NCBI GenBank assembly: GCA_964642275.1
Contig: CAZXOA010000004.1
Span: 1 to 62,042, forward strand
Length of the DNA: 62,042 nucleotides
Direction of reading: 5' to 3'
From: an uncultured Candidatus Saccharibacteria bacterium
GTDB taxonomy: Bacteria; Patescibacteriota; Saccharimonadia; Saccharimonadales; JACDBH01
Under the pieces are notes generated by a model. The model saw only the letters and a program-made list of their open reading frames with translations. It made no database searches and had not been told where the DNA came from. The position numbers and the translations under genes are program-made. Positions 1-62,042 of the stretch are shown here, one piece after another. Positions within the stretch are counted from its first letter, which is position 1. Each line of letters opens with the position of its first letter.

Positions 1-4
1 ACAT

Positions 5-94
5 TTACCCACTACCAAGAGCATACTACCCACAACTACCCACATGCAAGCCTTTTCACTACTTTAAGCCTCTGAACCATCCAGGTTATCCACA
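5..94 (+). promoter_or_regulatory. Cluster of four same-orientation DnaA-box-like 9-mers
   Basis: Perfect TTATCCACA at 86-94. Three 7/9 matches: TTACCCACT at 5-13, CTACCCACA at 26-34 and 36-44. An AT-rich tract follows at 137-150. Confidence 0.4.
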
Positions 95-118
95 ACGCAC
101 ACTACCCTGTGCATAACA

Positions 119-149
119 ACGCTATATGTAGCGTCGTTTTATTTTTTTT
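119..149 (+). terminator. Candidate rho-independent terminator for a plus-strand gene left of the window
   Basis: 6-bp stem ACGCTA/TAGCGT (119-124/129-134) with a 4-nt loop, followed by CGTTTTATTTTTTTT. Confidence 0.45.
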
Positions 150-155
150 AGCACT

Positions 156-185
156 AGGAAGGTCCCATATTCATGGGACCTTCCT
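156..185 (-). terminator. Perfect 12-bp hairpin just downstream of the 201..1103 stop codon
   Basis: AGGAAGGTCCCA (156-167) pairs with TGGGACCTTCCT (174-185) around a 6-nt loop. There is no U-tract on the minus strand, so terminator function is uncertain. Confidence 0.35.
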
Positions 186-200
186 GTGGAATTTTATAAT

Positions 201-1103
201 TTACCCTTCTAAGAAATAGCCTTGGGCCACTGGGCCGCCTTTGTCGCCCTGGATAGTCTCCTGAAACCCAAAGGCAGGGTCAAAACTAATATTCCCTGCA
301 ACCTCTCCGCCAGGAGTAAACTGTCCGAACTCTGCATCCCTGAGCCAGTACACCGCCCACTCGGGGTTGCCTTCTGCGTCAAGCATTGGCTGATACTCTT
401 CTGTACCCTCAGCCCCAACACTGCCGTTTATCGTAAAAGCATACGAAATCTCGCCGTTGTCACCCGTAACTGTAATAGGGTTCGCAACCTCAAGGCTAGT
501 ACCTTCAAGCACATGCAAAGCGATGACACCCTCGCCCTTTGGAGAGGAGTAGATCTCGGTTCCGCTCGGAATTGTAAGGATCCCGGCAGAAACTTGCAAT
601 TCGCCGCTTAAGGCTCGAGCTTCTTTGCTATCATCGTTTCTCTGGCGCCACTCATCATACAGAGGCTGGGTTCCAGTTTCTCTCAGATGATTCTGAACCG
701 CTACTGCTGCGGGTTCTTGATTGGTACCAATTTTTCCAAGACTATTTGCAGCTGTTGGAGCAAGCGCAATAGTAACAGCCGTTGCAGCGATCCCCTTGCC
801 AAGCTTTTTGAGGTTGATCGGCTTCCGAGGCTTGATTTCACGTTTTTCACGAAGGTCTAGGCCGGCATTGGCATGACGGCGGTCTCTCTTATAGTCCTCA
901 CCGCGGTGCTTTGCGCCTGCGTTATAGATAGCCGCAGCCCTTCCGGAGTCCCCGCGGTCGAGGGCCTTATTGGCTGCATAGGTCGTTTTTATGGCTCGAG
1001 TATGGGCCTTTAATGCCTTAAGATCATCTTGCTTGTCTACAGGGAGATAAGGCATGGGATAATATTCTGGTTTTGATGTAGTGGTTTTGTTTTTATTTAT
1101 CAT
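201..1103 (-). CDS. Hypothetical membrane-anchored protein (basic N-terminal region, one TM helix, about 180-aa extracytoplasmic domain)
   Basis: 300-aa ORF with a hydrophobic segment GIAATAVTIALAPTAANSL. No family recognised. Confidence 0.5.
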   Translation of the reverse strand: MINKNKTTTSKPEYYPMPYLPVDKQDDLKALKAHTRAIKTTYAANKALDRGDSGRAAAIYNAGAKHRGEDYKRDRRHANAGLDLREKREIKPRKPINLKKLGKGIAATAVTIALAPTAANSLGKIGTNQEPAAVAVQNHLRETGTQPLYDEWRQRNDDSKEARALSGELQVSAGILTIPSGTEIYSSPKGEGVIALHVLEGTSLEVANPITVTGDNGEISYAFTINGSVGAEGTEEYQPMLDAEGNPEWAVYWLRDAEFGQFTPGGEVAGNISFDPAFGFQETIQGDKGGPVAQGYFLEG

Positions 1104-1141
1104 GCTTCAAATTATAGCAAAGCTTATGCTTTATGTCAATA

Positions 1142-2155
1142 CTATTTTCTGCCTAACAACTTAACAACTTCTTTGGCAAGCGCGTCTGCATCGTGGCGAA
1201 TCAGGGTACGGCGGCTCTTCAGACGGTCATTATCGGCGTGCTTGACAGGATCTTTGGCGATAAGCGGCAGCCCGATGGCTTGATAGTGCTGCCCTGCCAT
1301 GGCTTCCAGGTCGTACTCGAGCGGGTATTCGCCGTCGTGCGTATATTTGCGCAGCATCGCATCGGTCGGCGGGTCGGTGTTATAAATCAGATAATCCAGC
1401 ACTGGCGCGCCAACAAAGCGCTCGATCTCGGCGGCAAAATCGTGCGCCTGAAAGGCCTCTGTCTGGCCCGGCTTGGTAACCAGGTTCGACACATACACCT
1501 TGCGGGCAGCGGTAGTCTGCAGAGCTTCTTTCATGCCGCCTACCACCAATGCAGGCGCCAGGCTGCCATAGAGGTTCCCCGGGGCAATAACAACTATATC
1601 GGCATCCATAATTGCCTTCCGTGCGCTTTCTGCCATGCGAGGTTCCGGTTCCAGCCAGATTTCCGGCCGGTGGTTGCCGGTGCTCATCTGGCTAATAGCC
1701 TCTTCGCCGCGCAGCACAGCTCCATCGCCGATACGAGCCCGAAGCTGCGTGTGTTCGGTGGTCACCGGTACAACTTGGCCTGTGATATTAAGCAGCTGGC
1801 CAACTTGGGTGATCGCCTCTTCAAAATCACCAGTCATCTGTTCTATACCGCTAAGCAGAATGTTGCCAAGCGGGTGGTTCTCGAGCTTGCCTTTGACACC
1901 TTTCAAGCGATAATCGAATATCTGGCGCAGCACATCGTTGTTGCTGAGCGCAATCAGACATTGCCGGACATCCCCCGGCGGTAATACGCCAAGCTCGTCA
2001 CGCAGATCACCCGACGAGCCGCCGTTGTCGGACATGTTTACCACCGCGGTAATACTATCCGTATAGTGTTTGAGCCCGGATAATACAGTAAAACTGCCGG
2101 TACCGCCGCCAATAACAACTATCTTCGGGGCGTTCGCGTCAGGCATCGGGTCCAA
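1142..2155 (-). CDS. YvcK/CofD-family (UPF0052) gluconeogenesis-factor-like protein
   Basis: N-terminal KIVVIGGGTGS, NMSDNGGSSG and LPPGDVRQC motifs typical of the family. Full-length 337 aa. Confidence 0.85.
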   Translation of the reverse strand: MDPMPDANAPKIVVIGGGTGSFTVLSGLKHYTDSITAVVNMSDNGGSSGDLRDELGVLPPGDVRQCLIALSNNDVLRQIFDYRLKGVKGKLENHPLGNILLSGIEQMTGDFEEAITQVGQLLNITGQVVPVTTEHTQLRARIGDGAVLRGEEAISQMSTGNHRPEIWLEPEPRMAESARKAIMDADIVVIAPGNLYGSLAPALVVGGMKEALQTTAARKVYVSNLVTKPGQTEAFQAHDFAAEIERFVGAPVLDYLIYNTDPPTDAMLRKYTHDGEYPLEYDLEAMAGQHYQAIGLPLIAKDPVKHADNDRLKSRRTLIRHDADALAKEVVKLLGRK

Positions 2156-2745
2156 TACTCTCGTTTGTCATCATCTACCATTGTACGCTCCCACCCTGTT
2201 CTGGCATATAAGTTCTTGGCCAATACGTTATCGTAATCTGTCGAGAGCCATACCTTTTTCACCTCGTCGTGCCTCATCTTAAAATCAGTAAGTGTTGCCT
2301 CCATAAAGGGTGCGGCCAAATGACGGCCAAGAAATCCCTCAAACAGCCGAACGGCAAATGTGTATGGAGCGTCTTTCATGGCACGTCCACCCTCTAGCGG
2401 GGGTTCTTTCCTCCGGTACCAGATAGGACCGCCCAAACGCTGCCCTTCAACCAAAAAATAATATTCTGCCGTTGGATCTGCGAGTCTCTCTTCTACCATC
2501 TCCTCAGTACCAAATCGACGCTCGGCATCATTGACCGAATCAACAATATGGCTTTGGTATGAACACTCGACCAGCTGCTGCACCAGCGGAGCTGCTAGCG
2601 TGTTGATACAGTCTGGCCTTCTGCCTTCGACAGTTGGAGCCAAGTCAGTTGCCGCCCTTACAACAGCAAGTTTGCCGGGAGGGTTGTGTAGATACTCATC
2701 CGCACGGATGACTTCAAGGGTAGATAGTTCGCTCATGCACTTCAT
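2119..2745 (-). CDS. Possible GNAT-like acetyltransferase
   Basis: 208-aa ORF with a C-terminal LYARTGWE-type motif. It overlaps the downstream gene by 37 nt. Weak assignment. Confidence 0.4.
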   Translation of the reverse strand: MKCMSELSTLEVIRADEYLHNPPGKLAVVRAATDLAPTVEGRRPDCINTLAAPLVQQLVECSYQSHIVDSVNDAERRFGTEEMVEERLADPTAEYYFLVEGQRLGGPIWYRRKEPPLEGGRAMKDAPYTFAVRLFEGFLGRHLAAPFMEATLTDFKMRHDEVKKVWLSTDYDNVLAKNLYARTGWERTMVDDDKREYWTRCLTRTPRR

Positions 2746-2785
2746 CCTACCGGCCGCTCGGATAATGTCTAGGTGATTTTTACAA

Positions 2786-4072
2786 CTAGTCGGAATTCTT
2801 ACGTAATCGGGCGAGCTCCTTGCTCCACCAGACGGCGCTCGGGCGTACGAGGCGTTTCATATCGCGCTCGCGGTCTACTTTTATCAGACCGAACTTCGGC
2901 CACCAGCCATACTTCCATTCAAAATTATCCAGCAAACTCCAGTGCATATAGCCAATCAGCTCGACCCCTGCCTTGCGCGATACCATCAGCGCGTGCATGG
3001 TTTCCTCTAGCCACCACTGCCGGTGCTTATCGTCTGCGTCTGCCAGGCCGTTTTCAGTAATCATAATGGGTTTGCGGTATTTCAGCCATGTTCTGGTAAT
3101 AACCTCAGCTATAGCAGCTGGCTCCATGTACCATCCCATATCATTGACCGGGGTCGATGGGTTTACTGTCTTGAAACCCTGGTAGTAATTCGTGAAATAG
3201 TGGTTCATACCAATAAAGTCAGCGTGGTTTTTTATACGGTTTGTCCACCACCAGTTCCAGAAATAGTCGGCGGCTTTTGCCATTCTTGTATCCAGCCAAT
3301 GGTCCGGACGTTTTGCCACAGAGTTACCGTATTGGCTAGCCGGACCAACTTGCAGGTGCGGATGCATGCCTTTCAGCACCTCGTAAGCCCGGTTGTGCGC
3401 CCGCGCAAGATTATAAAACACCCAGATTCCCTTTAGAGGATTACGCCTGTTTGGCGGCCATTCGCCTGTCATAAACCCAAAGGTGCTGTACACATTCGGC
3501 TCGTTAATGGTCAGGACAAACTTGATCTCCGGGCCAAATTCCTGGCCGACCTTCTCGACAAAACGGATAAAATGCTTGATATTGCCGGCCTTGCTAAAAC
3601 CGCCCATCTCTTCAAACCACACGGGCTGGGTCCAGTGCCATAGATTGAGCACTGGCACGATGCCCTCTGCCTTCATGGCGGCAATGTAGTTGTGATAGTG
3701 GTCAACCGCCTTCTTGTCCCACACGCCCTGCTCTGGCTCGATTCGGCTCCATTCTACGCCGAATCGAAAGGCATTGAGATTAAGCTTTTTGATAATCTTA
3801 AAATCTTCTTTGTACCTGTTCCAGTGGTCTACACCCTTGCCGGACACATAGTTTTCAGGGTCCTCCGCCTGATCTTTTATGTCCAGCCAGCTCGGTATCC
3901 AGCGCAGGCGGTCGGCGGCAGTTCTGGCCAGCTCGGCGGCATTATCCAGCTCGTAGACGGTCCACTGGTCATAGTTACCGCCCTCTACCTGATGTCCGGC
4001 AGTGCTCGCCCCCCACAAAAAATCTTCTGGGAAGCTGTATTCGGTCAGTGCCCTCTTATCTTTTTTTGCCAT
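2786..4072 (-). CDS. Glycoside hydrolase family 1 beta-glucosidase
   Basis: Catalytic TINEPN (acid/base) and ITENG (nucleophile) motifs. 428 aa. Confidence 0.9.
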   Translation of the reverse strand: MAKKDKRALTEYSFPEDFLWGASTAGHQVEGGNYDQWTVYELDNAAELARTAADRLRWIPSWLDIKDQAEDPENYVSGKGVDHWNRYKEDFKIIKKLNLNAFRFGVEWSRIEPEQGVWDKKAVDHYHNYIAAMKAEGIVPVLNLWHWTQPVWFEEMGGFSKAGNIKHFIRFVEKVGQEFGPEIKFVLTINEPNVYSTFGFMTGEWPPNRRNPLKGIWVFYNLARAHNRAYEVLKGMHPHLQVGPASQYGNSVAKRPDHWLDTRMAKAADYFWNWWWTNRIKNHADFIGMNHYFTNYYQGFKTVNPSTPVNDMGWYMEPAAIAEVITRTWLKYRKPIMITENGLADADDKHRQWWLEETMHALMVSRKAGVELIGYMHWSLLDNFEWKYGWWPKFGLIKVDRERDMKRLVRPSAVWWSKELARLRKNSD

Positions 4073-4081
4073 GATGATGGT

Positions 4082-4090
4082 ATTGTAGCA
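4082..4090 (-). promoter_or_regulatory. Extended -10 promoter TGCTACAAT, 9 nt upstream of the GH1 ATG (near-leaderless)
   Basis: Reverse complement of 4082-4090 is TGCTACAAT. The start codon is at 4072-4070. Confidence 0.5.
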
Positions 4091-4225
4091 AACTATCGGC
4101 TCTTCTTGAGATTAAGAAACAAATCCCTTTTGTTCTTGCGACCAAGAACCAAGTCGCTTCTTTTCTGTGTCAGCAGAAAAGAAGCCAAAAGACTGACCGG
4201 CAGTTCAAAAAACAAGACTCAGGCC

Positions 4226-4314
4226 GAGAAAAATCTCTAATTTGTTCCTGTGGAACTCGAGCTATCGCTCTTCAAACAGTCCTCGGAACGTATACCTAAT
4301 TAGAGATTTCTCTC
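4226..4314. repeat. 17-nt inverted repeat (16/17 paired) enclosing 55 nt that contains two small hairpins
   Basis: GAGAAAAATCTCTAATT (4226-4242) pairs with AATTAGAGATTTCTCTC (4298-4314). Inner hairpin is GTTCC-TGT-GGAAC (4244-4256). Confidence 0.6.
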
Positions 4315-4357
4315 ACCCATGAATCTGTTTTCTGAAAGCCGGGGCATACAAACAGAA

Positions 4358-4377
4358 ACCGCTGGCTTACCAGCGGT
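4358..4377 (-). terminator. Rho-independent terminator of the HAD hydrolase gene
   Basis: ACCGCTGG/CCAGCGGT 8-bp stem with a 4-nt loop. On the minus strand it is followed by TTCTGTTTGT. Confidence 0.7.
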
Positions 4378-4387
4378 ACTTTTATAA

Positions 4388-4993
4388 TTACTCTAGGCCT
4401 AGTATCTGGCGGACCTGAGTGGGGCTTTTGTATAGATGTGCTTGTAGACCAGCATTGAGCGCACCATCTATCGGGCTCTGGCTGTCATCAAAGAAAACTA
4501 GCTCTTCAGGTTGGACATTTGGCACAGTTAGGGCTATACGGCCTAGAGCTGCCGTCCAGTATTGCTCGCTACTCTTCGTTGCACCCATCTCAGAAGACAC
4601 AATAATCTCATCGAATTTATCAGGAAACATCACCTCTCGTAGATAAGCCGTTCGGTAGCGCTCTTGGTTGGTCGCAAGAAACACCGGTACCTGGTCTTCC
4701 CTGAGTCGGGCGATTATAGCCATGATCTCTTCGTCTATAACATTTTCGGCCGCAAACCACTTATCTAGTAGTTCTTGAGGATCATGATCCCACTGCCAAA
4801 TGTGATTGTTCTTTTTAATCAGGTCCTTGAGGTCGGTCTTACCCGTGATAGCTTCGAGGAAATCACCTCGAAAGAAAGCTTCAAATGATTCAGGATCTAG
4901 CCTATGTTCTCTCGCGTACTGCCGTGCAAATAGTTCCTGCGGGGTAATGATCACGCCATCTGCATCGAACAACACTGCCCTGCATTCACTCAT
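4388..4993 (-). CDS. HAD-superfamily hydrolase
   Basis: FDADGVI (DxDG motif I) lies directly after the internal Met. The start was trimmed from 5212 to ATG 4993 because the longer form would overlap the divergent gene at 5051. Confidence 0.8.
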   Translation of the reverse strand: MSECRAVLFDADGVIITPQELFARQYAREHRLDPESFEAFFRGDFLEAITGKTDLKDLIKKNNHIWQWDHDPQELLDKWFAAENVIDEEIMAIIARLREDQVPVFLATNQERYRTAYLREVMFPDKFDEIIVSSEMGATKSSEQYWTAALGRIALTVPNVQPEELVFFDDSQSPIDGALNAGLQAHLYKSPTQVRQILGLE

Positions 4994-5050
4994 AGCAGGA
5001 ATTATAACACTGGCGTTGCCTCGGTAAACTACATCGATTAACATGAGCTC

Positions 5051-5803
5051 ATGGCATTTGTACGGCTTCGCGAGTCGATTGATGAATATGTAAAGGGCAA
5101 GAACTGGTACTGGTATGCGCCGTTTTGGGTGTTTGCTGCGTATCTTTTTGTGAAGCTGCTGGATTTTAAGCTGGATGAGCCAGCGCCTTCGTTCTTTATA
5201 CTCATAGCCCAAAGTCTGGATTTCTTTTTACATGAGATGGCTCATCTGGTGACGGCCTTTTTACCGCATATGTTTGTAGCTTTTGCCGGATCGGCTGCCG
5301 AGTTGTTACTCGGACTTGGACTAATCATCACTGCCTTTGTGGTACGGAGTTATTTTGCCAGCGTTTTTTGCTTTTTGTGGTTCATGCTGGCCACATTTTC
5401 GGTGGCGGATTATATCGGTGATGCCCGGGCGCAGAATCTGCCGCTGGTCAGTTTTGGTGGCGGCGACCCTATACACGACTGGAACTTTATACTTGGCAAG
5501 TTAAGCCTCCTGCCCTACGATACCCTGATTGCTAACATTACCAGAGGTGTTGGCACTGCTGCTGGAGTCTTTGGCCTGGCTTTTTCCGGCTGGCTTCTTA
5601 TACGCATTGTGCACGAAAAATCAGAGGCAAAGCGGAAGGCCGCAGTAGAGGAAGTCATGAACAAAATTACTGCCAAACCGCCGGTAGAAAGGCCGGACGA
5701 GCCGTTTGTCGCCAAAGACCTCTATCCCAGCGCCACCAAAGGCCGCCTCGCCAACCAACCCGAACCCAAGAATCCACCCGATGATAAGGACTCCCCGTCC
5801 TAA
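5051..5803 (+). CDS. Integral membrane protein with an HExxH motif (putative membrane metalloprotease-like)
   Basis: LHEMAH motif in a multi-TM protein with a Pro/Lys-rich C-terminal tail. 250 aa. Confidence 0.55.
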   Translation: MAFVRLRESIDEYVKGKNWYWYAPFWVFAAYLFVKLLDFKLDEPAPSFFILIAQSLDFFLHEMAHLVTAFLPHMFVAFAGSAAELLLGLGLIITAFVVRSYFASVFCFLWFMLATFSVADYIGDARAQNLPLVSFGGGDPIHDWNFILGKLSLLPYDTLIANITRGVGTAAGVFGLAFSGWLLIRIVHEKSEAKRKAAVEEVMNKITAKPPVERPDEPFVAKDLYPSATKGRLANQPEPKNPPDDKDSPS

Positions 5804-5838
5804 ACATAACAGGGCTTGGTTCTTTGCAAAAAGTATTA

Positions 5839-7392
5839 TCAAGGCTGCTTGAATGACATCTCTTCGCCAAAGTGTTTCTTGAGCCGGGCGCGAATACTGC
5901 CCGGATGGCGGCCCATGAGCGAGCTTAATTGTTTGATTGTATTGCCGCTGCCCCATAATTTCACCAGCTTCACATCCTCTTCCTCACCCCAAGACTTGTA
6001 AGCGTTCGGGTAGTCCTCGCGCATGCGTTCCAGTTTGTCCGCCCACGACCCGCTCTTGCCCTCGGCCTTTTTGACTTCTGTTTTGGGACGCTTTTTGCGT
6101 TCTTCTTCGGCACTAAGCCACTGTTCGATTGTCTTCAGATTATTGTTACGTGTTTGCTGGCTACGGTCTCTCAGCTCACCGTCCAGCGAACGCGCCAGTG
6201 GGCTGGTACGCAGCGCCATGCCGTTCATACCGTCAAGTATCAGATCTTTGAGCCCACGCACGCGGCTCAGCGCCACATAGCCCATCCCCTCTACAAATGC
6301 CCGGCTCAGATCAATCTGGGCCGAATCCAAAGTCATACCCTGGCTCTTGTGTACGGTAATTGCCCAGGCAAGCCGTATCGGCAGCTGTGTCAGCGTAGCG
6401 CGGCGCTTATCACCGTCTACCAGCTCCCAGCTCTCGGGCTTGATTGTCACCTCCTTGCCGCTGGTCAGCTTCACGACCGGGTAGTCGCTGCCGGGCTCAA
6501 AATCTTCGACTACGCCTAAAGATCCATTCACATATTTCCTATCCTGCGAATTCTTGATCGTCATCACAATCGCACCGCGCTTCAGCCGCAAAACCTCTGG
6601 TGCCAGACAACTTTTCTTGAGCTGTTCGACGTATTTTTTGCTACCGGACGTCTCCATCTCGTACTCATACTCATCTGCCTCGAGCTCATCCAAATGCTGA
6701 TGATTGATAGTATCGACATCAATATTGGTTGTCAGCAGACGTGTCCGGGGCGTAAACGGATCTAGGGTAGCCCGCCCGCGCGCCTGCAATGCATCCAGCT
6801 GATTGCGCGTCAGCTGCCCCGCCCTGATACCGTTTAATATAGCGCTGTATGCATCATCATCGCTCTGGCGGAACTGCTCCTGCAGGTACAACACCTCAAA
6901 GCCGTTATTCTGCCACACACTCGATCCGGTAATGAAGCTGCCTGCCCTGGCATCACTGCGGTTAACTGGCGGCAACTGGAAAAAATCGCCACAGAGTATT
7001 ACCTGCAAGCCCCCAAACGGCCGGTCGCCGCCGCGCAGCGTCCGGGCAATTTCCTCAACCATATCCAGACGAAAATCATGCAGCATGCTGATCTCATCAA
7101 TAATCAGCACATCGGCTTTGGTAATCAGATCGGCCCGCTGTTTGCTGAGTTTGGTAAAGAACATGCCGTCCAATGCGTCGCGCACGCCAATGCCGCTCCA
7201 GGCGTGAATAGTCGCACCGTTCAAGTGCGTGGCCGCAAGACCAGTCGTAGCCGTAACGGCCACGCTCTTGCCATCAGCTCGAGCCCGGCGGATAAACTGG
7301 TTCAGCAGATAGGTTTTTCCCGCGCCAGCGGCACCCGTCAGCAGTACCGACTGGCCAGATTCCAGGATTGCCAATGCTTCGTTCTGAGTCAC
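5839..7392 (-). CDS. PIF1/RecD-like SF1 ATP-dependent DNA helicase
   Basis: Walker A GAAGAGKT, DEISM (Walker B), a CGDFFQLPPV motif and C-terminal TVHKSQG. 517 aa. Confidence 0.85.
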   Translation of the reverse strand: MTQNEALAILESGQSVLLTGAAGAGKTYLLNQFIRRARADGKSVAVTATTGLAATHLNGATIHAWSGIGVRDALDGMFFTKLSKQRADLITKADVLIIDEISMLHDFRLDMVEEIARTLRGGDRPFGGLQVILCGDFFQLPPVNRSDARAGSFITGSSVWQNNGFEVLYLQEQFRQSDDDAYSAILNGIRAGQLTRNQLDALQARGRATLDPFTPRTRLLTTNIDVDTINHQHLDELEADEYEYEMETSGSKKYVEQLKKSCLAPEVLRLKRGAIVMTIKNSQDRKYVNGSLGVVEDFEPGSDYPVVKLTSGKEVTIKPESWELVDGDKRRATLTQLPIRLAWAITVHKSQGMTLDSAQIDLSRAFVEGMGYVALSRVRGLKDLILDGMNGMALRTSPLARSLDGELRDRSQQTRNNNLKTIEQWLSAEEERKKRPKTEVKKAEGKSGSWADKLERMREDYPNAYKSWGEEEDVKLVKLWGSGNTIKQLSSLMGRHPGSIRARLKKHFGEEMSFKQP

Positions 7393-7486
7393 CTCTCGCC
7401 TCTTCTCTAGTTCCGTATCCTTACAGAACAGTATAGAGTAATCCCGTCTGCATATGCGGTCAAGTGCAGAATCTACAACGATTACC

Positions 7487-7551
7487 GTTTACTGTTTACT
7501 ATTCACGGAAATGGCAAATGTACAATGAAAGATTAATGGTAAACGGTAAAC
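7487..7551. repeat. Inverted pair of heptamer doublets: (GTTTACT)x2 and (GGTAAAC)x2
   Basis: Left array at 7487-7500 and right array at 7538-7551. The right array is the reverse complement, GTTTACC x2. 12/13 complementary. Confidence 0.7.
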
Positions 7552-7552
7552 T

Positions 7553-8167
7553 TTACTTCTTCTTGCTCTGATTGGTTTTGCGCTTTTTATAGTCTGGATA
7601 GCGCAGCTCTTGGCGCTTCTGATCTAGGCGGACAATGTATTTTTCGTACGGTTTCAGCAGACTGCTGTACTGCCAGTTTGGCGCCAGCACGTGGAGTAGC
7701 TTGTTCTGCTGGTCCAGATGCTCTATAAGCGTATAAAAATCACCATCGCCAGAGACAATCAGCGCCTTGTCATAATTCTTGATTTCCTTCATGACATGCA
7801 AGACAAGATCGGCGTCAACATTCCCCTTCATAGGAACCTTTTCCTTCTCTGGCTTGTCAGCATCGGTCTTCTGAGTACTATCATCGGATTTTGGTTCTTC
7901 CGTATGGAACATCTCAAGGGTTGGCTTCAGAACAACCAAAAAGCCCTGCGAATGCAACTGGTCATACAGCTTCTCAAAATCCGGCATATAGCCGATAAAC
8001 ATGAAGGCTTTTTCGACGTTGTATTCGGCCTTCAGCCATTCGCGGAACTTTTTCCAATCCATCTTCCAGCCCATTTTTTGGGTGCCAAGATTGAGGTTCT
8101 GGCTATCGATAAACGCGTAGTTCGCCAGCTTTTTAGCCGGTTGTTTCTTTTTTCTAAAAGGTCTCAT
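7553..8167 (-). CDS. NYN-domain (LabA/DUF88-like) protein
   Basis: N-terminal AFIDSQNL and a central VSGDGDF motif typical of NYN/LabA. 204 aa. Confidence 0.8.
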   Translation of the reverse strand: MRPFRKKKQPAKKLANYAFIDSQNLNLGTQKMGWKMDWKKFREWLKAEYNVEKAFMFIGYMPDFEKLYDQLHSQGFLVVLKPTLEMFHTEEPKSDDSTQKTDADKPEKEKVPMKGNVDADLVLHVMKEIKNYDKALIVSGDGDFYTLIEHLDQQNKLLHVLAPNWQYSSLLKPYEKYIVRLDQKRQELRYPDYKKRKTNQSKKK

Positions 8168-8217
8168 AATTTACAGATATAGTAGCACGCGGGTACACAA
8201 AGCCCCTATTTTATTAC

Positions 8218-8226
8218 ATTATAGCA
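8218..8226 (-). promoter_or_regulatory. Extended -10 promoter TGCTATAAT upstream of the NYN gene
   Basis: Reverse complement of 8218-8226 is TGCTATAAT, about 50 nt upstream of ATG 8167. Confidence 0.45.
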
Positions 8227-8248
8227 TACTTGTGCAAGTTATGCAAGC

Positions 8249-8800
8249 CTACTCGGCCCTTACCTGCTTTGCGGCTTCTTGACCAATATCCTCGTACTTT
8301 TCCCATGGGTACTCTATCCAGTTTGCAGTCTCTTCAATATACCAGTCGGGTACAAGAAGGCTTGTATTTCGGACTGGTTTGAAATGGAGCACACCGAATC
8401 GCACCAAGGCTGACCCCGCCTTTTGGTGGTACTCATGTGCAAACTCAGTTGTACCACCAGTGTCATGCACTTCGTCAAGGTGAATCCAGTTCTTTCCGGC
8501 GAGCATATCAGGATCGGGCATTTGCCCCACCTCTATGCTGTCTGATGCCTGTGTCGAACCCTCTGGATACAAGCCCAACCCCATGTTAAATAAGTTCTGG
8601 CCACGAAATCCGAGGCACCGTGCAACAGTATTCGCCACAGCTAGACCCCCACGAGATGCAAATGTAATACCATGGAATCTCTCATTTGTATCTGCACAGT
8701 GCTGAGTTATCTTCTGTGCAAGCTGGAAGCACATCTCGTCGATCTCATCATTGGATGGTGAAACTTTCTCAATTACCATACTACCGTTTGTCTCGGCCAT
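8249..8800 (-). CDS. Purine (xanthine/guanine-type) phosphoribosyltransferase
   Basis: PRPP-binding loop HLDEVHDTGGT and the C-terminal WIEYPWE motif of Gpt-like PRTases. 183 aa. Confidence 0.75.
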   Translation of the reverse strand: MAETNGSMVIEKVSPSNDEIDEMCFQLAQKITQHCADTNERFHGITFASRGGLAVANTVARCLGFRGQNLFNMGLGLYPEGSTQASDSIEVGQMPDPDMLAGKNWIHLDEVHDTGGTTEFAHEYHQKAGSALVRFGVLHFKPVRNTSLLVPDWYIEETANWIEYPWEKYEDIGQEAAKQVRAE

Positions 8801-8846
8801 AACCCCTCCTGTTTTGCTTCATTGTACCCGACTAAAGCGCTACTGC

Positions 8847-9389
8847 CTAGACACCGCGTAGGCGGCGTTCGAGCACGTCGTAACCTTCGTGCTCTTCGTC
8901 TTTTCTATCAAGCCCAAGCTTTTCGAAAAAACTCCATAGTTCAGCAACTACCGTATCGTGGTCTGCATCATCTTCCATCAGCATTTCGGCCTCGATAAAG
9001 CCGCCCAAACCCGGTACTTCATCCACGCAAATTTCTATATCCCCATACCTGCCCTTTTGGCGGATTTTTGTCAGGTCTGAGTACAATTCGTACCCTAAAT
9101 TTTGGATAATCAAACCTAATTCTTGGGCGTCTGCCACCTCTGTTTCGTGCTCGATACTATCCAGGCTGCCGATATTTTGTTTCTTGAGCGTAAAGATAGT
9201 TTTGGTATCATTTTCGGTGCGGATTCTGAGCCAGACCGAACCGGGTGCATTGTCCTCTACACCCGGCCACGAATAAACCACGTCATGCTGTTTCTTCGGC
9301 TCGCTTAGTTTTATGCCAAGCTTGTCAATTGCCTGCAGCGTCGCAGCCCTGTCCCGCAGCCGGCATTTTATTTCAATTTCTCTTGCCAC
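8847..9389 (-). CDS. CYTH-domain protein (CyaB/triphosphate tunnel metalloenzyme family)
   Basis: N-terminal EIEIK signature, with WLRIR and EIC.DEV motifs. 180 aa. Confidence 0.8.
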   Translation of the reverse strand: MAREIEIKCRLRDRAATLQAIDKLGIKLSEPKKQHDVVYSWPGVEDNAPGSVWLRIRTENDTKTIFTLKKQNIGSLDSIEHETEVADAQELGLIIQNLGYELYSDLTKIRQKGRYGDIEICVDEVPGLGGFIEAEMLMEDDADHDTVVAELWSFFEKLGLDRKDEEHEGYDVLERRLRGV

Positions 9390-9390
9390 T

Positions 9391-10668
9391 TTAGAGTTCT
9401 TCTATCTTGACGCGCTTCTGCTCGGTTGTATCGCGGTCGCGCACCGTAACGGTGCCGTCTTCGAGTGTCTCAAAGTCTATCACGACGCAGTACGGTGTAC
9501 CGATTTCGTCCTGGCGGCGGTAGCGCTTGCCGATGTTGCCATTGTCGTCCCACATGACGCTGCCGTATTTTTTCTTCATCACTTGGTAGACTTCGCGGGC
9601 CTTCTCTACCAGCTCGGGTTTGTTTTTGAGCAGCGGGCTGATTGCCATTTTCACCGGTGCAATGTCTTTTGCCAGCTTGAGCACGATACGATCATTTGCC
9701 TCGTCGTACTCATATGCACTCAGCAGCACTGCCATAACCAAACGCTCCACGCCAAAGCTTGGCTCGATCACGTGCGGCACAAAAGCTTCGCCGCCGTCTT
9801 TTGGGCGGTATTCCATCTTTTTGCCGCTTTCGTGCTGGACATTCTGCAGGTCAAAATCGGTGCGGTAAGCCAGACCAAGCAGCTCGTCGCGGCCATGGGG
9901 GTATTCAAATTCATAATCGATCGTGCGCTTGCTGTAATGTGCCAGATCATCTGCGGGCACTTCAAGCTCATGTACTTTCGACACATCAACGCCAGCGGCC
10001 TGTAGATAAGCCTTGATGTCGGTACGCCACTGCTCAAACAGCTCCTGCCACTGCTCTTCACGGATAAAGTACTCGATTTCCATCTGGTTGAACTCGCGGC
10101 TGCGGAATACAAAGTCTCGCGGGCTAATCTCGTTACGGAACGCCTTGCCCACCTGCGCGATACCAAACGGTACGTCTGGATACAGCGTATCAACGACATT
10201 CTTGAAATTGGTAAAGATGCCCTGGGCTGTCTCTGGGCGCAAATAGACTTTTGCTTCATCGGTCGCCACCGGCCCGGCAACCGTCTCAAACATCAGGTTG
10301 AACTGACGGGCTTCGCCAAAAGTCCCTTCTTTGCCGCAGTTCGGGCATTTACTAAGATCAATTTTATCTTCGCGAAAACGCGATTTACACTCAGAACACT
10401 CAACCAGCGGATCGGTAAAGGTGTCGACGTGGCCGCTTGCCTTCCAGGTACGAGGATTCATAAGTATGGCTGCATCCAGTCCCACCATGTCATCACGGTC
10501 TTCTACAAATGTCTTCCACCACAAATCCATCAGATTCTTCTTGAGTTGAGCGCCAAGAGGACCATAGTCCCATGTACCCGCTAGCCCACCATATATTTCA
10601 GAACCCTGAAAAATAAAACCTCTGCGCTTGGCCAGCGCCACAATATCATCCATTTTTGCTTCACTCAT
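9391..10668 (-). CDS. glyQS: Glycine--tRNA ligase (dimeric class II)
   Basis: N-terminal RRGFIFQGSEIYGGLAGTWDYGPLG and class II motifs. 425 aa. Confidence 0.95.
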   Translation of the reverse strand: MSEAKMDDIVALAKRRGFIFQGSEIYGGLAGTWDYGPLGAQLKKNLMDLWWKTFVEDRDDMVGLDAAILMNPRTWKASGHVDTFTDPLVECSECKSRFREDKIDLSKCPNCGKEGTFGEARQFNLMFETVAGPVATDEAKVYLRPETAQGIFTNFKNVVDTLYPDVPFGIAQVGKAFRNEISPRDFVFRSREFNQMEIEYFIREEQWQELFEQWRTDIKAYLQAAGVDVSKVHELEVPADDLAHYSKRTIDYEFEYPHGRDELLGLAYRTDFDLQNVQHESGKKMEYRPKDGGEAFVPHVIEPSFGVERLVMAVLLSAYEYDEANDRIVLKLAKDIAPVKMAISPLLKNKPELVEKAREVYQVMKKKYGSVMWDDNGNIGKRYRRQDEIGTPYCVVIDFETLEDGTVTVRDRDTTEQKRVKIEEL

Positions 10669-10912
10669 ATAGCAACAGTATAGCGCACACTACGGCTGTG
10701 GTACTACTTTGGGACGAGAATATTTTCGCTGATGACCGCGCGAACGAAAACGGCTTGGTTCAGGAGATATAACAAGCGGCTCGCCCGTTATCGCTGACGT
10801 TGCTTCGGGCACTGGATATCGCTGGTCTACTGATTGCCTGAATGCTACTTCAGCCACATAGTTTCTGAGGGGCAACTGATTTGTTGTATTGGTCATGATA
10901 CGACGTTCAAAA

Positions 10913-11074
10913 TCATCTGCAACAAGTCCGTGTTGCACAATGATTGCACCCGCTAGGTTTAGCTACCTCTGCACTCGCTTGGCTTGCTTCACGGTTAATT
11001 CTGTCTGCTTCGGCAACAGATGGTGTCGGCGCTTCTTGCAGAGCCGCAATCCTATCGAAATCTTTATCATCCAT
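10913..11074 (-). CDS. Candidate small protein (53 aa) with a Cys-rich C-terminus
   Basis: An ATG lies 3-6 nt after an extended -10 box TGTTATAAT (reverse complement of 11081-11089). The peptide ends GCNHCATRTCCR. No homology recognised. Confidence 0.25.
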   Translation of the reverse strand: MDDKDFDRIAALQEAPTPSVAEADRINREASQASAEVAKPSGCNHCATRTCCR

Positions 11075-11112
11075 CATTATATTATAACAAATATGGTTAT
11101 TTATGTCAATAT

Positions 11113-11802
11113 TTACTGCGGTAGGTATTGTTGCTTGAGCGATTTTACCAGCAGGGTAAGGTCTGTGCAATACCCTGCAATACCCTGCACAGCCAGCAGC
11201 TTCTGCGGAGAGTTAAACGCCAGCAGCTTTAATACCTTGAGATGATTCTTATTGTATATACCGTCTGTGCGTTCGCTGAACGACACAGACTCATAATCAA
11301 AATCATAAGAGCTGTCCGGGTTAAGCCCTCCGCCCTTTGCATCAGTCGAAAAATCCGGCACATGGCCAAGCAGTTGCAGCATTCGCATTGCAAACGAAAG
11401 CTCTGCCAGCAACACCGGTATTCTGCTGTCATCCAGCGCCGCCAGAGACTCGTTTAGTATCTGAAAATAATCCTGTCCTGTTGCATCTTCTATCGTCTTA
11501 TCGACCGATTTGAGCATACTGTATGCCAGCTCGGTGCGCTGCAGGTCTTTGACAATATCGCTATAGTGTGCCATAAGCCGTGTGGACATGAGGGTATCGA
11601 TATCGCCCTTGCCTTTTATAAAGTGAATTTCTGAGACGCTGAATAATTCAATGCCGCCCGCCATTTTGCTTTTCTGGCGGCGCACACCTTTGGCAATGAC
11701 GCGAATCTTTCCAAAATCACTCGTTAGCAGTGTGATAATCCTATCGGCCTCGCCGTAGTCCAGCCGCCGCAGAATAATGCCCTGAGTAGACAATGATTTC
11801 AT
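11113..11802 (-). CDS. recO: DNA repair protein RecO
   Basis: N-terminal OB-fold signature GIILRRLDYGEADRIITLLT. 229 aa. Confidence 0.9.
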   Translation of the reverse strand: MKSLSTQGIILRRLDYGEADRIITLLTSDFGKIRVIAKGVRRQKSKMAGGIELFSVSEIHFIKGKGDIDTLMSTRLMAHYSDIVKDLQRTELAYSMLKSVDKTIEDATGQDYFQILNESLAALDDSRIPVLLAELSFAMRMLQLLGHVPDFSTDAKGGGLNPDSSYDFDYESVSFSERTDGIYNKNHLKVLKLLAFNSPQKLLAVQGIAGYCTDLTLLVKSLKQQYLPQ

Positions 11803-12179
11803 CGTGACGCCGTAGTCCTGCCCACGATCTGCAGGAGTTTTTCCAGCGTCACATCCGGTTTGTACAGCACTGCATGCACGCCCAGACTGCGCTGCAGGTC
11901 TTGGTCTGCCGCGAGCTCATCCGCCTGTGCCCGGCTCAAAATCAGAGCTGGAATGTGCTGCCACTCTCCGTAACTGCGGAATTCGTACAGAAATTCGACT
12001 CCGCTGTGTGCGGCTAGTAACACTTCCAGTATAACGAGATCAGGGGGCGTTGCGTCGGCACCAAGTATGGCACTCTGTGCGTCATGGCACACGGTGACCA
12101 TATGCCCGGCTCCAAGCAGAGCTGTCTCGTATTGCCGGGCAAGGATGACGTCTGGTTCAAGTAAGAGTATCTTTGCCAT
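11799..12179 (-). CDS. Single-domain receiver (CheY-like) protein with an atypical phospho-site
   Basis: Receiver topology with conserved S (ALILS) and K (LYKPD). The expected DD pocket reads EPD, and the phospho-Asp position reads DLVILE. It overlaps the recO start by 4 nt. Confidence 0.8.
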   Translation of the reverse strand: MAKILLLEPDVILARQYETALLGAGHMVTVCHDAQSAILGADATPPDLVILEVLLAAHSGVEFLYEFRSYGEWQHIPALILSRAQADELAADQDLQRSLGVHAVLYKPDVTLEKLLQIVGRTTASR

Positions 12180-12181
12180 AA

Positions 12182-12880
12182 CTACACAAGACTGAGCTGG
12201 CGGCTTGGTATGAGCGTTGCCACAAAGCCGCTCCGCTGGCCCCGCCGGGACAACTGCATTGATGCCCCCATAGTTTGAAACAACTTATCGGCAACAAATA
12301 CCCCGGCGCCGTTGGTGCTTGTAAATCCTGCAAGCGGCTGATGAGATGCGCCCAGGAGCCGATGAGCTCTCTCGACGAGCTCGGCACTCAAATCAACACC
12401 ATCAGCAAAAACACCCACAGCTAGCCCTTGTTGTGTTTTTTTGAGCGACAATGTCACGACACGCTTCTTTAGGCTGCTGGTCGCGTCAACAAAACTATAC
12501 CCAAGATTAGTCAGTGCCAACCGCACTGCCTCGCGGTGCACAAGCGCTGGGCCGTATTTGCCGCGCACATCAAGCTCTACGCTGCAGCCTTTTGATGAGG
12601 CGTAGCCGCTAATTGACTGCGCCACGTCAAACAGGAGCGAGCTTATTGATGCCGAGCCATAAGAAAGCTCTGCCTCCCGCTGCAAGCGCACCTGCAGTAA
12701 AAACCCATCAATAAGACTAATGGTGGATTCGCTCGCTCGCCGGATAACCTCACGCTGACCCGGGTCATGATCAAGAAGCTCGTTGGCGCGAGCAATCTGC
12801 ACGAACGGCAGCTTAACCTGTTCGGCCAAACTCAGAAAAATCTGATAATCATCAGATACATCATGCCTGTGCGCCTTCAA
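12182..12880 (-). CDS. Sensor-less histidine-kinase-like protein (degenerate HisKA and HATPase_c)
   Basis: H-box-like FLSLAEQVKLPF aligns with SHELRTPL with no His at the expected position. N-box-like LALTNLGYSF and G2-like NGAGVFVADKLF are present. 232 aa. Confidence 0.6.
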   Translation of the reverse strand: MKAHRHDVSDDYQIFLSLAEQVKLPFVQIARANELLDHDPGQREVIRRASESTISLIDGFLLQVRLQREAELSYGSASISSLLFDVAQSISGYASSKGCSVELDVRGKYGPALVHREAVRLALTNLGYSFVDATSSLKKRVVTLSLKKTQQGLAVGVFADGVDLSAELVERAHRLLGASHQPLAGFTSTNGAGVFVADKLFQTMGASMQLSRRGQRSGFVATLIPSRQLSLV

Positions 12881-12973
12881 ATTATCCCCTCCTGCACGAA
12901 CTATCCCGTGCTTTCATACATCTTTTAGTATAGCACGCAGCAGACAGGGCCCGTAAGACCTCATCGTGACCCC

Positions 12974-13624
12974 CTATGGAATAAATGTTGCTTGTGCGAG
13001 TATTGACTCAAAATCTGTCCGGAACTCGCTGCCTTCGGTCCAAAGTTTTATTGTTTTGTCACGCAATGGCAGCAAGACAAGCACGCCTTGTTTACGAGAA
13101 GTAATCTCGCCCTCCAACCGTGAGCCAAGCGTCTCTTCCCGGCCCGGTAAGCGATAGGCAGACACCGAGATGCGTCCGTTGCGCACCTTGCTGTCGAATG
13201 CCCGAAGCTCTTGTTCATACTGTCTCTCAACAACCTGGTATCGGAGAGCATAGTTCACGCTACTATCGTCTGATGATACATAGGATGGATGCATAATGCC
13301 GTCTACCGGAGTATTTCCGCTACCCCGTTCGTTGACATAATTGCTCCATGTCTTTGGGTAAGTAATCGATAGCGTACCAAAAGCCCCCGGGCCTCTGTAG
13401 GTCACATTGGGAAGCTTGTAGCTTTCGGCAAATTCTGCGTCTTTTTTGATAGCTAGATTTTCTTCTGCTACAACAACCGCTTCTGTGATTTTCTGGTCAA
13501 CGTTGTTTTTGTAATCTTGGCGCCCCATGTAGGCCCAAATACCAAAGCCAATACTCCCCACCAAAAAAACCGTCACTATAACAAGTGGAATGAGCAACTC
13601 GCCTCTTTGATCTAGCTTATGCAT
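12974..13624 (-). CDS. Hypothetical N-terminally anchored extracytoplasmic protein
   Basis: 216-aa ORF with one N-terminal TM helix (LIPLVIVTVFLVGSIGFGIWAY). No family recognised. Confidence 0.55.
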   Translation of the reverse strand: MHKLDQRGELLIPLVIVTVFLVGSIGFGIWAYMGRQDYKNNVDQKITEAVVVAEENLAIKKDAEFAESYKLPNVTYRGPGAFGTLSITYPKTWSNYVNERGSGNTPVDGIMHPSYVSSDDSSVNYALRYQVVERQYEQELRAFDSKVRNGRISVSAYRLPGREETLGSRLEGEITSRKQGVLVLLPLRDKTIKLWTEGSEFRTDFESILAQATFIP

Positions 13625-13678
13625 ACCTACGGTACATAGTACAGAGTAGAAGGTGCAAAGTAAAGACTCGGGCTGCGC

Positions 13679-14176
13679 CTACTTTTTGTTGTCAAAAACG
13701 TAAAGATACAAACCGCTCCGCTCTGCTACATGCTTTTTTTCTGGAAACTGAAATGCAAAGCTCACAACTTTGACGGAAGTAGTACTTTCTTGGGTAACTT
13801 TTGTATACAGCCGTGACATGAACCTATCGAGCAAAAATACATAGATACCATCGCACTCAGGCAATGGATGGTTCCAAAAATTAGCAAGACGTACCCGTAC
13901 AAGCCCCTTGTAGCGCCGGGTGACAAGCCAGCTAAAGATAAAAAGCAGCGGATTCAGTTCGTACCCGACTGCATGAATACCTCGCTCTGCAGCAGCACTC
14001 AGCATACGCCCGTCGCCGCTGCCGAGTTCCACGAGAGTCTGACCCTTTTTTAAATCAAGCAAATCAAGCGCCTCCTGTTTTTGACGCTTCAGCGTCGGCA
14101 AATACGGCGCCCCGAATAGCAGTACAAATGAAAACAGACTTATAATTACCGCCAGAAGCAGAACCGGCCAGATCAT
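13679..14176 (-). CDS. Class I SAM-dependent methyltransferase with an N-terminal TM helix
   Basis: Motif I LVELGSGDGRM and an acidic loop GYELN. 165 aa. Confidence 0.8.
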   Translation of the reverse strand: MIWPVLLLAVIISLFSFVLLFGAPYLPTLKRQKQEALDLLDLKKGQTLVELGSGDGRMLSAAAERGIHAVGYELNPLLFIFSWLVTRRYKGLVRVRLANFWNHPLPECDGIYVFLLDRFMSRLYTKVTQESTTSVKVVSFAFQFPEKKHVAERSGLYLYVFDNKK

Positions 14177-14179
14177 ACC

Positions 14180-14374
14180 CTAGCCCTTGTCAAAACTTTG
14201 CTTGAGCTTGGTGATAGCATTTTCAGTCTGCGAGATACGTGCCTCAAGCTCTTTGACGATTTCAAGCGCCCTCTTGTACTGGGACTCTGCTTGGTCGATA
14301 TCTGCTTCGTCAGATTCAAACCATGCGATAATCGCCTCGAGTTCAGCCTGTAGCTCACTGGTTTTCTTTGTCAT
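14180..14374 (-). CDS. xseB: Exodeoxyribonuclease VII small subunit
   Basis: Helical 64-aa protein (LEAIIAWFES...LEIVKELEARI). The start was trimmed to ATG 14374, 1 nt after the xseA stop. Confidence 0.85.
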   Translation of the reverse strand: MTKKTSELQAELEAIIAWFESDEADIDQAESQYKRALEIVKELEARISQTENAITKLKQSFDKG

Positions 14375-14375
14375 A

Positions 14376-15479
14376 TTACTGCACCTCCGCCTTTCTGTGT
14401 CCCGAAGCAAACTCTATATCAATGAGTGCTCCGGTTTTTACACTATCTGCCTGCTTGATTACTTTACCATTGCTCCGCACCACTGCGTAGCCACGTTTTA
14501 GCACCGCGTGCGGGCTGAGTGCGTCAAGCGTACGAGCCTGGCTGCCCAGGAGCTCTTTCATACGCTGCAGCCTCTGGGAAAGCGCATCGTCAATTATCTG
14601 CGTCACAGCCTCTAGATCCCTGTGCTTTTGTGAGAAAAACTTCTCTGCTGCAGTATGCAGCTCTTGGGCAGATCTTTCGAGACCTCTCTTGAGCTCGCGC
14701 TTGTCAGGCACCAGCAGTTCGGCAGCGTTGCTGGGAGTACTTGCGCGCACGTCAGCTGCAAGTTCTGCCAAACTTATGTCAACTTCGTGCCCGATGGCAA
14801 CAAGTGTTGGAATACGGCTGGCTGCCACCGCCCGAGTCACCTGCTCGGTACTAAAAGCTTGCAGATCATCAGCACTGCCCCCGCCGCGCACCACCACCAG
14901 CACATCAGGCATATCCGCCTGTTTGTTAAACCATTCAATAGCGTTCACGATTTGCCCCACTGCCGCCTCGCCCTGCACCTGCACATTGGCAAGCATGATT
15001 ACCAGCCCGCCATAGCGCGCGCCCAAAACTTTTATAAAATCTTTGTAGCCCGCCGACTCTTCTGAGGTAATCAGCCCGATTTTCTCAGGTGGATACGGAA
15101 TTGTACGCTTGCGCTCCGGGGAGAATAAGCCTTCTTTCTCCAGCTTCTGCTGCAGCAAATCAGACGCCTTTTTGATTGTCCCTTCACCACTCAGCTCAAG
15201 CGCTTGTACATTCAGGCTGAAGCCAAACTGTGGATGCAGGCGCGGGGTTGCGGACACGCGCAGCTTCATACCGTCTTCGATGGGCGCAGGCAGCATATAG
15301 ACCGTACCAAAACAGCGCAGCTTGGCAAATTCGTCGGCAATGTCAAAATACACCCACCGGCCGCGGCTTATCTTAAAGTTCAGTACCTCGCCCTCGATCA
15401 CAACGCTCGGGTAGGCAAACTCCAGCGTCTGATTAGTCAGCGCAACAAAATCACTCGGTGTCAGAATCGGAAGCACCAA
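14376..15479 (-). CDS. xseA: Exodeoxyribonuclease VII large subunit
   Basis: N-terminal OB-fold (VIEGEVLNFKISRGRWVYFDI), a catalytic core with VVRGGGS, and a coiled C-terminus. 367 aa. Confidence 0.92.
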   Translation of the reverse strand: MVLPILTPSDFVALTNQTLEFAYPSVVIEGEVLNFKISRGRWVYFDIADEFAKLRCFGTVYMLPAPIEDGMKLRVSATPRLHPQFGFSLNVQALELSGEGTIKKASDLLQQKLEKEGLFSPERKRTIPYPPEKIGLITSEESAGYKDFIKVLGARYGGLVIMLANVQVQGEAAVGQIVNAIEWFNKQADMPDVLVVVRGGGSADDLQAFSTEQVTRAVAASRIPTLVAIGHEVDISLAELAADVRASTPSNAAELLVPDKRELKRGLERSAQELHTAAEKFFSQKHRDLEAVTQIIDDALSQRLQRMKELLGSQARTLDALSPHAVLKRGYAVVRSNGKVIKQADSVKTGALIDIEFASGHRKAEVQ

Positions 15480-16542
15480 TTACCTCCAAAGGCTGCTGCT
15501 TGGCACGGTTTCGGAGTTCCGCCACCTGCTTGAGCGCTCGATTATAAAACACATAGCCCACCGGCAAGAATAGCGCCATTGTCAAAATCCTATACACCAC
15601 CGTGGCCGACAGTGCCAAAGCCTTTGGCACGCCCGCGCTCGCCAGTACTGCCGTCATCAGCCCTTCATAGACACCGACGCCGCCCGGCAGGATAGCAATC
15701 AGTCCGGCAAAGTTTGCCACCGCATAAGCAATAATGAGCGCCCCGGGATTAATAAGCGAGCCAAAGGCAATATAGACAATATAGATCGTCACTATCTCGA
15801 GGATATTGAGCAACAGCGCCCATACCAGCAAACGCTTCACCAGCTGCATGTTCTTGCTGATTGTTTTGTAATCATCATGCAGGTCTTCAAGCGTTGCCTC
15901 AACCTTGTTCATGTTGATGATTTCGCTGCCTTTTTTAAAATGCTTAAACACATAGTTCAGAGCCTTTGGCAGCCAGCTCACAAAGGCCTTGATACGCCTC
16001 GCCTTGCTGATGATAAACACGCCGACTGCCGATCCAAAAATCGTCGAGCCGATAATGGTTGAACATATCAAAACGATGAGCGGACTCGTAGTGCCATCAA
16101 ACGCCAGAAGCACCAGAGCCAGAAGCAATAGCAGAATAAAGGATATGAACGTTAATGCAAACCGCAGTATCTGGGCCAGAGTACTCTTGGATGTGCTAAT
16201 GCCCAGGGCCTTCAACCGAATACTTAAGTAGCTGAATCCGCTCACACCGCCGCTGGGAAACACATGATTGACAAAATTCAGCTCCAGCGTCACCTTGAAC
16301 ATCTCTCTGAGCGTAATTGCGTCGCCCTGCGCGTCAAAAAAATCTTTGTATAGCCGGGCAATTGCAAAATAGCTCAGCAGCTGCGCCGGGATGATAAGCA
16401 CCAGCACCCATAAATTGAGCTGCGACAAGTCAGAAAAAGCCTCTCTAATCTGATCCCAGGAAATCACCACCAAAAAAGCCAGGGCTGCCAGCGTGATAAC
16501 ATTCAGCCAAAATTTAAAATCCCGTTTCAGGTGTTTTCTCAT
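15451..16542 (-). CDS. UPF0104/LPG-synthase-TM-like (flippase-like) membrane protein
   Basis: 363-aa polytopic protein with the family-typical N-terminus and an ILPGGVGVYEG motif. Confidence 0.8.
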   Translation of the reverse strand: MRKHLKRDFKFWLNVITLAALAFLVVISWDQIREAFSDLSQLNLWVLVLIIPAQLLSYFAIARLYKDFFDAQGDAITLREMFKVTLELNFVNHVFPSGGVSGFSYLSIRLKALGISTSKSTLAQILRFALTFISFILLLLLALVLLAFDGTTSPLIVLICSTIIGSTIFGSAVGVFIISKARRIKAFVSWLPKALNYVFKHFKKGSEIINMNKVEATLEDLHDDYKTISKNMQLVKRLLVWALLLNILEIVTIYIVYIAFGSLINPGALIIAYAVANFAGLIAILPGGVGVYEGLMTAVLASAGVPKALALSATVVYRILTMALFLPVGYVFYNRALKQVAELRNRAKQQPLEVIGASDSDTE

Positions 16543-16577
16543 AAGCTCTCAGGTCATTATACCTTATACTGGAGAGT

Positions 16578-17774
16578 GTGAAGTCATTGCTTATACTTGG
16601 CCGCCAGCCGGCACTCGGCCTGGCCGAACTCGAGAGCCTGTACGGCGCCGATACTGTGCAGGCTGTTGGCAAAGGCGGAGCCCTCCTTGATATCGAACCT
16701 TCGTTAGTACAGTTCGGTCGCCTGGGCGGCAGTATCAAGCTTGCTAAGATAATCCAGGTACACGGCACAACCGATTGGCACAATATTGAGCCGCACCTCG
16801 CCGCCATCACAAAAGACATCGTCGTCGGTCTCGCTGACGGTAAAATACGCCTTGGCATCAGTACTTACGGTATCCGTGTCCACCCCCAGGATGTCAACCG
16901 CACCGGCCTCAGCCTCAAGAAGGCCATCAAGAATGAGGGCCGTTCGGCCCGTATTATTCCCAACAAATCACCAGAGCTCAACAGTGCGCAGGTACTGCAC
17001 AACCAGCTGACTGGCCCTACCGGCATCGAGCTCGTCATCGCCCGCGACGGAGACAAAGTTATCATTGCCCGCACCGTTGCTGAACAAGACATCGAGGCCT
17101 ATGCCGCGCGTGACCAAAACCGCCCCGCCCGAGATGCCAAAGTCGGCATGCTCCCCCCAAAACTGGCACAAATATTGATAAACCTGGCTACCGCCGGTGA
17201 AAATCCGGAGCTAGAGGGCATGGTGCTGGATCCGTTCTGTGGTACTGGCGTGCTGCTCCAAGAAGCCAGGATAATGGGCTATGACACTTTTGGCAGCGAC
17301 ATTGATTCCAGAATGATTGGATATTCTGCCGAAAACCTACTATGGCTTGAGGATAGATTAAACCCGGATAGAAACTACACTCCAACAAGTGTAAAACAGC
17401 TCGAGATTGGCGACGCTACCACCCACAGATGGCAGCTTCAGCCCACCTATATCGCCTGCGAAACTTATCTGGGTAAACCACTCACTTCTCTACCGCCTCG
17501 CCAAGTTCTCGATAAAATCATGGCCGAATGCGACGATATCCACGAAAAATTCCTGCGCAATATCGGCTCACAAATCGAGCCCGGCACACGCCTCTGCCTC
17601 GCTGTCCCGGCATGGCACACAAAAAACGGCTTTTTACACCTTAAAACGCTTGCAAAACTAGATGAACTAGGCTATAATCGACAGAAGTTTGTTCACGCGC
17701 ACAACGAGGAGCTGATTTATCACCGCCCCGGCCAAATAGTCGCCCGTGAACTCGTAGTTTTAGAAAAGAACTAG
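16578..17774 (+). CDS. SAM-dependent RNA/DNA methyltransferase (Trm11/UPF0020-like)
   Basis: LDPFCGTGVLLQEA motif I and a following SDID motif. 398 aa. Confidence 0.8.
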   Translation: MKSLLILGRQPALGLAELESLYGADTVQAVGKGGALLDIEPSLVQFGRLGGSIKLAKIIQVHGTTDWHNIEPHLAAITKDIVVGLADGKIRLGISTYGIRVHPQDVNRTGLSLKKAIKNEGRSARIIPNKSPELNSAQVLHNQLTGPTGIELVIARDGDKVIIARTVAEQDIEAYAARDQNRPARDAKVGMLPPKLAQILINLATAGENPELEGMVLDPFCGTGVLLQEARIMGYDTFGSDIDSRMIGYSAENLLWLEDRLNPDRNYTPTSVKQLEIGDATTHRWQLQPTYIACETYLGKPLTSLPPRQVLDKIMAECDDIHEKFLRNIGSQIEPGTRLCLAVPAWHTKNGFLHLKTLAKLDELGYNRQKFVHAHNEELIYHRPGQIVARELVVLEKN

Positions 17775-17798
17775 TGAAAAATAACCACTGTAAAGCGG

Positions 17799-17911
17799 TT
17801 ATTCTGAGCCAAAGGTAATTTGTTATCAGACGAGGCACCATTCTGGAAGCGTATATACCATACGATGGAAGAATGTCCTTGGCTGAGAGCAAATTACCAT
17901 TCTCAGAATAA
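17799..17911 (+). ncRNA. Long imperfect hairpin element, copy A (candidate structured RNA or leader upstream of rpmA). Strand not established.
   Basis: Basal stem TTATTCTGAG/CTCAGAATAA. Middle stem GGTAATTTGTTATCAG/CTGAGAGCAAATTACC (15/16 paired). Apical stems CATTCT/AGAATG and CGTAT/ATACG. About 74% identical to copy B, with compensatory changes. Confidence 0.45.
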
Positions 17912-17934
17912 GCGCGCGCATAAAGGAACAATAG

Positions 17935-18207
17935 ATGAGTCATGTCAAAGCAGGCGGTACCGCCAAAAACATCCACAACAACGCCGGACAACGTCTTGGC
18001 GTAAAACGCTTTGGCGGCGAAAAAGTTAATAACGGCGAAGTCATCGTCCGCCAGGTCGGCCTCACTAAGCGCGCCGGCGAAGGCACCTATGTCAGCCGCA
18101 ACTACACCATCCACGCCGCAAAAGACGGCATCGTCACCTACAAAAAGCGCAAGGTAAAAACCTTTACTGGCAAAACCACCTTCCGCACCGAAGTCACTGT
18201 GCAGTAG
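17935..18207 (+). CDS. rpmA: 50S ribosomal protein L27
   Basis: N-terminal SHVKAGGTAKN and the overall L27 pattern. An SD-like AAGGA lies 8 nt upstream. 90 aa. Confidence 0.95.
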   Translation: MSHVKAGGTAKNIHNNAGQRLGVKRFGGEKVNNGEVIVRQVGLTKRAGEGTYVSRNYTIHAAKDGIVTYKKRKVKTFTGKTTFRTEVTVQ

Positions 18208-18307
18208 GCAGCATCACCGCCCCGGCTAGAGCCGTTAACATCCTTGGCTGTCCTCTTGAACCCCTTGACATCCTGACGTGAAGTATCTTGTTCTTAAGCA
18301 ATTTTTT

Positions 18308-19423
18308 CTACCTCTGCACTACACTATTTATGTCGTCCACAAGCGTCGAGCCATACCCATATTCGGCCAGCAGCTGCTTCAGCTCAGCAATATGTGCTTG
18401 GTCGGTCAGTATAAGAGGCGTATCCTCCATGAGGACTTCCGAGTTATAGACCCGGAACTCACTCCCAATATCACCAATCGTCAGGCTCGCGATAGTCTTT
18501 GTGCCTATTTCCTCGTCAGGGACTCGTGTACTTTCATGCACATTGTATCCATCACCCCTTAGGCCAAAAGCAATTGGAAAGTTTGCCAGTATAAGCCTAG
18601 CTTCAAGGCTTTCAGGATCCGAAACGACCTGAGCAATGCTTGCCTCAGTGTCTGCTAGCACTTGTCTTACAGCCCTGATGTAGCGCGTCTCTCTGCCCTC
18701 TGTCCGGACAAGGTTCTCCTCAATATGTTGCCTCGCGTCGTCTGCACGCGTCCTTAGGTCATCAAGGCTACGCGGCCCAGAAGGGTCCACCGCGTACTCC
18801 CTGATGTCTTCAGGGGATCTCCAGTCACTGAAACTGATGCTCCCTTGCCCGTCTGAACCAGCACCTATTCTTTCGCCGCTCCCTACTATCTGACCTCTTT
18901 TTCTGGCTTCATGAGCAGAGAGGATAGAGCCATTTTTTAATACGCCAGCAAGCGCTGCTGAAGTTGTGCCGTGGAACCCAATAATGTTATGCTCTACTAT
19001 CGCCTCGGCAACCGAGGGGTAATCAGCAAGCATTTCAGCTAGACGCTGCTTCTTTGGCTCGTAACCGCTGACTGTCCGCTTACCCAGGATCATGGGTATT
19101 GGCCTACCATTAAGCGTAGCCTTCTCTATAATCTCTCGCTGTCTGGCATCTAAGGTCTGATCTGTCTCTGGAGCAATCCCTGCCACTTCAACCGCTGTTG
19201 CCGCCGCTAGTCCACCCGCAATACTTAAGGACTGGTCTCTGTAGGCCTCTGGACTCGGCAGATCATCCAATGCACCCGCCCGTAGCGCTTGATTAGCATT
19301 ATAATTATTGGTTGCAGTCTGAGGATCTGCCCCATAGTAGGTGGATAAATCGGGTGCGGTTAGTTCGGCCATTTTATTTTTGCTTAACGAGTACATAATA
19401 GCATAAGCTTTATTAAAAGTCAA
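18308..19423 (-). CDS. Hypothetical protein with PARP-like ADP-ribosyltransferase motifs
   Basis: FHGTTSAALAGVLKNGSIL resembles the PARP WHGSrttNfAGILsqGLrI motif. GSISFSD resembles GIYFAD. SEFRVYN resembles NEYIVYD. The start is uncertain: TTG 19423, or ATG 19396 or 19372. Confidence 0.55.
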   Translation of the reverse strand: MTFNKAYAIMYSLSKNKMAELTAPDLSTYYGADPQTATNNYNANQALRAGALDDLPSPEAYRDQSLSIAGGLAAATAVEVAGIAPETDQTLDARQREIIEKATLNGRPIPMILGKRTVSGYEPKKQRLAEMLADYPSVAEAIVEHNIIGFHGTTSAALAGVLKNGSILSAHEARKRGQIVGSGERIGAGSDGQGSISFSDWRSPEDIREYAVDPSGPRSLDDLRTRADDARQHIEENLVRTEGRETRYIRAVRQVLADTEASIAQVVSDPESLEARLILANFPIAFGLRGDGYNVHESTRVPDEEIGTKTIASLTIGDIGSEFRVYNSEVLMEDTPLILTDQAHIAELKQLLAEYGYGSTLVDDINSVVQR

Positions 19424-19439
19424 TTATATCGTTGACTTG

Positions 19440-19937
19440 CTACTGTTGGGGTGTTGGATGCTGGACAAGTATAGCCGAGTACATACCAGCCGCCACACTA
19501 GCCACTTCTTCTGTGGCATCAGAACTGTCGAGCAGCTGCTTGAGCCTGGTTTTTGCCATCCCAAGAGCACTTGCATCATTGTGTGCGATAAAGTCTGCAT
19601 AGGCACCGACGGCAATTGATATTTCTCCAACCATCTGAGAATCACCGACTTGGCGCAGATCAGGAGCAATCTGCTGTCTAAAGTAAACATCTATCGACTG
19701 TTGGTCGTCCCAAAACGGCAGGATGACTGCCCGCTTAAGACGGCTCTCTGCAGCATCGATCTCGGAATTCTGCAACGACTGCTGTACACCATTCAGATAA
19801 TCCAAGCGATTCACCTCACCACCTTGCATACCGGCCAGCCTCACACCCTCCATGAGCTCTCTTGCATACCGTGCCGCACGGCTTCCTACATGACTTAGTG
19901 CTGGGTCTTGGTCTGAGAATGCAATCTGCTCTGGCAT
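19440..19937 (-). CDS. Hypothetical helical protein (165 aa)
   Basis: ORF tightly packed between the receiver gene (21-nt gap) and the PARP-like gene (16-nt gap). No family recognised. Confidence 0.55.
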   Translation of the reverse strand: MPEQIAFSDQDPALSHVGSRAARYARELMEGVRLAGMQGGEVNRLDYLNGVQQSLQNSEIDAAESRLKRAVILPFWDDQQSIDVYFRQQIAPDLRQVGDSQMVGEISIAVGAYADFIAHNDASALGMAKTRLKQLLDSSDATEEVASVAAGMYSAILVQHPTPQQ

Positions 19938-19958
19938 ATTTTTGTGTCTAGCAACCGT

Positions 19959-20357
19959 TTACGCGCCGAGGTGCATTTTGATGCGGTCGACCACATCGGC
20001 TATCACAACCTGCGACTTGACCAGATAGTCATCCGCGCCCATGTCTTCTGCTTTTTTACGGTCCGCCTCTTGGCTCAGGGCTGTGAGCATGACAATCTTT
20101 ACATTGGTCAACTCCGGGGTGTTGCGGAGAATATCAAGTACGTCAAAGCCATTTACCTTCGGCATCATCACATCCAGCAGTATCAAATCCGGCCGGAACT
20201 CCACGGCAGTTGCGAGCGCATCTTCACCGTTCGGAACACGGCGTATTTCAAAACCCTCTACCTCAAGACGGGCGATATAGACTTGTGCCAAGTTCTCGTC
20301 ATCTTCAACAAGCAGGACTTTTCGGCGGCGATTTGCCACAGCAGGTGTTTCTTCCAT
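19959..20357 (-). CDS. Canonical single-domain response regulator (CheY-like receiver)
   Basis: LLVEDD acidic pocket, phospho-acceptor DLILLDVMMP, VMLTA and a conserved Lys. 132 aa. Confidence 0.9.
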   Translation of the reverse strand: MEETPAVANRRRKVLLVEDDENLAQVYIARLEVEGFEIRRVPNGEDALATAVEFRPDLILLDVMMPKVNGFDVLDILRNTPELTNVKIVMLTALSQEADRKKAEDMGADDYLVKSQVVIADVVDRIKMHLGA

Positions 20358-20462
20358 ACCCCTTATGCTACCTCAGAGAAGAGAAATTTTCAATTTACAT
20401 TTCTCATTCCACCCTCATTCTTCATTCTGCACTGGATGACCCTACGCCACTGTCAAGCAACC

Positions 20463-20574
20463 TTTTTCAGCCAAGGGGTAACTTGTTCTAAGATGAGGCT
20501 TCCACTCTGGAAACGTATAGTGAAATACGATGAAAGAATGTCCTCACCTTAGAACAAATCACCACTCCGAAAAT
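20463..20574 (+). ncRNA. Long imperfect hairpin element, copy B (paralog of copy A). Strand not established.
   Basis: Same architecture as copy A. Basal stem TTTTCAG/CCGAAAA. Middle stem GGTAACTTGTTCTAAG/CTTAGAACAAATCACC (14/16 paired). Identical apical CGTAT/ATACG and AGAATGTCCT core. Confidence 0.45.
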
Positions 20575-20586
20575 ACTTGCGCGCTG

Positions 20587-22182
20587 CTAAAGGCTTTTTA
20601 TAAAGCCAGAAAAGAGCGGATGCGGACGATTAGGCCGGCTTTTGAATTCCGGGTGGAACTGGCTGGCAATAAAGAATGGATGGTCAACAGCCTCGATAAT
20701 CTCGACTAGATGATTATCCGGCGACGTACCGCTGGCACGGATGCCCCATGATTCATACTGGTCACGATAGTCATTATTACATTCATAGCGGTGCCGGTGG
20801 CGCTCGGTAATTGCCTCCTGCCCGTACAAATTGCGCGCGTTTGAGCCCTTTGCCAACTTGCAATCATAGTTGCCAAGCCGCATTGTGCCGCCGGTGTTTT
20901 CTTTGCCTTCCTGCCCGTCCATAGTCGTAATAACAAGATCTGCCGCCTCTGCATCGAGCTCTTTTGAGGTTGCTCCGGCCAGCCCCGCATTGCGGGCTGC
21001 GGCAATCACTGCCATTTGAAGCCCCAGGCAAAGGCCAAGATACGGCAGCTTTTGCTTAAGCGCATACTGGGCTGCGGCAATCTTGCCCTCAAGCCCGCGT
21101 ATACCGAAACCGCCTGGCACCACAATGCCGTCGATACCCTTCAGTGCTTCTTCTACAGCTTGCTGAGATTTGAGATGTTCAGCATCTATCCAGACAAGCT
21201 CCGTAGAACCTTCTTCGTGCCAGGCCGCTGCCTTGAGCGCCTCAAAAACAGACATGTAAGTATCTTGGTTGTTGAGGTACTTTGCAACAATACCGATTTT
21301 GTAGGTACGCTTGTGACCATTCTTTGCCCGCTCGACCACCTGGCGCCATTCACGGAGCGACGGCTTGCCCGCCTTGAGTGCAAGTTTTTTGACAATAACG
21401 TCATCGATTCCCTTCTCCTCGAGCGTCAGTGGAACCTCGTAGATGGTGCGGGCATTGGGCAAGAGCACAATCGCATCCTTGTCAACGCCGCTAAATAAAC
21501 TCAGTTTCTGAATGACTGATTTTTCTGCCGTATCTTCAGACCGTGCAACCAGTACGTCGGGTACGATACCCAGGCCCCTGAGCTCACGGACAGCATTCTG
21601 CGCCGGTTTGGTCTTGATCTCGTGGCTAGCGCCAAGATATGGCAGATAGACAACATGCACGAACAGGCAGTTTTCGCGGCCAACGCGCATGGCAAGTTCG
21701 CGGATTGCCTCAATAAAACTCAGCCCCTCATAGTCGCCGACCGTGCCGCCGATCTCGACGATATGCACGTCATAGCCATCGGCTGTTGCAATGATCTCGT
21801 CCTGAATGGCAGCAGTCACGTGCGGTATAAACTGGACTGTCTTGCCCTGGTATTTGCCTGCGCGTTCATCAGCAATGACCCGCTGCAGTACCCGCCCGCT
21901 CATGAATGAACTTGACTGCGTCAGCTCCATATCAAGAAAGCGCTCGTAATGGCCGAGATCAAGATCGGTCTCAGCACCATCTTTGGTGACAAAACATTCA
22001 CCGTGCTCAGCCGGATTGAGCGTACCAGCATCAACATTGAGATACGGGTCGCACTTCTGGATATTGACCGAGAGGCCGCGGGATTTGAGGATGTTGCCAA
22101 TCGAGGCGGCCGTGATACCCTTTCCGAGTCCGGAAAGCACACCACCAGTTACAAACACATATTTTGTCGGTCGTTTTGCCAC
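20587..22182 (-). CDS. pyrG: CTP synthase
   Basis: N-terminal KYVFVTGGVLSGLGKGI and a C-terminal glutamine amidotransferase domain (GLCLGLQ). GTG start with SD AAGAGGTG. 531 aa. Confidence 0.97.
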   Translation of the reverse strand: MAKRPTKYVFVTGGVLSGLGKGITAASIGNILKSRGLSVNIQKCDPYLNVDAGTLNPAEHGECFVTKDGAETDLDLGHYERFLDMELTQSSSFMSGRVLQRVIADERAGKYQGKTVQFIPHVTAAIQDEIIATADGYDVHIVEIGGTVGDYEGLSFIEAIRELAMRVGRENCLFVHVVYLPYLGASHEIKTKPAQNAVRELRGLGIVPDVLVARSEDTAEKSVIQKLSLFSGVDKDAIVLLPNARTIYEVPLTLEEKGIDDVIVKKLALKAGKPSLREWRQVVERAKNGHKRTYKIGIVAKYLNNQDTYMSVFEALKAAAWHEEGSTELVWIDAEHLKSQQAVEEALKGIDGIVVPGGFGIRGLEGKIAAAQYALKQKLPYLGLCLGLQMAVIAAARNAGLAGATSKELDAEAADLVITTMDGQEGKENTGGTMRLGNYDCKLAKGSNARNLYGQEAITERHRHRYECNNDYRDQYESWGIRASGTSPDNHLVEIIEAVDHPFFIASQFHPEFKSRPNRPHPLFSGFIKSL

Positions 22183-22326
22183 GACGTCTTACACCTCTTA
22201 CCCTTTATATGAAGGTATGTTAGCACATTGCCCGGATAACAATCCAGAATATTGCCGATTAGCTATGGACGGTTGCAACCTCACCGCACATTGTTAAATA
22301 GCCTATGTATTGTCAAGCGTAAATCG

Positions 22327-23544
22327 CTAATTGCTTAATGCCTGAAGCGCTCTATTCAGCTGTGGATCGCGACTTGCAATAATGTCTTCTGACGAAATCT
22401 CTACTTCCTCATCAGGCTCTATACCCTCTTTGTCGATATTCTTACCGTCCGGCGTAAACCAACGCGCAATAGTGACCTTGAGGATGCCGCCGTTGCCGAG
22501 GCTGATTGGCTGCTGCACAGAGCCTTTACCAAAGGACTTTTGCCCGATGAGTGTTGCAACGCCATTATCTTTGAGTGCGCCGGCGGTGATCTCTGATGCG
22601 CTGGCGCTGCCTTCATTGATAAGCACTACTGTTGGAATGTCCTTCAGGATTGGCGTGCCACGGGAGCGAATTGTCTTGATAACGACATTGTCGCGGCGCT
22701 CGGTCAGGACAGTAGAATTACCACCGAGCCACAGGCTCGAGACGTCTACGGCGCCGTCAAGGTAGCCGCCCGGGTTACTGCGCAGATCGAGAACGATTCC
22801 CTTTACATTTGCATCCCTGAACTCCTGAGCCGCCTTGCGCGCCAGTGCAACAGTGTCGTCGCCGAATTGCGAGATGGTCATAATGCCAATACCATCCCTG
22901 ATCTCTGCTTCGACGCTTGGGATATTTATTTCTTCGCGGACTATGGGAACCTCTTTGAGCTCTCCGTCTCTCGCTATGGTCAGCGTCACCGTCGTGCCCT
23001 TTTCGCCGCGGATTTTCTCCACTGCTTCGTTGATTGATAGATTGTAGGCCGACTCACCGTCTATTTGTGCAATAACATCCTTGGGCAAGAGCCCTGCTTT
23101 TTCTGCCGGATAGCCGGAAATGGGTGAAACTATGATGACATTGTTGCCATCTTTGCCAAGCTGCGCGCCAATACCTTCAAATTTCCCTTCGAGGCTCCTC
23201 GTAAATTCCTCGGCAGATGTCGGATTGAGATATTCGGTATACGGGTCGCCCGTGGCATTAGCAAGCCCCGCCTTGAGACCATCGAGCAAGTCTGCTTCTG
23301 TCAGTTCACCGTCAAAGTTTTGGCGCAGAGACTGGTAGACTGTATCAACACTGCTGTAATCAAGCCGTGCGGGCAGGCTGGAGTTGCTCGAAATGGTTTG
23401 GTAGCCCTGGATAGAGATCCTCCCGCTGCCCGTCATCCAGCCAACCCCAAAGATGGCAACAGCAACCACTATAGTCACGGCACCGTGCACGAATTTTTTC
23501 TGTTTTTTTGACACGCGCTTTTTATGCGTTGTTTGTGTGTGCAC
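22327..23544 (-). CDS. Carboxy-terminal processing protease (S41) with a PDZ domain
   Basis: N-terminal TM helix, PDZ region, GSASASE and GxKSFGKG catalytic motifs. 405 aa. Confidence 0.92.
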   Translation of the reverse strand: MHTQTTHKKRVSKKQKKFVHGAVTIVVAVAIFGVGWMTGSGRISIQGYQTISSNSSLPARLDYSSVDTVYQSLRQNFDGELTEADLLDGLKAGLANATGDPYTEYLNPTSAEEFTRSLEGKFEGIGAQLGKDGNNVIIVSPISGYPAEKAGLLPKDVIAQIDGESAYNLSINEAVEKIRGEKGTTVTLTIARDGELKEVPIVREEINIPSVEAEIRDGIGIMTISQFGDDTVALARKAAQEFRDANVKGIVLDLRSNPGGYLDGAVDVSSLWLGGNSTVLTERRDNVVIKTIRSRGTPILKDIPTVVLINEGSASASEITAGALKDNGVATLIGQKSFGKGSVQQPISLGNGGILKVTIARWFTPDGKNIDKEGIEPDEEVEISSEDIIASRDPQLNRALQALSN

Positions 23545-23575
23545 GATGATTCATACCCTCTTTAATCTTGGAGGT

Positions 23576-23584
23576 ATTGTACCA
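23576..23584 (-). promoter_or_regulatory. Extended -10 promoter TGGTACAAT upstream of the S41 protease gene
   Basis: Reverse complement of 23576-23584 is TGGTACAAT, followed by SD AGAGGG. The same GGTACAATA core is seen upstream of secA. Confidence 0.45.
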
Positions 23585-23696
23585 CGCGGCAGCTGAGTGT
23601 TTTCTGAGAATGTGGGCATTACTTTTGACTGCAGAGCCGAATCATAGACGTTCTGGGTCTCAAGAGCATTTGCAATTGGTTCTTTGCTAGAAGAAT

Positions 23697-24875
23697 CTAG
23701 AAGTAGACATACCTGAGTGCCGCGGCAGAACCCGCCGACAGCGTATTGATCTGGTACTTGCCAGTACCTTGGCGGTTGTAGTCGCTGATAACAATACTGC
23801 CATCGCCGTTCACCGCTTCAACGTACATCACGTGCCCATAGTAGCCGGCATTACTGACAGCTGCCGCACCTACGCGGGGCGTGCTGCTGACTGTATAGCC
23901 GTAGGCCGGCGCATAATCATCCCATGTCTTGGCATTGCCGAGGCCGCTCGGTACATAGCCGCCCGCTACGCGGACACGGTATGCAACCCAGTCAGTACAG
24001 TTGCGGTAGGCATAGCCGCCAGTTGCCCAGTTGCGCCACGATCCCGGGCCATTAAAGCCCCATTCGTAGCCAGGGCATGCGCCGTCAATATTGCCGGTCC
24101 AAACACATGGTGCCCCACCCCATGGATAACCGCCGCCGCCAATGATACCATTACCGCCGCCAAATAGGTTGGCGTTTTCGATTGCCTGCTGGCGCTTGAG
24201 TTCATTGATACGCGATTGATTGTCTTTGATCTGAGAGTTAAACTCGCCTTGCTGCGACTTATTAAAGCTCAGCAGTCTGTCCTGCTCTGCCTTCTGTACT
24301 GCTGCCGCTGCACGAAGCTGCTCCTGCTGTTTGATAATCCTCTCGACCTCTTCTTTTTTGGTCTGGAGCTCCATCTTCAGCTTGGTGATATTATCGAGCG
24401 TCACTTTCATATTATTGCTTGTCATCTCGCGGTACTGCTGTTTATCAAAATAGTCGCTGAGATTTTTGCTGGTAGCGAGCATCTCTATGGTACTGATGCT
24501 GCCCTCAAGATACATAGCCTTAATATTGTCGCCAAGGACGCTTCTCTGCCGGGCGAGCTCTGCTTCCTTTTGGGTAATTTGGCGCTGCAGCTCTTCGCCC
24601 TCTGCTTGGCGCTGATTGATTTCCTGCTGATAGGCGTTGATTTGTGCACCCAGAGCATTTATGACATCTTCGTAGCTGGCGGCCTCTTCTTTGAGCGCAT
24701 TGAGTTGGCCTTGCGCCTGATTATTTTCGCGGGTTAGCGAGTTGATCTGATCCTGCAGGCTCTGGGCACCGATGAGGCGACTCATCCCAAGCGACCCTAC
24801 CACCAGTAGGGACGCAATCGCAAACAGGAGCGTTCGCTTGGTTAAAACTGGTAAGCGCTTGGAAATATATTTCAT
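23697..24875 (-). CDS. PcsB-like secreted peptidoglycan hydrolase (coiled-coil and CHAP domains)
   Basis: Signal/TM N-terminus, a long Q/E-rich coiled coil, and a C-terminal CHAP domain with NCTDWVAYR (Cys) and GHVMYVE (His). It lies directly downstream of ftsEX. Confidence 0.85.
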   Translation of the reverse strand: MKYISKRLPVLTKRTLLFAIASLLVVGSLGMSRLIGAQSLQDQINSLTRENNQAQGQLNALKEEAASYEDVINALGAQINAYQQEINQRQAEGEELQRQITQKEAELARQRSVLGDNIKAMYLEGSISTIEMLATSKNLSDYFDKQQYREMTSNNMKVTLDNITKLKMELQTKKEEVERIIKQQEQLRAAAAVQKAEQDRLLSFNKSQQGEFNSQIKDNQSRINELKRQQAIENANLFGGGNGIIGGGGYPWGGAPCVWTGNIDGACPGYEWGFNGPGSWRNWATGGYAYRNCTDWVAYRVRVAGGYVPSGLGNAKTWDDYAPAYGYTVSSTPRVGAAAVSNAGYYGHVMYVEAVNGDGSIVISDYNRQGTGKYQINTLSAGSAAALRYVYF

Positions 24876-24998
24876 GTATTGTTCTTGTGATTCTACTTTT
24901 TGTGTTTGTTTAGACTACTTATTATTAGCATAATTCTCTACTTCAATCAAGCTTATGCTTAATCTCAACAGATGGTACGTGTTGTGTATATTACTATG

Positions 24999-25949
24999 CT
25001 ATCGATGCTTACGGAGGTACTTGTATGTTGCAATATACGACGACAGCGCGCCAATAAAGATACCTATGCCGAGCTGTGCCGCTAGGATAACCCAAAAGTG
25101 TTCGGAGAAGTACCTGCCCGAGTACGAAATATCAAGCAGCCCGAACGTGCTGGCATCTAGCGTGCCGGAAGCAATCGAGAAGACTCCTTTGCACAGGGCA
25201 ACTGATATCAGGGCTGCAAAAATGCCAATCATCCCGCTCTCTACCAAAAACGGACCGCGGATGTAGCTGCGGCTGGCACCAAGTAGCTTCATAATCGCCA
25301 GCTCGTCACGCCGGTTGAATATAGACATTTGAATGGTGTTAAAGATAATGAGCACCGATATAGCCGCGAATATTGCCACGCCACCAATACCCGCCTGCCG
25401 AATAAATGTCGTGGCCCTGGTAATCTTGTCTATGGCCTCCTTGCGATCGCCCGAATACGATGTCTCGTCTGATTGCAGTGCCCGTATTTCCGGCTGCTCT
25501 AGGAAAGTACGCAGCTCTTCAATATTATCCGGATTATGGAGCTTGACGCGGAGACTGGCCGGAATCTTGTTATCCGCCTGCATGATAGCCAGCTGCAGTT
25601 CTATGTTTTCACTATTGGCATCAATAAAGCTCTTGAGCGCGTCCTCCTTAGAGATATACTCAACGCTCCGCACATTCTCCATGGAGCCGATATCGCGGGC
25701 TAGTTCCTCCCTTTCCTCGACGGTGATGTCATCAACGAGGTACACAGAGACATCTATACGGTCTCTGATTTCCTGAATAGTGTGCGAGAACGTCTCGTTT
25801 GAGATAAACGAAAACAGCACAATGCTCAGCGTCACCACCATGACCGCCATAGCCGCAATGCTCAGCCATGCATTGCGGAAAAAATTGATAAACCCGCCGC
25901 GCACAATGCGCCAGAATGTTATGGTGCGCCGTCCCTTGATGGTGCTCAT
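24999..25949 (-). CDS. ftsX: Cell division permease FtsX
   Basis: Four-TM FtsX topology with a large extracellular loop. The start was trimmed to ATG 25949 (MSTIKGRR). Confidence 0.88.
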   Translation of the reverse strand: MSTIKGRRTITFWRIVRGGFINFFRNAWLSIAAMAVMVVTLSIVLFSFISNETFSHTIQEIRDRIDVSVYLVDDITVEEREELARDIGSMENVRSVEYISKEDALKSFIDANSENIELQLAIMQADNKIPASLRVKLHNPDNIEELRTFLEQPEIRALQSDETSYSGDRKEAIDKITRATTFIRQAGIGGVAIFAAISVLIIFNTIQMSIFNRRDELAIMKLLGASRSYIRGPFLVESGMIGIFAALISVALCKGVFSIASGTLDASTFGLLDISYSGRYFSEHFWVILAAQLGIGIFIGALSSYIATYKYLRKHR

Positions 25950-25995
25950 GTCGATACCCCCGACTGCGGGTGACCAGCTGCTAATACTATACGGC

Positions 25996-26679
25996 TCATA
26001 GCGTATACTCCCCGTTTGCACGGTCGCTCGCAACCTTGCCGTCGGCAATCGTCACGACGCGGCGTTTGAGTTTATTGACAATCTCTTGGTTATGCGTCGT
26101 CAGGATGACCGTCGTACCGTATTTATTTATTTTTTCGAGAACGCGTATGACATCCCATGCATGCTTTGGGTCAAGGTTGCCGGTTGGCTCGTCGGCTATT
26201 AGGATTTTGGGCTGGCGCACAATCGCCCGGGCAATGGCCACGCGCTGGCGCTCACCACCAGACAGCTCAAGCGGCATACTGTCCGCCTTGCCTTTGAGGC
26301 CGACGATATCCAGTACCTTTGGCACGGTGTTGCGAATCTCTTTGGTACTCACCCCGATAATTTCCAGCGCAAATGCAATGTTTTCAAATACCGTCTTGTT
26401 CGGCAATAATTTAAAATCTTGGAACACTACTCCGATGCGGCGGCGAAGTTTTGGTATGTCGCGGTCTTTAAGACTTTCATAATCGATGCCGCCGACAATA
26501 ATTTTGCCGCCAGTCGGCTTTTCTTCACGCGTTAACAATTTGAGAAGAGTTGACTTGCCGGCACCAGAGGCTCCAACAATAATGACAAATTCTTTTGCCT
26601 CAATATGCAAACTAATGCGCTGCAACGCTGCAGAGCCTTTGCGGTTATAGGCTTTACTCACCCTGTCGAGTAATATCAC
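25996..26679 (-). CDS. ftsE: Cell division ATP-binding protein FtsE
   Basis: Walker [18 protein letters not shown] signature and Walker B ILIADEPT. The start was trimmed to GTG 26679, giving the typical [12 protein letters not shown]-terminus. Confidence 0.92.
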
Positions 26680-26685
26680 GAGTGT

Positions 26686-26694
26686 AGTATAGCA
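26686..26694 (-). promoter_or_regulatory. Extended -10 promoter TGCTATACT, 6 nt upstream of the ftsE GTG (leaderless candidate)
   Basis: Reverse complement of 26686-26694 is TGCTATACT. Confidence 0.45.
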
Positions 26695-26758
26695 AACTGC
26701 TCGTGCTAAATCGAAACTGGCATGCCGCAATCTATCTTTTTGAACGAGCGTGGCGGCT

Positions 26759-27640
26759 CTAAAAGCCGTGGAACTTGCTCTCACGCCCCTTGCGGCGATG
26801 GCTTCTCATAAGCCGCACCGTGGCAAACACAAGCAAGATAACGGCAGCCGCACCAGCTGCACGTACAAAGGCAGTTTTGTGCAGCCGGACCCATCGCACC
26901 AACGGGCTGAAAGCATTTTCGGGGTTTTGTATATCAACAACCGTCGATTCGCGTATGGCTTGACCATCTTTGAGCGTTGTTACAATCTCTACAGTCTGCT
27001 TACCGTTGGTAGTTCTTGTAGTATCAAACGGCTCAGGCGTCTGCGTTTCCTGTAGTTTTTGCCCGTTCACCACATATGCGACATGCGAAAGTTGGGCAGC
27101 ATGTTTTTGTGGTGTCTGCGAGAGATGTACCTTGCCGGCAATCGGATCATTCGAAGGCGGCGGCAGCTGTGTTAACGGCCCCGTTGCGTGTACAGCCTGG
27201 ACCGGCTGGCAATTGGCCCCAAAATCCTGCGGGATACAATCGGCCTCGGTGATAAGCACCCTGTCTACCTTTGCCCCGTCAGCCACACCAATAAGCTTGA
27301 GACTGTTGCCTGAAGTACGATGAAAAACAATAGGCTGGACAACACCTTGCAACCGATACGACTGCCAAGACCACTGGCCCGGTACCTGTTCAAAACCGCC
27401 AACCTGCAGGCACTGCTCATCATTGATCTGTACAAGGATATACGACTGAGACTGCGGCGATTCCATTCTGACCCATAGGGCATGATTTTCTGCATCCGGT
27501 AGATCTGGTACTTCGAGTGTCACAGCTCCGAATGTCGAGACATTGGCACAGCCCGCGGCCACCACGGCTGGTGCCTGTACTACTGTATACACTCCCGCCA
27601 GGGTTCCGATTGTTATAAGTAACCCACCAAGTTTTTTCAT
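26759..27640 (-). CDS. Hypothetical secreted protein with a C-terminal TM anchor
   Basis: N-terminal signal peptide, and a C-terminal hydrophobic helix followed by a basic tail (RLMRSHRRKGR). No LPXTG motif. 293 aa. Confidence 0.6.
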   Translation of the reverse strand: MKKLGGLLITIGTLAGVYTVVQAPAVVAAGCANVSTFGAVTLEVPDLPDAENHALWVRMESPQSQSYILVQINDEQCLQVGGFEQVPGQWSWQSYRLQGVVQPIVFHRTSGNSLKLIGVADGAKVDRVLITEADCIPQDFGANCQPVQAVHATGPLTQLPPPSNDPIAGKVHLSQTPQKHAAQLSHVAYVVNGQKLQETQTPEPFDTTRTTNGKQTVEIVTTLKDGQAIRESTVVDIQNPENAFSPLVRWVRLHKTAFVRAAGAAAVILLVFATVRLMRSHRRKGRESKFHGF

Positions 27641-27650
27641 CTTGGTTATG

Positions 27651-27659
27651 ATTATAGCA
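27651..27659 (-). promoter_or_regulatory. Extended -10 promoter TGCTATAAT, 10 nt upstream of ATG 27640
   Basis: Reverse complement of 27651-27659 is TGCTATAAT. Confidence 0.5.
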
Positions 27660-27708
27660 TTTGAGAGAACAAAGTATGCTCGTATATTTTCTTCCGAGAA
27701 TGTGTAAT

Positions 27709-28761
27709 TTAGAGGCTGTCGATAAACATATCGATATCACCGTCCAGCACCGCATCGACATCGCTGGTTTCGATATTACTTCGTAAGTCTTTGACAAGCT
27801 TGTAGGGATGCAGAACATAGTTGCGGATTTGGTTGCCCCAGGCTGCTTGCTCGTTCGGCCCTTTGAGTTCGGAAATTTTCTCGGCATGCTGCTCCATCTG
27901 CAGTTGGATCAGCCGCGAACGCAAGATTGTCATGGCGGTTTCTTTGTTTTGCAGCTGCGACCTTTCATTCTGGATCGCCACCGTTATACCCGTCGGTACA
28001 TGCGTAATACGAACAGCTGAGTCGGTCGTGTTAACACTCTGGCCGCCCTTGCCGCCGCTGCGATACACATCGATTTTCAGATCCTTCTCATCAATTTCAA
28101 TTGCGTCCGGCTTGTCAATTTTTGGAAAGACGTCGACTTTTGCAAAGCTTGTTTGGCGCAGAGAGTCAGAGTTAAATGGACTAAGCCGGACGAGTCGATG
28201 CACGCCATGTTCGCCCTTGAGCTTGCCATAGGCAAGCTTGCCAGCAACTGCGAGGGTGATTGTTTTGATACCAGCCTCCTCGCCTGCCGACTCATCTATG
28301 GTGACGGTTTTGTAGCTATTCTTTTCAAACCAGCGCATGTACATTCTTAGCAGCATTGCTGCCCAATCCTGCGCATCAGTTCCACCCGCCCCGGCATAAA
28401 TACTAACGATCGCATCTTGGTGATCGTAGGGTCCGCTGTAGCGAAGTTCTTTTTTGAGCTGTTCGTAAGTCATTTCATAGTCGTCAATGAGCGGTACAAT
28501 TGCCTCATCCCCAAGCTCGGCAAGCTCAAGGGCATCACGCACCTCTGCCTGCAAAGTAAGCCAAGGTGTCACCCGTTGCCCTAGGTCTGATTGCTGCCTG
28601 GAAATATCGGCAGCGGCCTTAGGATCTTGCCAGAAATCCGGCGACTGCATTTGCGTGTTCAAATCTTCCAGTTCTTGCCGTAACACAGTGATGTGCGCCT
28701 TATCAAGCAACTGCTCAAGTTCGTTTTGCAGTGCCCTCAGGCGTTTTTTTGCAGCTTCCAT
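27709..28761 (-). CDS. prfB: Peptide chain release factor 2 (no programmed frameshift)
   Basis: SPF tripeptide (LSPFNS) and a GGQ motif (GGKGGQSVN). Uninterrupted 350-aa ORF. Confidence 0.95.
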   Translation of the reverse strand: MEAAKKRLRALQNELEQLLDKAHITVLRQELEDLNTQMQSPDFWQDPKAAADISRQQSDLGQRVTPWLTLQAEVRDALELAELGDEAIVPLIDDYEMTYEQLKKELRYSGPYDHQDAIVSIYAGAGGTDAQDWAAMLLRMYMRWFEKNSYKTVTIDESAGEEAGIKTITLAVAGKLAYGKLKGEHGVHRLVRLSPFNSDSLRQTSFAKVDVFPKIDKPDAIEIDEKDLKIDVYRSGGKGGQSVNTTDSAVRITHVPTGITVAIQNERSQLQNKETAMTILRSRLIQLQMEQHAEKISELKGPNEQAAWGNQIRNYVLHPYKLVKDLRSNIETSDVDAVLDGDIDMFIDSL

Positions 28762-28767
28762 GTGGGC

Positions 28768-30060
28768 CTAGTCCTTTTTCTGCCAGAGTTCGGAAAGCTG
28801 ATCATACGCCTCATCGACAAAGGGCCGGCCGGCGCTTCCGAGCACACCCATATCCCACATATCATCGCTGAACATGAGTTCGGTTGTCTGGATAATGCGG
28901 GTTTTGGTCACGGCTTTGATACGTTCCGGCAAGGCATAATAATCATCAACATAGTCCTCGAAGAAATAACGGTTGGTGTACCCTGCGCTGACACCGGCAA
29001 CCGTCTGGCCGGCTCGCTGGTAACGGCCCAACATATATTGTTTGGCGGCTTCGATGTCTGTTTCGTCGATATCGCCTGATCGCACCTTATTAATCTCATC
29101 AATCATGATTTGAAACAGCGGCTTGGCATTCGCCGGCATGATCTGCGCCCCAAACCACCACGATACATTCTGCGCAAGTTGGTTGAAGCCAGAACTCATA
29201 GAATAAACTAACCCGCGCTCGCGGGCTGCTCCCAGGATGTTCGAATACAGCGTTTCGGTGAGCATAGTATTGATGAGTTGCCCGGCATCCCACTGCGGTT
29301 CGTCAAGCTGTTCCAGATGAAAAGTATCAACAATAAAATAGACATTTTTCACGCTTGGGTTACGCAAGTACAGTCCTTTGTCCTGCTTGATTGGAATCTC
29401 AACCGGCAGCGGAATACGGCCGTTGCCCTTCGGCAGCTCCATTTCCTCGAGCATTCTGACAATCGTGGCGCGGTGCCCCTTGAGCCCGCCGGCAATTACA
29501 AAGCGCATATTGCTGGTGGTGTGCGTGCGCTGGTAGTGCTTTTCAACGTCCTCCTTAGTATTGTTGCCGAGTAATTTTATACGTTCGCGGTCGGTCATTG
29601 CCTGATAACCGCAGTACTTGCGCATGGCAAGACTGAGATGACGGAAATGGTTGTTTGCCCTACCGTTGAGCTCTTCACGCACGTTCCCAAGCTCGGCATC
29701 AAACTCTTCCTGCAGAAACAGCGGTTGGCTAATGGCCAGTAGCATAAGGTCGAGAATTCTATCCCATTCAAAGTCGGCGCATTCCGCTTCGTAGGTAATG
29801 TCGTAGACACCTGTACTGGCGTTGTTATAAGCACCGTTTTTTTCAAACTCGGCCTGGAATATACGGGCTTTTGGATATTTCTTGTTGGCGCCCAGCAACA
29901 CATGTTCCATAATATGCGGCGTCTCCCACTTAGCCGGCTCTACCAGATACTCGCCCGCCCGAAAGTTGAACTCGAATGTCATAACACTGGCATCGGGCAC
30001 GTCAATCAGCAGCCCCTCGGCGCCGTTTTCGAGCACAATCTTTTCTACGGTATGTTTCAT
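28768..30060 (-). CDS. M16-family (pitrilysin-like) zinc peptidase
   Basis: Inverted zinc motif HIMEH (HxxEH) near the N-terminus. 430 aa. Confidence 0.88.
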   Translation of the reverse strand: MKHTVEKIVLENGAEGLLIDVPDASVMTFEFNFRAGEYLVEPAKWETPHIMEHVLLGANKKYPKARIFQAEFEKNGAYNNASTGVYDITYEAECADFEWDRILDLMLLAISQPLFLQEEFDAELGNVREELNGRANNHFRHLSLAMRKYCGYQAMTDRERIKLLGNNTKEDVEKHYQRTHTTSNMRFVIAGGLKGHRATIVRMLEEMELPKGNGRIPLPVEIPIKQDKGLYLRNPSVKNVYFIVDTFHLEQLDEPQWDAGQLINTMLTETLYSNILGAARERGLVYSMSSGFNQLAQNVSWWFGAQIMPANAKPLFQIMIDEINKVRSGDIDETDIEAAKQYMLGRYQRAGQTVAGVSAGYTNRYFFEDYVDDYYALPERIKAVTKTRIIQTTELMFSDDMWDMGVLGSAGRPFVDEAYDQLSELWQKKD

Positions 30061-30644
30061 GTTTTTGTATTTTGCTGAAGAAGCTCATCTACTTTACCAA
30101 TGAGTTCCTCTTTGCTTCCGTCATTTATGATGCAGACATTCGCAAGCTTGCGGACTCCATTCAGATAGATACCGTCCGTTCCTTCACCAAGCATGCCCTC
30201 TGCTTCCTTTTGTTCCCGTTCAATAAATTCTTTTAGTGTTACTGCATCGCCTATACGCCCTCGTGCCCGCATCCATTGGTATCGCTTCTCAATCGGCGCA
30301 TCCACAAACCACCTATCAGCGCCAGCATCCCGTGCCGCCTCAACTTCTCTCACTCTTCGAAGACCGCTTATCACCAGTCCGCCTGGGTATGCGGCCGCAT
30401 TCTCACGAAATTGCTGGAGCGCCAACTCAAACAAGGGCGCCTGATAAGTCCGCCCTAATTCATCCTTGATTCTCGCAAGTGTGTCCCTGTCATGCGGCAA
30501 CCCATGCTTGTCAGCCTCTGTATGCAACAGCTCGCTCGCCGACACATGCAGAGCACCCATTTTTGTGGCTGCAGCTTCTGCGGCCGTATCCTTGCCCGAG
30601 CTTGTAGGCCCAAGGAAGAGAAGTATTTTTTCTGTAGTATCCAT
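30057..30644 (-). CDS. P-loop nucleotide/nucleoside kinase-family protein
   Basis: Walker A GPTSSGKDT. The start was trimmed from 30818 to ATG 30644 because the longer form overlaps the secA 3' end. Confidence 0.7.
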   Translation of the reverse strand: MDTTEKILLFLGPTSSGKDTAAEAAATKMGALHVSASELLHTEADKHGLPHDRDTLARIKDELGRTYQAPLFELALQQFRENAAAYPGGLVISGLRRVREVEAARDAGADRWFVDAPIEKRYQWMRARGRIGDAVTLKEFIEREQKEAEGMLGEGTDGIYLNGVRKLANVCIINDGSKEELIGKVDELLQQNTKT

Positions 30645-30654
30645 GCCGCCCACC

Positions 30655-33267
30655 TTACTTACGCTTCTTTGCCTTCTTCTTACGTTGGCGTTCAGCCTTA
30701 CGCTGCTTTTGCTTACTTGCTTTGGTAACCACTGCCTTTGTGCCAGCGATTTGGCTGCGGCTGCTGGAAGTAAAGTCGCCTTCGTCAAACTCTTCCACAT
30801 CCAAAATCTTGTCTGCATTATCTACGCTTGAACGCGCCGCCCGGGTAAGCGCAGTATCGGTCGGTTCGTCGAGCTCATCTGCCGCTACTGGCCGGGCATG
30901 GAAAATACTGCGGAGCACATCATGACGCAGCGTCAGCTGCATCTCGGCAAATAGCACCTGCGACTGACGGCGATATTCCACTAATGGATCTTTCTGGCCC
31001 ACGCTCAGCCAGTGGATACCCTCGCGCAGGTGGTCCATGTTCTCGAGATGCTGCATCCAGAGATTGTCGAGAATCTGCAGGTAGATATCCCTCTCGACCT
31101 TACGCAAAACTTCTGCGCCAAAGGCCGCTTGGCGGCCATCATACAGCTCTATGACTTTGCGCCTTAGTTCGGACTCGAACTTGCCCGAATCGGTATCAAA
31201 CAGTCTATCGAGTGTGGATTCATCTAGCGGGAATACTTCGGTTAGAATCGTCTCGAACCGGTCGGTCAGCGACTCCGGCGAAGCTACCAGCGCTTTTACC
31301 TCTTCGTCTATAAATGCTTTGACGCGCTTGCTGATATCAGCCTGCAGCAAAATCTCGCGGCGCATACTGTAGACAGCTTTGCGGTGGCGGTTCATGACAT
31401 CGTCGTATTGCACCACGTTTTTACGCATGTCAAAGTTAAAGCCTTCGACTTTCTTCTGAGCAGATTCCAGGCTCTTACTTATGAGGCGGTTCTCGATTGG
31501 CGTATCGTCATCTACCTTGAGCCGCTGCATAAGCTTGCCGATTCGGTCGCCGCCAAACACGCGCATCAGTTCATCATCGGTACTGACGAAGAACTGGCTC
31601 TCGCCCGGGTCGCCCTGGCGGCCGGAGCGGCCACGAAGCTGGTTATCAATACGACGTGATTCATGCCGTTCGGATCCCAGTACAAACAAACCGCCTAAGC
31701 TCCGTGTTTCATCAGTCAGCACGATGTCAGTACCACGGCCGGCAATGTTGGTCGCAAGTGTCACCGCACCCTTCTGACCTGCATTGGCAACGATACCAGC
31801 TTCTTTTTCGTTGTTCTTGGCATTCAAGACCTGGTGCGGCACGCCGGCTTTTTTGAGCGCACGGCTCAGCGCCTCGTTTTTCTCAATAGATACAGTACCG
31901 ATAAGCACTGGCTGCCCCTTGTCGTGGCGCTCTTTGACTTCCCGCACAATTGCCCCGAACTTGCCTGCCTCTGTCTTGTAGATACGATCGGCTTTGTCCT
32001 CGCGGATCATCTTGCGGTTGGTTGGCACTTCAACGACATCAAGCTTATAAATCTGATGGAATTCTTCGCTCTCGGTTGTGGCCGTACCGGTCATGCCGGA
32101 CAGCTTTTCGTACAGGCGGAACAGGTTTTGGAAACTAATTGTCGCCAAGGTCATTGACTCTTCCTGGATATCTACGCCTTCCTTGGCTTCAATCGCCTGG
32201 TGCAGGCCTTCGTTATAGCGGCGGCCTTTCAGCAAACGGCCGGTAAACTGGTCGACAATTACGATCTCGCCGTCGCTCGTCACCACATAATCCTTATCGC
32301 GTTTGAATAGCAGCTGTGCTTTGAGCGCTTGGTCCAGATGATAGATGTTGCGGATGTGCTCGGTTGAGTATAGATCTGAAATGCCAAGAATCTTCTCGAT
32401 TTTTTCAACGCCTTCGTCAGTCAGAATAGTGCTGCGGCGCTTTTCGTCAATTTCGTAGTGCTCTGGCTTCAGCTGGCGCACAACCTTGGCAAACTGGCCG
32501 TAGCTGGCGCCCGATGCTGTTGCCGGGGCCGAGATAATCAGCGGCGTACGGGCTTCGTCAATAAGAATAGAGTCGGCTTCGTCCACGATGGCAAAGTGCA
32601 GATCGCGCTGGCGCAGCTGGTCGGTCTCGCGCACCATATTGTCGCGCAGGTAGTCGAACCCGAATTCATTGTTTGTACCATAAGTAATATCAGCCGCATA
32701 CGCCTCTTGGCGCGTACATGGGCGCAGATGGCGGAAACGCTTGTCGTCCTGATCTTCGTCAGTATAGCTGGTATCGTACAGATACGAATGATCCGGCATA
32801 ATCACGCCGACGCTCAGGCCAAGATAGGTATAAATCTCGCCCATCCAGCCAGCACCAATGCGTGCGAGATAGTCGTTGACCGTCACAAGGTGCGCGCCCT
32901 TGCCAGTCAGGGCATTGAGATACAGCGGCAGGGTCGCCACTAAGGTCTTACCCTCACCGGTTTTCATTTCGGCAACTTTGCCTTCGTGCAGGACCATGCC
33001 GCCAATCAGCTGCACATCAAAGTGGCGCTGGCCCAGCAGACGGTCAGATGCCTCGCGCACCACTGCAAAGGCATCAGGCAAAATCGCATCCAGTGTCTCC
33101 TTTTCGAGGCGTTTTTTGAGCACGTTTGTCTGGTCTTTGAGTTTGCTTTCGGACAGCTTTTTATATTTATCTTCAAGCTTGTTGATAGCAGCTACCTGCC
33201 GGCGCATGCGCTTGATTGTTTTGGCCTGAGGATCACCCAAGACACGTTTTAGAAACTTATTGTTCAT
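30655..33267 (-). CDS. secA: Preprotein translocase ATPase SecA
   Basis: Full-length SecA motifs (MKTGEGKTLV, DEADSILIDEARTPLIIS, TNMAGRGTDI-like NIAGRGTDI). ATG 33267 is preferred over TTG 33270. Confidence 0.97.
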   Translation of the reverse strand: MNNKFLKRVLGDPQAKTIKRMRRQVAAINKLEDKYKKLSESKLKDQTNVLKKRLEKETLDAILPDAFAVVREASDRLLGQRHFDVQLIGGMVLHEGKVAEMKTGEGKTLVATLPLYLNALTGKGAHLVTVNDYLARIGAGWMGEIYTYLGLSVGVIMPDHSYLYDTSYTDEDQDDKRFRHLRPCTRQEAYAADITYGTNNEFGFDYLRDNMVRETDQLRQRDLHFAIVDEADSILIDEARTPLIISAPATASGASYGQFAKVVRQLKPEHYEIDEKRRSTILTDEGVEKIEKILGISDLYSTEHIRNIYHLDQALKAQLLFKRDKDYVVTSDGEIVIVDQFTGRLLKGRRYNEGLHQAIEAKEGVDIQEESMTLATISFQNLFRLYEKLSGMTGTATTESEEFHQIYKLDVVEVPTNRKMIREDKADRIYKTEAGKFGAIVREVKERHDKGQPVLIGTVSIEKNEALSRALKKAGVPHQVLNAKNNEKEAGIVANAGQKGAVTLATNIAGRGTDIVLTDETRSLGGLFVLGSERHESRRIDNQLRGRSGRQGDPGESQFFVSTDDELMRVFGGDRIGKLMQRLKVDDDTPIENRLISKSLESAQKKVEGFNFDMRKNVVQYDDVMNRHRKAVYSMRREILLQADISKRVKAFIDEEVKALVASPESLTDRFETILTEVFPLDESTLDRLFDTDSGKFESELRRKVIELYDGRQAAFGAEVLRKVERDIYLQILDNLWMQHLENMDHLREGIHWLSVGQKDPLVEYRRQSQVLFAEMQLTLRHDVLRSIFHARPVAADELDEPTDTALTRAARSSVDNADKILDVEEFDEGDFTSSSRSQIAGTKAVVTKASKQKQRKAERQRKKKAKKRK

Positions 33268-33300
33268 CAAGAAATAGTCCCTCTGTAGTTAACTCGGTAT

Positions 33301-33309
33301 ATTGTACCA
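33301..33309 (-). promoter_or_regulatory. Extended -10 promoter TGGTACAAT upstream of secA
   Basis: Reverse complement of 33301-33309 is TGGTACAAT. SD AGAGGGA lies downstream. Confidence 0.45.
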
Positions 33310-33321
33310 CCGTGGAACTTA

Positions 33322-33349
33322 TTTTTCATTTATCATTTCATATTTCACA
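33322..33349. repeat. 7-nt-periodic array TTTTTCA TTTATCA TTTCATA TTTCACA
   Basis: Four consecutive TTTNNCA-type heptamers in the hpf-secA spacer. Confidence 0.55.
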
Positions 33350-33410
33350 ATAATTCTTCGTATGACGCGTGATACAAGGGAGTGTGCATTGAAACCTAGA
33401 ATATGAAGCT

Positions 33411-33785
33411 TTAGCCTTCGGCATTCGGATTGTGGCGGCGGAACCGAGCCCGCAGGCGGCGATAGAACTTTGGATCAGCATGCTTTTCTTTGTAGCGTCT
33501 GAGCTGCTGCTCGAGTTTTTCCTCGACAATATCTACAGCGGCAAACAAATTTACGGTAGATTCTTTGGCAGTCAGTGTTTCATCAGGCAAGTACATGATG
33601 ATCTCTGCGGTGCACTGATTATTCTTCTGCTTTTTGTCTTCTTTTAGCTTCACTTCGACATGTACGCTGCCGCGTGCCTTGCGAGGAATATAGCGTTCGA
33701 GTTTTGCCACGGTCTTGGTGACATATTTCTTCAGTCGCGGGCTGGCATCAGTATGCACCCCGGCGATTTCGAGTTTTTTAATCAT
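33411..33785 (-). CDS. hpf: Ribosome hibernation promoting factor (HPF/RaiA family, short form)
   Basis: S30AE-family pattern (LEIAGVH, LKKYV, KLERY, AAVD.V..KLE.QLR). 124 aa. Confidence 0.9.
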   Translation of the reverse strand: MIKKLEIAGVHTDASPRLKKYVTKTVAKLERYIPRKARGSVHVEVKLKEDKKQKNNQCTAEIIMYLPDETLTAKESTVNLFAAVDIVEEKLEQQLRRYKEKHADPKFYRRLRARFRRHNPNAEG

Positions 33786-33816
33786 ACGACCTCCTCTTTA
33801 TGAGTTAGTTTATGAG

Positions 33817-35061
33817 CTATAGGATTTCACGGTTGCCGAGATACGGCCGTAGCACCTCTGGAACGCGTAGATTACCGTCATCCGTCTGATAATGTTCGAT
33901 AATAGCGATGAGGCTGCGTGCAAACGATACGGCTGTACCGTTGAGCGTATGTACAATCTCAATCCGGCCATCAGCCCGACGCACACGGATATTCAGATTC
34001 CGCGCTTGAAAGTCGGTGCAGTTAGAGCAGCTCGTCAGCTCGCGGTAAGCCCCATCTGCTTTTGACCAATATTCGAGGTCATATTTCTTGGCCGCTGGCG
34101 CGCCCAAATCGCCGCTGGCAATATTGATCACATGATAAGGAATGTTCAGCGACTGCCACAACTCTTCTTCGATACTCCGGAGTTTTTCATGGATTTCAGT
34201 ACTCTGTTCGGGCAGTGTAAAGGCATACATCTCAAGCTTGTTGAACTGGTGTACGCGAAAGAGCCCGCGCGTATGCTTGCCCGCGGCGCCAGCTTCGCGC
34301 CTATAGGATGGACTGTAGCCAGCGTACAAAAGTGGAAGCTGGCTTTCTTCAAGGATTTCGTCGGCATGATACCCGGTCAGCGGCATCTCGGCGGTTGCAA
34401 TCAGGCTCAGGTCCTCACCCTCCAGATAGTATTCGTCGCTTTGGTCGCTTGTACGCGGCGCAAAGCCCGTACCCGTTGCTGTCCGGCTATTTACCATGTG
34501 CGGCACCGTCATGTACCCAAAGCCCCTGTCAGTTACGAATTGTATGGCGTATTGCAGCAGCGCATTCTCGAGCAGCGCTAAGTCTCCTTTGAGGAAATAA
34601 AACTTCTGGCCGGCGACTTTGGCCCCACGTTCAAAATCCACCCAGCCCTTACGGTTCGCAAAATCCAGATGATCTTCCGCACCAGTCTCTTGCCCTCCAA
34701 ATTGGCCGACCTCAACACTGGCTGATTCATCGCCCACTGGCACATCGTCAAAAGTAAGGTTTGGTACTGATTGGAGCAGTGTGCGCCACTCAGATTCAGT
34801 CTTGTTTAGATACTCTTCGCGTTCAGCTAGCTCGATCTTGATCTGCTTGCCTTCGTCAATCAGATCCTGCTCCGGACGCCCGCCTTTCATCTTGTCTGCG
34901 TTTTCGTTGCGGCGCTGGCGCAACGCTTCCACTTGACCGAGCTGTTCACGACGCTCAGCATCAAGCTGCAATAATCTGTCTATATCTACTTCATACCCTT
35001 TTTGCGCGGTTTTGGTTTTTACAAGTTCTGGATTATCTCTAACAATTTGGATGTCAATCAT
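33817..35061 (-). CDS. serS: Serine--tRNA ligase
   Basis: N-terminal coiled-coil arm (MIDIQIVRDNPE) and class II core motifs. 414 aa. Confidence 0.97.
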   Translation of the reverse strand: MIDIQIVRDNPELVKTKTAQKGYEVDIDRLLQLDAERREQLGQVEALRQRRNENADKMKGGRPEQDLIDEGKQIKIELAEREEYLNKTESEWRTLLQSVPNLTFDDVPVGDESASVEVGQFGGQETGAEDHLDFANRKGWVDFERGAKVAGQKFYFLKGDLALLENALLQYAIQFVTDRGFGYMTVPHMVNSRTATGTGFAPRTSDQSDEYYLEGEDLSLIATAEMPLTGYHADEILEESQLPLLYAGYSPSYRREAGAAGKHTRGLFRVHQFNKLEMYAFTLPEQSTEIHEKLRSIEEELWQSLNIPYHVINIASGDLGAPAAKKYDLEYWSKADGAYRELTSCSNCTDFQARNLNIRVRRADGRIEIVHTLNGTAVSFARSLIAIIEHYQTDDGNLRVPEVLRPYLGNREIL

Positions 35062-35086
35062 ATAACCCCTATTATACGCTTTTTCT

Positions 35087-35881
35087 CTACTTTTTCAGGG
35101 GTTTCTTTGCCCGAACTGCTTCAAGAGTCAGCTTAGTGCGGGCCTTGGCGTACTCGCAGAAATCACACGGGCCGCCCATGGCCGCTTGGCCTACTGCTGG
35201 CATGTCGCCGTCCATGCACTGCTTCATCTTCTTCAATGTACCGTCAACCCAGTCGGAATTGCCGGTGTATGGAATAATCTTGGTGCGGAATTCTACCCGG
35301 TCGTTAAATCCATCTAAATCAACCCGGCCGTTTGCATACACAAAGTATCCGATGTCACTGACCTCGAAGCCGTTCTGCCTCAGCAGCCATTGGTAGACTT
35401 CCAGCTGACGCTTGTAGCTCATCTGCCAGTCGGAATCTATCGATACTTCCCTATCCTTACTGGTAGCTTTGTAATCCACCACGATAAGCCTCCCGTCACC
35501 GCCGACCCATATATCGTCTACGCCACCAAACACATGGAGATTTGTCGGCTCGTGCAGCGTCGTGATACCCACGAATGTCTCACGCCAAGTATCCAGCTGT
35601 TCGTGCTCATACGGAATCGCGTCTACCTCAAACTCGAGCATCAACGGATGGGGTTTTTTCTCGGAGCGGTATTTATCGAACTCTTTTTTGAATAATTCAT
35701 CAATTGTCTTGTTGATATTGAACGGCGGACCGCTCGGCCGTGTAATCTTCAGACGCACATCCAGCCAAAAACAGCGCGGGCACTGCGTAAACAGCTCGAT
35801 CTTAGAACGGGATACCTTAAAGGGTTTATCCTGCCCCGGCTTATAAGGCTGCGACCGCTCCCGCCAGTAGTTATTCGCCAT
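35087..35881 (-). CDS. PD-(D/E)XK nuclease (Cas4/RecB-like) with a four-Cys cluster
   Basis: CPRCFW at the N-terminus and CDFC at the C-terminus, with a GGVDD...VVDYK nuclease motif. 264 aa. Confidence 0.8.
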   Translation of the reverse strand: MANNYWRERSQPYKPGQDKPFKVSRSKIELFTQCPRCFWLDVRLKITRPSGPPFNINKTIDELFKKEFDKYRSEKKPHPLMLEFEVDAIPYEHEQLDTWRETFVGITTLHEPTNLHVFGGVDDIWVGGDGRLIVVDYKATSKDREVSIDSDWQMSYKRQLEVYQWLLRQNGFEVSDIGYFVYANGRVDLDGFNDRVEFRTKIIPYTGNSDWVDGTLKKMKQCMDGDMPAVGQAAMGGPCDFCEYAKARTKLTLEAVRAKKPLKK

Positions 35882-35986
35882 AGGCTATCAGTATATAACT
35901 TTGCAGGGTAGTTTGTCTGTTGTATAAAATTTGGCCCAAAGCGAGCAAGGGTTCATGTCAAATTATAGCGTAAATGCTTATGTTTG

Positions 35987-36691
35987 TCAAGAGGCAAGCT
36001 TGGTTGCTGCTGCGACGGCGGCGGTTTCGGCTCTTAGGGTGAGGTTGCCGAGGTGGAAGTGCCCTGCGCCCGCTTCTGCAAATTCTGCTAGCTCTGCCTC
36101 GGTCCAACCGCCTTCGGGACCGATGAAAATCCCACAGGGATTTTCAATATTTGATATTTGATATTTGATATCTGAGAGTGTTTCGTCGCAAACCAGTAAT
36201 TGAACTTCATCTTTATATGTTCCGAGCGCCTTGGTCAGCGTTATCGGCTCGCGCACAAGGGGTATGTCTGAGCGGCCGCACTGCTCTGCTGCCTCTATAA
36301 CAATCGTCTCGGCCCTCTCAAGATTAAAGCCGGTTTTCTCTGACCGGGCTGCAATAATTGGCACGAAGGTTCGTACGCCAAGCTCGGTGCACTTTTGCAA
36401 TACCCAGTCGTTCTTATCTTTCTTCAGCAAGCTGAAGAAAAGATATATGTGCTTTGCAGGGAGTTTGCGCTCAAATTCGGTCACCATCTCGAGCTTGATA
36501 CCGCCCTGGGGTTCGATGGTGGCAATTTTGTATAATCTCTCGGTTTCGACCCCGTCAAAAAGCACCAGCTGGTCGCCCTCGCGGTAGCGCAGTACGCGCA
36601 GCCACTGGTTTTTGAGGCGCTCGTCATTGACCCATAAACTTTGCGTGAGCTCCAGGTCTTCTGGCCTGATATAAAAACGGTGCAGCTTCAT
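35987..36691 (-). CDS. rsmE: 16S rRNA (uracil1498-N3)-methyltransferase
   Basis: MKLHRFYI N-terminus, PUA-like domain and FIGPEGGWTEAE motif. 234 aa. Carries a heptamer-array insertion. Confidence 0.9.
   Translation of the reverse strand: MKLHRFYIRPEDLELTQSLWVNDERLKNQWLRVLRYREGDQLVLFDGVETERLYKIATIEPQGGIKLEMVTEFERKLPAKHIYLFFSLLKKDKNDWVLQKCTELGVRTFVPIIAARSEKTGFNLERAETIVIEAAEQCGRSDIPLVREPITLTKALGTYKDEVQLLVCDETLSDIKYQISNIENPCGIFIGPEGGWTEAELAEFAEAGAGHFHLGNLTLRAETAAVAAATKLAS
36147..36174. repeat. (ATATTTG)x4 heptamer array inside rsmE (sense strand AAATATC-type)
   Basis: Units at 36147-53, 36154-60, 36161-67 and 36168-74 (last unit ATATCTG). Encodes DIKYQISNI. 36145-36171 is the reverse complement of 51705-51731. 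Confidence 0.9.
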
Positions 36692-37311
36692 TACACGACC
36701 TTGCTTATTCTGAGAATATCATCTGGTGTCAGGGCCAAGACATCAGGCTCTTTGCTGGCAAGCTCTTCTTTGCTTGCAAAGCCCCATGTCACTGCAACTG
36801 ATTTTACACCGGCCACCTTGGCGGCACGAATGTCTGTGGTTTCATCACCAATATAAAAGATATCACCTGTCATTTTTTGGCGACGCATCATTTGTTTCAT
36901 GAGATTGTCTTTGCCAAACAGTCCTGCCCCGCCTTTGACCACATGAAAGTACTGGCTGAGCGAATTTTTGATTAAAAACCTTCTGATATTTTTGCCGCTG
37001 TTGCTGCTGATAATGTAAAGTTTATGGCCCTGACCGTCCAGTGTCGTGATGACTTCTGTCATACCAGCAAAAGCACGCAGGTCATCCATGTGCGCACGCA
37101 TCACCCGGCGGCCCTTGAAAAACAGGAATGGAAACTTCCAAACCGGTATACCCATCTGCCGGGCCATGGTGGGCATTGATTTGTGCCGGAAGCTCTCTGC
37201 TTCTTTACCGTACGGCTTCTTTCGCCCAGCTTCTTTGCTGAGAAACCCCAAGACATAATCGAAGCTGTCGACAATGGTCCCATCAAAATCAAAGATGTAG
37301 TTCACTGACAT
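36691..37311 (-). CDS. HAD-superfamily phosphatase (phosphoglycolate-phosphatase-like)
   Basis: FDFDGTIVDS motif I and C-terminal GDETTD motif. 206 aa. Confidence 0.85.
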   Translation of the reverse strand: MSVNYIFDFDGTIVDSFDYVLGFLSKEAGRKKPYGKEAESFRHKSMPTMARQMGIPVWKFPFLFFKGRRVMRAHMDDLRAFAGMTEVITTLDGQGHKLYIISSNSGKNIRRFLIKNSLSQYFHVVKGGAGLFGKDNLMKQMMRRQKMTGDIFYIGDETTDIRAAKVAGVKSVAVTWGFASKEELASKEPDVLALTPDDILRISKVV

Positions 37312-37321
37312 AAATTATACA

Positions 37322-37398
37322 GGGTGAAGGGTGAAGGGTACAGGGTGAAGGATGGGGCCACCTCCTTGACCCTGAACCCTCTGCCCTAGACCCTTTCG
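37322..37398. repeat. Inverted arrays of AGGGTNN heptamers: (GGGTGAA)-type x5 facing (CCTNNNC)-type x5
   Basis: Plus-strand G3 tracts at 37322, 37329, 37336 and 37343. C3 tracts at 37370, 37377, 37384 and 37391. The arms are largely complementary around a 7-nt spacer between the arrays (about 12 nt unpaired). The element spans the msrA stop to the HAD start. Confidence 0.85.
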
Positions 37399-37883
37399 TA
37401 GGGCACATGGCACATGCCGCGGCCCGTCCGCTCCGTGAACTTCTGGTGGTAGTCTTCTGCCTCCCAGAACTCACGCCCCACGGCGATACGAGTGGCGATG
37501 GGTTTGTCAGAATTCTGTTGCGCCTCCGCCTTTGCTTCTTCGGCCAACTGCTTCTGCTCCTCATTCTGATAAAAAATTGCTGAGCGGTACTGGGCGCCAA
37601 TATCAGGCCCCTGCCTGTCCACCTGCGTAGGATTGTGCATGCGGAAGAAGTGCTTGAGCAGAGTTTGATAATTTACAACTCCAGGGTTAAAGGCAATGTG
37701 CACAGCCTCGGCGTGTCCGGTATCAGTGCCGCAGACCTGTTCGTATGTCGGCTCTTTTGTCCGCCCGCCAGTATAACCAACCAATGTTTCAGTCACACCA
37801 GGAACTTGATCAAAATAGTACTGCACACCCCAGAAGCACCCGGCAGCAAACACCGCCACCTGTGGCGTATAAATCTCTTTCAT
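37386..37883 (-). CDS. msrA: Peptide methionine (S)-sulfoxide reductase
   Basis: Active-site GCFWG motif near the N-terminus. 165 aa. Confidence 0.95.
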   Translation of the reverse strand: MKEIYTPQVAVFAAGCFWGVQYYFDQVPGVTETLVGYTGGRTKEPTYEQVCGTDTGHAEAVHIAFNPGVVNYQTLLKHFFRMHNPTQVDRQGPDIGAQYRSAIFYQNEEQKQLAEEAKAEAQQNSDKPIATRIAVGREFWEAEDYHQKFTERTGRGMCHVPYERV

Positions 37884-38186
37884 CTATTCATTGACCGTTA
37901 CGTCTCTCCAGAAGGCGACGTAGTTGCTGAAATCCTTTTTGACGATGTCGAGCGCGCCCGGCAATGGCTCTGGATAGCTGAAGGCTGCATCCTGGCTCCA
38001 GTCGTCACCTTGGCCGACGTTAAAGTACTGGCAGTCGCCCTTCCAGGGGCAGTGATAGGGCGTATCTGACTTCTGTAGGAACTCTTGCTTGACCGAATCC
38101 GGCGGGAAGTACCAGTTGCCCTCGATATAAATCAAATTGTCCTTGTCAGCCTCCGCTATGACTTGGTCTTTCCAGATTGCTTTCAT
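37884..38186 (-). CDS. DUF427-domain protein
   Basis: IEGNWYFP and CPWKG..QYFNV motifs typical of DUF427. 100 aa. Abuts the msrA start. Confidence 0.8.
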   Translation of the reverse strand: MKAIWKDQVIAEADKDNLIYIEGNWYFPPDSVKQEFLQKSDTPYHCPWKGDCQYFNVGQGDDWSQDAAFSYPEPLPGALDIVKKDFSNYVAFWRDVTVNE

Positions 38187-38261
38187 ACACGCCCCTTTCT
38201 TGTAATCTTAGTATACTCCTGTAGGCGATCTCGCTCCAGAGGTGGTAAGCTGTAGGTTGCT

Positions 38262-39920
38262 ATGCTACTGCGCGCACATATTGAAGACAAAGCCATGGGC
38301 AATAAACATCTGCTGCACAACTTACAGTTTTTTGTCGATGACAATGAAAAAATCGGTGTTGTCGGGCGAAACGGCGTGGGAAAAACGACACTTTTCAACG
38401 TGCTCGCAGGGCTCGACGGCGAGTACGAAGGCTCAATCGAACCGCGCAAAGGACTGCGCATGATTGCCACCCGTCAAGAGCATCATAACGTCGGCGAGCA
38501 GACAGCTGTCGAATATATCCTGCATAACCTGCCCGACTATGCCAGGTGGAAAGAAATTATCGATACCTACCCGGAAACCATGGGAGACAATATGCGAAAA
38601 ATCCATGAATACAGTGAAGCGCTGGAGAGGTTTGGCGATGCTGGCTACTACGAGATTGAAGACCAGATTGTTCAGACCCTCGAAAAGTATCAGATCAACA
38701 AAGAGCGCGCCTCCTTACCCATGAAGTCACTGAGCGGTGGCCAGAAGCGCTTTGTCGAACTGGTACTGGTGCAATATTCACGCCCGGACCTGGCGCTGAT
38801 TGATGAGCCGACCAACCACATGGATTACATCGCCAAACAAGCCTTCATAGACTGGCTCGAGGCCGCCAAGCACGGCTGCCTGATTATTACGCATGACCGC
38901 GATGTGCTGGCAAAGGTTGACCGTATTCTAGAGGTCAAAGACAAGAAAGTTGTCAGCTTCAAAGGTAACTATGAGGCATACCTCAAGCAGAATGCCAGCA
39001 CCACCACAAACCAGCTGCAAAATTACGAGATAGCTCTCAAGACAATCGAAAACCTGAAAAGCCAGATTGCCTACGCCATTGCGCGAGCACCTGGCTATGC
39101 AGGCAAATCTGGCAGCAACCCGTTTATCGTCATGCGCGACCGGCTCCAGAAGCAGCTCAAAGAAGTCGAAGCTGCTAATCCAAAGCCAAGCTTCTGGATT
39201 GATCAGGAATCGGCTGCCGCGCTTAATCCCAAGACGACCGCAAACTACGAAAAGTACAAGTCCAAGAATATTAAGATTGCCAAGCAAACCGATGGTGAAC
39301 GTGCTACTACCCTGCTCACACTTACTAACGTGTCGCTTGGCTATAGTGCAGATACGCCACTTTTTGAGCCGGTAAACGCATCGCTCCAAACTGGCGAACG
39401 CTTGCATATCATTGGCCGTAACGGCGCCGGTAAAACCACGCTGGTACGTGCCATCGCCGCAGCCGTACGAGGCGATGACCCTGCCACCCTTTTGGATGGC
39501 AAAATCACACCGGGTAATCATGTCCGGCTCAACATGTACGAGCAGGAGATGGGCGATAAGCTGCTGGATCTCACGCTCTATGAGGCTATCGAGAGTATCT
39601 ACCGCGACTTCGATTTGGCCATCAGCCCTCAGTCTATTATGCGCAGCATGGGCGACTATCTGTTTGATCCGCAGATTGACGCGCAGATTCTGGTGCGCAA
39701 CTTGAGCGGCGGCCAGAAAGCCCGCCTGCAGTTGATTCGTATGCTCATAAACAAACCAAACCTGCTTATCCTAGACGAGCCGACCAACCACCTCGACCTG
39801 CCGAGCATCGAAGAATTAGAAAACGCCCTCAAGCCCTACCACGGCGCCATTATCTACATCAGCCACGACAGCTACTTTGCCCGTAACATCGGTGGCGATG
39901 AGCTCAAAATCGGTTTATAG
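38262..39920 (+). CDS. ABC-F family ATPase (two ABC cassettes, no TM domain)
   Basis: Two Walker A motifs (GRNGVGKTT and GRNGAGKTT), two LSGGQK signatures and an inter-domain linker. 552 aa. Confidence 0.92.
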   Translation: MLLRAHIEDKAMGNKHLLHNLQFFVDDNEKIGVVGRNGVGKTTLFNVLAGLDGEYEGSIEPRKGLRMIATRQEHHNVGEQTAVEYILHNLPDYARWKEIIDTYPETMGDNMRKIHEYSEALERFGDAGYYEIEDQIVQTLEKYQINKERASLPMKSLSGGQKRFVELVLVQYSRPDLALIDEPTNHMDYIAKQAFIDWLEAAKHGCLIITHDRDVLAKVDRILEVKDKKVVSFKGNYEAYLKQNASTTTNQLQNYEIALKTIENLKSQIAYAIARAPGYAGKSGSNPFIVMRDRLQKQLKEVEAANPKPSFWIDQESAAALNPKTTANYEKYKSKNIKIAKQTDGERATTLLTLTNVSLGYSADTPLFEPVNASLQTGERLHIIGRNGAGKTTLVRAIAAAVRGDDPATLLDGKITPGNHVRLNMYEQEMGDKLLDLTLYEAIESIYRDFDLAISPQSIMRSMGDYLFDPQIDAQILVRNLSGGQKARLQLIRMLINKPNLLILDEPTNHLDLPSIEELENALKPYHGAIIYISHDSYFARNIGGDELKIGL

Positions 39921-41423
39921 ACCAAGTTCGGGGTAGATAGTCTTAGTAACTTCGTCTACGTCACTACGCAGCTGCGGGAACGGCACGCCTTCGCGAGCAG
40001 TCACACCCTCAAATACCCAGAAGACGCGTTCAGAGAAGCCAAGACCGCAGGCGGGCGGCATGCCGTACTCGAGCATTTCAACATAGTCGATATCAAGCAT
40101 CATGGCTTCATCATCCCCTGCGTCGCGCATATCCTGCTGCTCGACAAAGCGATTCAGCTGATCAATCGGATCGTTGAGCTCGGAGAAGCCGTTGCAGAGC
40201 TCGGAGCCCGCAATAACTGCTTGGAAGCGCTGTACAAAACGCGGGTCGTTGTCATCGGCCTTTGATAGCGGCGAAATGAACGCAGGAGTATTTATCAGCC
40301 AGACCGGCCCTACAACATCTTTGCGGATATTCTTCCAAAGCTTGTCGATACCGCGGGCGATGTTTTCGGTTTTTTCTACCTCAAGGCCGTGCTTCTGCAA
40401 TTGTTCCTTGACCTGGTCGATAGTGCAGTCAAATACTTCAATGCCGTAGTGATCTCGGATGACACCAGCATAGTCCCATTGCTCCCAGGGCTTGCTCATA
40501 TCGACTTCTTTACCGCCGAGATTGAACTGAAGTGTACCAAAGGATTTTTGCAGGATATCACGGAACATTTCTTCCATGAGCTGCATACCATCCTGCCAGT
40601 CGGCATAAGCCCAGTACCATTCCATAGCCACATGCTCAGGCAAGTGCTCATCGCTGTAGTTTTCGTTTCTAAAGCGCGGGCCGATATCATAGACCTTTTC
40701 AAAGCCGCCGCCAATAAGACGCTTCAGCGGCAGCTCGTGGCTGATACGCAGGTAGAAGTCCTGGTCGAGTGCGTCCATGTGGGTGACGAACGGGTTGGCA
40801 TCGGCTCCGCCAGTAGTGTGTTCCAGCACCGGAATGTTGACCTCCAAAAAGCCTCTTTCGTTCAAAAAGTCGCGGGTCGCCTGCCAGAACTTGCTGCGGC
40901 GTACAAACCGGTCGTGCACGTCGCGGTTGACGTTCATATCGACATAGCGGCGGCGCATACGCTGTTCTTTGTCAGTAAAGCCTTCCTGCTCGCTTGGCGT
41001 TGGCCGGAGCGCTTTGGTCAGCAGGCGCAATCTTTGTACTTCTACCGATATTTCACCAGTCTGTGTCTTAATAACAGGTCCGCTGCACTCAACAAAATCT
41101 CCGGTATCCAGTAGTGCGATATCGCCTATCAGCAGTTCGCTGTTGCCGCGATCAGCCTGTTTACTATCATCCGTACGCCAAAACAGCTGAACTTCGCCCG
41201 ACTCGTCGCGTATCACCACAAAGGCGATCTTGCCGAACTTGCGCAGGGATTTGATACGACCAACAACCGTCACCTGCTGACCTTCCAGTTCATCGAATTT
41301 CTGAGTGACATCAGCGACGTTGTGCGTACGGGTGACTTTAGCGGGATACGGATTAATACCAAGCTCTTTCAGCTCAGCCAGCTTGCGCAAACGTTCGTCT
41401 CTGAAGTCTTTAAGTGTTGCCAT
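39915..41423 (-). CDS. lysS: Lysine--tRNA ligase (class II)
   Basis: N-terminal RLRKLAELKELGINPYP, OB anticodon-binding domain and class II motifs. 502 aa. Confidence 0.97.
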   Translation of the reverse strand: MATLKDFRDERLRKLAELKELGINPYPAKVTRTHNVADVTQKFDELEGQQVTVVGRIKSLRKFGKIAFVVIRDESGEVQLFWRTDDSKQADRGNSELLIGDIALLDTGDFVECSGPVIKTQTGEISVEVQRLRLLTKALRPTPSEQEGFTDKEQRMRRRYVDMNVNRDVHDRFVRRSKFWQATRDFLNERGFLEVNIPVLEHTTGGADANPFVTHMDALDQDFYLRISHELPLKRLIGGGFEKVYDIGPRFRNENYSDEHLPEHVAMEWYWAYADWQDGMQLMEEMFRDILQKSFGTLQFNLGGKEVDMSKPWEQWDYAGVIRDHYGIEVFDCTIDQVKEQLQKHGLEVEKTENIARGIDKLWKNIRKDVVGPVWLINTPAFISPLSKADDNDPRFVQRFQAVIAGSELCNGFSELNDPIDQLNRFVEQQDMRDAGDDEAMMLDIDYVEMLEYGMPPACGLGFSERVFWVFEGVTAREGVPFPQLRSDVDEVTKTIYPELGL

Positions 41424-41435
41424 AATCGTTCCTGT

Positions 41436-41804
41436 CTATTCTACAGTATTTCTTGGCCTCTTGATAATTGTCCTGCGATGAGCAATCTGCGTGCTCGTTT
41501 CCTCCTGCAGCATTTCTACCCATACACCGATACCATGCGGTTTTACCTGCCCCCTTGCTGATACGTAGGGTCCGACAAAACCGCCGTTCAGGACATCCTG
41601 CCTGAGGCGCGGACCAAGGCCCTGTGTCATCTGCCCGACTGTCACGCCAGCCTGGAGGGCCACGACACCGCCAGCCATACGCAGATTGTGTTCTGTATAC
41701 GCATGCCTTATGTTATCAAGTACGGCATCTTCTAGAATCGGTGGCACTAGGGCTGGGTCATACAGCCCCGCAATTTCCTCAGGAGTCATTTCTGGTTGTC
41801 TCAT
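41436..41804 (-). CDS. Hypothetical protein (122 aa), 12 nt upstream of lysS
   Basis: SD-like AAGGAA lies 7 nt upstream of the ATG. No family recognised. Confidence 0.5.
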   Translation of the reverse strand: MRQPEMTPEEIAGLYDPALVPPILEDAVLDNIRHAYTEHNLRMAGGVVALQAGVTVGQMTQGLGPRLRQDVLNGGFVGPYVSARGQVKPHGIGVWVEMLQEETSTQIAHRRTIIKRPRNTVE

Positions 41805-41889
41805 TATTATTTCCTTGTTATAAGTTAGCTGTTAGTTCTGATAATTTGTGGCGCACTTCATACTTTTCTCCTCACTCTTTAGTAAAAAT

Positions 41890-41922
41890 AAAAAGCCCCG
41901 AGGCAGCTGCCCGGGGCTTTTT
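41890..41922. terminator. Bidirectional rho-independent terminator downstream of greA
   Basis: AAAAAGCCCCG...CGGGGCTTTTT. A GC-rich stem is flanked by an A-run and a T-run. Confidence 0.8.
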
Positions 41923-42027
41923 AGGTGATTTTCTTACAACTAAAAGACCGCTCGGCTTCTGCCCGCCAGTGGCTTGGTCTTCTTAGTTGTCAGAAAAATC
42001 TGATTCATTAAATGTATATTACAATAA

Positions 42028-42489
42028 TTAACTTATATCTGCAATAGTGTAGGTGGTGGTTTCGGCGGGAGTTTTGATTTCGACTTCTTCACCCTCTTTT
42101 TTGCCAAGCAAAGCCTGGCCGATTGGTGATTCGTCGCTGATCTTGCCATTGAGCGGATCGGCTTCAACAGTGCCGACCACCTGGAATTCTTTGGTCTTGC
42201 CGTCTTTGCTCTTGAGTGCAACTTTTGAACCAAGCCGGACCTTGTTATCATCCTTTGGCGTTTCGATAACATCGGCGTTGGCAAGGATATTCTCAATTTC
42301 CTCAATACGCGACTCATTGCGAGCCTGGTCTTCTTTGGCTTCGTGATACTCAGCATTTTCTGATAGGTCCCCTTGGGAACGAGCAGACGCAATAGCTTCA
42401 GAAATCACCGTGCGGCTTTCAATCAGTGTCGCGAGCTCAGTCTTGAGCTCTGTTAGTCCTTCGGTTGTCAGGTGATATTGTTTCTTCAT
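42028..42489 (-). CDS. greA: Transcription elongation factor GreA
   Basis: N-terminal coiled coil with conserved acidic tip (DLSENAEY) and a C-terminal globular domain. 153 aa. Confidence 0.95.
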   Translation of the reverse strand: MKKQYHLTTEGLTELKTELATLIESRTVISEAIASARSQGDLSENAEYHEAKEDQARNESRIEEIENILANADVIETPKDDNKVRLGSKVALKSKDGKTKEFQVVGTVEADPLNGKISDESPIGQALLGKKEGEEVEIKTPAETTTYTIADIS

Positions 42490-42557
42490 TGTACTTTCCT
42501 TTCGGTATAAAAAGCTGGTGCATTTACCGCAGCCAGCTTCTGATTACAGTATAGCGG

Positions 42558-43802
42558 TTATTTTTTTGGAGACAACAGATTCTTTAACTCATCTGTTGTA
42601 ATTAATTGCGCGTCTGGACTCGTGCGCGGCTTGTGTTCTATCTTGCCCTGATCGAGTGTCTTAGCGCTTACCACAACCCGATGCGGGATACCCAGCAGGT
42701 CGGCGTCGGCAAACTTTTCGCCGGGGCGGACGTCACGGTCGTCATAGAGCACCTCGATACCCGCATCCCGTAATTCTACGTAGAGTTTTTCGGCGGCTTC
42801 ATCCTGCCCAATACTGGCCAGATAAACCCGGAACGGCGCAATGGCGTCCGGCCATATCAGCCCCTTGTCATCTGCAAAAAGTTCGGTAATAACCCCAACC
42901 AAGCGCGACGGCCCTATACCGTAGCAGCCCATTAGTACTGGATGGTCGGCCCCATTTTCGTCGACATAGGTTAGTTTGAGAGGAGTACTGAATTTGTCTT
43001 TGAGCGTGAAGATATTCCCCACCTCGGCCGCACGAACCTCCTCAAGCTCTTCGCGCTTGAGGCCAAGACTCGCAAGGACTTCTTCATTGTTCACCTCTTC
43101 GTTGACCGCGATCTTCTTGGCCCTGTCCAAATATATCGTGTCTTCGCCTGCCTCCGTCACCGTCTGGAACTCATGACTGAATTGGCTAAACATGCCGCCG
43201 CTGGCAAAAGTAAGAAATGTCTTGTCGCCAACGCCCAGCCGGTCATAGACTCGGAAGTACGCCTGCTTGGCCTTCTCATACAGCTGCTCGTGTTCTGCTT
43301 CGTCGCGGGCAAAGCTATAGAGATCCTTCATAAGGAACTCGCGGCCGCGCATGACGCCGCTCTTGGCACGTGTCTCGTTGCGGAATTTTGTCTGGATCTG
43401 GTAAGCCAAAAACGGTAAGTCTTTGTAGGAGCTCACATAATTGCGAGCAATCACTGTCAGCGGCTCCTCATGTGTAGGACCCAAGCCCAGCTCGCCGCCG
43501 TTTTTGAGCGTGGTTTTGAACCAGACATCAACCTTTTCATCATCCCAACGATCAGTTTCTTTCCAGATTTCCGGATCTTGCAGAGTTGTCATGCGCAGCT
43601 CTTGGCCGCCAATGGCGTTCATTTCTTCGCGGATAACCTGGCAAATATTCTCAAGGACACGCAGCCCAAGCGGCAGCCACGTATACACACCAGCCATTTC
43701 TTTGTGCACAAACCCAGCACGGATCAATAATTGAGCATTCTTGGCCACCTCATCAGCCGGCGCCTGTTTGAGTGTTTTGGTGAATAGTTGGCTGTATCTC
43801 AT
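42558..43802 (-). CDS. proS: Proline--tRNA ligase, bacterial-type N-terminus but only 414 aa (no INS editing domain)
   Basis: MRYSQLFTKTLKQAPADE...LLIRAGF N-terminus and class II motifs. It is about 150 aa shorter than INS-containing ProRS. Confidence 0.93.
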   Translation of the reverse strand: MRYSQLFTKTLKQAPADEVAKNAQLLIRAGFVHKEMAGVYTWLPLGLRVLENICQVIREEMNAIGGQELRMTTLQDPEIWKETDRWDDEKVDVWFKTTLKNGGELGLGPTHEEPLTVIARNYVSSYKDLPFLAYQIQTKFRNETRAKSGVMRGREFLMKDLYSFARDEAEHEQLYEKAKQAYFRVYDRLGVGDKTFLTFASGGMFSQFSHEFQTVTEAGEDTIYLDRAKKIAVNEEVNNEEVLASLGLKREELEEVRAAEVGNIFTLKDKFSTPLKLTYVDENGADHPVLMGCYGIGPSRLVGVITELFADDKGLIWPDAIAPFRVYLASIGQDEAAEKLYVELRDAGIEVLYDDRDVRPGEKFADADLLGIPHRVVVSAKTLDQGKIEHKPRTSPDAQLITTDELKNLLSPKK

Positions 43803-44047
43803 GAAAAATCTTCCTCTGGTTTTCTCCTGTTAGCTTTTAGTGTAGCAGAAAGTTTGTCTTGCAGGACTCTATCTGCACTGTATACCACCTCTACCAGCTC
43901 CTGCTCCGCCTTTGTACAGGCCTGCCTTCCTAACCTGAACCATCTTACCTGTTGTCTGATCCTCTGAATAGCCGCTTGGCTGGTACCGGCCACTTGAAGA
44001 TAGTCTGCCACCTCCAAACGGACATCCGGCCTGATTTCATGTTTCAT
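43799..44047 (-). CDS. Small hypothetical protein (82 aa), possible HTH
   Basis: SD AGAGG lies 6 nt upstream of ATG 44047. The stop overlaps the proS start (ATGA). Weak HTH-like segment VADYLQVAGTSQAAIQRI. Confidence 0.45.
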   Translation of the reverse strand: MKHEIRPDVRLEVADYLQVAGTSQAAIQRIRQQVRWFRLGRQACTKAEQELVEVVYSADRVLQDKLSATLKANRRKPEEDFS

Positions 44048-44083
44048 TTTATACCTCTTTATTCGGAATGCAGGCAATAAAAT

Positions 44084-44101
44084 CGCCCCTTGGCTGGGGC
44101 G
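44084..44101 (-). terminator. Candidate terminator downstream of the CPBP protease gene
   Basis: CGCCCC/GGGGCG stem with a 6-nt loop, followed on the minus strand by ATTTTATT. A T-run also follows on the plus strand. Confidence 0.55.
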
Positions 44102-44231
44102 TCCGATTTTTTTGTATTAAAGATAACAAACCCCAGCTGCTACATAGGTACCGGGATAGGCATGACAGAAAAGACTTGTTGATATCTCATACTGGGCCGT
44201 ATTATCCCCCGCGCCAATAAACTTTGTCAAA

Positions 44232-45008
44232 CTACCAGAGAAAACGCGGGCCAAAGAGCAAGACAAACGCCAGGCAGTTTTTTATGCCGTGCAGAAATAT
44301 CGGCGGCCAGATACTCCTGTGTTCTTCGCGCAGATAACAGAGAAAGCACGATAGTACAAAAGTATCGATAGCAGCAATCCACAGCAGCGGCGCGTCTGCG
44401 CCAAACTGCAGGTGCGCTATCCCAAACAGCACGCTGGTTACAATAGCGGCCGGCCAAAAGGCAAACTTTGCCCTGAGGCTTGAAAACAAGAAGCCGCGGA
44501 ACATTACTTCCTCAGCAATCGGAACCAGAACAACCAATGCTAAAAACGTCAGCAAAAGCTGGCCATTTGTCCTGGCTGTCTCAAATCCAATCTGCTGCTC
44601 TTGCTGCGTATCAATGCCCGAGAAGATGTTCGTCACAACAGTAACTACGACGATATAGCACAAAAAGTACAGACCATAGGCAACAAACGCCCACCCCACA
44701 TCCTTGAACCGGGGCTTTACGAGCCCGATCCGCTGCCTCAGCACCCGCGCGTACTGCAGCGCCTTGAGCACCAGGCTGATGGCAAGTACTTCTGCAATAG
44801 CTATGTAGCCGAACTGAGCCATAACCGAACCTCTCAGCCAAGCCGTGGCCTCTGTCTCGGTCCAACTCTGTACCGCCGGATACAGGCTAATCAAAAAACC
44901 TGCAATGATTTGGCTGGAAAAGAAAATTAGTAGCAATAAGAGAATAGATGTCACGGGATCGTAGCGGAAAAACGGCTTGGTCTTTTTGACTGCCACCTGC
45001 TCTTCCAT
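44232..45008 (-). CDS. CPBP-family intramembrane glutamic endopeptidase (CAAX protease/Abi-like)
   Basis: EEVMFRG motif 1, FGIAH motif 2 and a later HGIKN. The start was trimmed to ATG 45008, 1 nt after the rseP stop. Confidence 0.85.
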   Translation of the reverse strand: MEEQVAVKKTKPFFRYDPVTSILLLLLIFFSSQIIAGFLISLYPAVQSWTETEATAWLRGSVMAQFGYIAIAEVLAISLVLKALQYARVLRQRIGLVKPRFKDVGWAFVAYGLYFLCYIVVVTVVTNIFSGIDTQQEQQIGFETARTNGQLLLTFLALVVLVPIAEEVMFRGFLFSSLRAKFAFWPAAIVTSVLFGIAHLQFGADAPLLWIAAIDTFVLSCFLCYLREEHRSIWPPIFLHGIKNCLAFVLLFGPRFLW

Positions 45009-45009
45009 C

Positions 45010-46152
45010 TTAAAACCGGCGAATATCCACAATGGTTATTACCACAAACAGCAGCATCAGCACCATGAAGCCCGTTCCATGGATGCGCTCTTCCACGGCA
45101 GGCTTGAGAGGCTTTTTCATTGCCCTGAACAATAGTGTTACAAACAGCCTGCCGCCATCCAGCGCCGGTATCGGCAGCGCGTTCATGATAGCCAGCGTCA
45201 GCGAGATAATCGCGATAATAAACAGCACAAGCCCGATCCCTTGCTTGGATATCTCGAACAGCACGGCAAAAATCCCCACTGGCCCGGCAACCTGGCCGGA
45301 CGCTTCTGTCTGCCCGGCTTGGCGCGCCTCAGTATTGCCTGTCACTGCACCGGCGAAAATTGAGCCGAGTCCCGCCAGCGCATTGCCGATACCCTTCATG
45401 GTAGCAACCGTAAAGTCTTTCATGACACCTGCTGCAACTATCGGCGCCGACCAGGTGCTGCGGCGGATTTCTAGACCTTCCTGTGCAGAGTATGACCCAA
45501 CTCCGAGGTATGGCGACGATGTGTTCAGCTCGGCCTGTTTTACCAGCCGCTGGCCGCTGCGCTCAACCACAATTTCAACTTCTTCACCCAGGCGGGATGA
45601 AGTTTCTTGTCCGACTTTTTCTACTGCATCTATCTCTGTACCGGCAACGGATACGATACGATCACCCTCTTCTATCCCCGCCCGCGCAGCCGGGCTGCCC
45701 TCTACAACTTCGCCGATTTTGATAACGCCTTCGTTAGTCGGGGATTGGATAATCTGAGTGTCGCTGGCAACTGTCGTCTGATTGTCAATAAGCTTCGGCA
45801 TGCCGACAAGAGCCACTATTGTAAACAACACAAACGCCGTCAAGAGGTTCATAAACACCCCTGCCAGCATAATTTTAATCTTGGCCCCTGTAGTAGCCGC
45901 GCCGAAGGTACCCGGCTCAGTATCTATATCGTGCTCGCCCTTGAGCTTTACAAACCCCCCAAGCGGCAGCCAGTTCAGTGAATAAATCGTACCGTTCTTT
46001 TTCTTAAGTACCTTAGCCCTTGGCGGGAACCCAAGCCCAAACTCTTCCACCTCCACGCCGTTGCGGCGCGCCATAATAAAGTGCCCCCACTCATGAATCA
46101 AAATAAGACAGATAAATAGAATCAGCCCCAGAACGAAAAAGAATATTCCCAT
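45010..46152 (-). CDS. rseP: RIP (site-2) zinc metalloprotease RseP (M50) with a PDZ domain
   Basis: HEWGHFIMAR (HExxH) in TM1, a PDZ segment, and C-terminal NALPIPALDGG. 380 aa. Confidence 0.9.
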   Translation of the reverse strand: MGIFFFVLGLILFICLILIHEWGHFIMARRNGVEVEEFGLGFPPRAKVLKKKNGTIYSLNWLPLGGFVKLKGEHDIDTEPGTFGAATTGAKIKIMLAGVFMNLLTAFVLFTIVALVGMPKLIDNQTTVASDTQIIQSPTNEGVIKIGEVVEGSPAARAGIEEGDRIVSVAGTEIDAVEKVGQETSSRLGEEVEIVVERSGQRLVKQAELNTSSPYLGVGSYSAQEGLEIRRSTWSAPIVAAGVMKDFTVATMKGIGNALAGLGSIFAGAVTGNTEARQAGQTEASGQVAGPVGIFAVLFEISKQGIGLVLFIIAIISLTLAIMNALPIPALDGGRLFVTLLFRAMKKPLKPAVEERIHGTGFMVLMLLFVVITIVDIRRF

Positions 46153-46293
46153 GCTGGGGAGTAGTATAAAGCCTTTGCCGGGCTTGGTCCAGTACTCTGT
46201 CTCATCCCGCTAAGTACACAACACACCAATTATCTCACAGTATACCAAATTTCTTATGCTTTGTCAATGTCTTTAGCAGAGTATCCCCTTGCC

Positions 46294-47022
46294 TTATTTG
46301 CCAAAGCGGCGCTGGCGTTTGGCGTATTGCAGCAGGCAGAGTTTGAGGTCTTGCTTGTTAAAATCCGGCCAGTATTTGTCGACAAACATATACTCTGCAT
46401 AGGCCGCACGCCATAGCATAAATCCGCTCGTTCGATACTCGCCAGAAGTACGAATCACTAAGTCAACCGGCGGCAGATCCGGCTCATTCAGGGCGTCTTC
46501 GAATTCACGCACGCTCAGGCGCTTTGGATCCACGTTGTGGCGCAGCAGCTTCTTGGCGGCATCGACAATCTCTTGCTGGCCGCCGTAGTTGATACACAGC
46601 GCCAAGGTTCCGCGCGTAAAATGCTCTGTGTGTTTCACCGCTTTATCGATCGCCTTCAGCACATCTTTTGGCAAGCCTTCGCGCGAACCAACATGCACAA
46701 TGCGTATTTCGTTTTCTTCAATATCTTTCATATAGATATCCAGAAACCGGATAATGAGCTTCATCAGAAGTGTCACCTCGGTCTTGGACCGCTTCCAGTT
46801 TTCGGTAGAAAAAACAAAGGCGGAGACATATTTGATGCCTGCATTAATAGCCATAATACCTATACGCTTGAGTACATCGGCACCCTCGTAGTGGCCTTTG
46901 GCAGCGGGCAGGCCTTGATCTGTTGCCCAGCGTCGATTGCCGTCCAGTATCAGGCCAAGGTGGTCTGGCAAGACAAATTTCGGGGACGAAGCTTCTGGGT
47001 GCTTGCGGGAGAGCAATTTCAT
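46294..47022 (-). CDS. uppS: Isoprenyl transferase (undecaprenyl diphosphate synthase)
   Basis: HLGLILDGNRRWA and IRTSGE.R.S.F.LW motifs. 242 aa. Confidence 0.95.
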   Translation of the reverse strand: MKLLSRKHPEASSPKFVLPDHLGLILDGNRRWATDQGLPAAKGHYEGADVLKRIGIMAINAGIKYVSAFVFSTENWKRSKTEVTLLMKLIIRFLDIYMKDIEENEIRIVHVGSREGLPKDVLKAIDKAVKHTEHFTRGTLALCINYGGQQEIVDAAKKLLRHNVDPKRLSVREFEDALNEPDLPPVDLVIRTSGEYRTSGFMLWRAAYAEYMFVDKYWPDFNKQDLKLCLLQYAKRQRRFGK

Positions 47023-47039
47023 GGTTGCCTGTTCATGGC

Positions 47040-47603
47040 CTAAACGGTCATGATTTCAGCCTCTTTGGTCTTGGCGGATGTATCGACTTCTATCTGCTGC
47101 TTTTTCATCGCATCTTCGATGCCTGCGCTCAGGCGCTTGGCATCATCTTCGCCAATTTCTTTGTCCTTTTTGGCAGCGTCGATTGCCTCCATAGCTTCGC
47201 GGCGCACGCCGCGCAAAGCGATATTGCAGTCCTCTACTTTGCCGCCGAGCTGTTTGACAATTTCGCGCCTTCGCTCTTCTGTGAGCGCCGGGATTGGTAC
47301 ACGCACCACCCGGCCGTCATCGCTTGGGTTCAGCCCTAGGGAAGGATTATCACGAATAGCAGTGACAATCGCCTGCAGATTGCTCGGGTCAAACGGCGTA
47401 ATCTGCAGCAGCTGAGCCTCTGGGGTGGTAATGTTGCTGACCTGATTAAGCGGCGTTGGCGCACCATACGCAAGCACCATCACGCCATCGAGCATGCCCG
47501 GATGAGCACGGCCGGTACGGATTTTTTTTAGCTCTTCTATAAAGTGTTCGTAAGCCCGTTTGAACTTTGCCTCTGCATCACTGACTACTTGGTTTGGCGT
47601 CAT
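47040..47603 (-). CDS. frr: Ribosome recycling factor
   Basis: Typical RRF sequence (IRTGRAHPGMLD, LNPS.DG..VRVP.P.LTEERR). 187 aa. Confidence 0.96.
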   Translation of the reverse strand: MTPNQVVSDAEAKFKRAYEHFIEELKKIRTGRAHPGMLDGVMVLAYGAPTPLNQVSNITTPEAQLLQITPFDPSNLQAIVTAIRDNPSLGLNPSDDGRVVRVPIPALTEERRREIVKQLGGKVEDCNIALRGVRREAMEAIDAAKKDKEIGEDDAKRLSAGIEDAMKKQQIEVDTSAKTKEAEIMTV

Positions 47604-47605
47604 AA

Positions 47606-47827
47606 TTATTGGTCTCCCTTAACGATGTTACTTGGTGTTTGTCGAACATAACATTCAGAGTGATAATTTCCTCCACCATAATCGGGAATAATCCCTGCAT
47701 CAAATACGGTCTCCACCTCTCCATCCAAAGATCCATCACCACTTACTACTTGAGGAACATCTGAAAAAACATGCGTTGGTATATCCTCAGGATCTCCCTC
47801 CCAGCCCCATGAAACATATTCACTCAT
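47606..47827 (-). CDS. Small acidic hypothetical protein (73 aa) in the position usually held by pyrH
   Basis: SD GGGAG lies 6 nt upstream of the ATG. It ends 2 nt before the frr start. No family recognised. Confidence 0.5.
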   Translation of the reverse strand: MSEYVSWGWEGDPEDIPTHVFSDVPQVVSGDGSLDGEVETVFDAGIIPDYGGGNYHSECYVRQTPSNIVKGDQ

Positions 47828-47872
47828 AAATTCTCCCGCTACTTAAGCTGCTCTAATTGTAGTGCAGTGCAA

Positions 47873-47922
47873 GAAAAAAACGAAGCCCGCAAACGAGCCG
47901 TATTGAAATACGGTGAGTGCGG
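47873..47922 (-). terminator. Rho-independent terminator downstream of tsf
   Basis: Nested stems CCGCA/TGCGG and CCGTAT/ATACGG (47887-47922), followed on the minus strand by GCTTCGTTTTTTTC. Confidence 0.7.
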
Positions 47923-47964
47923 ACTGGAGTTTTTGCCGCAGGAATGTGCTGCAAAGTAGGCAGT

Positions 47965-48555
47965 TTAAGCTACTTCGCCGAGGGCGATGCGTGAGAAGCG
48001 GCGTACCACGACGTTTTCGCCGAGCCGGGCGTTGTGTTCTTTTACATAGCCACCGACTGTTTGGTCGGGGTTCTTAATGAACGGCTGGTCCAGTAGACAG
48101 CGCTCGGCAAAGTACTTGTTCAGCTGGCCTTCGACAATCTTGTCGGCCATGTCGGCTGGCTTGCCTTTGAGGGCGTCACCGGCAAGCAGTTCCTGCTTTT
48201 TGGCTTCGCGGGCTTCGGCTGGAATTTCATCAGCCGATACAAACTCGGGGTTTGACGCCGCAATGTGCATGGCCACATCCTTGACAAGGTCAGTAAAAAT
48301 CTCGTTGCGAGCCACAAAGTCGGTCTCGCAGTTGACCTCTACAATCACGCCGATGCGGCTGTCATGATTATATGTGCCGACGAGACCTTGGCGGGCTTCG
48401 CGCTCGCCACGCTTGTCGGCTTTGGTCAGACCTTTTTTGCGCATAGCCTCGAGCGCCTTGTCGAAGTCGCCGTTAGCTTCTTCAAGCGCCGCTTTGGCGT
48501 CGGTCAGGCCTACGCCGGTTAGTTCTTTTAGTCTCTTTATATCTTCAATGCTCAT
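47965..48555 (-). CDS. tsf: Elongation factor Ts (short form)
   Basis: UBA-like N-terminus IKRLKELTGVGLTDAKAALEEANGD. The start was trimmed to ATG 48555. 196 aa. Confidence 0.93.
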   Translation of the reverse strand: MSIEDIKRLKELTGVGLTDAKAALEEANGDFDKALEAMRKKGLTKADKRGEREARQGLVGTYNHDSRIGVIVEVNCETDFVARNEIFTDLVKDVAMHIAASNPEFVSADEIPAEAREAKKQELLAGDALKGKPADMADKIVEGQLNKYFAERCLLDQPFIKNPDQTVGGYVKEHNARLGENVVVRRFSRIALGEVA

Positions 48556-48564
48556 ACTACTCTC

Positions 48565-48683
48565 CATTTGCGATTGACCATTGGCAATGGGCAAAATATG
48601 CGCAATTGACTATTAGCGATGCAGCCTCATCGTCAATTGCTAATCGCCAAGCTTTTGCTAATGGCAAATTGTTAATTGCTAAT
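48565..48683. repeat. 7-nt-periodic inverted arrays and a central palindrome filling the rpsB-tsf spacer
   Basis: Left array is CATTTGC GATTGAC CATTGGC AATGGGC (48565-48592). Right array is TGCTAAT GGCAAAT TGTTAAT TGCTAAT (48656-48683). Central hairpin is GCAATTGA/TCAATTGC plus CGATG/CATCG (48602-48640). Confidence 0.7.
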
Positions 48684-49414
48684 TATTTTTCTTCTGCTTC
48701 TTCAGTCTTATCGGCTGGCTTTGCGGCCTTTGCTTTGCCGGCTTCGATTGCGCTCTTTACGTACTCGGCAATCAGCTCAAGTGTCTTTATGGCGTCATCG
48801 TTGCTTGGGATCGGGTAGGTAATGTCAGCAGGGTTCGTATTGGTGTCGCAGATTGCAACGATTGGCAGACCGAGCTTCTTGGCCTCGAGCACCGCGTTTT
48901 TGTCGTGCCCTGGGTCAAACACAAACACAGCACCGACACGGGCGTGCATGTCTTTGATGCCGCCGTAGAGCACGTTCATAGCGTCAATTTCTTCCTGGAA
49001 ACGCTGGATTTCAAGCTTGTTGTACTTCTTGGCAAGCTCACCGCTCTCCATCTTTTCTTCAAGATTTTTGAGGTGCTTGATGCGCCCGCCAATAGTGTTT
49101 TGATTGGTCAGCATACCGCCGGCCCAACGATCAACAACAAACGGGTTGTTGGTATCAACTGCAAGCTGCTTGGCAATCACCTGCGCTTGGCGCTTGGTGC
49201 CGACAAACAGTATCTGTCGTCCAGCCGCAGAGGTCTGTGTGATAAAACCCAGGGCTTCTTCGAGCTTCTCAACCGTCTTTGTCAGGTCGATAATATGCGA
49301 GCCGTTCCGCTTGCTGTGGATATATTGCGCCATGGCCGGGTGCCAACGGCTAGTTTTGTGGCCAAAATGCGCGCCAGCCGACAATAGCGCCTTGATGTCT
49401 ACTTGCGTAGCCAT
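48683..49414 (-). CDS. rpsB: 30S ribosomal protein S2
   Basis: Typical S2 sequence (LLSAGAHFGH, GTKRQA) with a Lys/Glu/Ala-rich C-terminal tail. 243 aa. Confidence 0.97.
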   Translation of the reverse strand: MATQVDIKALLSAGAHFGHKTSRWHPAMAQYIHSKRNGSHIIDLTKTVEKLEEALGFITQTSAAGRQILFVGTKRQAQVIAKQLAVDTNNPFVVDRWAGGMLTNQNTIGGRIKHLKNLEEKMESGELAKKYNKLEIQRFQEEIDAMNVLYGGIKDMHARVGAVFVFDPGHDKNAVLEAKKLGLPIVAICDTNTNPADITYPIPSNDDAIKTLELIAEYVKSAIEAGKAKAAKPADKTEEAEEK

Positions 49415-49530
49415 ATGTTTCTCTCCTTGTTCTTCGTCATGGGTACCTGTGGAGCCCTACATAGGCTATCCGCAGGAGGATTCTGTCCCGAGACTGCTTA
49501 ATTAGTTACTTGTTTATTCTAACAGGTGTG

Positions 49531-49559
49531 TTGACCTATTGCAACAGATGGGCTATACT
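49531..49559 (+). promoter_or_regulatory. Sigma-70-type promoter of rpmE (TTGACC, 17-nt spacer, TATACT)
   Basis: -35 at 49531-49536 and -10 at 49554-49559. The ATG at 49570 is only 10 nt after the -10, implying a very short leader. Confidence 0.65.
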
Positions 49560-49569
49560 AGCCTAGATT

Positions 49570-49902
49570 ATGAAAAAAGATCTCCACCACAAAGACTACC
49601 GACTTGTCGTGTTCGAGGACCTCAATAATGGCACTCGTATCCTGACACGATCCACAGTCGCATCAGAAGAAACTGTCAAATGGGAAGATGGCAACGAATA
49701 CCCGCTGGTAAAAGTACATATCAGTAGTAGCTCTCACCCGTTCTTCACAGGCGAAGAGCGCATCGTTGACATCGAAGGCCGCGTTGACAAGTTCAAGGCC
49801 CGCGCCGAAGCTGCTAAGAAAGCCCGCGAAGCCAAGCAGCCGAAAAAAGCCCGTAAGTCAGAAGACAAGGCCGAAGCAGCCAAAAAAATCGGCGCCCGTT
49901 AG
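49570..49902 (+). CDS. rpmE: 50S ribosomal protein L31, type B (no CxxC zinc motif), with a basic C-terminal extension
   Basis: [15 protein letters not shown]...HPFFTG pattern of type B L31. 110 aa. Confidence 0.92.
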
Positions 49903-49915
49903 CGACCACGAAACC

Positions 49916-49948
49916 AAAAACCGCCCTACCGAGTAGTGGCGGTTTTTT
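49916..49948 (+). terminator. Rho-independent terminator after rpmE
   Basis: AAAAACCGCC...GGCGGTTTTTT stem-loop with a U-tract. Confidence 0.75.
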
Positions 49949-49966
49949 ATATACTTGAGGATGAAC

Positions 49967-51022
49967 ATGCAAGAAAAATCACAAACATACCGATCTGAAC
50001 TCACCGAACTGGAATCCAAACTGCAGGATCCAGGCATCTTCAGCACACCCGAATACCCTAAACTTGCAAAACGGCTTAGCGACCTGCAAGAGCTCGTTGG
50101 ATTGTTTGACGAGATCGCAAGGCTGCGGGCTCAGCGGACAGAGGCAGAAGAGCTGGCGCGCGGTAATGATGAAATGGCAGAGCTCGCCCAGGCAGAGCTC
50201 CAAGAAATTGATACGAAACTACCCGAACTTGAGAGTAGATTGCAGGAAGCACTGACACCAAAAGATCCCAACGACGAGCGCAATGCTATCTTCGAAATCC
50301 GCGCCGCAGCCGGCGGTGATGAATCGTCCTTATTCGCCGCTGAGCTCTACCGCATGTATGCCCGCTTCTGTGAAACCCACAACCTCAAGGTAGAGCTTCT
50401 GAGCGAGAGCCCCTCAGACGCTGGCGGATTTAAAGAGATCAGCTTCATCGTCCGAGGAGTCGAAGCTTACGGCCAGCTCAAATTCGAGGCCGGTGTGCAG
50501 CGTGTGCAGCGCGTCCCGGCTACCGAATCTCAGGGGCGTATCCATACCAGCACCGTCACCGTTGCCGTGCTGCCCGAGGCAGAAGAATCAGATATAGAGA
50601 TCAAAGATAACGACCTACGCGTCGATGTCTACCGCAGCGGCGGCCACGGCGGCCAGTCCGTCAACACCACTGACTCGGCCGTCCGTATTACGCACATCCC
50701 AACTGGTATTGTCGTTACCAATCAGGACGAAAAATCTCAGATCAAAAACAAGCTCAAAGCCATGAGTGTGCTGCGAAGCCGCCTGCTCCAGAATAAAATT
50801 GATGAAGAAAATGCCAAACTATCCGCCCAGCGCCAAAAGCTCATCGGCAGCGGCGACCGCTCAGAAAAAATCCGAACCTATAATTTCCCGCAGGATCGTA
50901 TCACCGATCATCGTATCGGCTACAGCCGGTCAAACATCCCCGGTGCCTTGAGCGGCCAAATCGACGACCTCATAGAAGAACTCAAAAAAGCCGAACACGA
51001 ACTGCTTGCAGATGAAGGCTGA
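49967..51022 (+). CDS. prfA: Peptide chain release factor 1
   Basis: PAT tripeptide (RVPATES) and a GGQ motif (GGHGGQSVN). ATG 49967 is preferred because GAGG lies 6 nt upstream. The ORF opens at TTG 49955. Confidence 0.96.
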
Positions 51023-51848
51023 AGCTTGGCTTGCTAGGGCTGCTAAAGAGCTTGGGTCCAGCGGTATATCGACTGCACGACTGGACGCTCTAGTTTTACT
51101 TGAGGACGCCACTGGTAAAGACCGGGCTTGGATACTTGCCCATACTGGCTTTGAGTTGCAAGCTTCCAATGTACAAAAACTAGATAAACAGATAAAGCGT
51201 CGGGCAGCGCACGAGCCGTTGGCTTATATCCGCGGCAAGAGCGAGTTCTATGGGCGGGAGTTTAAGGTGACGCCCGCTACACTGCAGCCGCGGCCGGAGA
51301 CAGAGACTATGCTTGAACTGCTGTTCGAGCAAGTTGAAAGTGGGAAGTTGAAAGTGGGAAGTGTCATAGATGTGGGTACTGGTTCCGGGGCGATTGCCAT
51401 TACAGCCAAACTGGAGTGGCCAGAGGTAAATGTTTACGCTACAGAAATCAATGGGGATGCGCTGGAAGTTGCCAGACAAAACGCCCGGAAGCTCGATGCA
51501 GACATACAGCTTTACCAAGGCAACTTGCTAGAGCCCTTGACATCTGGAATCTGGAATCTGGAATCTGGCAAGTTGGCGATTCTTGCCAATTTACCCTACG
51601 TGCCGGACAGCCACACGATCAACCAAGCCGCTATGCAGGAACCGAAGGTCGCGATTTTTGGCGGCGAAGACGGATTAGATCTTTACCGCGAGCTATTCAC
51701 TCAAATATCAAATATCAAATATCAAATATTGGTCATGTTGACCGAGTCTTTGCCCTTCCAGCACCAAGCGCTGGCGGACATCGCCCGGACAGCAGGATAT
51801 GAGCTGCAACAAACTGAGGACTTCATCCAGATTTTCTGTCCAGCTTAG
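51006..51848 (+). CDS. prmC: Release-factor glutamine N5-methyltransferase PrmC/HemK
   Basis: Motif [12 protein letters not shown] and an NLPYV (NPPY-type) motif. It overlaps the prfA end by 17 nt. It carries three internal short-unit tandem arrays. Confidence 0.88.
51331..51363. repeat. 14-nt (2 x 7) unit AAGTTGAAAGTGGG x2.4 inside prmC
   Basis: Units at 51331-44 and 51345-58, partial unit at 51359-63. Encodes [10 protein letters not shown]. Confidence 0.9.
51542..51569. repeat. (ATCTGGA)x4 heptamer array inside prmC
   Basis: Units at 51542-48, 51549-55, 51556-62 and 51563-69 (last unit ATCTGGC). Encodes SGIWNLESG, just before the NPPY-type motif. Confidence 0.9.
51702..51729. repeat. (CAAATAT)x4 heptamer array inside prmC, same unit as the rsmE array
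   Basis: Four perfect units at 51702-51729. Encodes QISNIKYQI. 51705-51731 is identical to the sense strand of 36145-36171. Confidence 0.9.
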
Positions 51849-51885
51849 GAGAGAAGAGGTGAAAAGCCGTGAGGTTTGTCTCACT

Positions 51886-53106
51886 CTAGTTTTGCGGGGC
51901 TGCTTCGAGCTTGAGAGACAGCTTCTGCTCATTGCCGTCGCGAACAATGGTGAGTTCGACTGTTTCGCCTACCGTAAAGCGTCCGAGTACTGATACCAGG
52001 CTATTTTTCTCGTCGATTTTTGTGCCGTTGATAGCAGTGATGATGTCCTTCTGTCTTAGACCGGCCCTATCCGCAGGGCTGCCGCTTATGACCGGTGATT
52101 GGCCGGACTGATTCGGTGCGATGTAGGCGCCTCGTTTTGTGTCCAGATTGTAATAGTACGCTGCATCATCTGTCAGCGATACGTATCTGACGCCCAGATA
52201 TGGCCGTTCGAGTTTGCCGTTTTTCTGCACGCTGGCAATCAGACCTTTGACATCGTTGATAGGAATCGCAAAACCAATATTGTTGGCATCGGCAACCGCG
52301 ACATTAATGCCGATGACTTCGCCACTGAGGTTCATCAGCGGGCCGCCGGAGTTGCCAGGATTAATAGCCGCATCAGTCTGAAACAGGTTCTGCAGGGACT
52401 CGATGCTGTTGCCGTCGCGTGCCTGCACATCGCGGCCGTAGCCGGACAGGATACCGCTGGTGACAGTATTCTCGAACTGGCCCAAGGCATTGCCGATAGC
52501 AATAACCCTATCACCCACTTCCATAGCGCCGGAGTCGCCAATCTTTGCAACAGTGAGCTCCTTGCCCTTGGTATCGTTTATCTTGAGGAAGGCGATATCA
52601 AGCGGATCGCTACCGGCCGTGCGTCCAATGACTTCAACATTATCTAGAAGCGTCCCGTCGGACAATGTCACTGATACAGATGTAGCTCCCGCCGGAATAA
52701 CATGGCGGTTCGTGATAACTATGCCGTCGCTGCTGATAATAACGCCCGTGCCAGCGCCCTCTTGCTCAGACTGCTGCAACCCGAAAAATCCTTGATATGT
52801 CGTCTGGGATGTCACACTGATAGATACGACACTCGGTCCTACCTGCTTGGTAATTTCACTAATAAGTTCGCCCTCTGACGAAACAATCTGCTGCCTGGTT
52901 TCGGTTGTGATTGAGCTGCTGCTGGTCTGTGTCGACGAGCCAACCCAGCCGCCGCCAAACCCGGCCGCTCCCGCCACTAGCACCAAGAGTGCTGTCTGCG
53001 CGGCGGTTGACTGCTTTTTTTTGCGTGCTTTTGGCGCAAGCGCAACTGGTCGCAAGACCTCTTGCTCTTGATCAGTTACCGGTGACTGCGGTGCCTCTAG
53101 TGCCAT
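51886..53106 (-). CDS. htrA: HtrA/DegP-family serine protease with a PDZ domain
   Basis: Catalytic GNSGGPL, His/Asp triad context and a C-terminal PDZ. N-terminal TM helix. 406 aa. Confidence 0.92.
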   Translation of the reverse strand: MALEAPQSPVTDQEQEVLRPVALAPKARKKKQSTAAQTALLVLVAGAAGFGGGWVGSSTQTSSSSITTETRQQIVSSEGELISEITKQVGPSVVSISVTSQTTYQGFFGLQQSEQEGAGTGVIISSDGIVITNRHVIPAGATSVSVTLSDGTLLDNVEVIGRTAGSDPLDIAFLKINDTKGKELTVAKIGDSGAMEVGDRVIAIGNALGQFENTVTSGILSGYGRDVQARDGNSIESLQNLFQTDAAINPGNSGGPLMNLSGEVIGINVAVADANNIGFAIPINDVKGLIASVQKNGKLERPYLGVRYVSLTDDAAYYYNLDTKRGAYIAPNQSGQSPVISGSPADRAGLRQKDIITAINGTKIDEKNSLVSVLGRFTVGETVELTIVRDGNEQKLSLKLEAAPQN

Positions 53107-53181
53107 CTGTTTTATACCCTGTGTTAGCTTGTCGTTCTATAAACTGTACCCGATATTTCTGAGAAATGACTTAAACTCCGG

Positions 53182-53931
53182 CTAAATAGTCTTGTCACCC
53201 CAGCTGGAGAACAAAACAATGACAGTAATGACAGCGGTCATTATGAGGATGATTTCGCGCTTGTATAGAGATGACAACCGGTCAAAATTTTCGAGATAAT
53301 AGAGCGCTGCCAGCCCATAGGAAAGAACTGTCAGCAGCAGCGCAGGCTGCGCTAGGAACCCGTAATACAGCAGCCAGTGACCAAGCACCCATGTCAGCGC
53401 AGCGGCAATATACCCCCATATATGCGAGAGCATTGAGCTCAACTGTTCGTCAAAGCTGCTGAAGAAGTGCCGGGCTGACAAGTAGCAGATAAACCATGAC
53501 GCCACTACGAGCAGCACAAGCGAAGATCGGCCCCAGAGCAAATACATGGCAGTCAATCCAATAAACTGCCCGAGAGCCGCCTGCATGGTTGTCCAGAAAA
53601 TCTTTGAGCGGGGTTTGATAACAATCAGCCAGAATTCGTATAACAGCAGCCATACCAGCTGCCAGGCGTTGCTTGGCGACTGTGCCATGAATACCACAAA
53701 GGACAATCCTACGATAATATCAACGGCATTAGCCCTGATGTTTGCCGGCCAATGCCGGGGACGAACTGCAAACATACGCCATTTGCTCAGAATAATGATT
53801 GCGTACGCAACAGGCAGGATAGACCATCTGACAAATACCAAAGCCAACACGGGCATAATTATGACCAAGGCCCAGTACACTAACCTGCTAAACCCGGTGG
53901 CGGGCTTCATTTTGGCAACTGCTCGTCTCAT
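53182..53931 (-). CDS. Hypothetical polytopic membrane protein
   Basis: 249-aa ORF with about 7 hydrophobic helices. No family recognised. Confidence 0.55.
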   Translation of the reverse strand: MRRAVAKMKPATGFSRLVYWALVIIMPVLALVFVRWSILPVAYAIIILSKWRMFAVRPRHWPANIRANAVDIIVGLSFVVFMAQSPSNAWQLVWLLLYEFWLIVIKPRSKIFWTTMQAALGQFIGLTAMYLLWGRSSLVLLVVASWFICYLSARHFFSSFDEQLSSMLSHIWGYIAAALTWVLGHWLLYYGFLAQPALLLTVLSYGLAALYYLENFDRLSSLYKREIILIMTAVITVIVLFSSWGDKTI

Positions 53932-53980
53932 GTCTGGGTTCTATTATATAGGCCAACCCGCACAGTCGGCTAGTCTTTTG

Positions 53981-55714
53981 TCATTCTGCTCCGATAATGA
54001 TGATGAAATCAGCGTCGCCTGGACTGATACCTGCGTCCGGCAAAGACGAGACAGCAGCCACGTTCAGCCGTTTTTCGAGATAATGACGGGTGTACTTGTT
54101 TTGGTTTGAGCGAAGGTCTATCAAGACCGTCTTAGCATATGTACTGGTTGGCGCATCACCGACAGAAGAGATGTTGTAGCCAAAGGACTTCAGCTCTGTG
54201 CTCATCTTGGTAGCTAGCCCAGGCGTACCGGTACCGTTGAGTATCATGACTTTGGCGTTTTCTTTCTTTAGAAAGGCGTCGCGCATGATATTCCGGACGT
54301 AAGCTTGGATATCGGCATAATTGAATGTGCCGGCCTTTGGCACCTGGACAGAAAGCCCCCCTATCATATCGCCGCCAACGTACTCATCCAGGCCGACTGA
54401 CACAACCTTGTCAGCAGTGATTTCTTTGGAGATATCATACAAACGCAGCATTTCGTTGACCGAAAAATCCGTCACGAGCTGGCCGCTAAAATCGCTCATA
54501 AGCTGGTTGAGCTTTAATGGATTAGCGAGTGTTCCAGTGCTGAGTATCTTATCTTTGAGGCCAAGAATTGTTGCACGCTGCCTGTCCGCCCGGGCAAAGT
54601 CGCCGCGTGCGCTTGTCTTGCGCGAGCGTGCAAATGCGAGGGCACGAAAGCCATCAAAGTGCTGCTGGCCCTGTTTGACGTTCAGTGTATAGTTGCGGCC
54701 GCCAATCCGCATGACCTCATACACTTCGAGGTCCTCTGTGACATTTACATCAATACCGCCAACAGTGTCGATAGCCTTGCGGAAACCAGCGAAGTCGATC
54801 ATCGCATAGTAATGGAGTGGTACGCCCATCGTCTCGCTGACGACTTTTTTGATGGCGTCTATGCCGGATTTTTCACTGGCATCTTTGGCTTCGTTACTGT
54901 CGCGGTCGCGGTAAGCATAGCTATTGAGAGTGGCCATCTTGGCATTTGCATAGACCTCGTTAATCTTTGACGCGTAGCCGTTGCTGCGCACCCAGAAATC
55001 ACGCGGGATACTAAGCAATGCCGCCTCGTTTGCAATCGGGTCTATACTTGCCACAATAATGGTATCTGTCAGATTGGGGCCGTCGCTTTGTTCGACACCG
55101 CCCTTTCCAAGCAGCAATATATTGATACGCCCGTCACCCTCGCCATTGAGCGCCGATGGGTCAATGTCGTCACTATGCAGTAGCGCAGAGTTGCCACCAC
55201 CCTTAAAAATACTGTTCGACAGCAAAAACGCCCGGATAGCAAACGCGCCGCCCAGCAGCACAACAAAAGCCCCCATGACCAAGGCTGCCCGTTTGAAGAT
55301 TTTTTTCTTCTTTGAACGCTGCTTTGTTTTGTCCTTTTTTGTGCGTTTGAACAGAGATTTTTTTGGCTTGCCATACGGCTTTTCTTCTGTTTGGCGGGAC
55401 TGGAACCCACCCATACGCCGGATAGACTGTTCGTCTGGCTCGGCAAAAGCATCGTCCAGATCTGCCGATTGCGACTCTCTGGCAGAATGGGATATTACCG
55501 ACTGCGAACTCGAGGTAAACCCATCGACGCTCTTGTTGAATGCCCCGATATTGCGAATCTTCCCAGGGGCACTTCCTGTCGGCTTCGGCTTGTAGTATTG
55601 ATTAAACGCGCCGAGCCCATCTCCAGGAGGAGACGGCTTGCCCGGCTTTTTGCCGACAATAAAGCCATCCAGAGAAGTATGAGCTTTTTTGTGTGTGCGT
55701 TTGAAATTATCCAT
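53981..55714 (-). CDS. LytR-CpsA-Psr (LCP) family protein with a C-terminal LytR_C-like domain
   Basis: Disordered basic N-terminus, TM helix, LCP core (INILLLG...TDTIIVASI...SIPRD) and C-terminal VMILNGTGTPGLA. 577 aa. Confidence 0.88.
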   Translation of the reverse strand: MDNFKRTHKKAHTSLDGFIVGKKPGKPSPPGDGLGAFNQYYKPKPTGSAPGKIRNIGAFNKSVDGFTSSSQSVISHSARESQSADLDDAFAEPDEQSIRRMGGFQSRQTEEKPYGKPKKSLFKRTKKDKTKQRSKKKKIFKRAALVMGAFVVLLGGAFAIRAFLLSNSIFKGGGNSALLHSDDIDPSALNGEGDGRINILLLGKGGVEQSDGPNLTDTIIVASIDPIANEAALLSIPRDFWVRSNGYASKINEVYANAKMATLNSYAYRDRDSNEAKDASEKSGIDAIKKVVSETMGVPLHYYAMIDFAGFRKAIDTVGGIDVNVTEDLEVYEVMRIGGRNYTLNVKQGQQHFDGFRALAFARSRKTSARGDFARADRQRATILGLKDKILSTGTLANPLKLNQLMSDFSGQLVTDFSVNEMLRLYDISKEITADKVVSVGLDEYVGGDMIGGLSVQVPKAGTFNYADIQAYVRNIMRDAFLKKENAKVMILNGTGTPGLATKMSTELKSFGYNISSVGDAPTSTYAKTVLIDLRSNQNKYTRHYLEKRLNVAAVSSLPDAGISPGDADFIIIIGAE

Positions 55715-55860
55715 AAAGTAACCAACTAAGTATAGCTGTCGTGCCTGCTGACGTAAACCGCCTGCAGCCCAATTATTGTACGGTACAGAAACTGAAGAAA
55801 AACTGAGAAGACCAAATGCTATCCAGATGCCGCATTTTAGTCTATAGTGAAGCCAGAATC

Positions 55861-56553
55861 ATGCAAAACAGTACACCCCAAACAGGCCCGAGCCAAATCC
55901 CGGGACACGCCAGTGCGCCGCCGCCTCGGCAGACACTTCCGCCTGAGCCTCAAAAAAAGAAAGATATATATAAGAGAGAGGGCCTCAAAAGTATCCTCTC
56001 TACCGTCCTTATTATTGCCTTGGCACCTATTTTGGCGCTTGTGATTGTTGCCTTTGTATTTCAGTCGTATCAAGTAGACGGCCCGAGCATGCAGCCAACG
56101 CTCGAGACGAATGACCGGCTCATCATCTGGAAATTCGGCCGCACCTGGGCGCGTCTAACCGGTGATACCTACATGCCCGAACGGGGTGCCGTGGTGGTCT
56201 TTATAAAGAGAGGTCTGTACGATTTTAGCAGCGACCGAGAAAAGCAGCTTATCAAACGCGTCATTGGCCTGCCCGGGGACCGGGTTGTTGTGAGCGACGG
56301 CACTCTGACGGTATTTAACAACCAGAATCCCGACGGCTTTGACCCCGATAAACTACTTGGTATCACAGGCACTGTCACCGGAGAGATTACCGGCAACACC
56401 GATATCACCGTTAAAGAAGGTGAAATTTTTGTCGTCGGAGACCACCGCGACAACTCGCTGGATTCCCGAGCTTTTGGCGCGGTACCCGCCAAAGACATTG
56501 TCGGTACACTTTCGGCGCGTATCCTGCCCTTGTCAGAGGCGCATAAGTTCTAG
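55861..56553 (+). CDS. lepB: Signal peptidase I
   Basis: VDGPSMQPTL (Ser box), KRVIGLPGD (Lys box) and GDHRDNSLDSR. The start was trimmed to ATG 55861. Confidence 0.92.
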   Translation: MQNSTPQTGPSQIPGHASAPPPRQTLPPEPQKKKDIYKREGLKSILSTVLIIALAPILALVIVAFVFQSYQVDGPSMQPTLETNDRLIIWKFGRTWARLTGDTYMPERGAVVVFIKRGLYDFSSDREKQLIKRVIGLPGDRVVVSDGTLTVFNNQNPDGFDPDKLLGITGTVTGEITGNTDITVKEGEIFVVGDHRDNSLDSRAFGAVPAKDIVGTLSARILPLSEAHKF

Positions 56554-56630
56554 GGCCTACCCGCTCCTGCCGCTTAGCAGAGGAGGATCCTGCATCCAGT
56601 GATTGATTATGTGGGTGTAGAGAGACAGCC

Positions 56631-57503
56631 TTAGCCGAGCTTGCCGAGCAAGTCCACAAGATCATCCAGGTCTTCGTCTGTCTTGAACCTGATGACAAGC
56701 CTTCCGCCCTTGGCCATATGCGTAACACTTACCGGCCGGTTCAGAACCTTTGAAAGCTGCTCGGTCTGAGGCGTACTGGAAGCAGTTCTCTTTTGGGCCT
56801 TCTCTGCAGTTTTGCTGCCTGATTTGGTTGCAACCACAAATTGTTCGGCCTGCCGCACTGACCAGCCATGTTTCTGAATCAAGAGCAACAGCTCCTCTTG
56901 CTGCTGCGGAAAACCCTTGAGTGCAAGCACCGACCTGGCATGCCCTTCAGAAATTTTACCGCTGCGTAGAGCGTCTTGTGCAGAAGACGGTAACTGTAAT
57001 AGCCGTACCATATTATTCACGGTAGATTCGGCTTTGTTTAATCTCTTTGCAATTTGCTCATAACTGACATGGAAGAGTTCGTGCAGCCGGCCAATGGTTG
57101 CTGCTTGTTCGAGCGGCGACAAATCAACTCGCTGGATATTTTCTACCATAGCCATTTCGAGCTGCTCTAACTCTTTGGCTGTTCTGATAACCACCGGCAC
57201 CTTATCAAGCCCGGCCTGCTGACTGGCGCGCCACCTCCGTTCACCTGCAATAATCTGATAGCCGTCATCTTTCGGCATAACAAGCAGCGGCTGCAGTATT
57301 CCATACTGCTTTATAGAGTCCGCCAGTTCCGTCAGTGCCTGCGGGTCAAAGTCTCGCCGCGGCTGATCTGGATTTGGCTTGATGTCTTTAATGAACAATT
57401 CTTGTACTCGCTCTTTACTTCGGTCAACGAGCATATTTTCAAGATTTTGCGGCATGAGAGTGTCAAATCCCCTGCCTAAACCATGCTGTTTTTTAGCTGA
57501 CAC
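56631..57503 (-). CDS. parB: Chromosome partitioning protein ParB/Spo0J
   Basis: GLGRGFDTL, the arginine patch GERRWRA and an HTH region. 290 aa. Confidence 0.93.
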   Translation of the reverse strand: MSAKKQHGLGRGFDTLMPQNLENMLVDRSKERVQELFIKDIKPNPDQPRRDFDPQALTELADSIKQYGILQPLLVMPKDDGYQIIAGERRWRASQQAGLDKVPVVIRTAKELEQLEMAMVENIQRVDLSPLEQAATIGRLHELFHVSYEQIAKRLNKAESTVNNMVRLLQLPSSAQDALRSGKISEGHARSVLALKGFPQQQEELLLLIQKHGWSVRQAEQFVVATKSGSKTAEKAQKRTASSTPQTEQLSKVLNRPVSVTHMAKGGRLVIRFKTDEDLDDLVDLLGKLG

Positions 57504-58251
57504 GCTTCATCACCTCCTTTGCCAGACTTTTATATGCCCGCGCACCTTTCGACCATTTATCGTGTTCGGCAATAGGACGTCCAAAACTTGGTGCTTCTGC
57601 CAAGCGAACATTTCTCGGTATAACTGTTGTAAAAAAGCTGTTCCCAAAATGTTTGCTTAACTCACTCTTCACTTGATCAGAGAGGCTGTTACGAGGATCA
57701 AACATCGTTAGAACAACACCCAGTATAGATAGCTTTGGATTGATCGCATTCTGTACTCGTTCTATGACATTGAGAAGCTGGCTTAGTCCCTCAAGCGCAT
57801 AGTACTCAGCCTGCACCGGTATAAGCACATGATCTGAAGCTGATAATGCATTGACTGTCAACAGTCCGAGCGACGGCGGACAATCAATAAGTATATAGTC
57901 ATGATGAAATTGTTCGAGCACTTGCCTCAGCTGTAACTCTCTTTGAAGTGCACTCACCAGCTGCACTTCAGCACCAGCAAGATTTTGGTTGGCCGGTAGA
58001 ATTTGAACCCCATCAAATTCAGTACTTACCACGACACTTGGTGCAGTGGCGTGAGAAAACAGTACGTCGTACATTGTTTCGCTCAGAGAGTTCTTGTCTA
58101 TACCAAGCCCGCTCGTTGCATTGCCCTGAGGATCGAGATCTGCAATCAGTACAGATTTACCCGCCTTGGCCAGATAGCTCGCCAAGTTTATAGTGGTGGT
58201 TGTTTTGCCGACGCCACCTTTCTGATTTAGTACCGCTATGACAACGCCCAA
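57493..58251 (-). CDS. parA: Chromosome partitioning ATPase ParA/Soj
   Basis: Deviant Walker A NQKGGVGKTT. TTG start. It overlaps the parB start by 11 nt. 252 aa. Confidence 0.95.
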   Translation of the reverse strand: MGVVIAVLNQKGGVGKTTTTINLASYLAKAGKSVLIADLDPQGNATSGLGIDKNSLSETMYDVLFSHATAPSVVVSTEFDGVQILPANQNLAGAEVQLVSALQRELQLRQVLEQFHHDYILIDCPPSLGLLTVNALSASDHVLIPVQAEYYALEGLSQLLNVIERVQNAINPKLSILGVVLTMFDPRNSLSDQVKSELSKHFGNSFFTTVIPRNVRLAEAPSFGRPIAEHDKWSKGARAYKSLAKEVMKRVS

Positions 58252-58318
58252 AGTCTATACCCCATATATATATGTCCTCCTTAGCCTACCATATTTCACA
58301 AGACATTTCACACTAATT

Positions 58319-58356
58319 GCAGGGGCAGCCCCTGCTACAAGGGCTGCCCCTGCAAG
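58319..58356. repeat. REP-like GC-rich palindromes downstream of the RAYT gene
   Basis: GCAGGGGCAGCCCCTGC (58319-58335), then an inverted near-copy GGGCTGCCCCTGCAAG (58341-58356). Confidence 0.75.
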
Positions 58357-58977
58357 CTAATGGTCGGCTAATGCGTATTTGAGTTCGTCCATCATTTCTT
58401 TTTGCTGCTCATAGTCCGAGACAAAGACTAAATAGTCCTGCCTATCCCCGTCAAATAGCTCCAATATAGCACTGGTCACAAGCCAGTCGGGTTCGTTGCC
58501 GTCTCTGTAATAGCCATAACTTGAGTACGGCCACTCTTTATATTGCTTTGGATTCAGGTGAATATATCGGCTGATATGCAGCAGATAGGCGTCATCATGT
58601 ATCCGAGAGCTCCGAAATCTGCTCTGAAACAGCGGACCAACCCTTTTATTCTTTTTATTAAAGTACATAGTGTAGGCGGTACCTACCCTCAGGAGCAGTT
58701 GCGACAAAATTTCTGGCTTTTCACCGGTCTGTAGTAATAAATGGAAATGGTTTGGTATGAGACAAAACGCAGCGAGATTAATTTGGCCGTAAAATGTGAC
58801 ACCGTCCCTCCCATAACTATCCTTAGGCTTATCGGGACCCAAATACCTCTGAAGCAAGTTTAGGAATACTCTATAATCGTACTCCTCTTCGAAAATGATT
58901 CTTTTTTCGACGCCACGATTATATACATGATAGTAAGCATGCGGGATGAGTGTGCGCTCCGTGTTCTTTCGTGGCAT
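58357..58977 (-). mobile_element. REP-associated tyrosine transposase (RAYT) / IS200-IS605 Y1 transposase-like gene
   Basis: HUH motif PNHFHLLL, catalytic Tyr context SRYIHLNP and GPLFQSRF. GC-rich palindromes flank both sides. 206 aa. Confidence 0.85.
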
Positions 58978-59007
58978 GTCTGCATTTTACACTCCATGCT
59001 CAGTTTT

Positions 59008-59028
59008 GCAAGGGCAGCCCCTGCAAGC
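59008..59028. repeat. REP-like palindrome upstream of the RAYT gene
   Basis: GCAAGGGCAGCCCCTGCAAGC, the same core as the 58319-58356 copies. Confidence 0.75.
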
Positions 59029-59116
59029 AATATGATGCTGGTATGAAAAGGCTATTTACGAATGCTGCTATTTACCATAAGCTAGGTGTGATACTTAAGC
59101 TTACTCGGAGGTTATT

Positions 59117-59872
59117 TTGGGTCCAATTACTCCACGCCCGCGATCAGATGATGACATCGATGACTTTATGGCATCGCTGATTCGTAGAGACAGTCCTCCG
59201 GCATCAATAAAGCCCAAGAAACCCTTGCTTGCACGCAAGCCCGTGAGCCATCAAACACAGTCGGGCCCCACCCGTTCACAGGCCCCTTACCCCGCCCAGA
59301 AGAAAGCCGTGACAGAAACACCCCGTCGAACAACAGCCAGGCAAAGCACTCCTCGTGGCCGAAAGTTTATACGACCAATTATAACTATGCTCTCCATCAT
59401 AGTCGCCATAGCAGCAGGGGTATTGCTATGGCAGGGGCCAGTCTCTTCCCTGTTGCAGCCCAAGAGTCCTTTTAGCGAGGAGATCACATCCAGTATGAAC
59501 ATCCCGCTTTTCTATCCTACCTCGCCCCCTGCAGGCTTCAAGATAGAGGTAGATAGCGTCACACAACCAGAGCCAGGCGTGGTCCTCTATGTGATGAGTG
59601 ACGAAGAAGGTAACCGCATTAATCTTACCTTGCAGAGACAGCCAGAAGGTATTAACCTTGACCCGCTCTATGCTGCTCTAATCAGTACTCGCGAACTTAC
59701 AACAACAAAATTTGGCACTATCAAGACTGGTATTACTACTGAAAATATATCTATCACTAATATTCTTACTGGCCAGACTTGGATCCTAATCAATATGCCC
59801 AGAGATACCATAAACGATGAAGTACTCGTCAAAATGATAGACAGCTTCCGTGAGATCGAGCCAAAGCACTAA
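59117..59872 (+). CDS. Hypothetical membrane-anchored protein (disordered basic N-terminus, one TM helix, about 140-aa outer domain)
   Basis: TTG start preceded by GGAGG at 5-nt spacing. 251 aa. No family recognised. Confidence 0.55.
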   Translation: MGPITPRPRSDDDIDDFMASLIRRDSPPASIKPKKPLLARKPVSHQTQSGPTRSQAPYPAQKKAVTETPRRTTARQSTPRGRKFIRPIITMLSIIVAIAAGVLLWQGPVSSLLQPKSPFSEEITSSMNIPLFYPTSPPAGFKIEVDSVTQPEPGVVLYVMSDEEGNRINLTLQRQPEGINLDPLYAALISTRELTTTKFGTIKTGITTENISITNILTGQTWILINMPRDTINDEVLVKMIDSFREIEPKH

Positions 59873-59904
59873 GACAAAATCATCAGTCCCCAGAACTGGG
59901 TCGT

Positions 59905-59932
59905 GCTGGCTCGAATCCGGCCACCCATGCCA
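59905..59932 (+). pseudogene. tRNA 3'-end-like fragment (T-arm, acceptor 3' strand and CCA)
   Basis: GCTGG-CTCGAAT-CCGGC (GGCTCGAATCC versus canonical GGTTCGAATCC), then CACCCAT-G-CCA. No complementary 5' acceptor strand or anticodon arm lies upstream. Confidence 0.35.
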
Positions 59933-60032
59933 GTGTCACTTATGGTTCTTAAGATCATAGGCCCCGGCCTTCAAAACCCACCGTGTACTTCTAGGAAGAT
60001 GCTGCCCAACAGGAAATACATTAAACATACTC

Positions 60033-60058
60033 AAAAAGACGATGGCCATCGTCTTTTT
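60033..60058. terminator. Bidirectional terminator between convergent genes
   Basis: AAAAAGACGAT-GGCC-ATCGTCTTTTT, a perfect palindrome with A/T runs on both sides. Confidence 0.8.
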
Positions 60059-60104
60059 GAATATATTGTGTACCATCAGGAGAGCCTGATTGAGTCTACT
60101 ACTC

Positions 60105-62039
60105 TTACTGAATGATGAAGTAGTCGAATATGTACGTGTGGCCGAGATCTGGCGGGTTGACAAAGTGGATGGTAAAACCAGTAGGCGTTGTCTCTACATA
60201 GTAGACGGCACCCGCTGTAGCCTGGTTCTTAGCAGTCAGTGCAATCTTTGGCTGCGCGGTATAGGCACTGGTAAACGTGACTTTTACCTGTTCACCCGCT
60301 ACGGACGGGTTAACGCCTGAGGCTGCATAGGTAATCGAGCCGGCAATATCGTTGCCATTGATAGTAATGGTACCTGTTGACGCCGCTTGGGCTCCAAGGA
60401 CCGCAGTAGCCGGGTTACCGGCAGAGATGATTTTGCCACTTACCGTAATGTTACCTGCAAAGTTACCCTGCTCCACCGCCAGCAGACGGTTCTCTAGATT
60501 AGTTACCTTAACATCAAGCTGTTGGACACTTGTTACCAGAAGTGCGGTGATGACGTTGGGGTTGAATGAAGCCACTTCTCCATTAGCGTCATAGGTGACG
60601 GCTTGCGGGATAATACCCGCGACTGCTTCGGCAATGAAGCCATAGTCGAGCTGTCCGGTAGAAGTCCAAGTGTAGCTGACGGCCTGTAGGAGACGCAGCT
60701 CATCAAGGCCATAGGCACCAGCGGTCACATCAGTCTTAAACCGTGACGATGAGGTACAGCCAGCCAGTTGACCTGCGCTATTACGGCAGACGGCGGCAGC
60801 GGTGTCGGCAGTCGCTGCTGCATAAGTAACGATACCTGTAGTGATCCCTCCCGTAACATTGAGACCTTGCTTAAAGATAGCCGCACCCTGCACAGTCAGC
60901 CCACCGCCAATAGACACGCCACCCTGCAAATTGGCATCACCGGTCATATTGAGGGCGCTGTCATGGCCGCCGCCAGAGGTCATGACGCGGTTGGTGCCAT
61001 TTCTTCCTACTGCCACAAACAGGCCGTTGCCGTAGGTTATACCATGCCACCAGTTAGCTTCAGTAGCGGTGCGAGCAGTCCAAGTGATGCCGTCCGGGCT
61101 GGTCATGACGCGGTTGGTGCCTTCTGCTACTGCTACAAACATACCATTGCCGTAGGTGACAGAAAGCCAGAAATTTGCCTCTGCGGCAGTTCTAGCCGTC
61201 CAGGTGATGCCGTCTGGGGAGGTCATGACGCGGTTGGTGCCGTCAGATGAAACCGCCACGAAGAGGCCGTTGCCGTAGGTGACGGAGTACCAGCTGTTAG
61301 CTTCGGCAGCGGTGCGTGGGGTCCAGGTGATGCCGTCTGGGGAGGTCATGACGCGGTTGGTGCCACTAGTGGAAGTTGCTACAAACAGGCCATTACCGTA
61401 GGTGATACCAAGCCAACTATTAGCTTCGGCGGCGGTGCGTGGAGTCCAGGTGATACCGTCTGGGGAGGTCATGACGCGGTTGGTGCCGTTACCACTCACT
61501 GCCACAAACAAGCCATTGCCGTAGGTGATAGAGTACCACTGGTTGGCTTCGGCGGCGGCCCGTGGGGACCAGTCTATACCATTTGGGCTGGTCATGACGC
61601 GGTTGGTGCCGTCAAGAGATACGGCTACGAATAGCCCATTGCCGTAGGTGATGGAGTACCAGAAATTTGCCTCTGCGGCAGTTCTAGCCGTCCAGGTGAT
61701 GCCGTCTGGGGAGGTCATGACGCGGTTGGTGCCGTCAGATGAAACCGCCACGAAGAGGCCGTTGCCGTAGGTAATAGAACGCCACTGATTTGCTTGAGCA
61801 GCGGTGCGGGGGGTCCAGGTGTCAGCCTGGCGGAGGTTGCTAGTGACACTCAGTGTCCCCTGCACTTCTGTATGGCCAGATACTCGTAGACCAAGACCAA
61901 GATCATGCTGCATAGTCATGATATAAGTGCCATTGATACCAACAGCAACGAAGAGGCCGTTGCCGTAACCGACCGAGCGCCAACTACTATCAGCTGCGCT
62001 GGTGCGAGTTGTCCAGGTAATACCGTCTGGTGAGGTCAT
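60105..62039 (-). CDS. Large repeat protein, 5'-partial. Contains Asp-box (SxDxGxTW) beta-propeller blades, a beta-helix-like region, an internal S74-like intramolecular-chaperone domain and a 120-aa C-terminal module.
   Basis: At least 9 repeats of about 41 aa (NRVMTSPDGITWT.RTAAEAN.W..ITYGNGLFVAV). SSRFKTDV...YGFIAEAV...LENRL matches the endosialidase-chaperone (Peptidase_S74) pattern. The ORF runs off the window end. Confidence 0.85.
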   Translation of the reverse strand: MTSPDGITWTTRTSAADSSWRSVGYGNGLFVAVGINGTYIMTMQHDLGLGLRVSGHTEVQGTLSVTSNLRQADTWTPRTAAQANQWRSITYGNGLFVAVSSDGTNRVMTSPDGITWTARTAAEANFWYSITYGNGLFVAVSLDGTNRVMTSPNGIDWSPRAAAEANQWYSITYGNGLFVAVSGNGTNRVMTSPDGITWTPRTAAEANSWLGITYGNGLFVATSTSGTNRVMTSPDGITWTPRTAAEANSWYSVTYGNGLFVAVSSDGTNRVMTSPDGITWTARTAAEANFWLSVTYGNGMFVAVAEGTNRVMTSPDGITWTARTATEANWWHGITYGNGLFVAVGRNGTNRVMTSGGGHDSALNMTGDANLQGGVSIGGGLTVQGAAIFKQGLNVTGGITTGIVTYAAATADTAAAVCRNSAGQLAGCTSSSRFKTDVTAGAYGLDELRLLQAVSYTWTSTGQLDYGFIAEAVAGIIPQAVTYDANGEVASFNPNVITALLVTSVQQLDVKVTNLENRLLAVEQGNFAGNITVSGKIISAGNPATAVLGAQAASTGTITINGNDIAGSITYAASGVNPSVAGEQVKVTFTSAYTAQPKIALTAKNQATAGAVYYVETTPTGFTIHFVNPPDLGHTYIFDYFIIQ

Positions 62040-62042
62040 GAC
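60960..62042. repeat. Tandem 123-bp (41-codon) coding repeats
   Basis: The string GTCATGACGCGG recurs at 60979, 61102, 61222, 61345, 61468, 61591 and 61714 (spacing 123, 120, 123, 123, 123, 123). A truncated copy starts at 62035, at the window edge. Confidence 0.9.

Follow-up and report, generated by a model that had tools for sequence, protein, structure and literature searches.

The STRR sequences of heterocystous cyanobacteria, attributed to work by Mazel et al. in 1990, reportedly consist of a few defined heptanucleotide units (CCCCAGT, TTGGTCA, and CAACAGT), each present in many copies. Heptamers are the commonest class of long simple-sequence repeats in many bacteria, and polymerase slippage in a 7-nt register was proposed as the cause in a survey that highlighted Burkholderia, cyanobacteria, actinobacteria, and Xanthomonas (Mrazek, Guo and Shah, 2007, as summarized in PMC4679880). 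According to the same summary, repeats with unit lengths that are a multiple of three are the likeliest ones in coding regions (PMC4679880). [quoted passage not shown] TAACTGA direct repeats were described in marine Beggiatoaceae, some cyanobacteria, and Bacteroidetes (MacGregor, 2015; PMC4679880). Since the bacterial heptamer excess was noticed in 2007, few detailed studies have followed. The literature we searched contained no report linking heptamer or heptanucleotide repeats to Saccharibacteria, Patescibacteria, or the candidate phyla radiation, as a sequence-only reading of the present DNA had supposed for reduced-genome lineages.

We analyzed a stretch of 62,042 nucleotides (the window) with Tandem Repeats Finder, lag scans, and exact-run counts. 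The homologues of its PrmC, Tsf, and RsmE all come from Candidatus Saccharibacteria/Saccharimonadales, in line with the reduced-genome host guessed previously. Tandem Repeats Finder called period-7 arrays at seven positions: TTACTGT (2.7 copies, 7482-7500), ATATTTG (4.1 copies, 36147-36175), AGGGTGA (4.4 copies, 37321-37351), TTGCTAA (4.3 copies, 48655-48684), the 14-mer AAGTTGAAAGTGGG (2.3 copies, equal to 4.6 heptamers, 51331-51362), ATCTGGA (3.9 copies, 51542-51568), and TCAAATA (4.1 copies, 51701-51729). Opposite-strand partner arms are located at 7536-7551, 37352-37398, and 48565-48600. Seven of the nine loci listed by the sequence-only reading are thus solid period-7 arrays, but 33322-33349 and 20415-20428 are weak. 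The loci, presented there as one family, have the period and a size of approximately four copies in common but not a single sequence family, as the units vary by locus.

The heptanucleotide tandem repeats of the window are real, and period 7 stands out in the exact-run, shuffle, and lag tests. Exact runs of at least three copies occur three times at period 7 and never at any other period from 5 to 15, and the exact period-7 runs span 25-32 nt. Period-7 runs of at least two copies number 11, compared with 3.8 ± 2.0 in order-3 Markov shuffles, and only one of 200 shuffles matched this count. The mismatch-tolerant lag scan at 17/21 gave five matches at lag 7, two at lag 14, which is a harmonic of lag 7, and none at the other lags between 4 and 15; at 16/21, lag 7 reached eight matches against 0-1 at non-harmonic lags. 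Period 7 is accordingly clearly denser in the window than periods 5, 6, 8, and 9, the comparison on which the earlier claim had been staked. With a unit inside the 5-11 nt range of that class and tracts longer than the genome composition predicts, the arrays are long simple-sequence repeats, and 7 is a commoner unit length than its neighbours in the window as well as in the comparison loci described below. An origin by chance, codon periodicity, or base composition is refuted: the enrichment is restricted to lag 7 and its harmonic 14 and does not extend to lags 6, 9, and 12, at which codon periodicity should show, and the lag-7 excess is repeated in 1.2 Mb from independent genomes, even though individual two-copy matches of the kind at 20415-20428 are expected about four times per window by chance.

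Three of the four intergenic loci are inverted array pairs next to stop or start codons, as had been proposed. The pair at 7477..7554 (minus strand) has arms of GTTTACT ×2 plus a partial copy (7482-7500) and GGTAAAC ×2 (7538-7551); it begins a single nucleotide past the stop codon (7553-7555) of an NYN-domain gene and is followed downstream by a PIF1-family helicase gene. Its predicted fold has a dG of -15.5 (z -1.75) on the RNA sense strand, compared with -18.3 (z -2.6) on the plus strand. The pair at 37321..37398 (minus strand) lies between msrA and a HAD hydrolase gene, with AGGGTGA ×4.4 facing CCCTNNN ×5; the right arm contains the msrA stop codon (37386-37388), and on the other side the hydrolase gene starts at 37311. 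The pair folds into a hairpin with regularly spaced bulges (dG -44.1/-49.3, z -5.2/-5.8) whose stability was reached by none of 200 shuffles. Its arms alone combine a G3-4 tract per unit with at least four units, the other arrays being devoid of G-tracts, and they carry one G4 motif per strand (37322-37345 and, on the opposite strand, 37370-37393), the only two in the window. The third module, inverted arrays of the TTAGCAA type on the RNA sense strand (48565..48684, minus strand), fills the rpsB-tsf spacer from the rpsB stop codon (48683-48685) at one edge to the Shine-Dalgarno sequence and start codon (48555) of tsf at the far end, with a dG of -33.3 (z -1.2) for the RNA sense strand and -34.7 (z -1.9) for the plus strand. 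Fold stability therefore clearly exceeds that of shuffles in one of the three hairpins (37321-37398) and is marginal in the other two. The three modules have no sequence in common, only the period, and neither conserved termini nor target duplications can be seen. No U-tract follows the intergenic stems, which thus do not qualify as intrinsic terminators, and a terminator scan of 36500-38000 does not report the 37321-37398 hairpin; ordinary GC-rich terminators are present elsewhere in the window. The window also contains, at another position, a repeated 125-nt hairpin element.

The fourth intergenic locus is a direct, TTTCATN-like tract in the hpf-secA spacer (33318..33351, 16/21 at lag 7). 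No partner arm or fold signal (z = +0.8) was found for 33322-33349, and the inverted arrangement does not extend to this locus, which is probably a decayed array. The two exact copies at 20415-20428 are at chance level on their own, but they belong to a marginal tract (15/21 at 20385-20412), and the intergenic TCATTCN tract as a whole (20385..20428) is a marginal, decayed period-7 tract near chance level.

The coding arrays are in-frame, as had been claimed, and both prmC and rsmE read through them in full-length alignment to homologues. The prmC gene (51006-51848) harbors three arrays on the plus strand. Site 1 (51331..51363), which can be described with period 14 or 7 (2.3 copies of the 14-mer), encodes 11 residues that span a helix end and the loop after it, directly ahead of motif I. 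Site 2 (51542..51568, ATCTGGA ×3.9) encodes 10 residues in the loop preceding the NLPY strand and shows at least eight different units among species. Site 3 (51701..51729, TCAAATA ×4.1) encodes QISNIKYQI and is a perfect array in a segment of unchanged length, which is 15 amino acids in 72 of 83 orthologues. In a confident structural model (mean pLDDT 86.8), all three arrays are predicted to fall in loops connecting helix to strand. At these loops the units vary among PrmC orthologues, and all 83 prmC orthologues are in-frame.

The rsmE gene (35987-36691) carries one array on the minus strand (36147..36175), with the sense unit TCAAATA ×4.1 encoding DIKYQISNI in a loop of the protein. Related loci at this site either contain the same array family (L089 and L090) or lack it (L087 and L088). 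The array reads TCAGATA-(TCAAATA)×3 in the window, TCAGATA-TCAAGTA-TCAAGTA-TCAGATA in L089, and TCAAATA-TCAAATA-TGAAATA-TCAAATA in L090; the total length is equal in all three, and neighbouring units are locally identical. Because the copies in the coding arrays are identical at all seven positions even though each is read in another frame, the arrays appear to arise at the level of DNA and not of protein. The TCAAATA unit occurs in two unrelated genes of the window (rsmE and prmC site 3), yet it is no commoner than composition-matched heptamers in 1.3 Mb of sampled sequence.

We compared the window with 1.2 Mb of loci from 80 other Saccharibacteria species, in which the period-7 excess recurs: lag 7 gave 44 matches against 1-8 at non-harmonic lags, exact runs of at least three copies numbered 18 at period 7 against 0-3 at other non-harmonic periods, and Tandem Repeats Finder agrees. 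A 50-kb control from E. coli contained no arrays, and a 50-kb plasmid segment of Nostoc PCC 7120, used as a positive control, contained one pair of inverted arrays between genes, (AATTCGC)n/(GCGAATT)n. Genomes are over-dispersed in their array counts (chi2 249, df 80, p 3e-19), and those with prmC arrays are likelier to have further ones at other loci (odds ratio 9.8, p 6e-4). A subset of genomes holds most of the arrays; the trait is strong in some and absent in others, and the units are unlike one another at almost every locus. Non-coding DNA holds 37% of the arrays but makes up 8% of the sequence. Among 18 non-coding arrays, 15 are in co-directional and three in convergent spacers; none is in a divergent spacer, although these account for 25% of spacer length. 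Many lie no more than 25 nt from a stop codon. Coding arrays reach at most 5.4 units and non-coding ones up to 8, with 3% and 26%, respectively, exceeding five units (p 0.02). Within genes, array density is 3.9 per 10 kb in prmC against 0.07 elsewhere, a 50-fold concentration, and prfA, encoding RF1, shows a 17-fold concentration relative to other genes. The inverted-array hairpin architecture is seen again in L083 and L006. The rpsB-tsf spacer measures 127 nt with arrays in the window and 103 nt in L083, where Tsf is 96% identical and units of the same type are rearranged, but it is 9 nt and array-less in L085.

On our best reading, these arrays are a new occurrence, in a new phylum, of a known kind of repeat, namely STRR-like heptameric simple-sequence repeats. 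They resemble the cyanobacterial STRR as heptanucleotide tandem units that are dispersed over the genome and often intergenic, and differ from them in the host, Saccharibacteria and not a cyanobacterium, and in units that vary by locus in place of a small defined set; tandem CCCCAGT, TTGGTCA, or CAACAGT was found neither in the window nor in the 80 loci. The STRR-like label thus held for the heptameric tandem form, but a heptamer excess is not confined to heterocystous cyanobacteria (PMC4679880; PMC4692102). Like the repeats of the 2007 survey as far as summarized in PMC4679880, 7-nt units are over-represented against neighbouring lengths and phylogenetically sporadic; that survey is older than the candidate phyla radiation genomes, and the present heptamers stand in-frame within housekeeping genes at recurrent loops. 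In placement, four-unit preference, inverted pairs, and variation between relatives, the arrays resemble the heptamers of Xanthomonas and Nostoc (PMC4692102), and the 37321-37398 pair is G4-capable on both strands. However, one unit family dominates in those genomes, whereas here the unit changes at almost every locus and is mostly not G-rich, and a larger share of arrays is coding. Tandem GGGAATC, GGGGATT, and GGGGACT are absent, the G-rich unit of the window being AGGGTGA. The TAACTGA repeats are similar as arrays of 2-6 heptamers, mostly intergenic and near gene boundaries, including ribosomal-protein operons (PMC4679880), but constitute one unit located just upstream of start codons and essentially in direct orientation, as opposed to many units, 3' ends, and inverted pairs here; no TAACTGA arrays are present.

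We infer that the arrays were probably made and homogenized by 7-nt strand misalignment and then filtered by selection. A genome-wide, lineage-dependent misalignment in a 7-nt register during replication or repair would create arrays and keep homogenizing them, and selection would decide where they survive. Downstream of genes, spacer arrays could vary freely, up to 8 units, and would often acquire a mirror copy on the opposite arm of an existing or nascent stem, resulting in long hairpins that are bulged every 7 nt and adjoin stop codons. Inside genes, they would survive only in connecting loops and in frame-keeping states (21-nt changes or length-neutral replacement), and a heptamer array, translated in each of the three frames in turn, would therefore encode a cassette of 7 amino acids. 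Unit-level rearrangement is observed in assembled contigs, between the window and L083 and among the window, L089, and L090. Single-unit slippage cannot shift a coding array between in-frame states, so that three-unit steps or loss and regrowth must be assumed. Further points count against the slippage explanation: a uniform mutational process with generic loop tolerance does not predict the 50-fold concentration in prmC, slippage gives no reason for favouring 7 nt, and a stability clearly above that of shuffles is limited to the 37321-37398 hairpin.

Alternatively, the intergenic inverted arrays could be selected functional elements, such as RNA 3'-end hairpins (for termination, mRNA stabilization, or operon punctuation), G-quadruplex or cruciform DNA, or periodic regulator sites. 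The arrays lie against stop codons (a single nucleotide past the one at 7553, and enclosing those at 37386 and 48683), avoid divergent spacers (0 of 18), and recur as hairpins in L083 and L006; the 37321-37398 hairpin is very stable (dG -44 to -49, z about -5.5), its arms at 37322-37393 hold the only G4 motifs in 62 kb, and in Xanthomonas and Nostoc the same positional bias was interpreted as hinting at a function (PMC4692102). We nevertheless consider this reading rather unlikely, as orthologous spacers of near relatives are array-less (9 nt in L085, 11 nt in L086) or, in L087 and L088, contain different, non-periodic hairpins. The stems lack a U-tract in a genome with ordinary GC-rich terminators, the terminator scan of 36500-38000 passes over the 37321-37398 hairpin, two of the three hairpins are only marginally better than shuffles, and the coding arrays are left unexplained. 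Functional elements would also be compatible with a slippage origin, the 7-nt repeat then being the way in which the stems are built.

A mobile origin, with the intergenic modules as miniature elements like MITEs, REPINs, or cyanobacterial SDRs that insert as ready-made inverted repeats, seems quite improbable. Their inverted arms, the presence/absence polymorphism of the rpsB-tsf spacer (127 vs 9 nt), and TCAAATA in two unrelated genes would suit such elements, which do occur in this genome, as the repeated 125-nt hairpin indicates. Mobile copies would, however, be expected to be conserved, and the three modules share the period alone, without visible termini or target duplications; units vary at almost every locus of the 80 genomes, coding arrays replace sequence at constant length, and TCAAATA does not exceed composition-matched heptamers. 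The coding arrays might instead be contingency loci, in which adding or losing a single unit would put prmC or rsmE out of frame and abolish release-factor or 16S rRNA methylation in part of the population (phase variation). Simple-sequence repeats are a classical device of phase variation according to the introduction of PMC4679880, a single 7-nt change breaks the reading frame, and arrays are concentrated in prmC and prfA. Yet all 83 prmC orthologues are in-frame, prmC and rsmE are housekeeping and not surface genes, and the contigs of the source runs show no indel variant, though contigs hide rare variants. The arrays are also short, with about four units, and typical tracts of phase-variable loci are well above that length. 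Phase variation is, overall, highly improbable.

A bolder form of the misalignment model is that some Saccharibacteria possess an active 7-nt-register process, for example a property of the replicase or repair set or a dedicated enzyme, that rewrites protein loops, preferably of PrmC and RF1, as 7-amino-acid cassettes and builds operon-punctuating hairpins. Such rewriting would diversify or switch these proteins as a tuning knob for translation termination; we regard this extension as quite unlikely. Saccharibacteria have genomes of about 1 Mb with a reduced set of replication and repair genes, and many species have been sequenced. Because the trait is strong in some of these small, well-sampled genomes and absent in others, they offer a convenient comparative system for finding what gene content accompanies 7-nt slippage. 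The arrays give rise to lineage-specific 7-residue insertions in conserved proteins and to long gene-end hairpins that annotation pipelines will not recognize as terminators. Short-read assemblies break at the arrays, exactly at prmC.

Tandem Repeats Finder located period-7 arrays at 7482-7500, 36147-36175, 37321-37351, 48655-48684, 51542-51568, and 51701-51729, together with one at 51331-51363 that was called as a 14-mer in 2.3 copies. Inspection of the sequence added partner arrays of complementary sequence, located at 7536-7551, 37352-37398, and 48565-48600. Among periods 5-15, only period 7 gave exact runs of at least three copies in the window, and the 11 exact two-copy heptamer runs compare with 3.8 ± 2.0 in order-3 Markov shuffles, the shuffled control proposed by the sequence-only reading. 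When the window was scanned for segments with at least 17 of 21 matches between positions n nt apart (lag n), lag 7 yielded 5 segments and lag 14 yielded 2, with none at any other lag between 4 and 15; at 16/21, lag 7 gave 8 segments against 0-1 for the non-harmonic lags. The codon-periodicity lags of 6, 9, and 12 were not enriched in the window. The family of tandem heptanucleotides suspected from the sequence alone therefore stands, since period 7 is denser than periods 5, 6, 8, and 9 and stands out against all non-harmonic lags from 4 to 15; an origin of the arrays by chance is excluded. Most of the individual loci proposed were borne out, except that the one at 33322-33349 is probably decayed (the 16/21 scan places a probable decayed heptamer array at 33318-33351) and that the pair at 20415-20428 is by itself at chance level, within a marginal 15/21 tract.

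The window has a G+C content of about 51% and carries ordinary housekeeping genes, namely secA, hpf, rsmE, msrA, tsf, rpsB, rpmE, prfA, prmC, frr, and those for a HAD hydrolase, a PIF1-family helicase, an HtrA-like protease, and a NYN-domain protein. The closest homologues of its proteins reach 66-68% identity for PrmC and 96% for Tsf. The guess of a reduced-genome lineage was correct, because the best PrmC, Tsf, and RsmE homologues and all 80 related loci, taken from a species-representative genome collection, are annotated as Candidatus Saccharibacteria / Saccharimonadales.

For the suggested comparison among related genomes, we drew on 80 other Saccharibacteria species, about 1.2 Mb in all, in 20-kb loci centred on prmC with genes called by longest-ORF heuristics, and the period-7 excess recurred there. 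Period 7 gave 18 exact runs of at least three copies, and each of the other non-harmonic periods between 5 and 15 gave 0-3. At a Tandem Repeats Finder score of at least 50, the counts were 16 for period 7, 5 for period 14, 4 for period 21, and no more than 6 for each remaining period; the lag scan gave 44 at lag 7, 28 at lag 14, and 1-8 elsewhere. A 50-kb control from E. coli K-12 contained no heptamer arrays, and 50 kb of Nostoc PCC 7120 plasmid alpha contained 2, forming one inverted intergenic pair. Array counts were strongly over-dispersed between genomes (chi2 249, 80 df, p 3e-19), and arrays elsewhere were about ten times likelier in genomes with prmC arrays (p 6e-4), which points to a genome-level propensity rather than independent locus-level selection, the genome-wide density per species being extrapolated from 5-20 kb that are all prmC-centred.

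Coding arrays in the window reside in prmC (three) and rsmE (one, 36147-36175). As the sequence-only reading had claimed, all are in frame, and both proteins align over their full length to homologues. Since a heptamer does not hold a whole number of codons, successive units shift in frame; three of them run through every frame and encode a 7-residue cassette, e.g., SNIKYQI for three copies of TCAAATA. The copies within an array are identical at every base despite their different reading frames, and their identity is therefore a phenomenon of the DNA level. In an AlphaFold model of PrmC (mean pLDDT 86.8), the arrays lie at helix ends and in loops leading into the β-strands 117-121, 187-192, and 238-245. 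The median coding array has 4.3 units and the longest has 5.4, whereas non-coding ones extend to 8 (more than 5 units: p 0.02). In the window and the 80 loci, prmC holds 3.9 arrays per 10 kb and prfA 1.3 versus 0.07 for all other genes of the same loci, i.e., about 50-fold and 17-fold higher densities.

In each of the 54 loci that span 12 kb or more, the prfA-prmC pair (49955-51848 in the window) occupies the minority coding strand and is thus a conserved counter-oriented pair in Saccharibacteria; in 51 of these 54 loci, its strand shows negative GC skew. Head-on orientation was rejected as an explanation for the prmC hot spot, because array density is not raised in the other genes of that strand (0.064 vs 0.077 arrays per 10 kb). 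A 7-residue quantum in loop lengths was likewise rejected for the first two prmC sites (51331-51363 and 51542-51568), where the distributions were not clearly quantised; only some array-less PrmC orthologues are 7-8 residues shorter. Assembled Logan contigs of three source runs, which hide rare variants, showed no array indels. For a strain of about 90% identity in one of these runs (X3), contigs stop at or beside all three prmC arrays, which is no more than suggestive.

Comparison of orthologous sites revealed that the same three PrmC loops are hit repeatedly with different units. At the second site, the lag-7 match reaches at least 0.6 in 12 of 83 orthologues, and no other lag does so in any of them; the units differ by species (CTACCGT, GCCCTCA, CCACCTT, TCCTCAG, ATCTGGA, GAACGAA, ACATCGA, ATATCAA, and others), and decayed versions occur in many further orthologues, e.g., as LPSTxYxLPTT peptides. 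The third site (51701-51729) encodes a 15-residue segment in 72 of 83 orthologues and in the window, though the window DNA is a perfect array of 4.1 TCAAATA units. In one relative (L001), two copies of CAAATA occupy the corresponding positions at a distance of 21 nt. The array has therefore taken the place of the sequence between them with no net gain or loss of length. At its rsmE site, the window shares one array family with two relatives of 72% and 70% protein identity (L089 and L090), in equal total length and with different, locally homogenised internal variants. The nearest relatives, L087 and L088 (81% and 80%), carry there a segment without periodicity, shorter by 9 nt.

TCAAATA occurs in the rsmE and prmC of the window and in the prmC of another species (L014). 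We rejected it as a privileged unit, since it is widespread and its frequency in 1.3 Mb does not exceed that of heptamers matched in composition. In two source metagenomes (X1 and X3), pure (TCAAATA)n k-mers have a depth of 370-600 versus about 10 for this genome. At least 80 contigs in a metagenome collection contain (TCAAATA)5; among the matches listed, they are mostly low in GC (median 0.35), look mixed in origin, and also carry other heptamer arrays. Such a widespread unit is therefore uninformative about Saccharibacteria in particular.

As for the non-coding arrays, they make up, together with those straddling a gene end, 37% of all arrays in the window and the 80 loci, against about 8% non-coding DNA. 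They occur in co-directional (15) and convergent (3) spacers of this set and in no divergent ones, even though divergent spacers account for 25% of spacer length. Many touch a stop codon. The expected inverted pairs near gene ends were found at three places in the window, each adjoining or containing a stop codon: the right arm 7536-7551 starts 1 base past the NYN gene stop, the msrA stop at 37386 falls within the right arm of the 37321-37398 pair, and the rpsB stop at 48683 sits at the edge of the TTGCTAA array. The 37321-37398 hairpin folds at -44 (RNA sense strand) to -49 kcal/mol (z about -5.5) into short helices of AGGG/CCCU cores, interrupted at 7-nt intervals by small internal loops. 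For the other two pairs, the fold is less convincing (z -1.2 to -2.6). Two relatives (L083 and L006) have comparable hairpins. An extra two-copy heptamer (GGCACAT, 2.1 copies) lies just past the 37321-37398 hairpin, at 37402-37416 in the 3' end of msrA. The start codon of the HAD hydrolase gene is preceded, at about 2-13 nt, by a TATAAT / TATACT box (37311-37325) and by no Shine-Dalgarno sequence; the box is kept in all five genomes compared (window and L087-L090), which suggests a transcript with a very short leader or none.

The hairpins might be functional as an RNA 3'-end structure, a G-quadruplex (G4), or a protein-binding site, with which their position is compatible. Within the 62 kb, G-quadruplex motifs are confined to the two hairpin arms 37322-37345 and 37370-37393. 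No U-tract follows any of the array hairpins, the terminator scan around 37321-37398 did not flag the hairpin, and conventional GC-rich terminators occur elsewhere in the window. Rfam at gathering thresholds found no match in the whole window and ARAGORN no tRNA; the arrays belong to no known RNA. Function gains no support from conservation, however, in orthologous spacers. The rpsB-tsf spacer measures 127 nt with arrays in the window and 103 nt with rearranged arrays of the same unit type in L083 (Tsf 96% identical). Its length is 9 nt in L085 and, in L086, where rpsB is extended to 298 residues, 11 nt; L084 (Tsf 93% identical) has instead of heptamers an unrelated 92-codon ORF (5985-6263) lacking a Pfam match. 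The msrA-HAD spacers of L087 and L088 contain ordinary hairpins and no heptamers. The rpsB-tsf junction is a hot spot that receives various kinds of insertion. As a whole, the orthologous sites in prmC, rsmE, and the spacers show that arrays are born, homogenised, and lost at tolerant sites on the time scale of species separation in this group. A mobile-element origin of the modules is contradicted by the lack of any sequence common to them. A PIF1-family helicase gene (5839-7392, minus strand) adjoins one heptamer hairpin, and PIF1 helicases are G4 resolvases.

For heptameric repeats in general, strand misalignment in a 7-nt register has been proposed (Mrazek, 2007, as related in PMC4679880 and PMC4692102). 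Misalignment of nascent and template strands in this register would also be the most economical origin of the present arrays. Loops of that size are not known to be recognised by bacterial MutS. Selection would then sort the arrays, tolerating expansions in transcribed 3' spacers; an expansion in a stem may spread to the opposite arm through intrastrand template switching, or be kept because it makes the stem longer. Within genes, only 21-nt changes or length-neutral loss and regrowth would survive, which would account for the size of about four units and for perfect, length-neutral arrays. Coding arrays as phase-variation loci are unlikely, given their shortness, the housekeeping role of the genes, and the intact frame in 83 of 83 orthologues. 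The prmC hot spot, the preference for 7, and the restriction to some Saccharibacteria lie outside the slippage model.

The anatomy matches the Xanthomonas and Nostoc heptamers almost point by point (PMC4692102): both lie between aligned ORFs and near stop codons, avoid divergent spacers, favour four units, form inverted pairs, and vary from one relative to another at positions that are conserved. The general bacterial heptamer excess, as outlined for the 2007 description (Mrazek), is also matched. Unlike STRR, TAACTGA, and GGGNATC, which are defined unit families, almost every locus here has its own unit. None of these families' units (for STRR, CCCCAGT, TTGGTCA, and CAACAGT) is present in the window or the 80 loci, and the window arrays are not STRR in the strict sense, nor TAACTGA or GGGNATC repeats. 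In a full-text literature search, no paper connected heptamer repeats to Saccharibacteria, Patescibacteria, or the candidate phyla radiation, in agreement with the sequence-only reading, which was aware of no earlier description for such lineages. With matching anatomy, absent named unit families, and no paper for the phylum, we class the arrays with the known heptamer repeats; the additions are their occurrence in Saccharibacteria, in-frame arrays that recur in loops of PrmC and RF1, and homogenisation that leaves the length unchanged.

Two further repeats were observed in the window. A long-hairpin element of about 125 nt occurs in two copies of 82% identity (17790-17920 and 20455-20585), folding at -55.6 kcal/mol (plus strand, z -7.9) and -55.2 kcal/mol (minus strand, z -7.6); it has no Rfam match at E<=1 and could be MITE/REPIN-like or an undescribed structured RNA. 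On the minus strand, a 644-residue ORF (60105-62039) holds a 123-nt tandem repeat in 6.9 copies with about 74% matches (60976-61821). With weak DUF6242/EPTP-like repeat matches and a Peptidase_S74 (endosialidase chaperone) domain, it may encode a tail-fibre-like or surface repeat protein.

Follow-up and report, generated by a model that had tools for sequence, protein, structure and literature searches.

Our data support a conserved RNA structure under selection, a long hairpin, between the upstream gene and the Shine-Dalgarno (SD) sequence of rpmA in the 62,042-nt stretch of Saccharibacteria DNA analyzed here (the window). The explanation that we favor, with a probability of about one-half, is that this hairpin (copy A) is a member of an old family of ~140-bp palindromic intergenic repeats that is restricted to one clade and comparable to the ERIC and Correia elements, and that it was retained as an mRNA hairpin. 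The family would have spread in one small Saccharibacteria lineage and then been kept by selection in the form of RNA hairpins within mRNAs.

A long hairpin precedes rpmA

An earlier note, made from the letters of this DNA, had described a 113-nt imperfect hairpin upstream of rpmA, and we recovered it (positions 17799 to 17911) with every named stem in its place. The basal stem pairs TTATTCTGAG (17799-17808) with CTCAGAATAA (17902-17911); the middle stem pairs GGTAATTTGTTATCAG with CTGAGAGCAAATTACC, with 15 of 16 pairs if the single G-U is counted and one A-G mismatch besides; and the apical stems are CATTCT/AGAATG and CGTAT/ATACG. The RNA from 17770 to 17940 folded at −57.8 kcal/mol, compared with −33.5 ± 4.0 kcal/mol for shuffled sequences (z = −6.1), and none of 200 shuffles folded as well. 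Alignments revealed that the element is longer than this hairpin, about 140 nt, and that its conserved flanks are a 5′ box, CCACTGTAAAGC, and a 3′ GCGCGC (Table 1). Within the apical core of copy A, a 5-by-5 purine-rich internal loop (GGAAG at 17845-49 opposite ATGGA at 17865-69) adjoins the stem formed by CGTAT (17850-54) and ATACG (17860-64), which is capped by a variable terminal loop. The internal loop may resemble a loop-E-type platform. On inspection, it is not a K-turn, which would have a 3-nt bulge and tandem G-A pairs. A pseudoknot between the CCAC of the 5′ box and the apical GUGG was also rejected, since the variants CCAG and AUGG are uncompensated.

Table 1. Positions and strands of features at the copy A and copy B loci of the window.
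Feature	Position	Strand	Remarks
Methyltransferase gene (UPF0020/RMKL-like), upstream	16578..17774	+	Stop codon 10 nt before element
Promoter-like TTGCAA-17-TATAAT, candidate rpmA promoter	17650..17678	+	Inside 3′ end of methyltransferase gene
Alternative 7-bp hairpin, AATAACC (17780-86) / GGTTATT (17797-803)	17780..17803	+	−8.3 kcal/mol
Copy A, full element, class i (sense, before rpmA)	17785..17922	+	cmsearch 148.6 bits, E = 5e-39, model positions 1-139
5′ box CCACTGTAAAGC, conserved, mostly unpaired	17785..17796	+	Alignments; family consensus CCACTGTYAAGC
Main imperfect hairpin	17799..17911	+	Consensus structure 45-46 pairs, 27 with compensatory changes
Apical conserved core	17832..17881	+	Stems GAGG/CCTT(G), CATTCT/AGAATG, CGTAT/ATACG
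3′ end box GCGCGCGC	17912..17919	+	Alignments; closes outer stem; family consensus GCGCRC
SD sequence AAGGA of rpmA	17923..17927	+	3 nt past element; unpaired in full-length fold
rpmA (ribosomal protein L27)	17935..18207	+	Pfam PF01016 Ribosomal_L27, E = 8e-20
Response-regulator gene	19959..20357	−	89 nt past copy B 5′ end; promoter-like site 20393-20365
Copy B, class ii	20447..20587	+ (sense strand)	cmsearch 141.6 bits
pyrG (CTP synthase)	20587..22182	−	Stop codon (20587-20589) overlaps last bases of copy B

Downstream of the hairpin, GCGCGCGC, AAGGA, and the rpmA ATG follow one another just as the note had them. All 25 nt past the element were free of pairing in the full-length fold (0 of 25 paired), and no terminator-like site or U-run was found past copy A, where the hairpin is followed by GCGCGC-ATAAAGGA. 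That rpmA stands without rplU also held; the gene directly upstream encodes a methyltransferase. The promoter-like sequence listed in Table 1 may drive rpmA; its pattern, TTGnnn-17-TATAMT, is conserved in L025 to L028, genomes without the element included. The note recognized no known leader here. A search of the whole window against Rfam 15 gave no matches at the gathering score, and a search of positions 17600 to 20800 at E ≤ 10 returned nothing relevant.

The fold is conserved across copies

A covariance model and strong covariation across copies bore out the conservation of the fold in related genomes. In the alignment, 94.5% of cells were paired and 27 of 46 pairs carried compensatory (double-sided) changes, a level reached by none of 500 shuffles; slid controls gave ~40% pairing. 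An independent run of MAFFT and RNAalifold recovered the same consensus fold, and folding energies across the copies ranged from −34 to −70 kcal/mol. Most stems covary freely, whereas the apical stem CGUAU/AUACG was identical in 20 of 20 copies, barring one U-G, and the apical loops GGAAR/GRUGGA were nearly invariant. In addition, orthologous rpmA-linked copies were 73 to 86% identical, compared with 39 to 63% at the 4-fold sites of rpmA, indicating that they evolve more slowly than synonymous sites.

Copies occur in two arrangements

The 3′ end of the element adjoins a coding-region boundary in every copy. In class i (sense), it lies 3 to 5 nt before a strong SD and 9 to 13 nt before an ATG, and the sequence continues as AWA-(A)AGGAG, 5 to 8 nt, and the start codon. 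The class i genes encode L27 (5 loci), EF-Tu (2), a KGG stress protein (2), GroEL, EF-P, and S18, and their SD sequences were unpaired in full-length folds. In class ii (antisense), which accounts for about half of the copies, the distance between the 3′ end and a convergent stop codon is −4 to +12 nt. These copies sit antisense behind pyrG, pyk, pilC, ppa, FKBP, and other genes, and the next gene (pgk, gap, pilin, and others) is found 70 to 215 nt downstream. The identities of the neighboring genes were confirmed by Pfam. Orientation was not random: about 9 copies had the 3′ end next to a stop codon and the 5′ end far from one, and none had the opposite arrangement.

Mismatches in the two classes differed in their strand bias. 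Class i copies contained 31 G-U pairs versus 4 A-C mismatches (p = 3.5e-6), and 11 of 11 folded better as sense RNA (many of our counts include orthologous, non-independent copies, and the distinct class i loci number six). The excess of G-U over A-C indicates that selection acts on the transcribed RNA strand in class i. Class ii copies were nearly perfect Watson-Crick hairpins with no strand asymmetry (12 G-U versus 9 A-C), and any role of this class as RNA is putative. Several class ii copies still folded better as sense RNA.

The second copy in the window, copy B, is 82% identical to copy A and has the same orientation. Both of its flanking genes, pyrG and the response-regulator gene, are on the minus strand, so their transcript would carry the antisense version. 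Read in the sense direction, copy B has four A-C mismatches that become G-U in the antisense, and its folding energy was −34 kcal/mol in the sense versus −56 kcal/mol in the antisense. Short open reading frames in copies A and B look alike only because the DNA is alike, and their coding potential was rejected.

Several other roles for the ends of the element were considered and set aside. The 3′ arm contains a −10-like CAnAAT before GCGCRC, but inspection of the alignment revealed no conserved −35 for an internal, outward-facing promoter, because that region covaries as a stem. The reverse complement of the 5′ box offers a −35-like TTNACA, but class ii flanks have no −10 at a suitable spacing, and further on, promoters of their own precede the pilin and response-regulator genes. 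A role as an intrinsic terminator was rejected since no U-run follows the element on either strand; some copies have canonical terminator-like tails upstream.

The family is small, old, and narrowly distributed

We found 23 copies in about 10 Saccharibacteria metagenome-assembled genomes (MAGs) or metagenome contigs, of which 1 was divergent and 2 were cut by contig ends. They occurred on up to five contigs in one MAG, with two to three copies in several others, and the estimated copy number is low, about 5 to 10 per ~1-Mb genome. A metagenome scan for the element yielded 5 loci, and a first genome pattern, ATACGATGNAAGAATGTCC, matched 24 loci, 23 of which were chance matches in unrelated phyla. 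The element was absent from 78 other Saccharibacteria rpmA loci, and searches of viral contigs and of phage and plasmid collections gave no matches.

Comparison of equivalent junctions revealed filled and empty sites. The junction between the methyltransferase gene and rpmA is filled in the window and in L027, L028, L108, and L121 and empty in L025 and L026; in the two closest L27 relatives, it is intact without the element. At the pyrG junction with the response-regulator gene, only the window carries the element, and 5 relatives have an empty site. Copies were on average 70% identical, with 85% for the closest non-orthologous pair; copies of the same genome were 66 to 77% identical in MAGs with several and 82% identical in the window. 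Pairwise identities among the copies found revealed no near-identical ones that would suggest recent transposition, and copies grouped by locus rather than by genome. L113 carries a 30-nt 5′ fragment beside a full copy. No transposase gene or matching terminal repeats were noticed in the ~8 to 20 kb around each copy. Flanks are AT rich. Many have ...TAA or ...TA as their last letters 5′ of the element and (A)TAA or TA as their first letters 3′ of it, a pattern that is missing in several copies. Filled and empty sites are too diverged to reveal a target-site duplication, and no clear one was found. Since copies are few, none near identical, with no clear target-site duplication or transposase, the origin as a mobile repeat is drawn solely from the filled and empty sites and the dispersion of the copies. 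A 32-nt inverted repeat elsewhere in the window (36145/51700) was considered as a mobile-element boundary and rejected, both arms being heptanucleotide microsatellites within open reading frames.

An alternative hairpin is restricted to some copies

The earlier note had also proposed that a 7-bp hairpin competes with the basal stem in an attenuator-like either/or arrangement. The pairing of AATAACC with GGTTATT exists, and it folds when the 3′ arm is omitted. All four full-length rpmA-linked copies that were tested had it, the KGG copies had it in part, and the efp, groEL, rpsR, and class ii copies lacked it. There was no clear compensatory change across copies, and the alternative hairpin never displaced the main one in full-length minimum-energy folds. 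Confined to the rpmA subfamily and, in part, the KGG copies, and lacking covariation, a terminator, or sequestration of the SD, the pairing does not amount to an either/or attenuator. Nor is the element a leader specific to rpmA, given that it also precedes tuf, groEL, efp, rpsR, and the KGG gene and is missing from the closest rpmA loci. Separately, the 5′ flank at 17780 resembles the element's own 3′ arm.

Comparison with known elements

The element is a short (<200 bp), non-coding, dispersed, multicopy sequence with a long stem-loop and filled and empty sites, as is typical of MITE-like palindromic repeats. Among such families, the 127-bp imperfect palindromes of enterobacteria known as ERIC or IRU are similar in size, in intergenic location in either orientation, and in forming a long stem-loop. 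ERIC repeats are cotranscribed and affect mRNA stability in an orientation-dependent way (PMC2229807); cotranscription of the element here would be a further likeness. The two families are also alike in being old, in having most copies fixed at their positions, and in showing both filled and empty sites when relatives are compared. However, there is no sequence similarity, the host belongs to another phylum (Saccharibacteria/CPR), copies are far fewer, and the element has a stricter, fixed spacing of 3 to 5 nt to the SD and an invariant apical motif.

The Correia repeats of Neisseria (NEMIS/CREE) are likewise inverted repeats of ~100 to 155 bp that often lie 5′ of genes and form mRNA hairpins, and the flanks here are possibly of the same TA type. 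Correia hairpins have a conserved directional core, serve as RNase III substrates in 5′ untranslated regions (UTRs), and alter expression (PMC2649163). Unlike the element, they comprise 100 to 250 near-identical copies that have promoter-generating ends, IHF sites, and a TA target that is clearly duplicated, whereas the copies described here are few and divergent and revealed neither an internal promoter nor a clear target duplication.

Stem-loops that stabilize mRNAs from the 5′ end, such as the ompA 5′ UTR hairpin and those of the Bacillus aprE/ermC type, are short and gene specific rather than members of repeat families, and they have neither a conserved apical motif nor antisense copies behind stop codons. 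The likeness is that highly expressed messages have a stable hairpin in front of a strong SD that is left exposed. Transcripts starting ~7 nt after the −10-like hexamer found in 8 of 11 class i copies would place the hairpin at the extreme 5′ end, whereas the better-conserved rpmA promoter, ~105 nt upstream, would make it internal to the UTR. Ribosomal-protein leaders (the L21/L27 type of Rfam) are also structured RNAs directly upstream of a ribosomal-protein gene, but the element has no Rfam match, is not limited to such genes, does not occlude the SD, and is absent from most rpmA loci, the closest included.

Three other comparisons failed. The element is 140 bp long, has 39 to 51% GC, and occurs singly, unlike the GC-rich, often clustered palindromes of REP/RAYT, which are 20 to 40 bp long and have a GTAG/CGTC head, an architecture not seen here. 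Integron attC sites have paired core sites, R″ (RYYYAAC) and R′ (GTTRRRY), at the ends of a hairpin 3′ of cassette genes in an array with intI. An attC-like GTTAAGC is present in some 5′ boxes, but GTCAAGC or GTAAAGC takes its place in others, GCGCRC rather than RYYYAAC forms the opposite end, and the neighbors are housekeeping genes rather than cassettes. Known long-hairpin RNAs (6S, SRP/4.5S, and others) were rejected because no Rfam covariance model matched.

Interpretation and alternatives

According to the reading that we favor, class i elements would be transcribed as part of the 5′ UTR, where they would form an imperfect hairpin of ~55 bp whose base lies 3 to 5 nt from an exposed, strong SD. 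This hairpin may protect the 5′ region of the message from nucleases or set a processed 5′ end, and may also shield the ribosome-binding site from upstream sequence, and it would thereby favor high, stable expression, whether through mRNA stability or translation. In the antisense arrangement, a hairpin directly after a stop codon may protect the 3′ end or insulate it before the promoter of the next gene. The invariant apical stem and purine-rich loop would imply a specific factor, possibly an RNA-binding protein, a nuclease, or former mobilizing machinery. A generic stabilizing hairpin does not explain why this stem and internal loop are invariant while the other stems covary.

The apical motif speaks for the alternative that the element is a dedicated cis-regulatory RNA, in which the motif would bind a trans-acting protein, or possibly a small ligand, and co-regulate highly expressed genes. 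Consistent with this, only the apical core survives in the divergent copy (L027:7959-8098), RNA-level selection is strong, and at all six distinct class i loci, the gene that follows serves translation, chaperone, or stress functions and the spacing to its SD is fixed. However, about half of the copies are antisense behind stop codons, which would not be usual for a regulatory leader; the SD is unsequestered; and neither a visible expression platform nor a candidate binding protein was identified. Moreover, presence of the element at a given gene varies between close relatives, so such regulation would be dispensable. We consider this alternative a tentative one, well behind the favored reading. 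Similarly speculative is a more specific form, a transferable leader for high expression whose apical loop is bound by a dedicated protein that controls L27, S18, EF-Tu, EF-P, GroEL, and the stress protein together after transcription; in this Saccharibacteria clade, such control could follow growth state, for example.

A purely selfish, MITE-like element, located where insertions are tolerated in a compact genome and without host function, is unlikely. The dispersed copies, the filled and empty states of two sites, the fragment beside a full copy, the TA or TAA often found on both sides, and the narrow distribution are all compatible with it. Yet copies are old and divergent while compensation keeps their stems paired, orthologous copies change more slowly than synonymous sites, and the G-U bias of class i follows the transcribed strand; the non-random orientation and the missing transposase and terminal repeats also speak against it. 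The note had allowed that the sequence might simply be a multicopy mobile repeat, and this is true insofar as it has several copies whose presence varies, but selection at the RNA level is clear.

Somewhat less probable still is a function in DNA, as a cruciform, a single-strand hairpin, or a palindromic operator (CGTAT-N6-7-ATACG), which a recombinase, a nucleoid protein, or a transcription factor would recognize near strong promoters. The apical sequence is palindromic and invariant without covariation, both orientations occur before highly expressed genes (class ii before pgk, gap, and pilin; class i before tuf, groEL, and rpmA), and the class ii hairpins are nearly perfect with no G-U bias, as a DNA function would allow. 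The G-U bias of class i, however, has no reason to exist in a DNA hairpin or duplex, the class i element has the likely promoter on one side and the SD on the other, inside the predicted transcript, and the core-site test for attC failed.

An independent small RNA gene with its own promoter, at least for the copies antisense to their neighbors, is very unlikely. In 8 of 11 class i copies, compared with a background of ~10%, a −10-like hexamer ends 1 to 3 nt upstream of the element, and the better sense folding of several class ii copies would fit, but the signal was found in 0 of 10 class ii copies, although a promoter of their own would be needed by just these. In addition, −35 matches are weak and no terminator follows the element; a class i RNA would simply run into the downstream gene. 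Finally, a switchable attenuator, responsive to L27 or otherwise, in which the 7-bp hairpin and the basal stem would compete to control rpmA, is the least probable reading and already largely refuted: the pairing is kept in the four rpmA-linked orthologues tested, but it is worth −8 kcal/mol versus −57 kcal/mol for the main hairpin, and the restricted occurrence, free SD, and missing terminator and Rfam match described above all count against it.

Implications for Saccharibacteria

There is hardly any knowledge of how Saccharibacteria or other CPR bacteria control their genes at the RNA level. The element provides a well-supported structured RNA whose spacing to the ribosome-binding site is constant in front of several genes that rank among the most highly expressed, and its sequence is concrete enough for tests in reporter systems. 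For annotation, naming it an L27 leader or a riboswitch would mislead, while its covariance model marks a specific Saccharibacteria lineage. If apical-loop binding by a dedicated protein is true, a post-transcriptional regulon would have been built by the spread of one RNA module. If the role as an mRNA hairpin is true, the element would be a clear case of a repeat that a bacterium with a minimal genome has retained to serve as an expression module.

A hairpin in front of rpmA belongs to a multicopy family

The earlier note had described a hairpin at 17799-17911 and had read it as an either/or, attenuator-like leader of rpmA. Its account of the sequence from 17780 to 17934 was correct on re-reading: the short AATAACC/GGTTATT pairing upstream, the run GCGCGCGC, an AAGGA Shine-Dalgarno (SD) sequence, and the rpmA start codon are all present, rpmA is the L27 gene (by Pfam), and its upstream neighbor is a methyltransferase gene, not rplU. 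As RNA, the region folds into a single long imperfect hairpin of -57.8 kcal/mol, against -33.5 ± 4.0 for dinucleotide shuffles (z = -6.1; 0 of 200 as good); the minus strand of the same region folds more weakly (-47.9; z = -3.9). Rfam returned no family at the gathering score for the whole window or at E ≤ 10 locally.

The hairpin element is real, but it is larger than the unit first described and forms a multicopy family. A second copy in the window (copy B) has the same orientation as the one before rpmA (copy A) and is 82% identical to it, and conserved flanks, the box CCACTGTYAAGC on the 5' side and GCGCRC on the 3' side, delimit a unit of about 140 nt. Pattern scans and two covariance models of the family (R1 and R2) recovered 23 copies: exactly two in the window (also with search filters off), 16, including one divergent, in seven Saccharibacteria MAGs (at most five contigs per MAG), four on metagenome contigs, and one on a contig binned as Terrimonas. 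The distribution is narrow. Of the 80 Saccharibacteria rpmA loci covered (1.2 Mb), only two, L027 and L028, have the element; a scan of the complete metagenome collection gave five loci with it, and none was found in viral contigs, phages, or plasmids.

The Terrimonas-binned contig (CAZREP010000102.1; L115) has a typical copy at its end and, because this element is Saccharibacteria specific, is probably mis-binned. In L113, about 20 nt separate a complete copy from a 30-nt 5' piece of the element upstream of it (ccactgttaagcagccattttgagccaag), which is a remnant of rearrangement or nested insertion. The divergent member (35 bits) lies antisense directly after the rpmA stop codon of L027, so that rpmA is bracketed by two copies there; the window has no counterpart, the corresponding stretch folding no better than shuffles.

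Table. Coordinates of features in the window and, where another locus is named, in that locus
Feature	Position	Strand	Remark
Sigma-70-like site	17650-17678		TTGCAA-17-TATAAT, inside the final ~100 nt of the methyltransferase coding region
Folded region around copy A	17770-17940	plus
Copy A	17785-17922		before rpmA
Stretch folded at the end of rpmA	18195-18320
ORF	18308-19423	minus	371 aa
ORF	19440-19937	minus	165 aa
Promoter-like site of response-regulator gene	20357-20393	minus	TTGnnn-17-TAGCAT
Copy B	20447-20587		in the pyrG-response regulator spacer
Microsatellite arm	36145-36176		inside ORF 35987-36691 (minus)
Microsatellite arm	51700-51731		inside ORF 51006-51848 (plus)
Tandem array	60976-62042		reaches the window end
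Divergent copy	L027:7959-8098	minus
Region of the 5' fragment	L113:2150-2211

The stem covaries around an invariant apical motif

In the model-guided alignment, 94.5% of cells are paired and 27 of 46 pairs show two-sided changes (111 cells). None of 500 shuffles reached any of the pairing or covariation measures, and sliding the partner by 1 to 3 columns lowered pairing to about 40%. A MAFFT alignment with an independent RNAalifold fold gave the same hairpin (45 pairs, 27 compensatory). The apical stem CGUAU/AUACG is identical across copies, one U-G aside; the 5x5 purine-rich internal loop that flanks it (GGAAR/GRUGGA) and the GAGGCUUCCA segment are near-invariant, and the terminal loop is variable. 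Essentially only the apical core and a long stem are retained in the divergent copy. These patterns show that the structure is under selection and that the element is two-layered, with a stem that has only to pair and an apical motif in which the sequence counts.

Copies occupy two kinds of genomic position

Every copy was read in its own sense orientation, and neighboring genes were identified by Pfam. In class (i), with 12 copies at six distinct loci, the element lies in sense before a gene, and its 3' GCGCRC leads into AWA, then a strong SD sequence ((A)AGGAG), 5 to 8 nt, and the ATG. The genes encode L27 (window, L027, L028, L108, and L121), EF-Tu (L116 and L119), a KGG-motif stress protein (L109 and L120), GroEL (L114, 26 nt past the apparent end of an upstream ORF that by eye is groES), and EF-P and S18 (both L107). 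Class (ii), with nine full-length copies and the divergent one, is antisense: a convergent gene has its stop codon within -4 to +12 nt of the element's 3' end, and the element's 5' end faces a 70- to 215-nt spacer toward the next gene of that other strand. The pairs are pyrG and a response-regulator gene (copy B), pyk and pgk (L001), pilC and a pilin-like gene (L105), ppa and gap as well as an FKBP isomerase gene and an nrdH-like gene (both L111), and others in L110, L113, L117, and L122. None of the copies read showed the opposite layout, a 5' end abutting a stop codon and a 3' end far from genes. Between rpmA and the response-regulator gene, the window also holds two ORFs with no Pfam match at E ≤ 0.01.

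An A-C mismatch on one strand is a G-U pair on the opposite strand. Class (i) stems contain 31 G-U pairs versus 4 A-C mismatches (binomial P = 3.5e-6) and class (ii) stems 12 versus 9 (Fisher P = 0.01 for the class difference), in counts that include orthologues and hence are not fully independent; none of the six class (i) loci has fewer than two G-U pairs or more than two A-C mismatches. In 11 of 11 class (i) copies, the sense RNA gives the better fold. The G-U excess shows that, in the leader arrangement, the target of selection is the RNA strand that shares a transcript with the downstream gene. Strand evidence is neutral for the antisense arrangement: several class (ii) copies are almost perfect Watson-Crick hairpins, foldable on either strand. 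Copy B is the most extreme of them: read in sense it has four A-C mismatches, and its fold is worth -56 kcal/mol on the strand transcribed with pyrG and the response regulator versus -34 on the other.

No attenuator is seen at the hairpin

All four of the full-length rpmA-linked copies that were tested contain the competing hairpin, worth -8 to -12 kcal/mol when folded alone, and it is partly present in KGG-linked copies; in these copies the 5' flank is by chance similar to the 3' arm of the element itself (...AAAATAA). The competing hairpin was not found at efp, groEL, or rpsR or in class (ii) copies, and its pairing showed no compensatory change. We see no attenuator, because the main hairpin always prevails in full-length folds, no U-run or terminator-like site follows the element, and the SD sequence is unpaired in the full-length fold.

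A -10-like hexamer (TAnAAT type) ends 1 to 3 nt before the element in 8 of 11 class (i) copies and in 0 of 10 class (ii) copies (background, about 10%). Were transcription to begin about 7 nt after this hexamer, the RNA 5' end would fall on the hairpin's first base pair, the geometry of a 5'-terminal stabilizer. The -35 matches are weak, and the AT-rich flank with its hexamer could instead be an insertion footprint. The sigma-70-like site upstream, kept as TTGnnn-17-TATAMT in four relatives (L025 to L028) with and without the element, is the better candidate and likely the rpmA promoter; the hairpin would then be internal to a leader of ~250 nt. The response-regulator gene has its own conserved site only 7 nt from the ATG, with equivalents in the relatives L108, L026, and L029, where no SD sequence was found; this spacing and the missing SD sequence suggest a leaderless mRNA.

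Copies are old, and those at rpmA are selected in place

In the closest L27 relatives (L025, 84%; L026, 83%), the methyltransferase stop codon lies 10 to 25 nt from the rpmA SD sequence, element-free; an insert of ~150 nt fills this junction in the window, L027, L028, L108, and L121. The pyrG-response regulator spacer is 229 nt in the window and contains copy B; in five relatives it is ~40 to 70 nt and lacks it, and two of these (L028 and L108) have the rpmA-linked copy. Filled and empty junctions, like the L113 fragment, are what an element that moved or was lost leaves behind. Copies average 70% pairwise identity, with 66 to 77% within MAGs holding several copies and the 82% of the window pair, and orthologous copies group by locus; the copies are old. 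Since the rpmA-linked orthologues are 73 to 86% identical versus 39 to 63% at 4-fold sites of the adjacent rpmA, the element there is under purifying selection in place.

Other repeats in the window

Two 32-nt arms that had looked like an "inverted repeat" (97% complementary) turn out to be heptanucleotide microsatellites, with ATATCAA repeated about 3.5 times on the coding strand, inside two ORFs on opposite strands that by eye look like RsmE-like and PrmC/HemK-like methyltransferases. Phase variation is a possibility, because copy-number change with a 7-nt period shifts the reading frame. A tandem array of at least eight copies (123-nt period; 65 to 82% identity) is probably translated as 41-residue repeats within a large protein.

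Proposed role and kinship

We propose that the mRNA includes the hairpin. In sense, the hairpin adjoins the exposed, strong SD sequence of a very highly expressed gene, and it may protect or define the 5' portion of the message and guard the ribosome-binding site against interference by upstream sequence; such shielding would also apply where the upstream gene is co-transcribed (methyltransferase-rpmA and groES-groEL). In antisense, it would serve the preceding gene as a 3'-terminal hairpin and separate that gene from the next promoter; at empty pyrG-response regulator sites, the response-regulator promoter comes directly after the stop codon. A generic hairpin role would leave the invariant apical motif unexplained, and the motif points to a specific partner; we give only a small chance to a true factor-binding regulatory module.

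The ~55-bp duplex would be an obvious RNase III substrate. Correia elements are RNase III substrates (PMC2649163), and ERIC sequences have orientation-dependent effects (PMC2229807), which the element's orientation dependence parallels. In kind, the element is an ERIC/Correia-like palindromic intergenic repeat, sharing with these repeats its size, dispersion, hairpin transcript (predicted here), and filled and empty sites. No near-identical recent copies were found. At the termini, many flanks show TA or TAA on both sides, but the flanks are AT-rich and several copies do not fit this pattern. A ribosomal-protein leader, an attenuator, a REP element, an attC site, and any Rfam family were rejected as its identity, and literature searches found nothing on it. 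To our knowledge, such elements and RNA-level regulation are undescribed in this phylum. The element is a new family there, distinguished by its low copy number, its fixed SD distance at top-expressed genes, and its invariant apical motif.

Follow-up and report, generated by a model that had tools for sequence, protein, structure and literature searches.

Two similar sequences of about 140 nt, here termed copies A and B, are found 2.6 kb apart on the same strand of the window (the whole stretch of 62,042 nt analyzed here), which raises the question of what kind of element is repeated at this locus. A first-pass annotation had described a repeat of c. 145 nt with roughly 74% identity and several shared blocks, and had offered three options, namely an independent sRNA family, a duplicated leader remnant, or a structured mobile repeat. 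The repeat itself was borne out by our analysis: copy A (17785–17926) and copy B (20447–20593) are direct repeats displaying 72–77% identity over about 140 aligned nt, i.e., 102 of 139 positions (73%) in a global alignment from CCACTGT to GCGCGC, 72% when aligned to the covariance model, and 77% within a gap-free 60-mer. The blocks CCACTGTNAAGC, TCTGGAARCGTATA, ATACGATGRAAGAATGTCCT, and GCGCGC are common to both copies, and a 20-mer of the repeat occurs exactly twice in the window, with 0 occurrences expected from shuffles. Covariance-model scores of the element ranged from 134 to 165 bits (E-values 1e-35 to 1e-43). The likewise shared TAAAGG turned out to be flanking sequence outside the element in both copies. 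At copy A, it is the rpmA Shine-Dalgarno sequence. At copy B, it corresponds in reverse complement to the native last pyrG codons (...S-L-stop), and element-free relatives possess these codons as well. The coordinates of all features are summarized in Table 1.

Table 1. Coordinates of the two copies, their helical segments, and neighboring features in the window.
Feature	Position	Strand	Remarks
Copy A	17785..17920	+	5' block CCACTGTAAAGC, hairpin 17795-17915, 3' GCGCGCGC block
Copy A P0/P1	17795-17808 with 17902-17915	+	alignment, pair counts
Copy A P2-P4	17814-17835 with 17877-17898	+	alignment, pair counts
Copy A P5	17839-17844 with 17870-17875	+	alignment, pair counts
Copy A P6	17850-17854 with 17860-17864	+	alignment, pair counts
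Copy A 5x5 purine-rich loop	17845-17849 with 17865-17869	+	
Promoter-like TTGCAA-N17-TATAAT	17650..17678	+	inside 3' end of methyltransferase gene; 10/12 consensus match
rpmA Shine-Dalgarno sequence (AAAGGAA) and start codon	17921..17937	+	immediately 3' of copy A
Receiver gene (single-domain response regulator)	19959..20357	−	Pfam Response_reg 6e-24; downstream of B on −
Extra 75 nt 5' of copy B	20372..20446		also missing from empty sites
Copy B	20447..20584	+ (sequence-homologous orientation)	5' block CCACTGTCAAGC, hairpin, 3' GCGCGC block
Copy B hairpin, well-folding strand	20457..20580	−	would be co-transcribed with pyrG and receiver gene
Copy B P0/P1	20457-20470 with 20567-20580	+ coordinates	
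Copy B P2-P4	20477-20498 with 20542-20563	+ coordinates	
Copy B P5	20503-20508 with 20535-20540	+ coordinates	
Copy B P6	20514-20518 with 20525-20529	+ coordinates	
pyrG (CTP synthase)	20587..22182	−	Pfam CTP_synth_N 2e-112

Both copies share one long hairpin composed of 44 base pairs in six helical segments. Alignment of five sequences revealed 11 of these 44 pairs to be changed on both sides. In an alignment of ten copies, the number was 18 of 44, with 94.5% of the pair cells paired compared to 84.9% after shuffling and about 40% in slid controls. Seven pairs were changed on both sides among the four site-A orthologues alone, and copy B differed from the family majority by seven double changes. 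None of 500 shuffles reached the observed covariation score; the secondary structure of the element is maintained by compensatory substitutions, and selection on structure, which had been proposed from copies A and B, is strongly supported with more copies. The compensation claimed for this pair held in the middle stem (C-G in A, A-U in B). In the basal stem, G-C in A corresponds to C-G in B, but the compensation is not clean on the plus strand, where copy B has A·C mismatches.

Folding energies of the copies ranged from −47 to −61 kcal/mol. Conservation was highest at the apex and within the purine-rich internal loops, and the hairpin termini (P0/P1) were the least conserved part; they do pair, yet at seven of their 13 pairs both partners differ between copies. 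For the 5x5 loop, we identified the variants GGAAG/AUGGA, GGAAA/GUGAA, and GGAGA/GUUAA, as well as GGGG/ACAA in the site-C copies. No inverted counterpart of the conserved 5' block CCACTGTNAAGC was found at the 3' end.

Some known element types were rejected as candidates. Copies A, B, and L001 harbor an ATG-led ORF that starts in the 3' arm; as L041 and the site-C copies have lost this ATG, coding potential was rejected. No terminator-like site was called at A or B on either strand, and reading the sequence directly revealed no U-run after the hairpin on the plus strand of A or on the minus strand of B. By inspection, CsrA-type GGA sites are lost in copy B and the site-C copies, and neither a K-turn, SRP domain IV, nor the 6S central bubble fits. 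With no reverse transcriptase nearby, a DGR or retron element was dismissed as well.

Including eight further copies identified in related Saccharimonadales contigs, ten copies at four intergenic sites are known: site A between a methyltransferase gene and rpmA, site B between the receiver gene and pyrG, site C between a variable gene and the receiver gene, and site D between pyk and pgk. Scanning sequence collections with the pattern CTGGAANCGN{8,16}CGATGNAAGAATG resulted in 14 matches in genomes, 14 in metagenomes, and four in viral contigs. The sole true matches among chance ones were L001 (genome scan) and L024 (metagenome scan), while all others lacked every other block of the element. 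Additional copies were located in L033-35, L041-49, and L077-80. Since this pattern was too strict, matching just four of the ten known copies, the rarity of the element in the pattern scans is no evidence that it is rare, and with four independent loci its copy number and distribution are poorly bounded. A looser two-gap pattern gave no match in viral contigs, BLASTn gave none in phages and plasmids, and c. 300 kb of related DNA outside the rpmA-pyrG neighborhood contained no copy. Rfam 15 revealed no match at the gathering score for the whole window and none at E-values up to 10 with permissive filters for positions 17000–21500, and a targeted literature search found no description of the element.

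At site A, the element is located 4–6 nt upstream of the Shine-Dalgarno sequence of rpmA, the product of which matched Pfam Ribosomal_L27 (8e-20). The promoter-like site inside the methyltransferase gene is conserved whether or not a lineage carries the element and lies 106–110 nt upstream of it in all four site-A lineages, so that copy A would fall inside the rpmA 5' UTR, downstream of a conserved candidate promoter. The degree of sequence conservation of the element equals that of rpmA and far exceeds that of the adjacent methyltransferase gene. Site-A copies are 74–89% identical to each other, compared to a nucleotide identity of 0.5–0.7 for the methyltransferase gene; between copy A and L042, identity is 87–89% in the element vs. 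62–67% at third codon positions of the flanking genes (binomial p = 5e-8). An autoregulatory rpmA leader responding to L27 or another ribosomal protein, with the copies at B, C, and D as stray duplicates, would explain why a covarying element is found between a conserved promoter-like site and the Shine-Dalgarno sequence in four lineages. Purine-rich internal loops are typical protein-binding sites, and their presence in the element would also be in line with such a leader. We nevertheless regard it as very unlikely, as only four of 13 sampled lineages with the same synteny carry the element upstream of rpmA and nine lack it, including L081, the sister of element-bearing L077. Moreover, the Shine-Dalgarno sequence and AUG are unpaired, and thus not sequestered, in the consensus fold of the four site-A orthologues, neither L21 nor any other ribosomal leader of Rfam matched at E-values up to 10, and three of the four sites are unlinked to ribosomal genes and antisense to their neighbors. 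A survey of ribosomal leader candidates does not name L27 in its text and has rpmA only in a reference title (PMC7247131). The idea that copy B is a duplicated leader remnant is also unlikely, since its identity to copy A is 72% vs. 75% to both L077 and L001.

The gene context given before for copy B, between two genes on the minus strand, was confirmed, and the conclusion that B, read in its own orientation, cannot serve as a 5' leader was correct. Its 3' block does not overlap the pyrG stop codon as claimed but abuts it: the GCGCGC block ends at 20584, 2 nt from the stop codon (20587–20589), so that on the minus strand the hairpin begins right after the end of pyrG. Comparison with relatives showed the C-terminus of the pyrG product (GFIKSL-stop) to be native. 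The extra 75 nt located 5' of copy B revealed no similarity to the flanks of other copies; they contain the −35 hexamer of a minus-strand promoter-like site (TTGAAA-N17-TAGCAT, 20393–20365) that would serve the receiver gene. On the motif strand, no promoter-like site was found within 170 nt upstream of B.

Nine of the ten copies fold more stably on the motif strand, by 3–16 kcal/mol, the exception being copy B. While copy A reaches −56.5 kcal/mol (z −7.1) on the plus strand and −45 on the minus strand, copy B reaches −32.6 kcal/mol on the plus strand and −53.8 on the minus strand, with z values of −2.3 and −5.6, respectively, for folds of the whole copy. Outside B, 12 distinct columns contain G·U and one contains A·C, as opposed to no G·U and five A·C in B on the plus strand (Fisher p = 0.0007). 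Five T-to-C changes in B produce A·C mismatches on the plus strand and G·U pairs on the minus strand; 38 of its 44 pairs are Watson-Crick on both strands, and a single one fails on the minus strand, where the hairpin is as stable as those of functional copies. The stems of copy A suit the plus strand and those of copy B the minus strand. Copy B keeps the loop sequences of the plus orientation, which have no obvious purpose on the minus strand, and is scored by the model with 134–142 bits on the plus strand and 44–46 bits on the minus strand. At sites C and D, the preference for folding of the motif strand is independent of the orientation of the flanking genes. Pairing that allows G·U and almost no A·C is indicative of a single-stranded form, the simplest candidate being RNA. 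It would also fit a single-stranded DNA intermediate, since G·T wobble pairs are tolerated in DNA hairpins. As all five changes in B are T-to-C on the plus strand, relaxed selection combined with strand-biased mutation could be an alternative explanation of its reversed pattern.

In sister genomes, the intergenic sites are precisely empty. The site-A spacer measures 9–15 nt in L033, L037, L050, L053, L057, L081, and L082, compared to about 162 nt when filled, the site-B spacer measures 18–46 nt in all relatives, and site C is empty in L042, L050, and L053. The element is thus a discrete unit that has been gained or lost as such. A single gain at site A followed by vertical descent is not supported by the methyltransferase tree, in which the element-bearing lineages form no clade. 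The site-A element is adjoined by a recombination tract: within the 150 nt bordering the element, the methyltransferase identity between the window and L044 jumps to 0.85 from 0.51–0.71, and homologous recombination of flanking DNA between lineages contributes to the patchy distribution.

Four different sites with precise empty alleles are what a non-autonomous transposable element would leave, be it a MITE or a hairpin mobilized by an HUH enzyme in the manner of IS200/IS605, REP, or PATE. Here, the hairpin would be kept for recognition of one folded strand by the enzyme, and effects at the RNA level would be by-products. Such an element would also account for similarity between sites equaling that within a site (81% between L077 at site A and L001 at site D, with copy B equidistant from A, L077, and L001), for the single orientation shared by sites A, B, and C within 3 kb, and for the strand-specific pairing, which transposition via single-stranded DNA likewise predicts. 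An imperfect direct repeat of 8–10 nt, AAAG(G)AATAA, flanks the L042 copy and is weaker in the window at site A. No consistent or convincing target-site duplication or target motif was detected at sites B, C, and D, though such flanking direct repeats decay with time (PMC10969869). A 10-mer near B (CAGAGAAGAG / CAGAAAAGAG) was discarded as a target-site duplication, as it lies inside the native pyrG coding sequence and is probably due to chance. Dozens of copies with target-site duplications, which the first-pass annotation had named as the mark of a MITE, were not seen; there are two copies in 62 kb and no consistent duplications. Furthermore, the P0/P1 termini are the least conserved part and vary in a compensating manner, the opposite of terminal repeats bound by a transposase, and the conserved 5' block is without an inverted 3' partner. 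The copies are few and diverged (58–89% identity), which indicates no recent burst, and those at site A persist with compensatory changes across lineages with saturated synonymous sites. No transposase family matched any of the nine window proteins flanking the two copies, and the phage, plasmid, and viral collections gave no matches. Since, in addition, an enzyme reading one fixed strand cannot explain the reversal of copy B, we consider a transposable element of this kind unlikely.

The preference for the motif strand regardless of flanking genes at C and D, the low copy number, and the very high sequence conservation with its peak at the apex and the purine-rich internal loops would rather suit an independent, trans-acting, and probably protein-binding sRNA family with one or two copies per genome and a drifting location, in which copy B would be a silent duplicate, either decaying or co-opted. 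Each element-bearing lineage has at least one copy tuned to the motif strand, and the extra copy B alone is without an upstream promoter-like site. Promoter-like sites were found 19–110 nt upstream of the element at site A, at site C of L033, and at site D; they are non-homologous between sites, and the calls are consensus matches near chance frequency. Those of the L033 copy and of site D match at nine of 12 positions, whereas the L034 copy at site C revealed only weak 8/12 matches. No conserved promoter or terminator belonging to the element itself was found, copy A lies inside the presumed rpmA 5' UTR, and the 5x5 loop is not invariant, all of which speak against such a family. As to a seed acting in trans, the window contains 10 matches to the complement of the conserved 5' block vs. 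12.4 expected, which is no enrichment. Nine of the 13 sampled lineages are without the element in the neighborhood searched, though it could lie elsewhere in their genomes, and the stable minus-strand hairpin of B is contrary to decay. We therefore consider an sRNA family possible, but rather improbable. With regard to the options offered initially, both the structured mobile repeat and the independent sRNA family are possible, and the data fit a hybrid of the two.

Copies A and B had also been noted to bracket rpmA and the accessory genes. They are indeed direct repeats, but any meaning of this bracketing is conjectural; relatives carry the element at just one of these sites or at a third. 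The gene slot flanked by sites A, B, and C is different in every lineage; relationships among the variable genes found between rpmA and the receiver gene are only patchy, and these genes revealed no NCBIfam or credible PADLOC match. In addition, the hairpin abuts a gene stop codon at B and D and is found within about 20 nt of one at C. Together with an imperfect palindrome in the size range of attC sites and strand-biased pairing, this would be expected of a site acting at the DNA level (integron attC-like, Xer-type, or cruciform) that flanks a hypervariable slot. Such a site is extremely unlikely here. Reading the hairpin ends revealed no R''/R' core sites (RYYYAAC / GTTRRRY), and no integrase or recombinase was found among the window proteins scanned or the called genes of related loci. 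Conservation of 58–89% including the loops is far above that of attC sites, the essential gene rpmA would fall inside the "cassette", and opposite strand preferences of two copies 2.6 kb apart on the same strand are not predicted by replication-linked single-stranded DNA.

Altogether, we favor, with a probability of about one half for the explanation as a whole, that the element represents a previously undescribed low-copy family of rod-like hairpins of 125–140 nt in a subclade of Candidatus Saccharimonadales, namely a new relocating structured-RNA element selected on whichever strand is transcribed. The selected form would be the RNA hairpin of that strand, and its molecular function is proposed here from sequence. 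Copy A would most likely serve as a stable 5' hairpin or protein-binding module modulating how stable the rpmA mRNA is or how it is processed. Copy B, which has no promoter for its motif strand, may have been inserted with opposite orientation immediately behind the pyrG stop, and the five T-to-C transitions would have shifted the pairing of its stems in favor of a hairpin on the minus strand. There, it would sit in the pyrG 3' UTR or pyrG-receiver spacer and could only fulfill a sequence-independent hairpin role, e.g., 3'-end protection or as a processing site. On the other hand, the two genes that flank each copy at C and D run antisense to it, so that a cis element of the host mRNA relies on putative antisense transcription at these sites, and the candidate promoters are of the near-chance kind, with a weak candidate in L034. 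Any host function would be dispensable, since close relatives manage without the element at every site.

A stronger version of the relocating RNA element appears doubtful. According to this, a self-contained structured RNA gene would relocate between intergenic sites in ultra-small CPR genomes, with its own-strand RNA being functional and a protein partner reading the apex, and it could be switched between strands by a few transitions and re-used in an antisense host transcript. If true, this would amount to a mobile non-coding RNA whose exaptation depends on its orientation.

Only a small number of RNAs of this kind are known from candidate-phyla bacteria such as the Saccharimonadales, the genomes of which are tiny with very short intergenic spacers (9–46 nt at the empty sites here). 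In such genomes, a 135-nt element that is strongly constrained in both structure and sequence is probably not junk, and its retention implies a function. With a covariance model, ten members, and four loci, the element is ready for follow-up, be it as a candidate regulator of the L27 gene or as the RNA of a possible new RNA-protein partnership. Copies A and B form a natural experiment, as members of one sequence family on the same strand have stems tuned oppositely. If the direction of transcription explains this difference, the asymmetry of G·U vs. A·C could reveal the expressed strand without a transcriptome.

In our best reading, the element is neither a classical MITE, a ribosomal-protein leader, nor an attC site, though it shares features with all of them. 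Bacterial palindromic intergenic repeats and MITEs such as ERIC, REP/BIME, Correia, RUP, Rickettsia RPE, and QMITE have been reviewed (PMC10969869); like these, the element is small, non-coding, and intergenic, and its presence varies among relatives. Further similarities are transcripts that would fold into very stable stem-loops, a location in 5' UTRs or just past stop codons in either orientation to the host genes, and the ability to supply promoter parts, such as the −35 hexamer beside copy B. Unlike MITEs, it has no sequence-conserved terminal inverted repeats, the termini being most variable and the apex most conserved. It also lacks a consistent target-site duplication, no cognate IS or transposase was seen among the window proteins flanking A and B, its copy number is very low in the DNA scanned, and it covaries strongly, is conserved beyond the flanking coding DNA, and pairs in a strand-specific manner. 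With attC sites, it shares an imperfect hairpin of comparable length, strand-specific folding, and a position beside ORF ends and variable genes. It differs from them in high conservation of the primary sequence, in the absence of R/L boxes and of a nearby integrase, and in two copies of one replichore preferring opposite strands.

The L21 leader (Rfam RF00559) is located upstream of rplU-rpmA in Firmicutes, and copy A and its orthologues likewise form a conserved structured element in the rpmA 5' UTR, as far as the candidate promoter suggests. The element, however, matches this leader in neither sequence nor structure, does not sequester the ribosome-binding site, is patchy among sisters, and has paralogues at unrelated sites antisense to their neighbors. 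Stabilizing hairpins in 5' UTRs are known from the E. coli ompA 5' stem-loop, B. subtilis aprE, and the cryIIIA STAB-SD. Copy A resembles them as a very stable hairpin followed within a few nucleotides by an unpaired, strong Shine-Dalgarno sequence. Whereas these stabilizers are short, gene-specific, and found at the very 5' end of the mRNA, the element is a rod of c. 125 nt about 110 nt past the predicted transcription start and recurs at other loci, and a stabilizing role is putative. Compared to 4.5S/SRP RNA and 6S RNA, it has no Rfam match at E-values up to 10, no 6S bubble, and no SRP domain-IV consensus, its loop sequences vary, and its sites are empty in close relatives. Nevertheless, it resembles these RNAs in forming one long, irregular hairpin, the purine-rich internal loops of which include symmetric and asymmetric ones, in occurring in one or two copies per genome region, and in a location that is independent of the neighboring genes.

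Copies A and B are the two window copies of a rod-shaped hairpin repeat of about 135 nt and lie as direct repeats among the genes listed in the table. Alignment supported the claim of the first-pass annotation that they are repeats of one another, with identities of 73% over the core (102/139, global alignment), 72% when the alignment was guided by structure, and 77% across a gap-free 60-mer (repeat family D4). The 20-mer ATACGATGRAAGAATGTCCT, common to both, occurs exactly twice in the window (0 expected from shuffles), and no third copy was found within the 62 kb. Gene calls also agreed with the neighbours named in that annotation. The overlap of copy B with the pyrG stop codon had to be corrected, since its hairpin ends at 20580 and its GCGCGC block at 20584, 2 nt short of the stop, so that the element only abuts it. 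Likewise, the TAAAGG counted as part of the element is flank at both copies, being the rpmA Shine-Dalgarno sequence in A and, in B, the native final codons of pyrG in reverse complement, which relatives without the element share.

Features around the two copies of the element (window coordinates)
Feature	Position	Strand	Remark
UPF0020-type methyltransferase gene	16578-17774	+	5' neighbour of copy A
Promoter-like TTGCAA-N17-TATAAT	17650-17678	+	inside 3' end of methyltransferase gene
Copy A	17785-17926	+	direct repeat of copy B
rpmA	17935-18207	+	3' neighbour of copy A
Receiver-domain gene	19959-20357	-	flanks copy B
Promoter-like TTGAAA-N17-TAGCAT	20393-20365	-	downstream of copy B hairpin on -
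Copy B	20447-20593	+	direct repeat of copy A
pyrG	20587-22182	-	flanks copy B

Folding predicted a single long irregular hairpin for each of copies A and B. Eight additional copies were gathered, all in Saccharimonadales-type contigs, namely one in a Candidatus Saccharimonadales MAG (L001) via a genome-collection scan, one (L024) via a metagenome scan, and the remaining ones by fetching contigs encoding close L27 homologues, followed by a covariance-model search. The consensus structure of the 10-copy alignment (A6) comprises 44 pairs, and a standard pair is formed in 94.5% of cells, compared to 84.9% in shuffles and 38-49% with the 3' partners slid. Both sides changed in 18 of the 44 pairs, and none of 500 shuffles reached the observed covariation score; seven compensated pairs were found among the four orthologous copies upstream of rpmA alone. 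While the apical 5-bp helix (CGUAU/AUACG) is invariant, the most variable helices are basal, and their variation is compensatory. Thus, the hairpin is genuine and its structure is maintained by selection, as the first-pass annotation had centrally proposed.

The element is a discrete unit that a site either has or lacks. All sampled lineages except the most distant one (P0064, contigs L067-L076), where pyrG is not adjacent, share the order methyltransferase (+), rpmA (+), variable gene(s) (-), receiver gene (-), and pyrG (-); the element itself is not conserved. Site A, between the methyltransferase gene and rpmA, is filled in the window, the P0015 lineage (L041-49), L077, and L078-80 (spacer of about 162 nt), and empty in L033-36, L037-40, L050-52, L053-56, L057-66, L081, and L082 (9-15 nt) as well as in L067-76, with a 45-nt spacer lacking a covariance-model match. 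In the empty sites A inspected (L033, L037, L050, L053, L081, and L082), stop codon and Shine-Dalgarno sequence overlap (TAAGGAA). Site B, between the receiver gene and pyrG, is filled only in the window, by a 215-nt insertion (20372-20586) directly after the pyrG stop codon, and empty in all relatives (18-46 nt). Site C, from the variable-gene promoter to the receiver-gene stop, is filled in L033-35 and empty in L042, L050, and L053, and site D, between pyk and pgk, is filled in L001. Four independent loci are known. No copies were found elsewhere in about 300 kb of other related sequence, and neither Rfam nor viral contigs, phages, or plasmids revealed a match. Two large collection scans resulted in one genome hit and one metagenome hit; because the scan pattern fits only four of the ten now-known copies, the true distribution may be much wider than this suggests.

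Element A and its counterpart in L042 are 87-89% identical, while third codon positions of the flanking genes reach only 62-67% in the same comparison (binomial p = 5e-8). Site-A copies are mutually 74-89% identical, in lineages whose nucleotide identity is only 0.5-0.7 in the adjacent methyltransferase gene and 0.79-0.86 in rpmA. Similarity between copies is as high across sites as within a site, e.g., L077 (site A) and L001 (site D) share 81%. Since copy B is about equally similar to A (72%), L077 (75%), and L001 (75%), these identities indicate that it is not a recent duplicate of its neighbour. In the methyltransferase tree, lineages filled at site A form no clade; empty L081 is sister to filled L077, and empty L050 to the window. 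The identity of window and L044 is 0.51-0.71 along most of this gene and 0.85 in its last 150 nt (17625-17774), adjoining element A, itself 0.89 identical between the window and the P0015 lineage. This stretch looks like a recombination tract carrying the element, and given the jump in identity, recombination of flanking DNA between lineages is apparently part of the patchiness. No transposition signature was definable, as the termini lack sequence conservation; a plausible imperfect direct repeat, AAAG(G)AATAA, was seen at site A only, and none was found flanking sites B, C, and D. Two site-A alleles occur inside one L27-identical population (L041, L046, and L048 versus L042-L045 and L047), in which the 3' strand of the 5x5 loop reads AUGGA versus AUAGG. 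They are further distinguished by a 1-nt deletion and a C-to-U change, the latter repairing a basal-stem C·A mismatch.

All site-A copies are located 106-110 nt downstream of a predicted promoter (TTGCAA/TTGACC-N17-TATAAT/TATACT) inside the methyltransferase gene, conserved even in lineages without the element. Since its GGCTATAMTCG core is kept in all relatives, element or not, rpmA appears to be served by a promoter of its own within the preceding gene; rplU is not its upstream neighbour in the window or any related locus. Candidate promoters matching 9 of 12 positions were detected at the L033 copy (site C) and the site-D copy, and only weak 8/12 sites at the L034 copy (site C). Near-consensus TTGACA-N17-TATAAT promoters recur in the window (1111-1141, 11081-11111, 24940-24970, and 19395-19423, read on -), in L033 (7711-7739), and in L042 (1191-1215). 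Their spacers share an AAGCTT-centred box, e.g., TATAAAGCTTGTGC, which might be an operator or a promoter feature typical of the clade; a fragment of it also borders the L001 copy on its 5' side. The -35 hexamer TTGAAA of the site next to copy B is supplied by 75 nt inserted together with that copy. As the -10-like TAGCAT lies only 7 nt upstream of the receiver-gene ATG, in the window and in L033, this mRNA may be nearly leaderless.

The hairpin folds on both strands, and any G·U pair of one strand is an A·C mismatch in its complement. On the motif strand (the sequence-homologous orientation), nine copies have 1-5 G·U pairs and 0-1 A·C mismatches and fold 3-16 kcal/mol more stably than on the complement, regardless of whether the flanking genes run sense (site A) or antisense (sites C and D). 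Copy B is reversed, with no G·U pairs and five A·C mismatches on + (-32.6 kcal/mol versus -53.8 on -); nevertheless, its homology is + oriented (134-142 bits versus 44-46 on -, covariance model). Counted by distinct columns, 12 G·U versus 1 A·C occur outside B and 0 versus 5 in B (Fisher p = 0.0007). Among the copies, B alone also has no promoter-like site in the 170 nt preceding it on the motif strand. The simplest reading is selection of the hairpin as RNA, on the strand being transcribed at each site, at B the pyrG/receiver-gene strand. Compared to the family majority, 31 of the 44 pairs of copy B are unchanged, seven changed on both sides, five on one side, and one is broken on both strands. 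The five one-side changes are all T-to-C on + and all G·U on -, and might alternatively reflect relaxed selection combined with a T-to-C bias on +. However, the - strand hairpin matches the functional strand of the other copies in stability and only one of its 44 pairs fails, which is not what neutral decay would produce.

At site A, the element would form a separate module of the rpmA 5' UTR. Its end is 4-6 nt from the AAAGGAA Shine-Dalgarno sequence, which, like the AUG, is unpaired in the consensus fold, so that we favour a putative role in rpmA mRNA stability, as a stable 5' hairpin, protein-binding module, or processing site; a switch sequestering the ribosome-binding site seems less likely. 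The conserved, purine-rich 5x5 loop (GGAAG/AUGGA, with variants), the 4x1 loop, and the CCAAR/AYU loop suggest a protein partner. At site B, the - strand hairpin begins right after the pyrG stop and could act only as a sequence-independent 3'-UTR or intercistronic hairpin; a canonical terminator is ruled out, as no U-run follows it on -. Any host function is dispensable, since sister genomes do without the element at all of its sites.

The interval between rpmA and the receiver gene (18308-19937, -) looks like a hypervariable slot. It was also seen in L033, L034, L037, L042, L050, L053, L057, L077, L078, and L082, and its gene(s), driven by a conserved, predicted strong promoter, are different in each lineage (98 to 556 aa) and even among contigs whose L27 is identical (456 versus 407 aa). 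These genes revealed no Pfam or NCBIfam match, no credible PADLOC match, and only patchy mutual similarity. A 644-aa ORF (60105-62039, -) with a Peptidase_S74 domain (endosialidase chaperone, tail-fibre-like) contains, at 60976-62042, seven to eight tandem copies of a 123-nt unit (41 aa; 65-82% identical). Inverted repeats at 7477-7554 (29-nt arms, 72% complementarity), 4226-4314 (17-nt arms, 94%, 55 nt between), and 60024-60067 (22-nt perfect-type palindrome) are unrelated to the element.

Among known systems, a ribosomal-protein leader was rejected by both distribution and architecture; a survey of such leaders does not mention L27 (PMC7247131). The element contains no attC boxes, 6S-type bubble, or SRP domain IV, and no integrase family was seen nearby. 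Nearest in behaviour are MITE/ERIC/REP-type repeats, which are small, intergenic, and polymorphic, with hairpin transcripts (PMC10969869), though of the traits defining a MITE the element lacks terminal repeats conserved in sequence, and neither target-site duplications nor copy number nor a cognate IS clearly identify it as one. Altogether, we file the element as a new family within the structured intergenic hairpin RNA elements, a known general kind, with the strand-switched copy B as its unusual feature.
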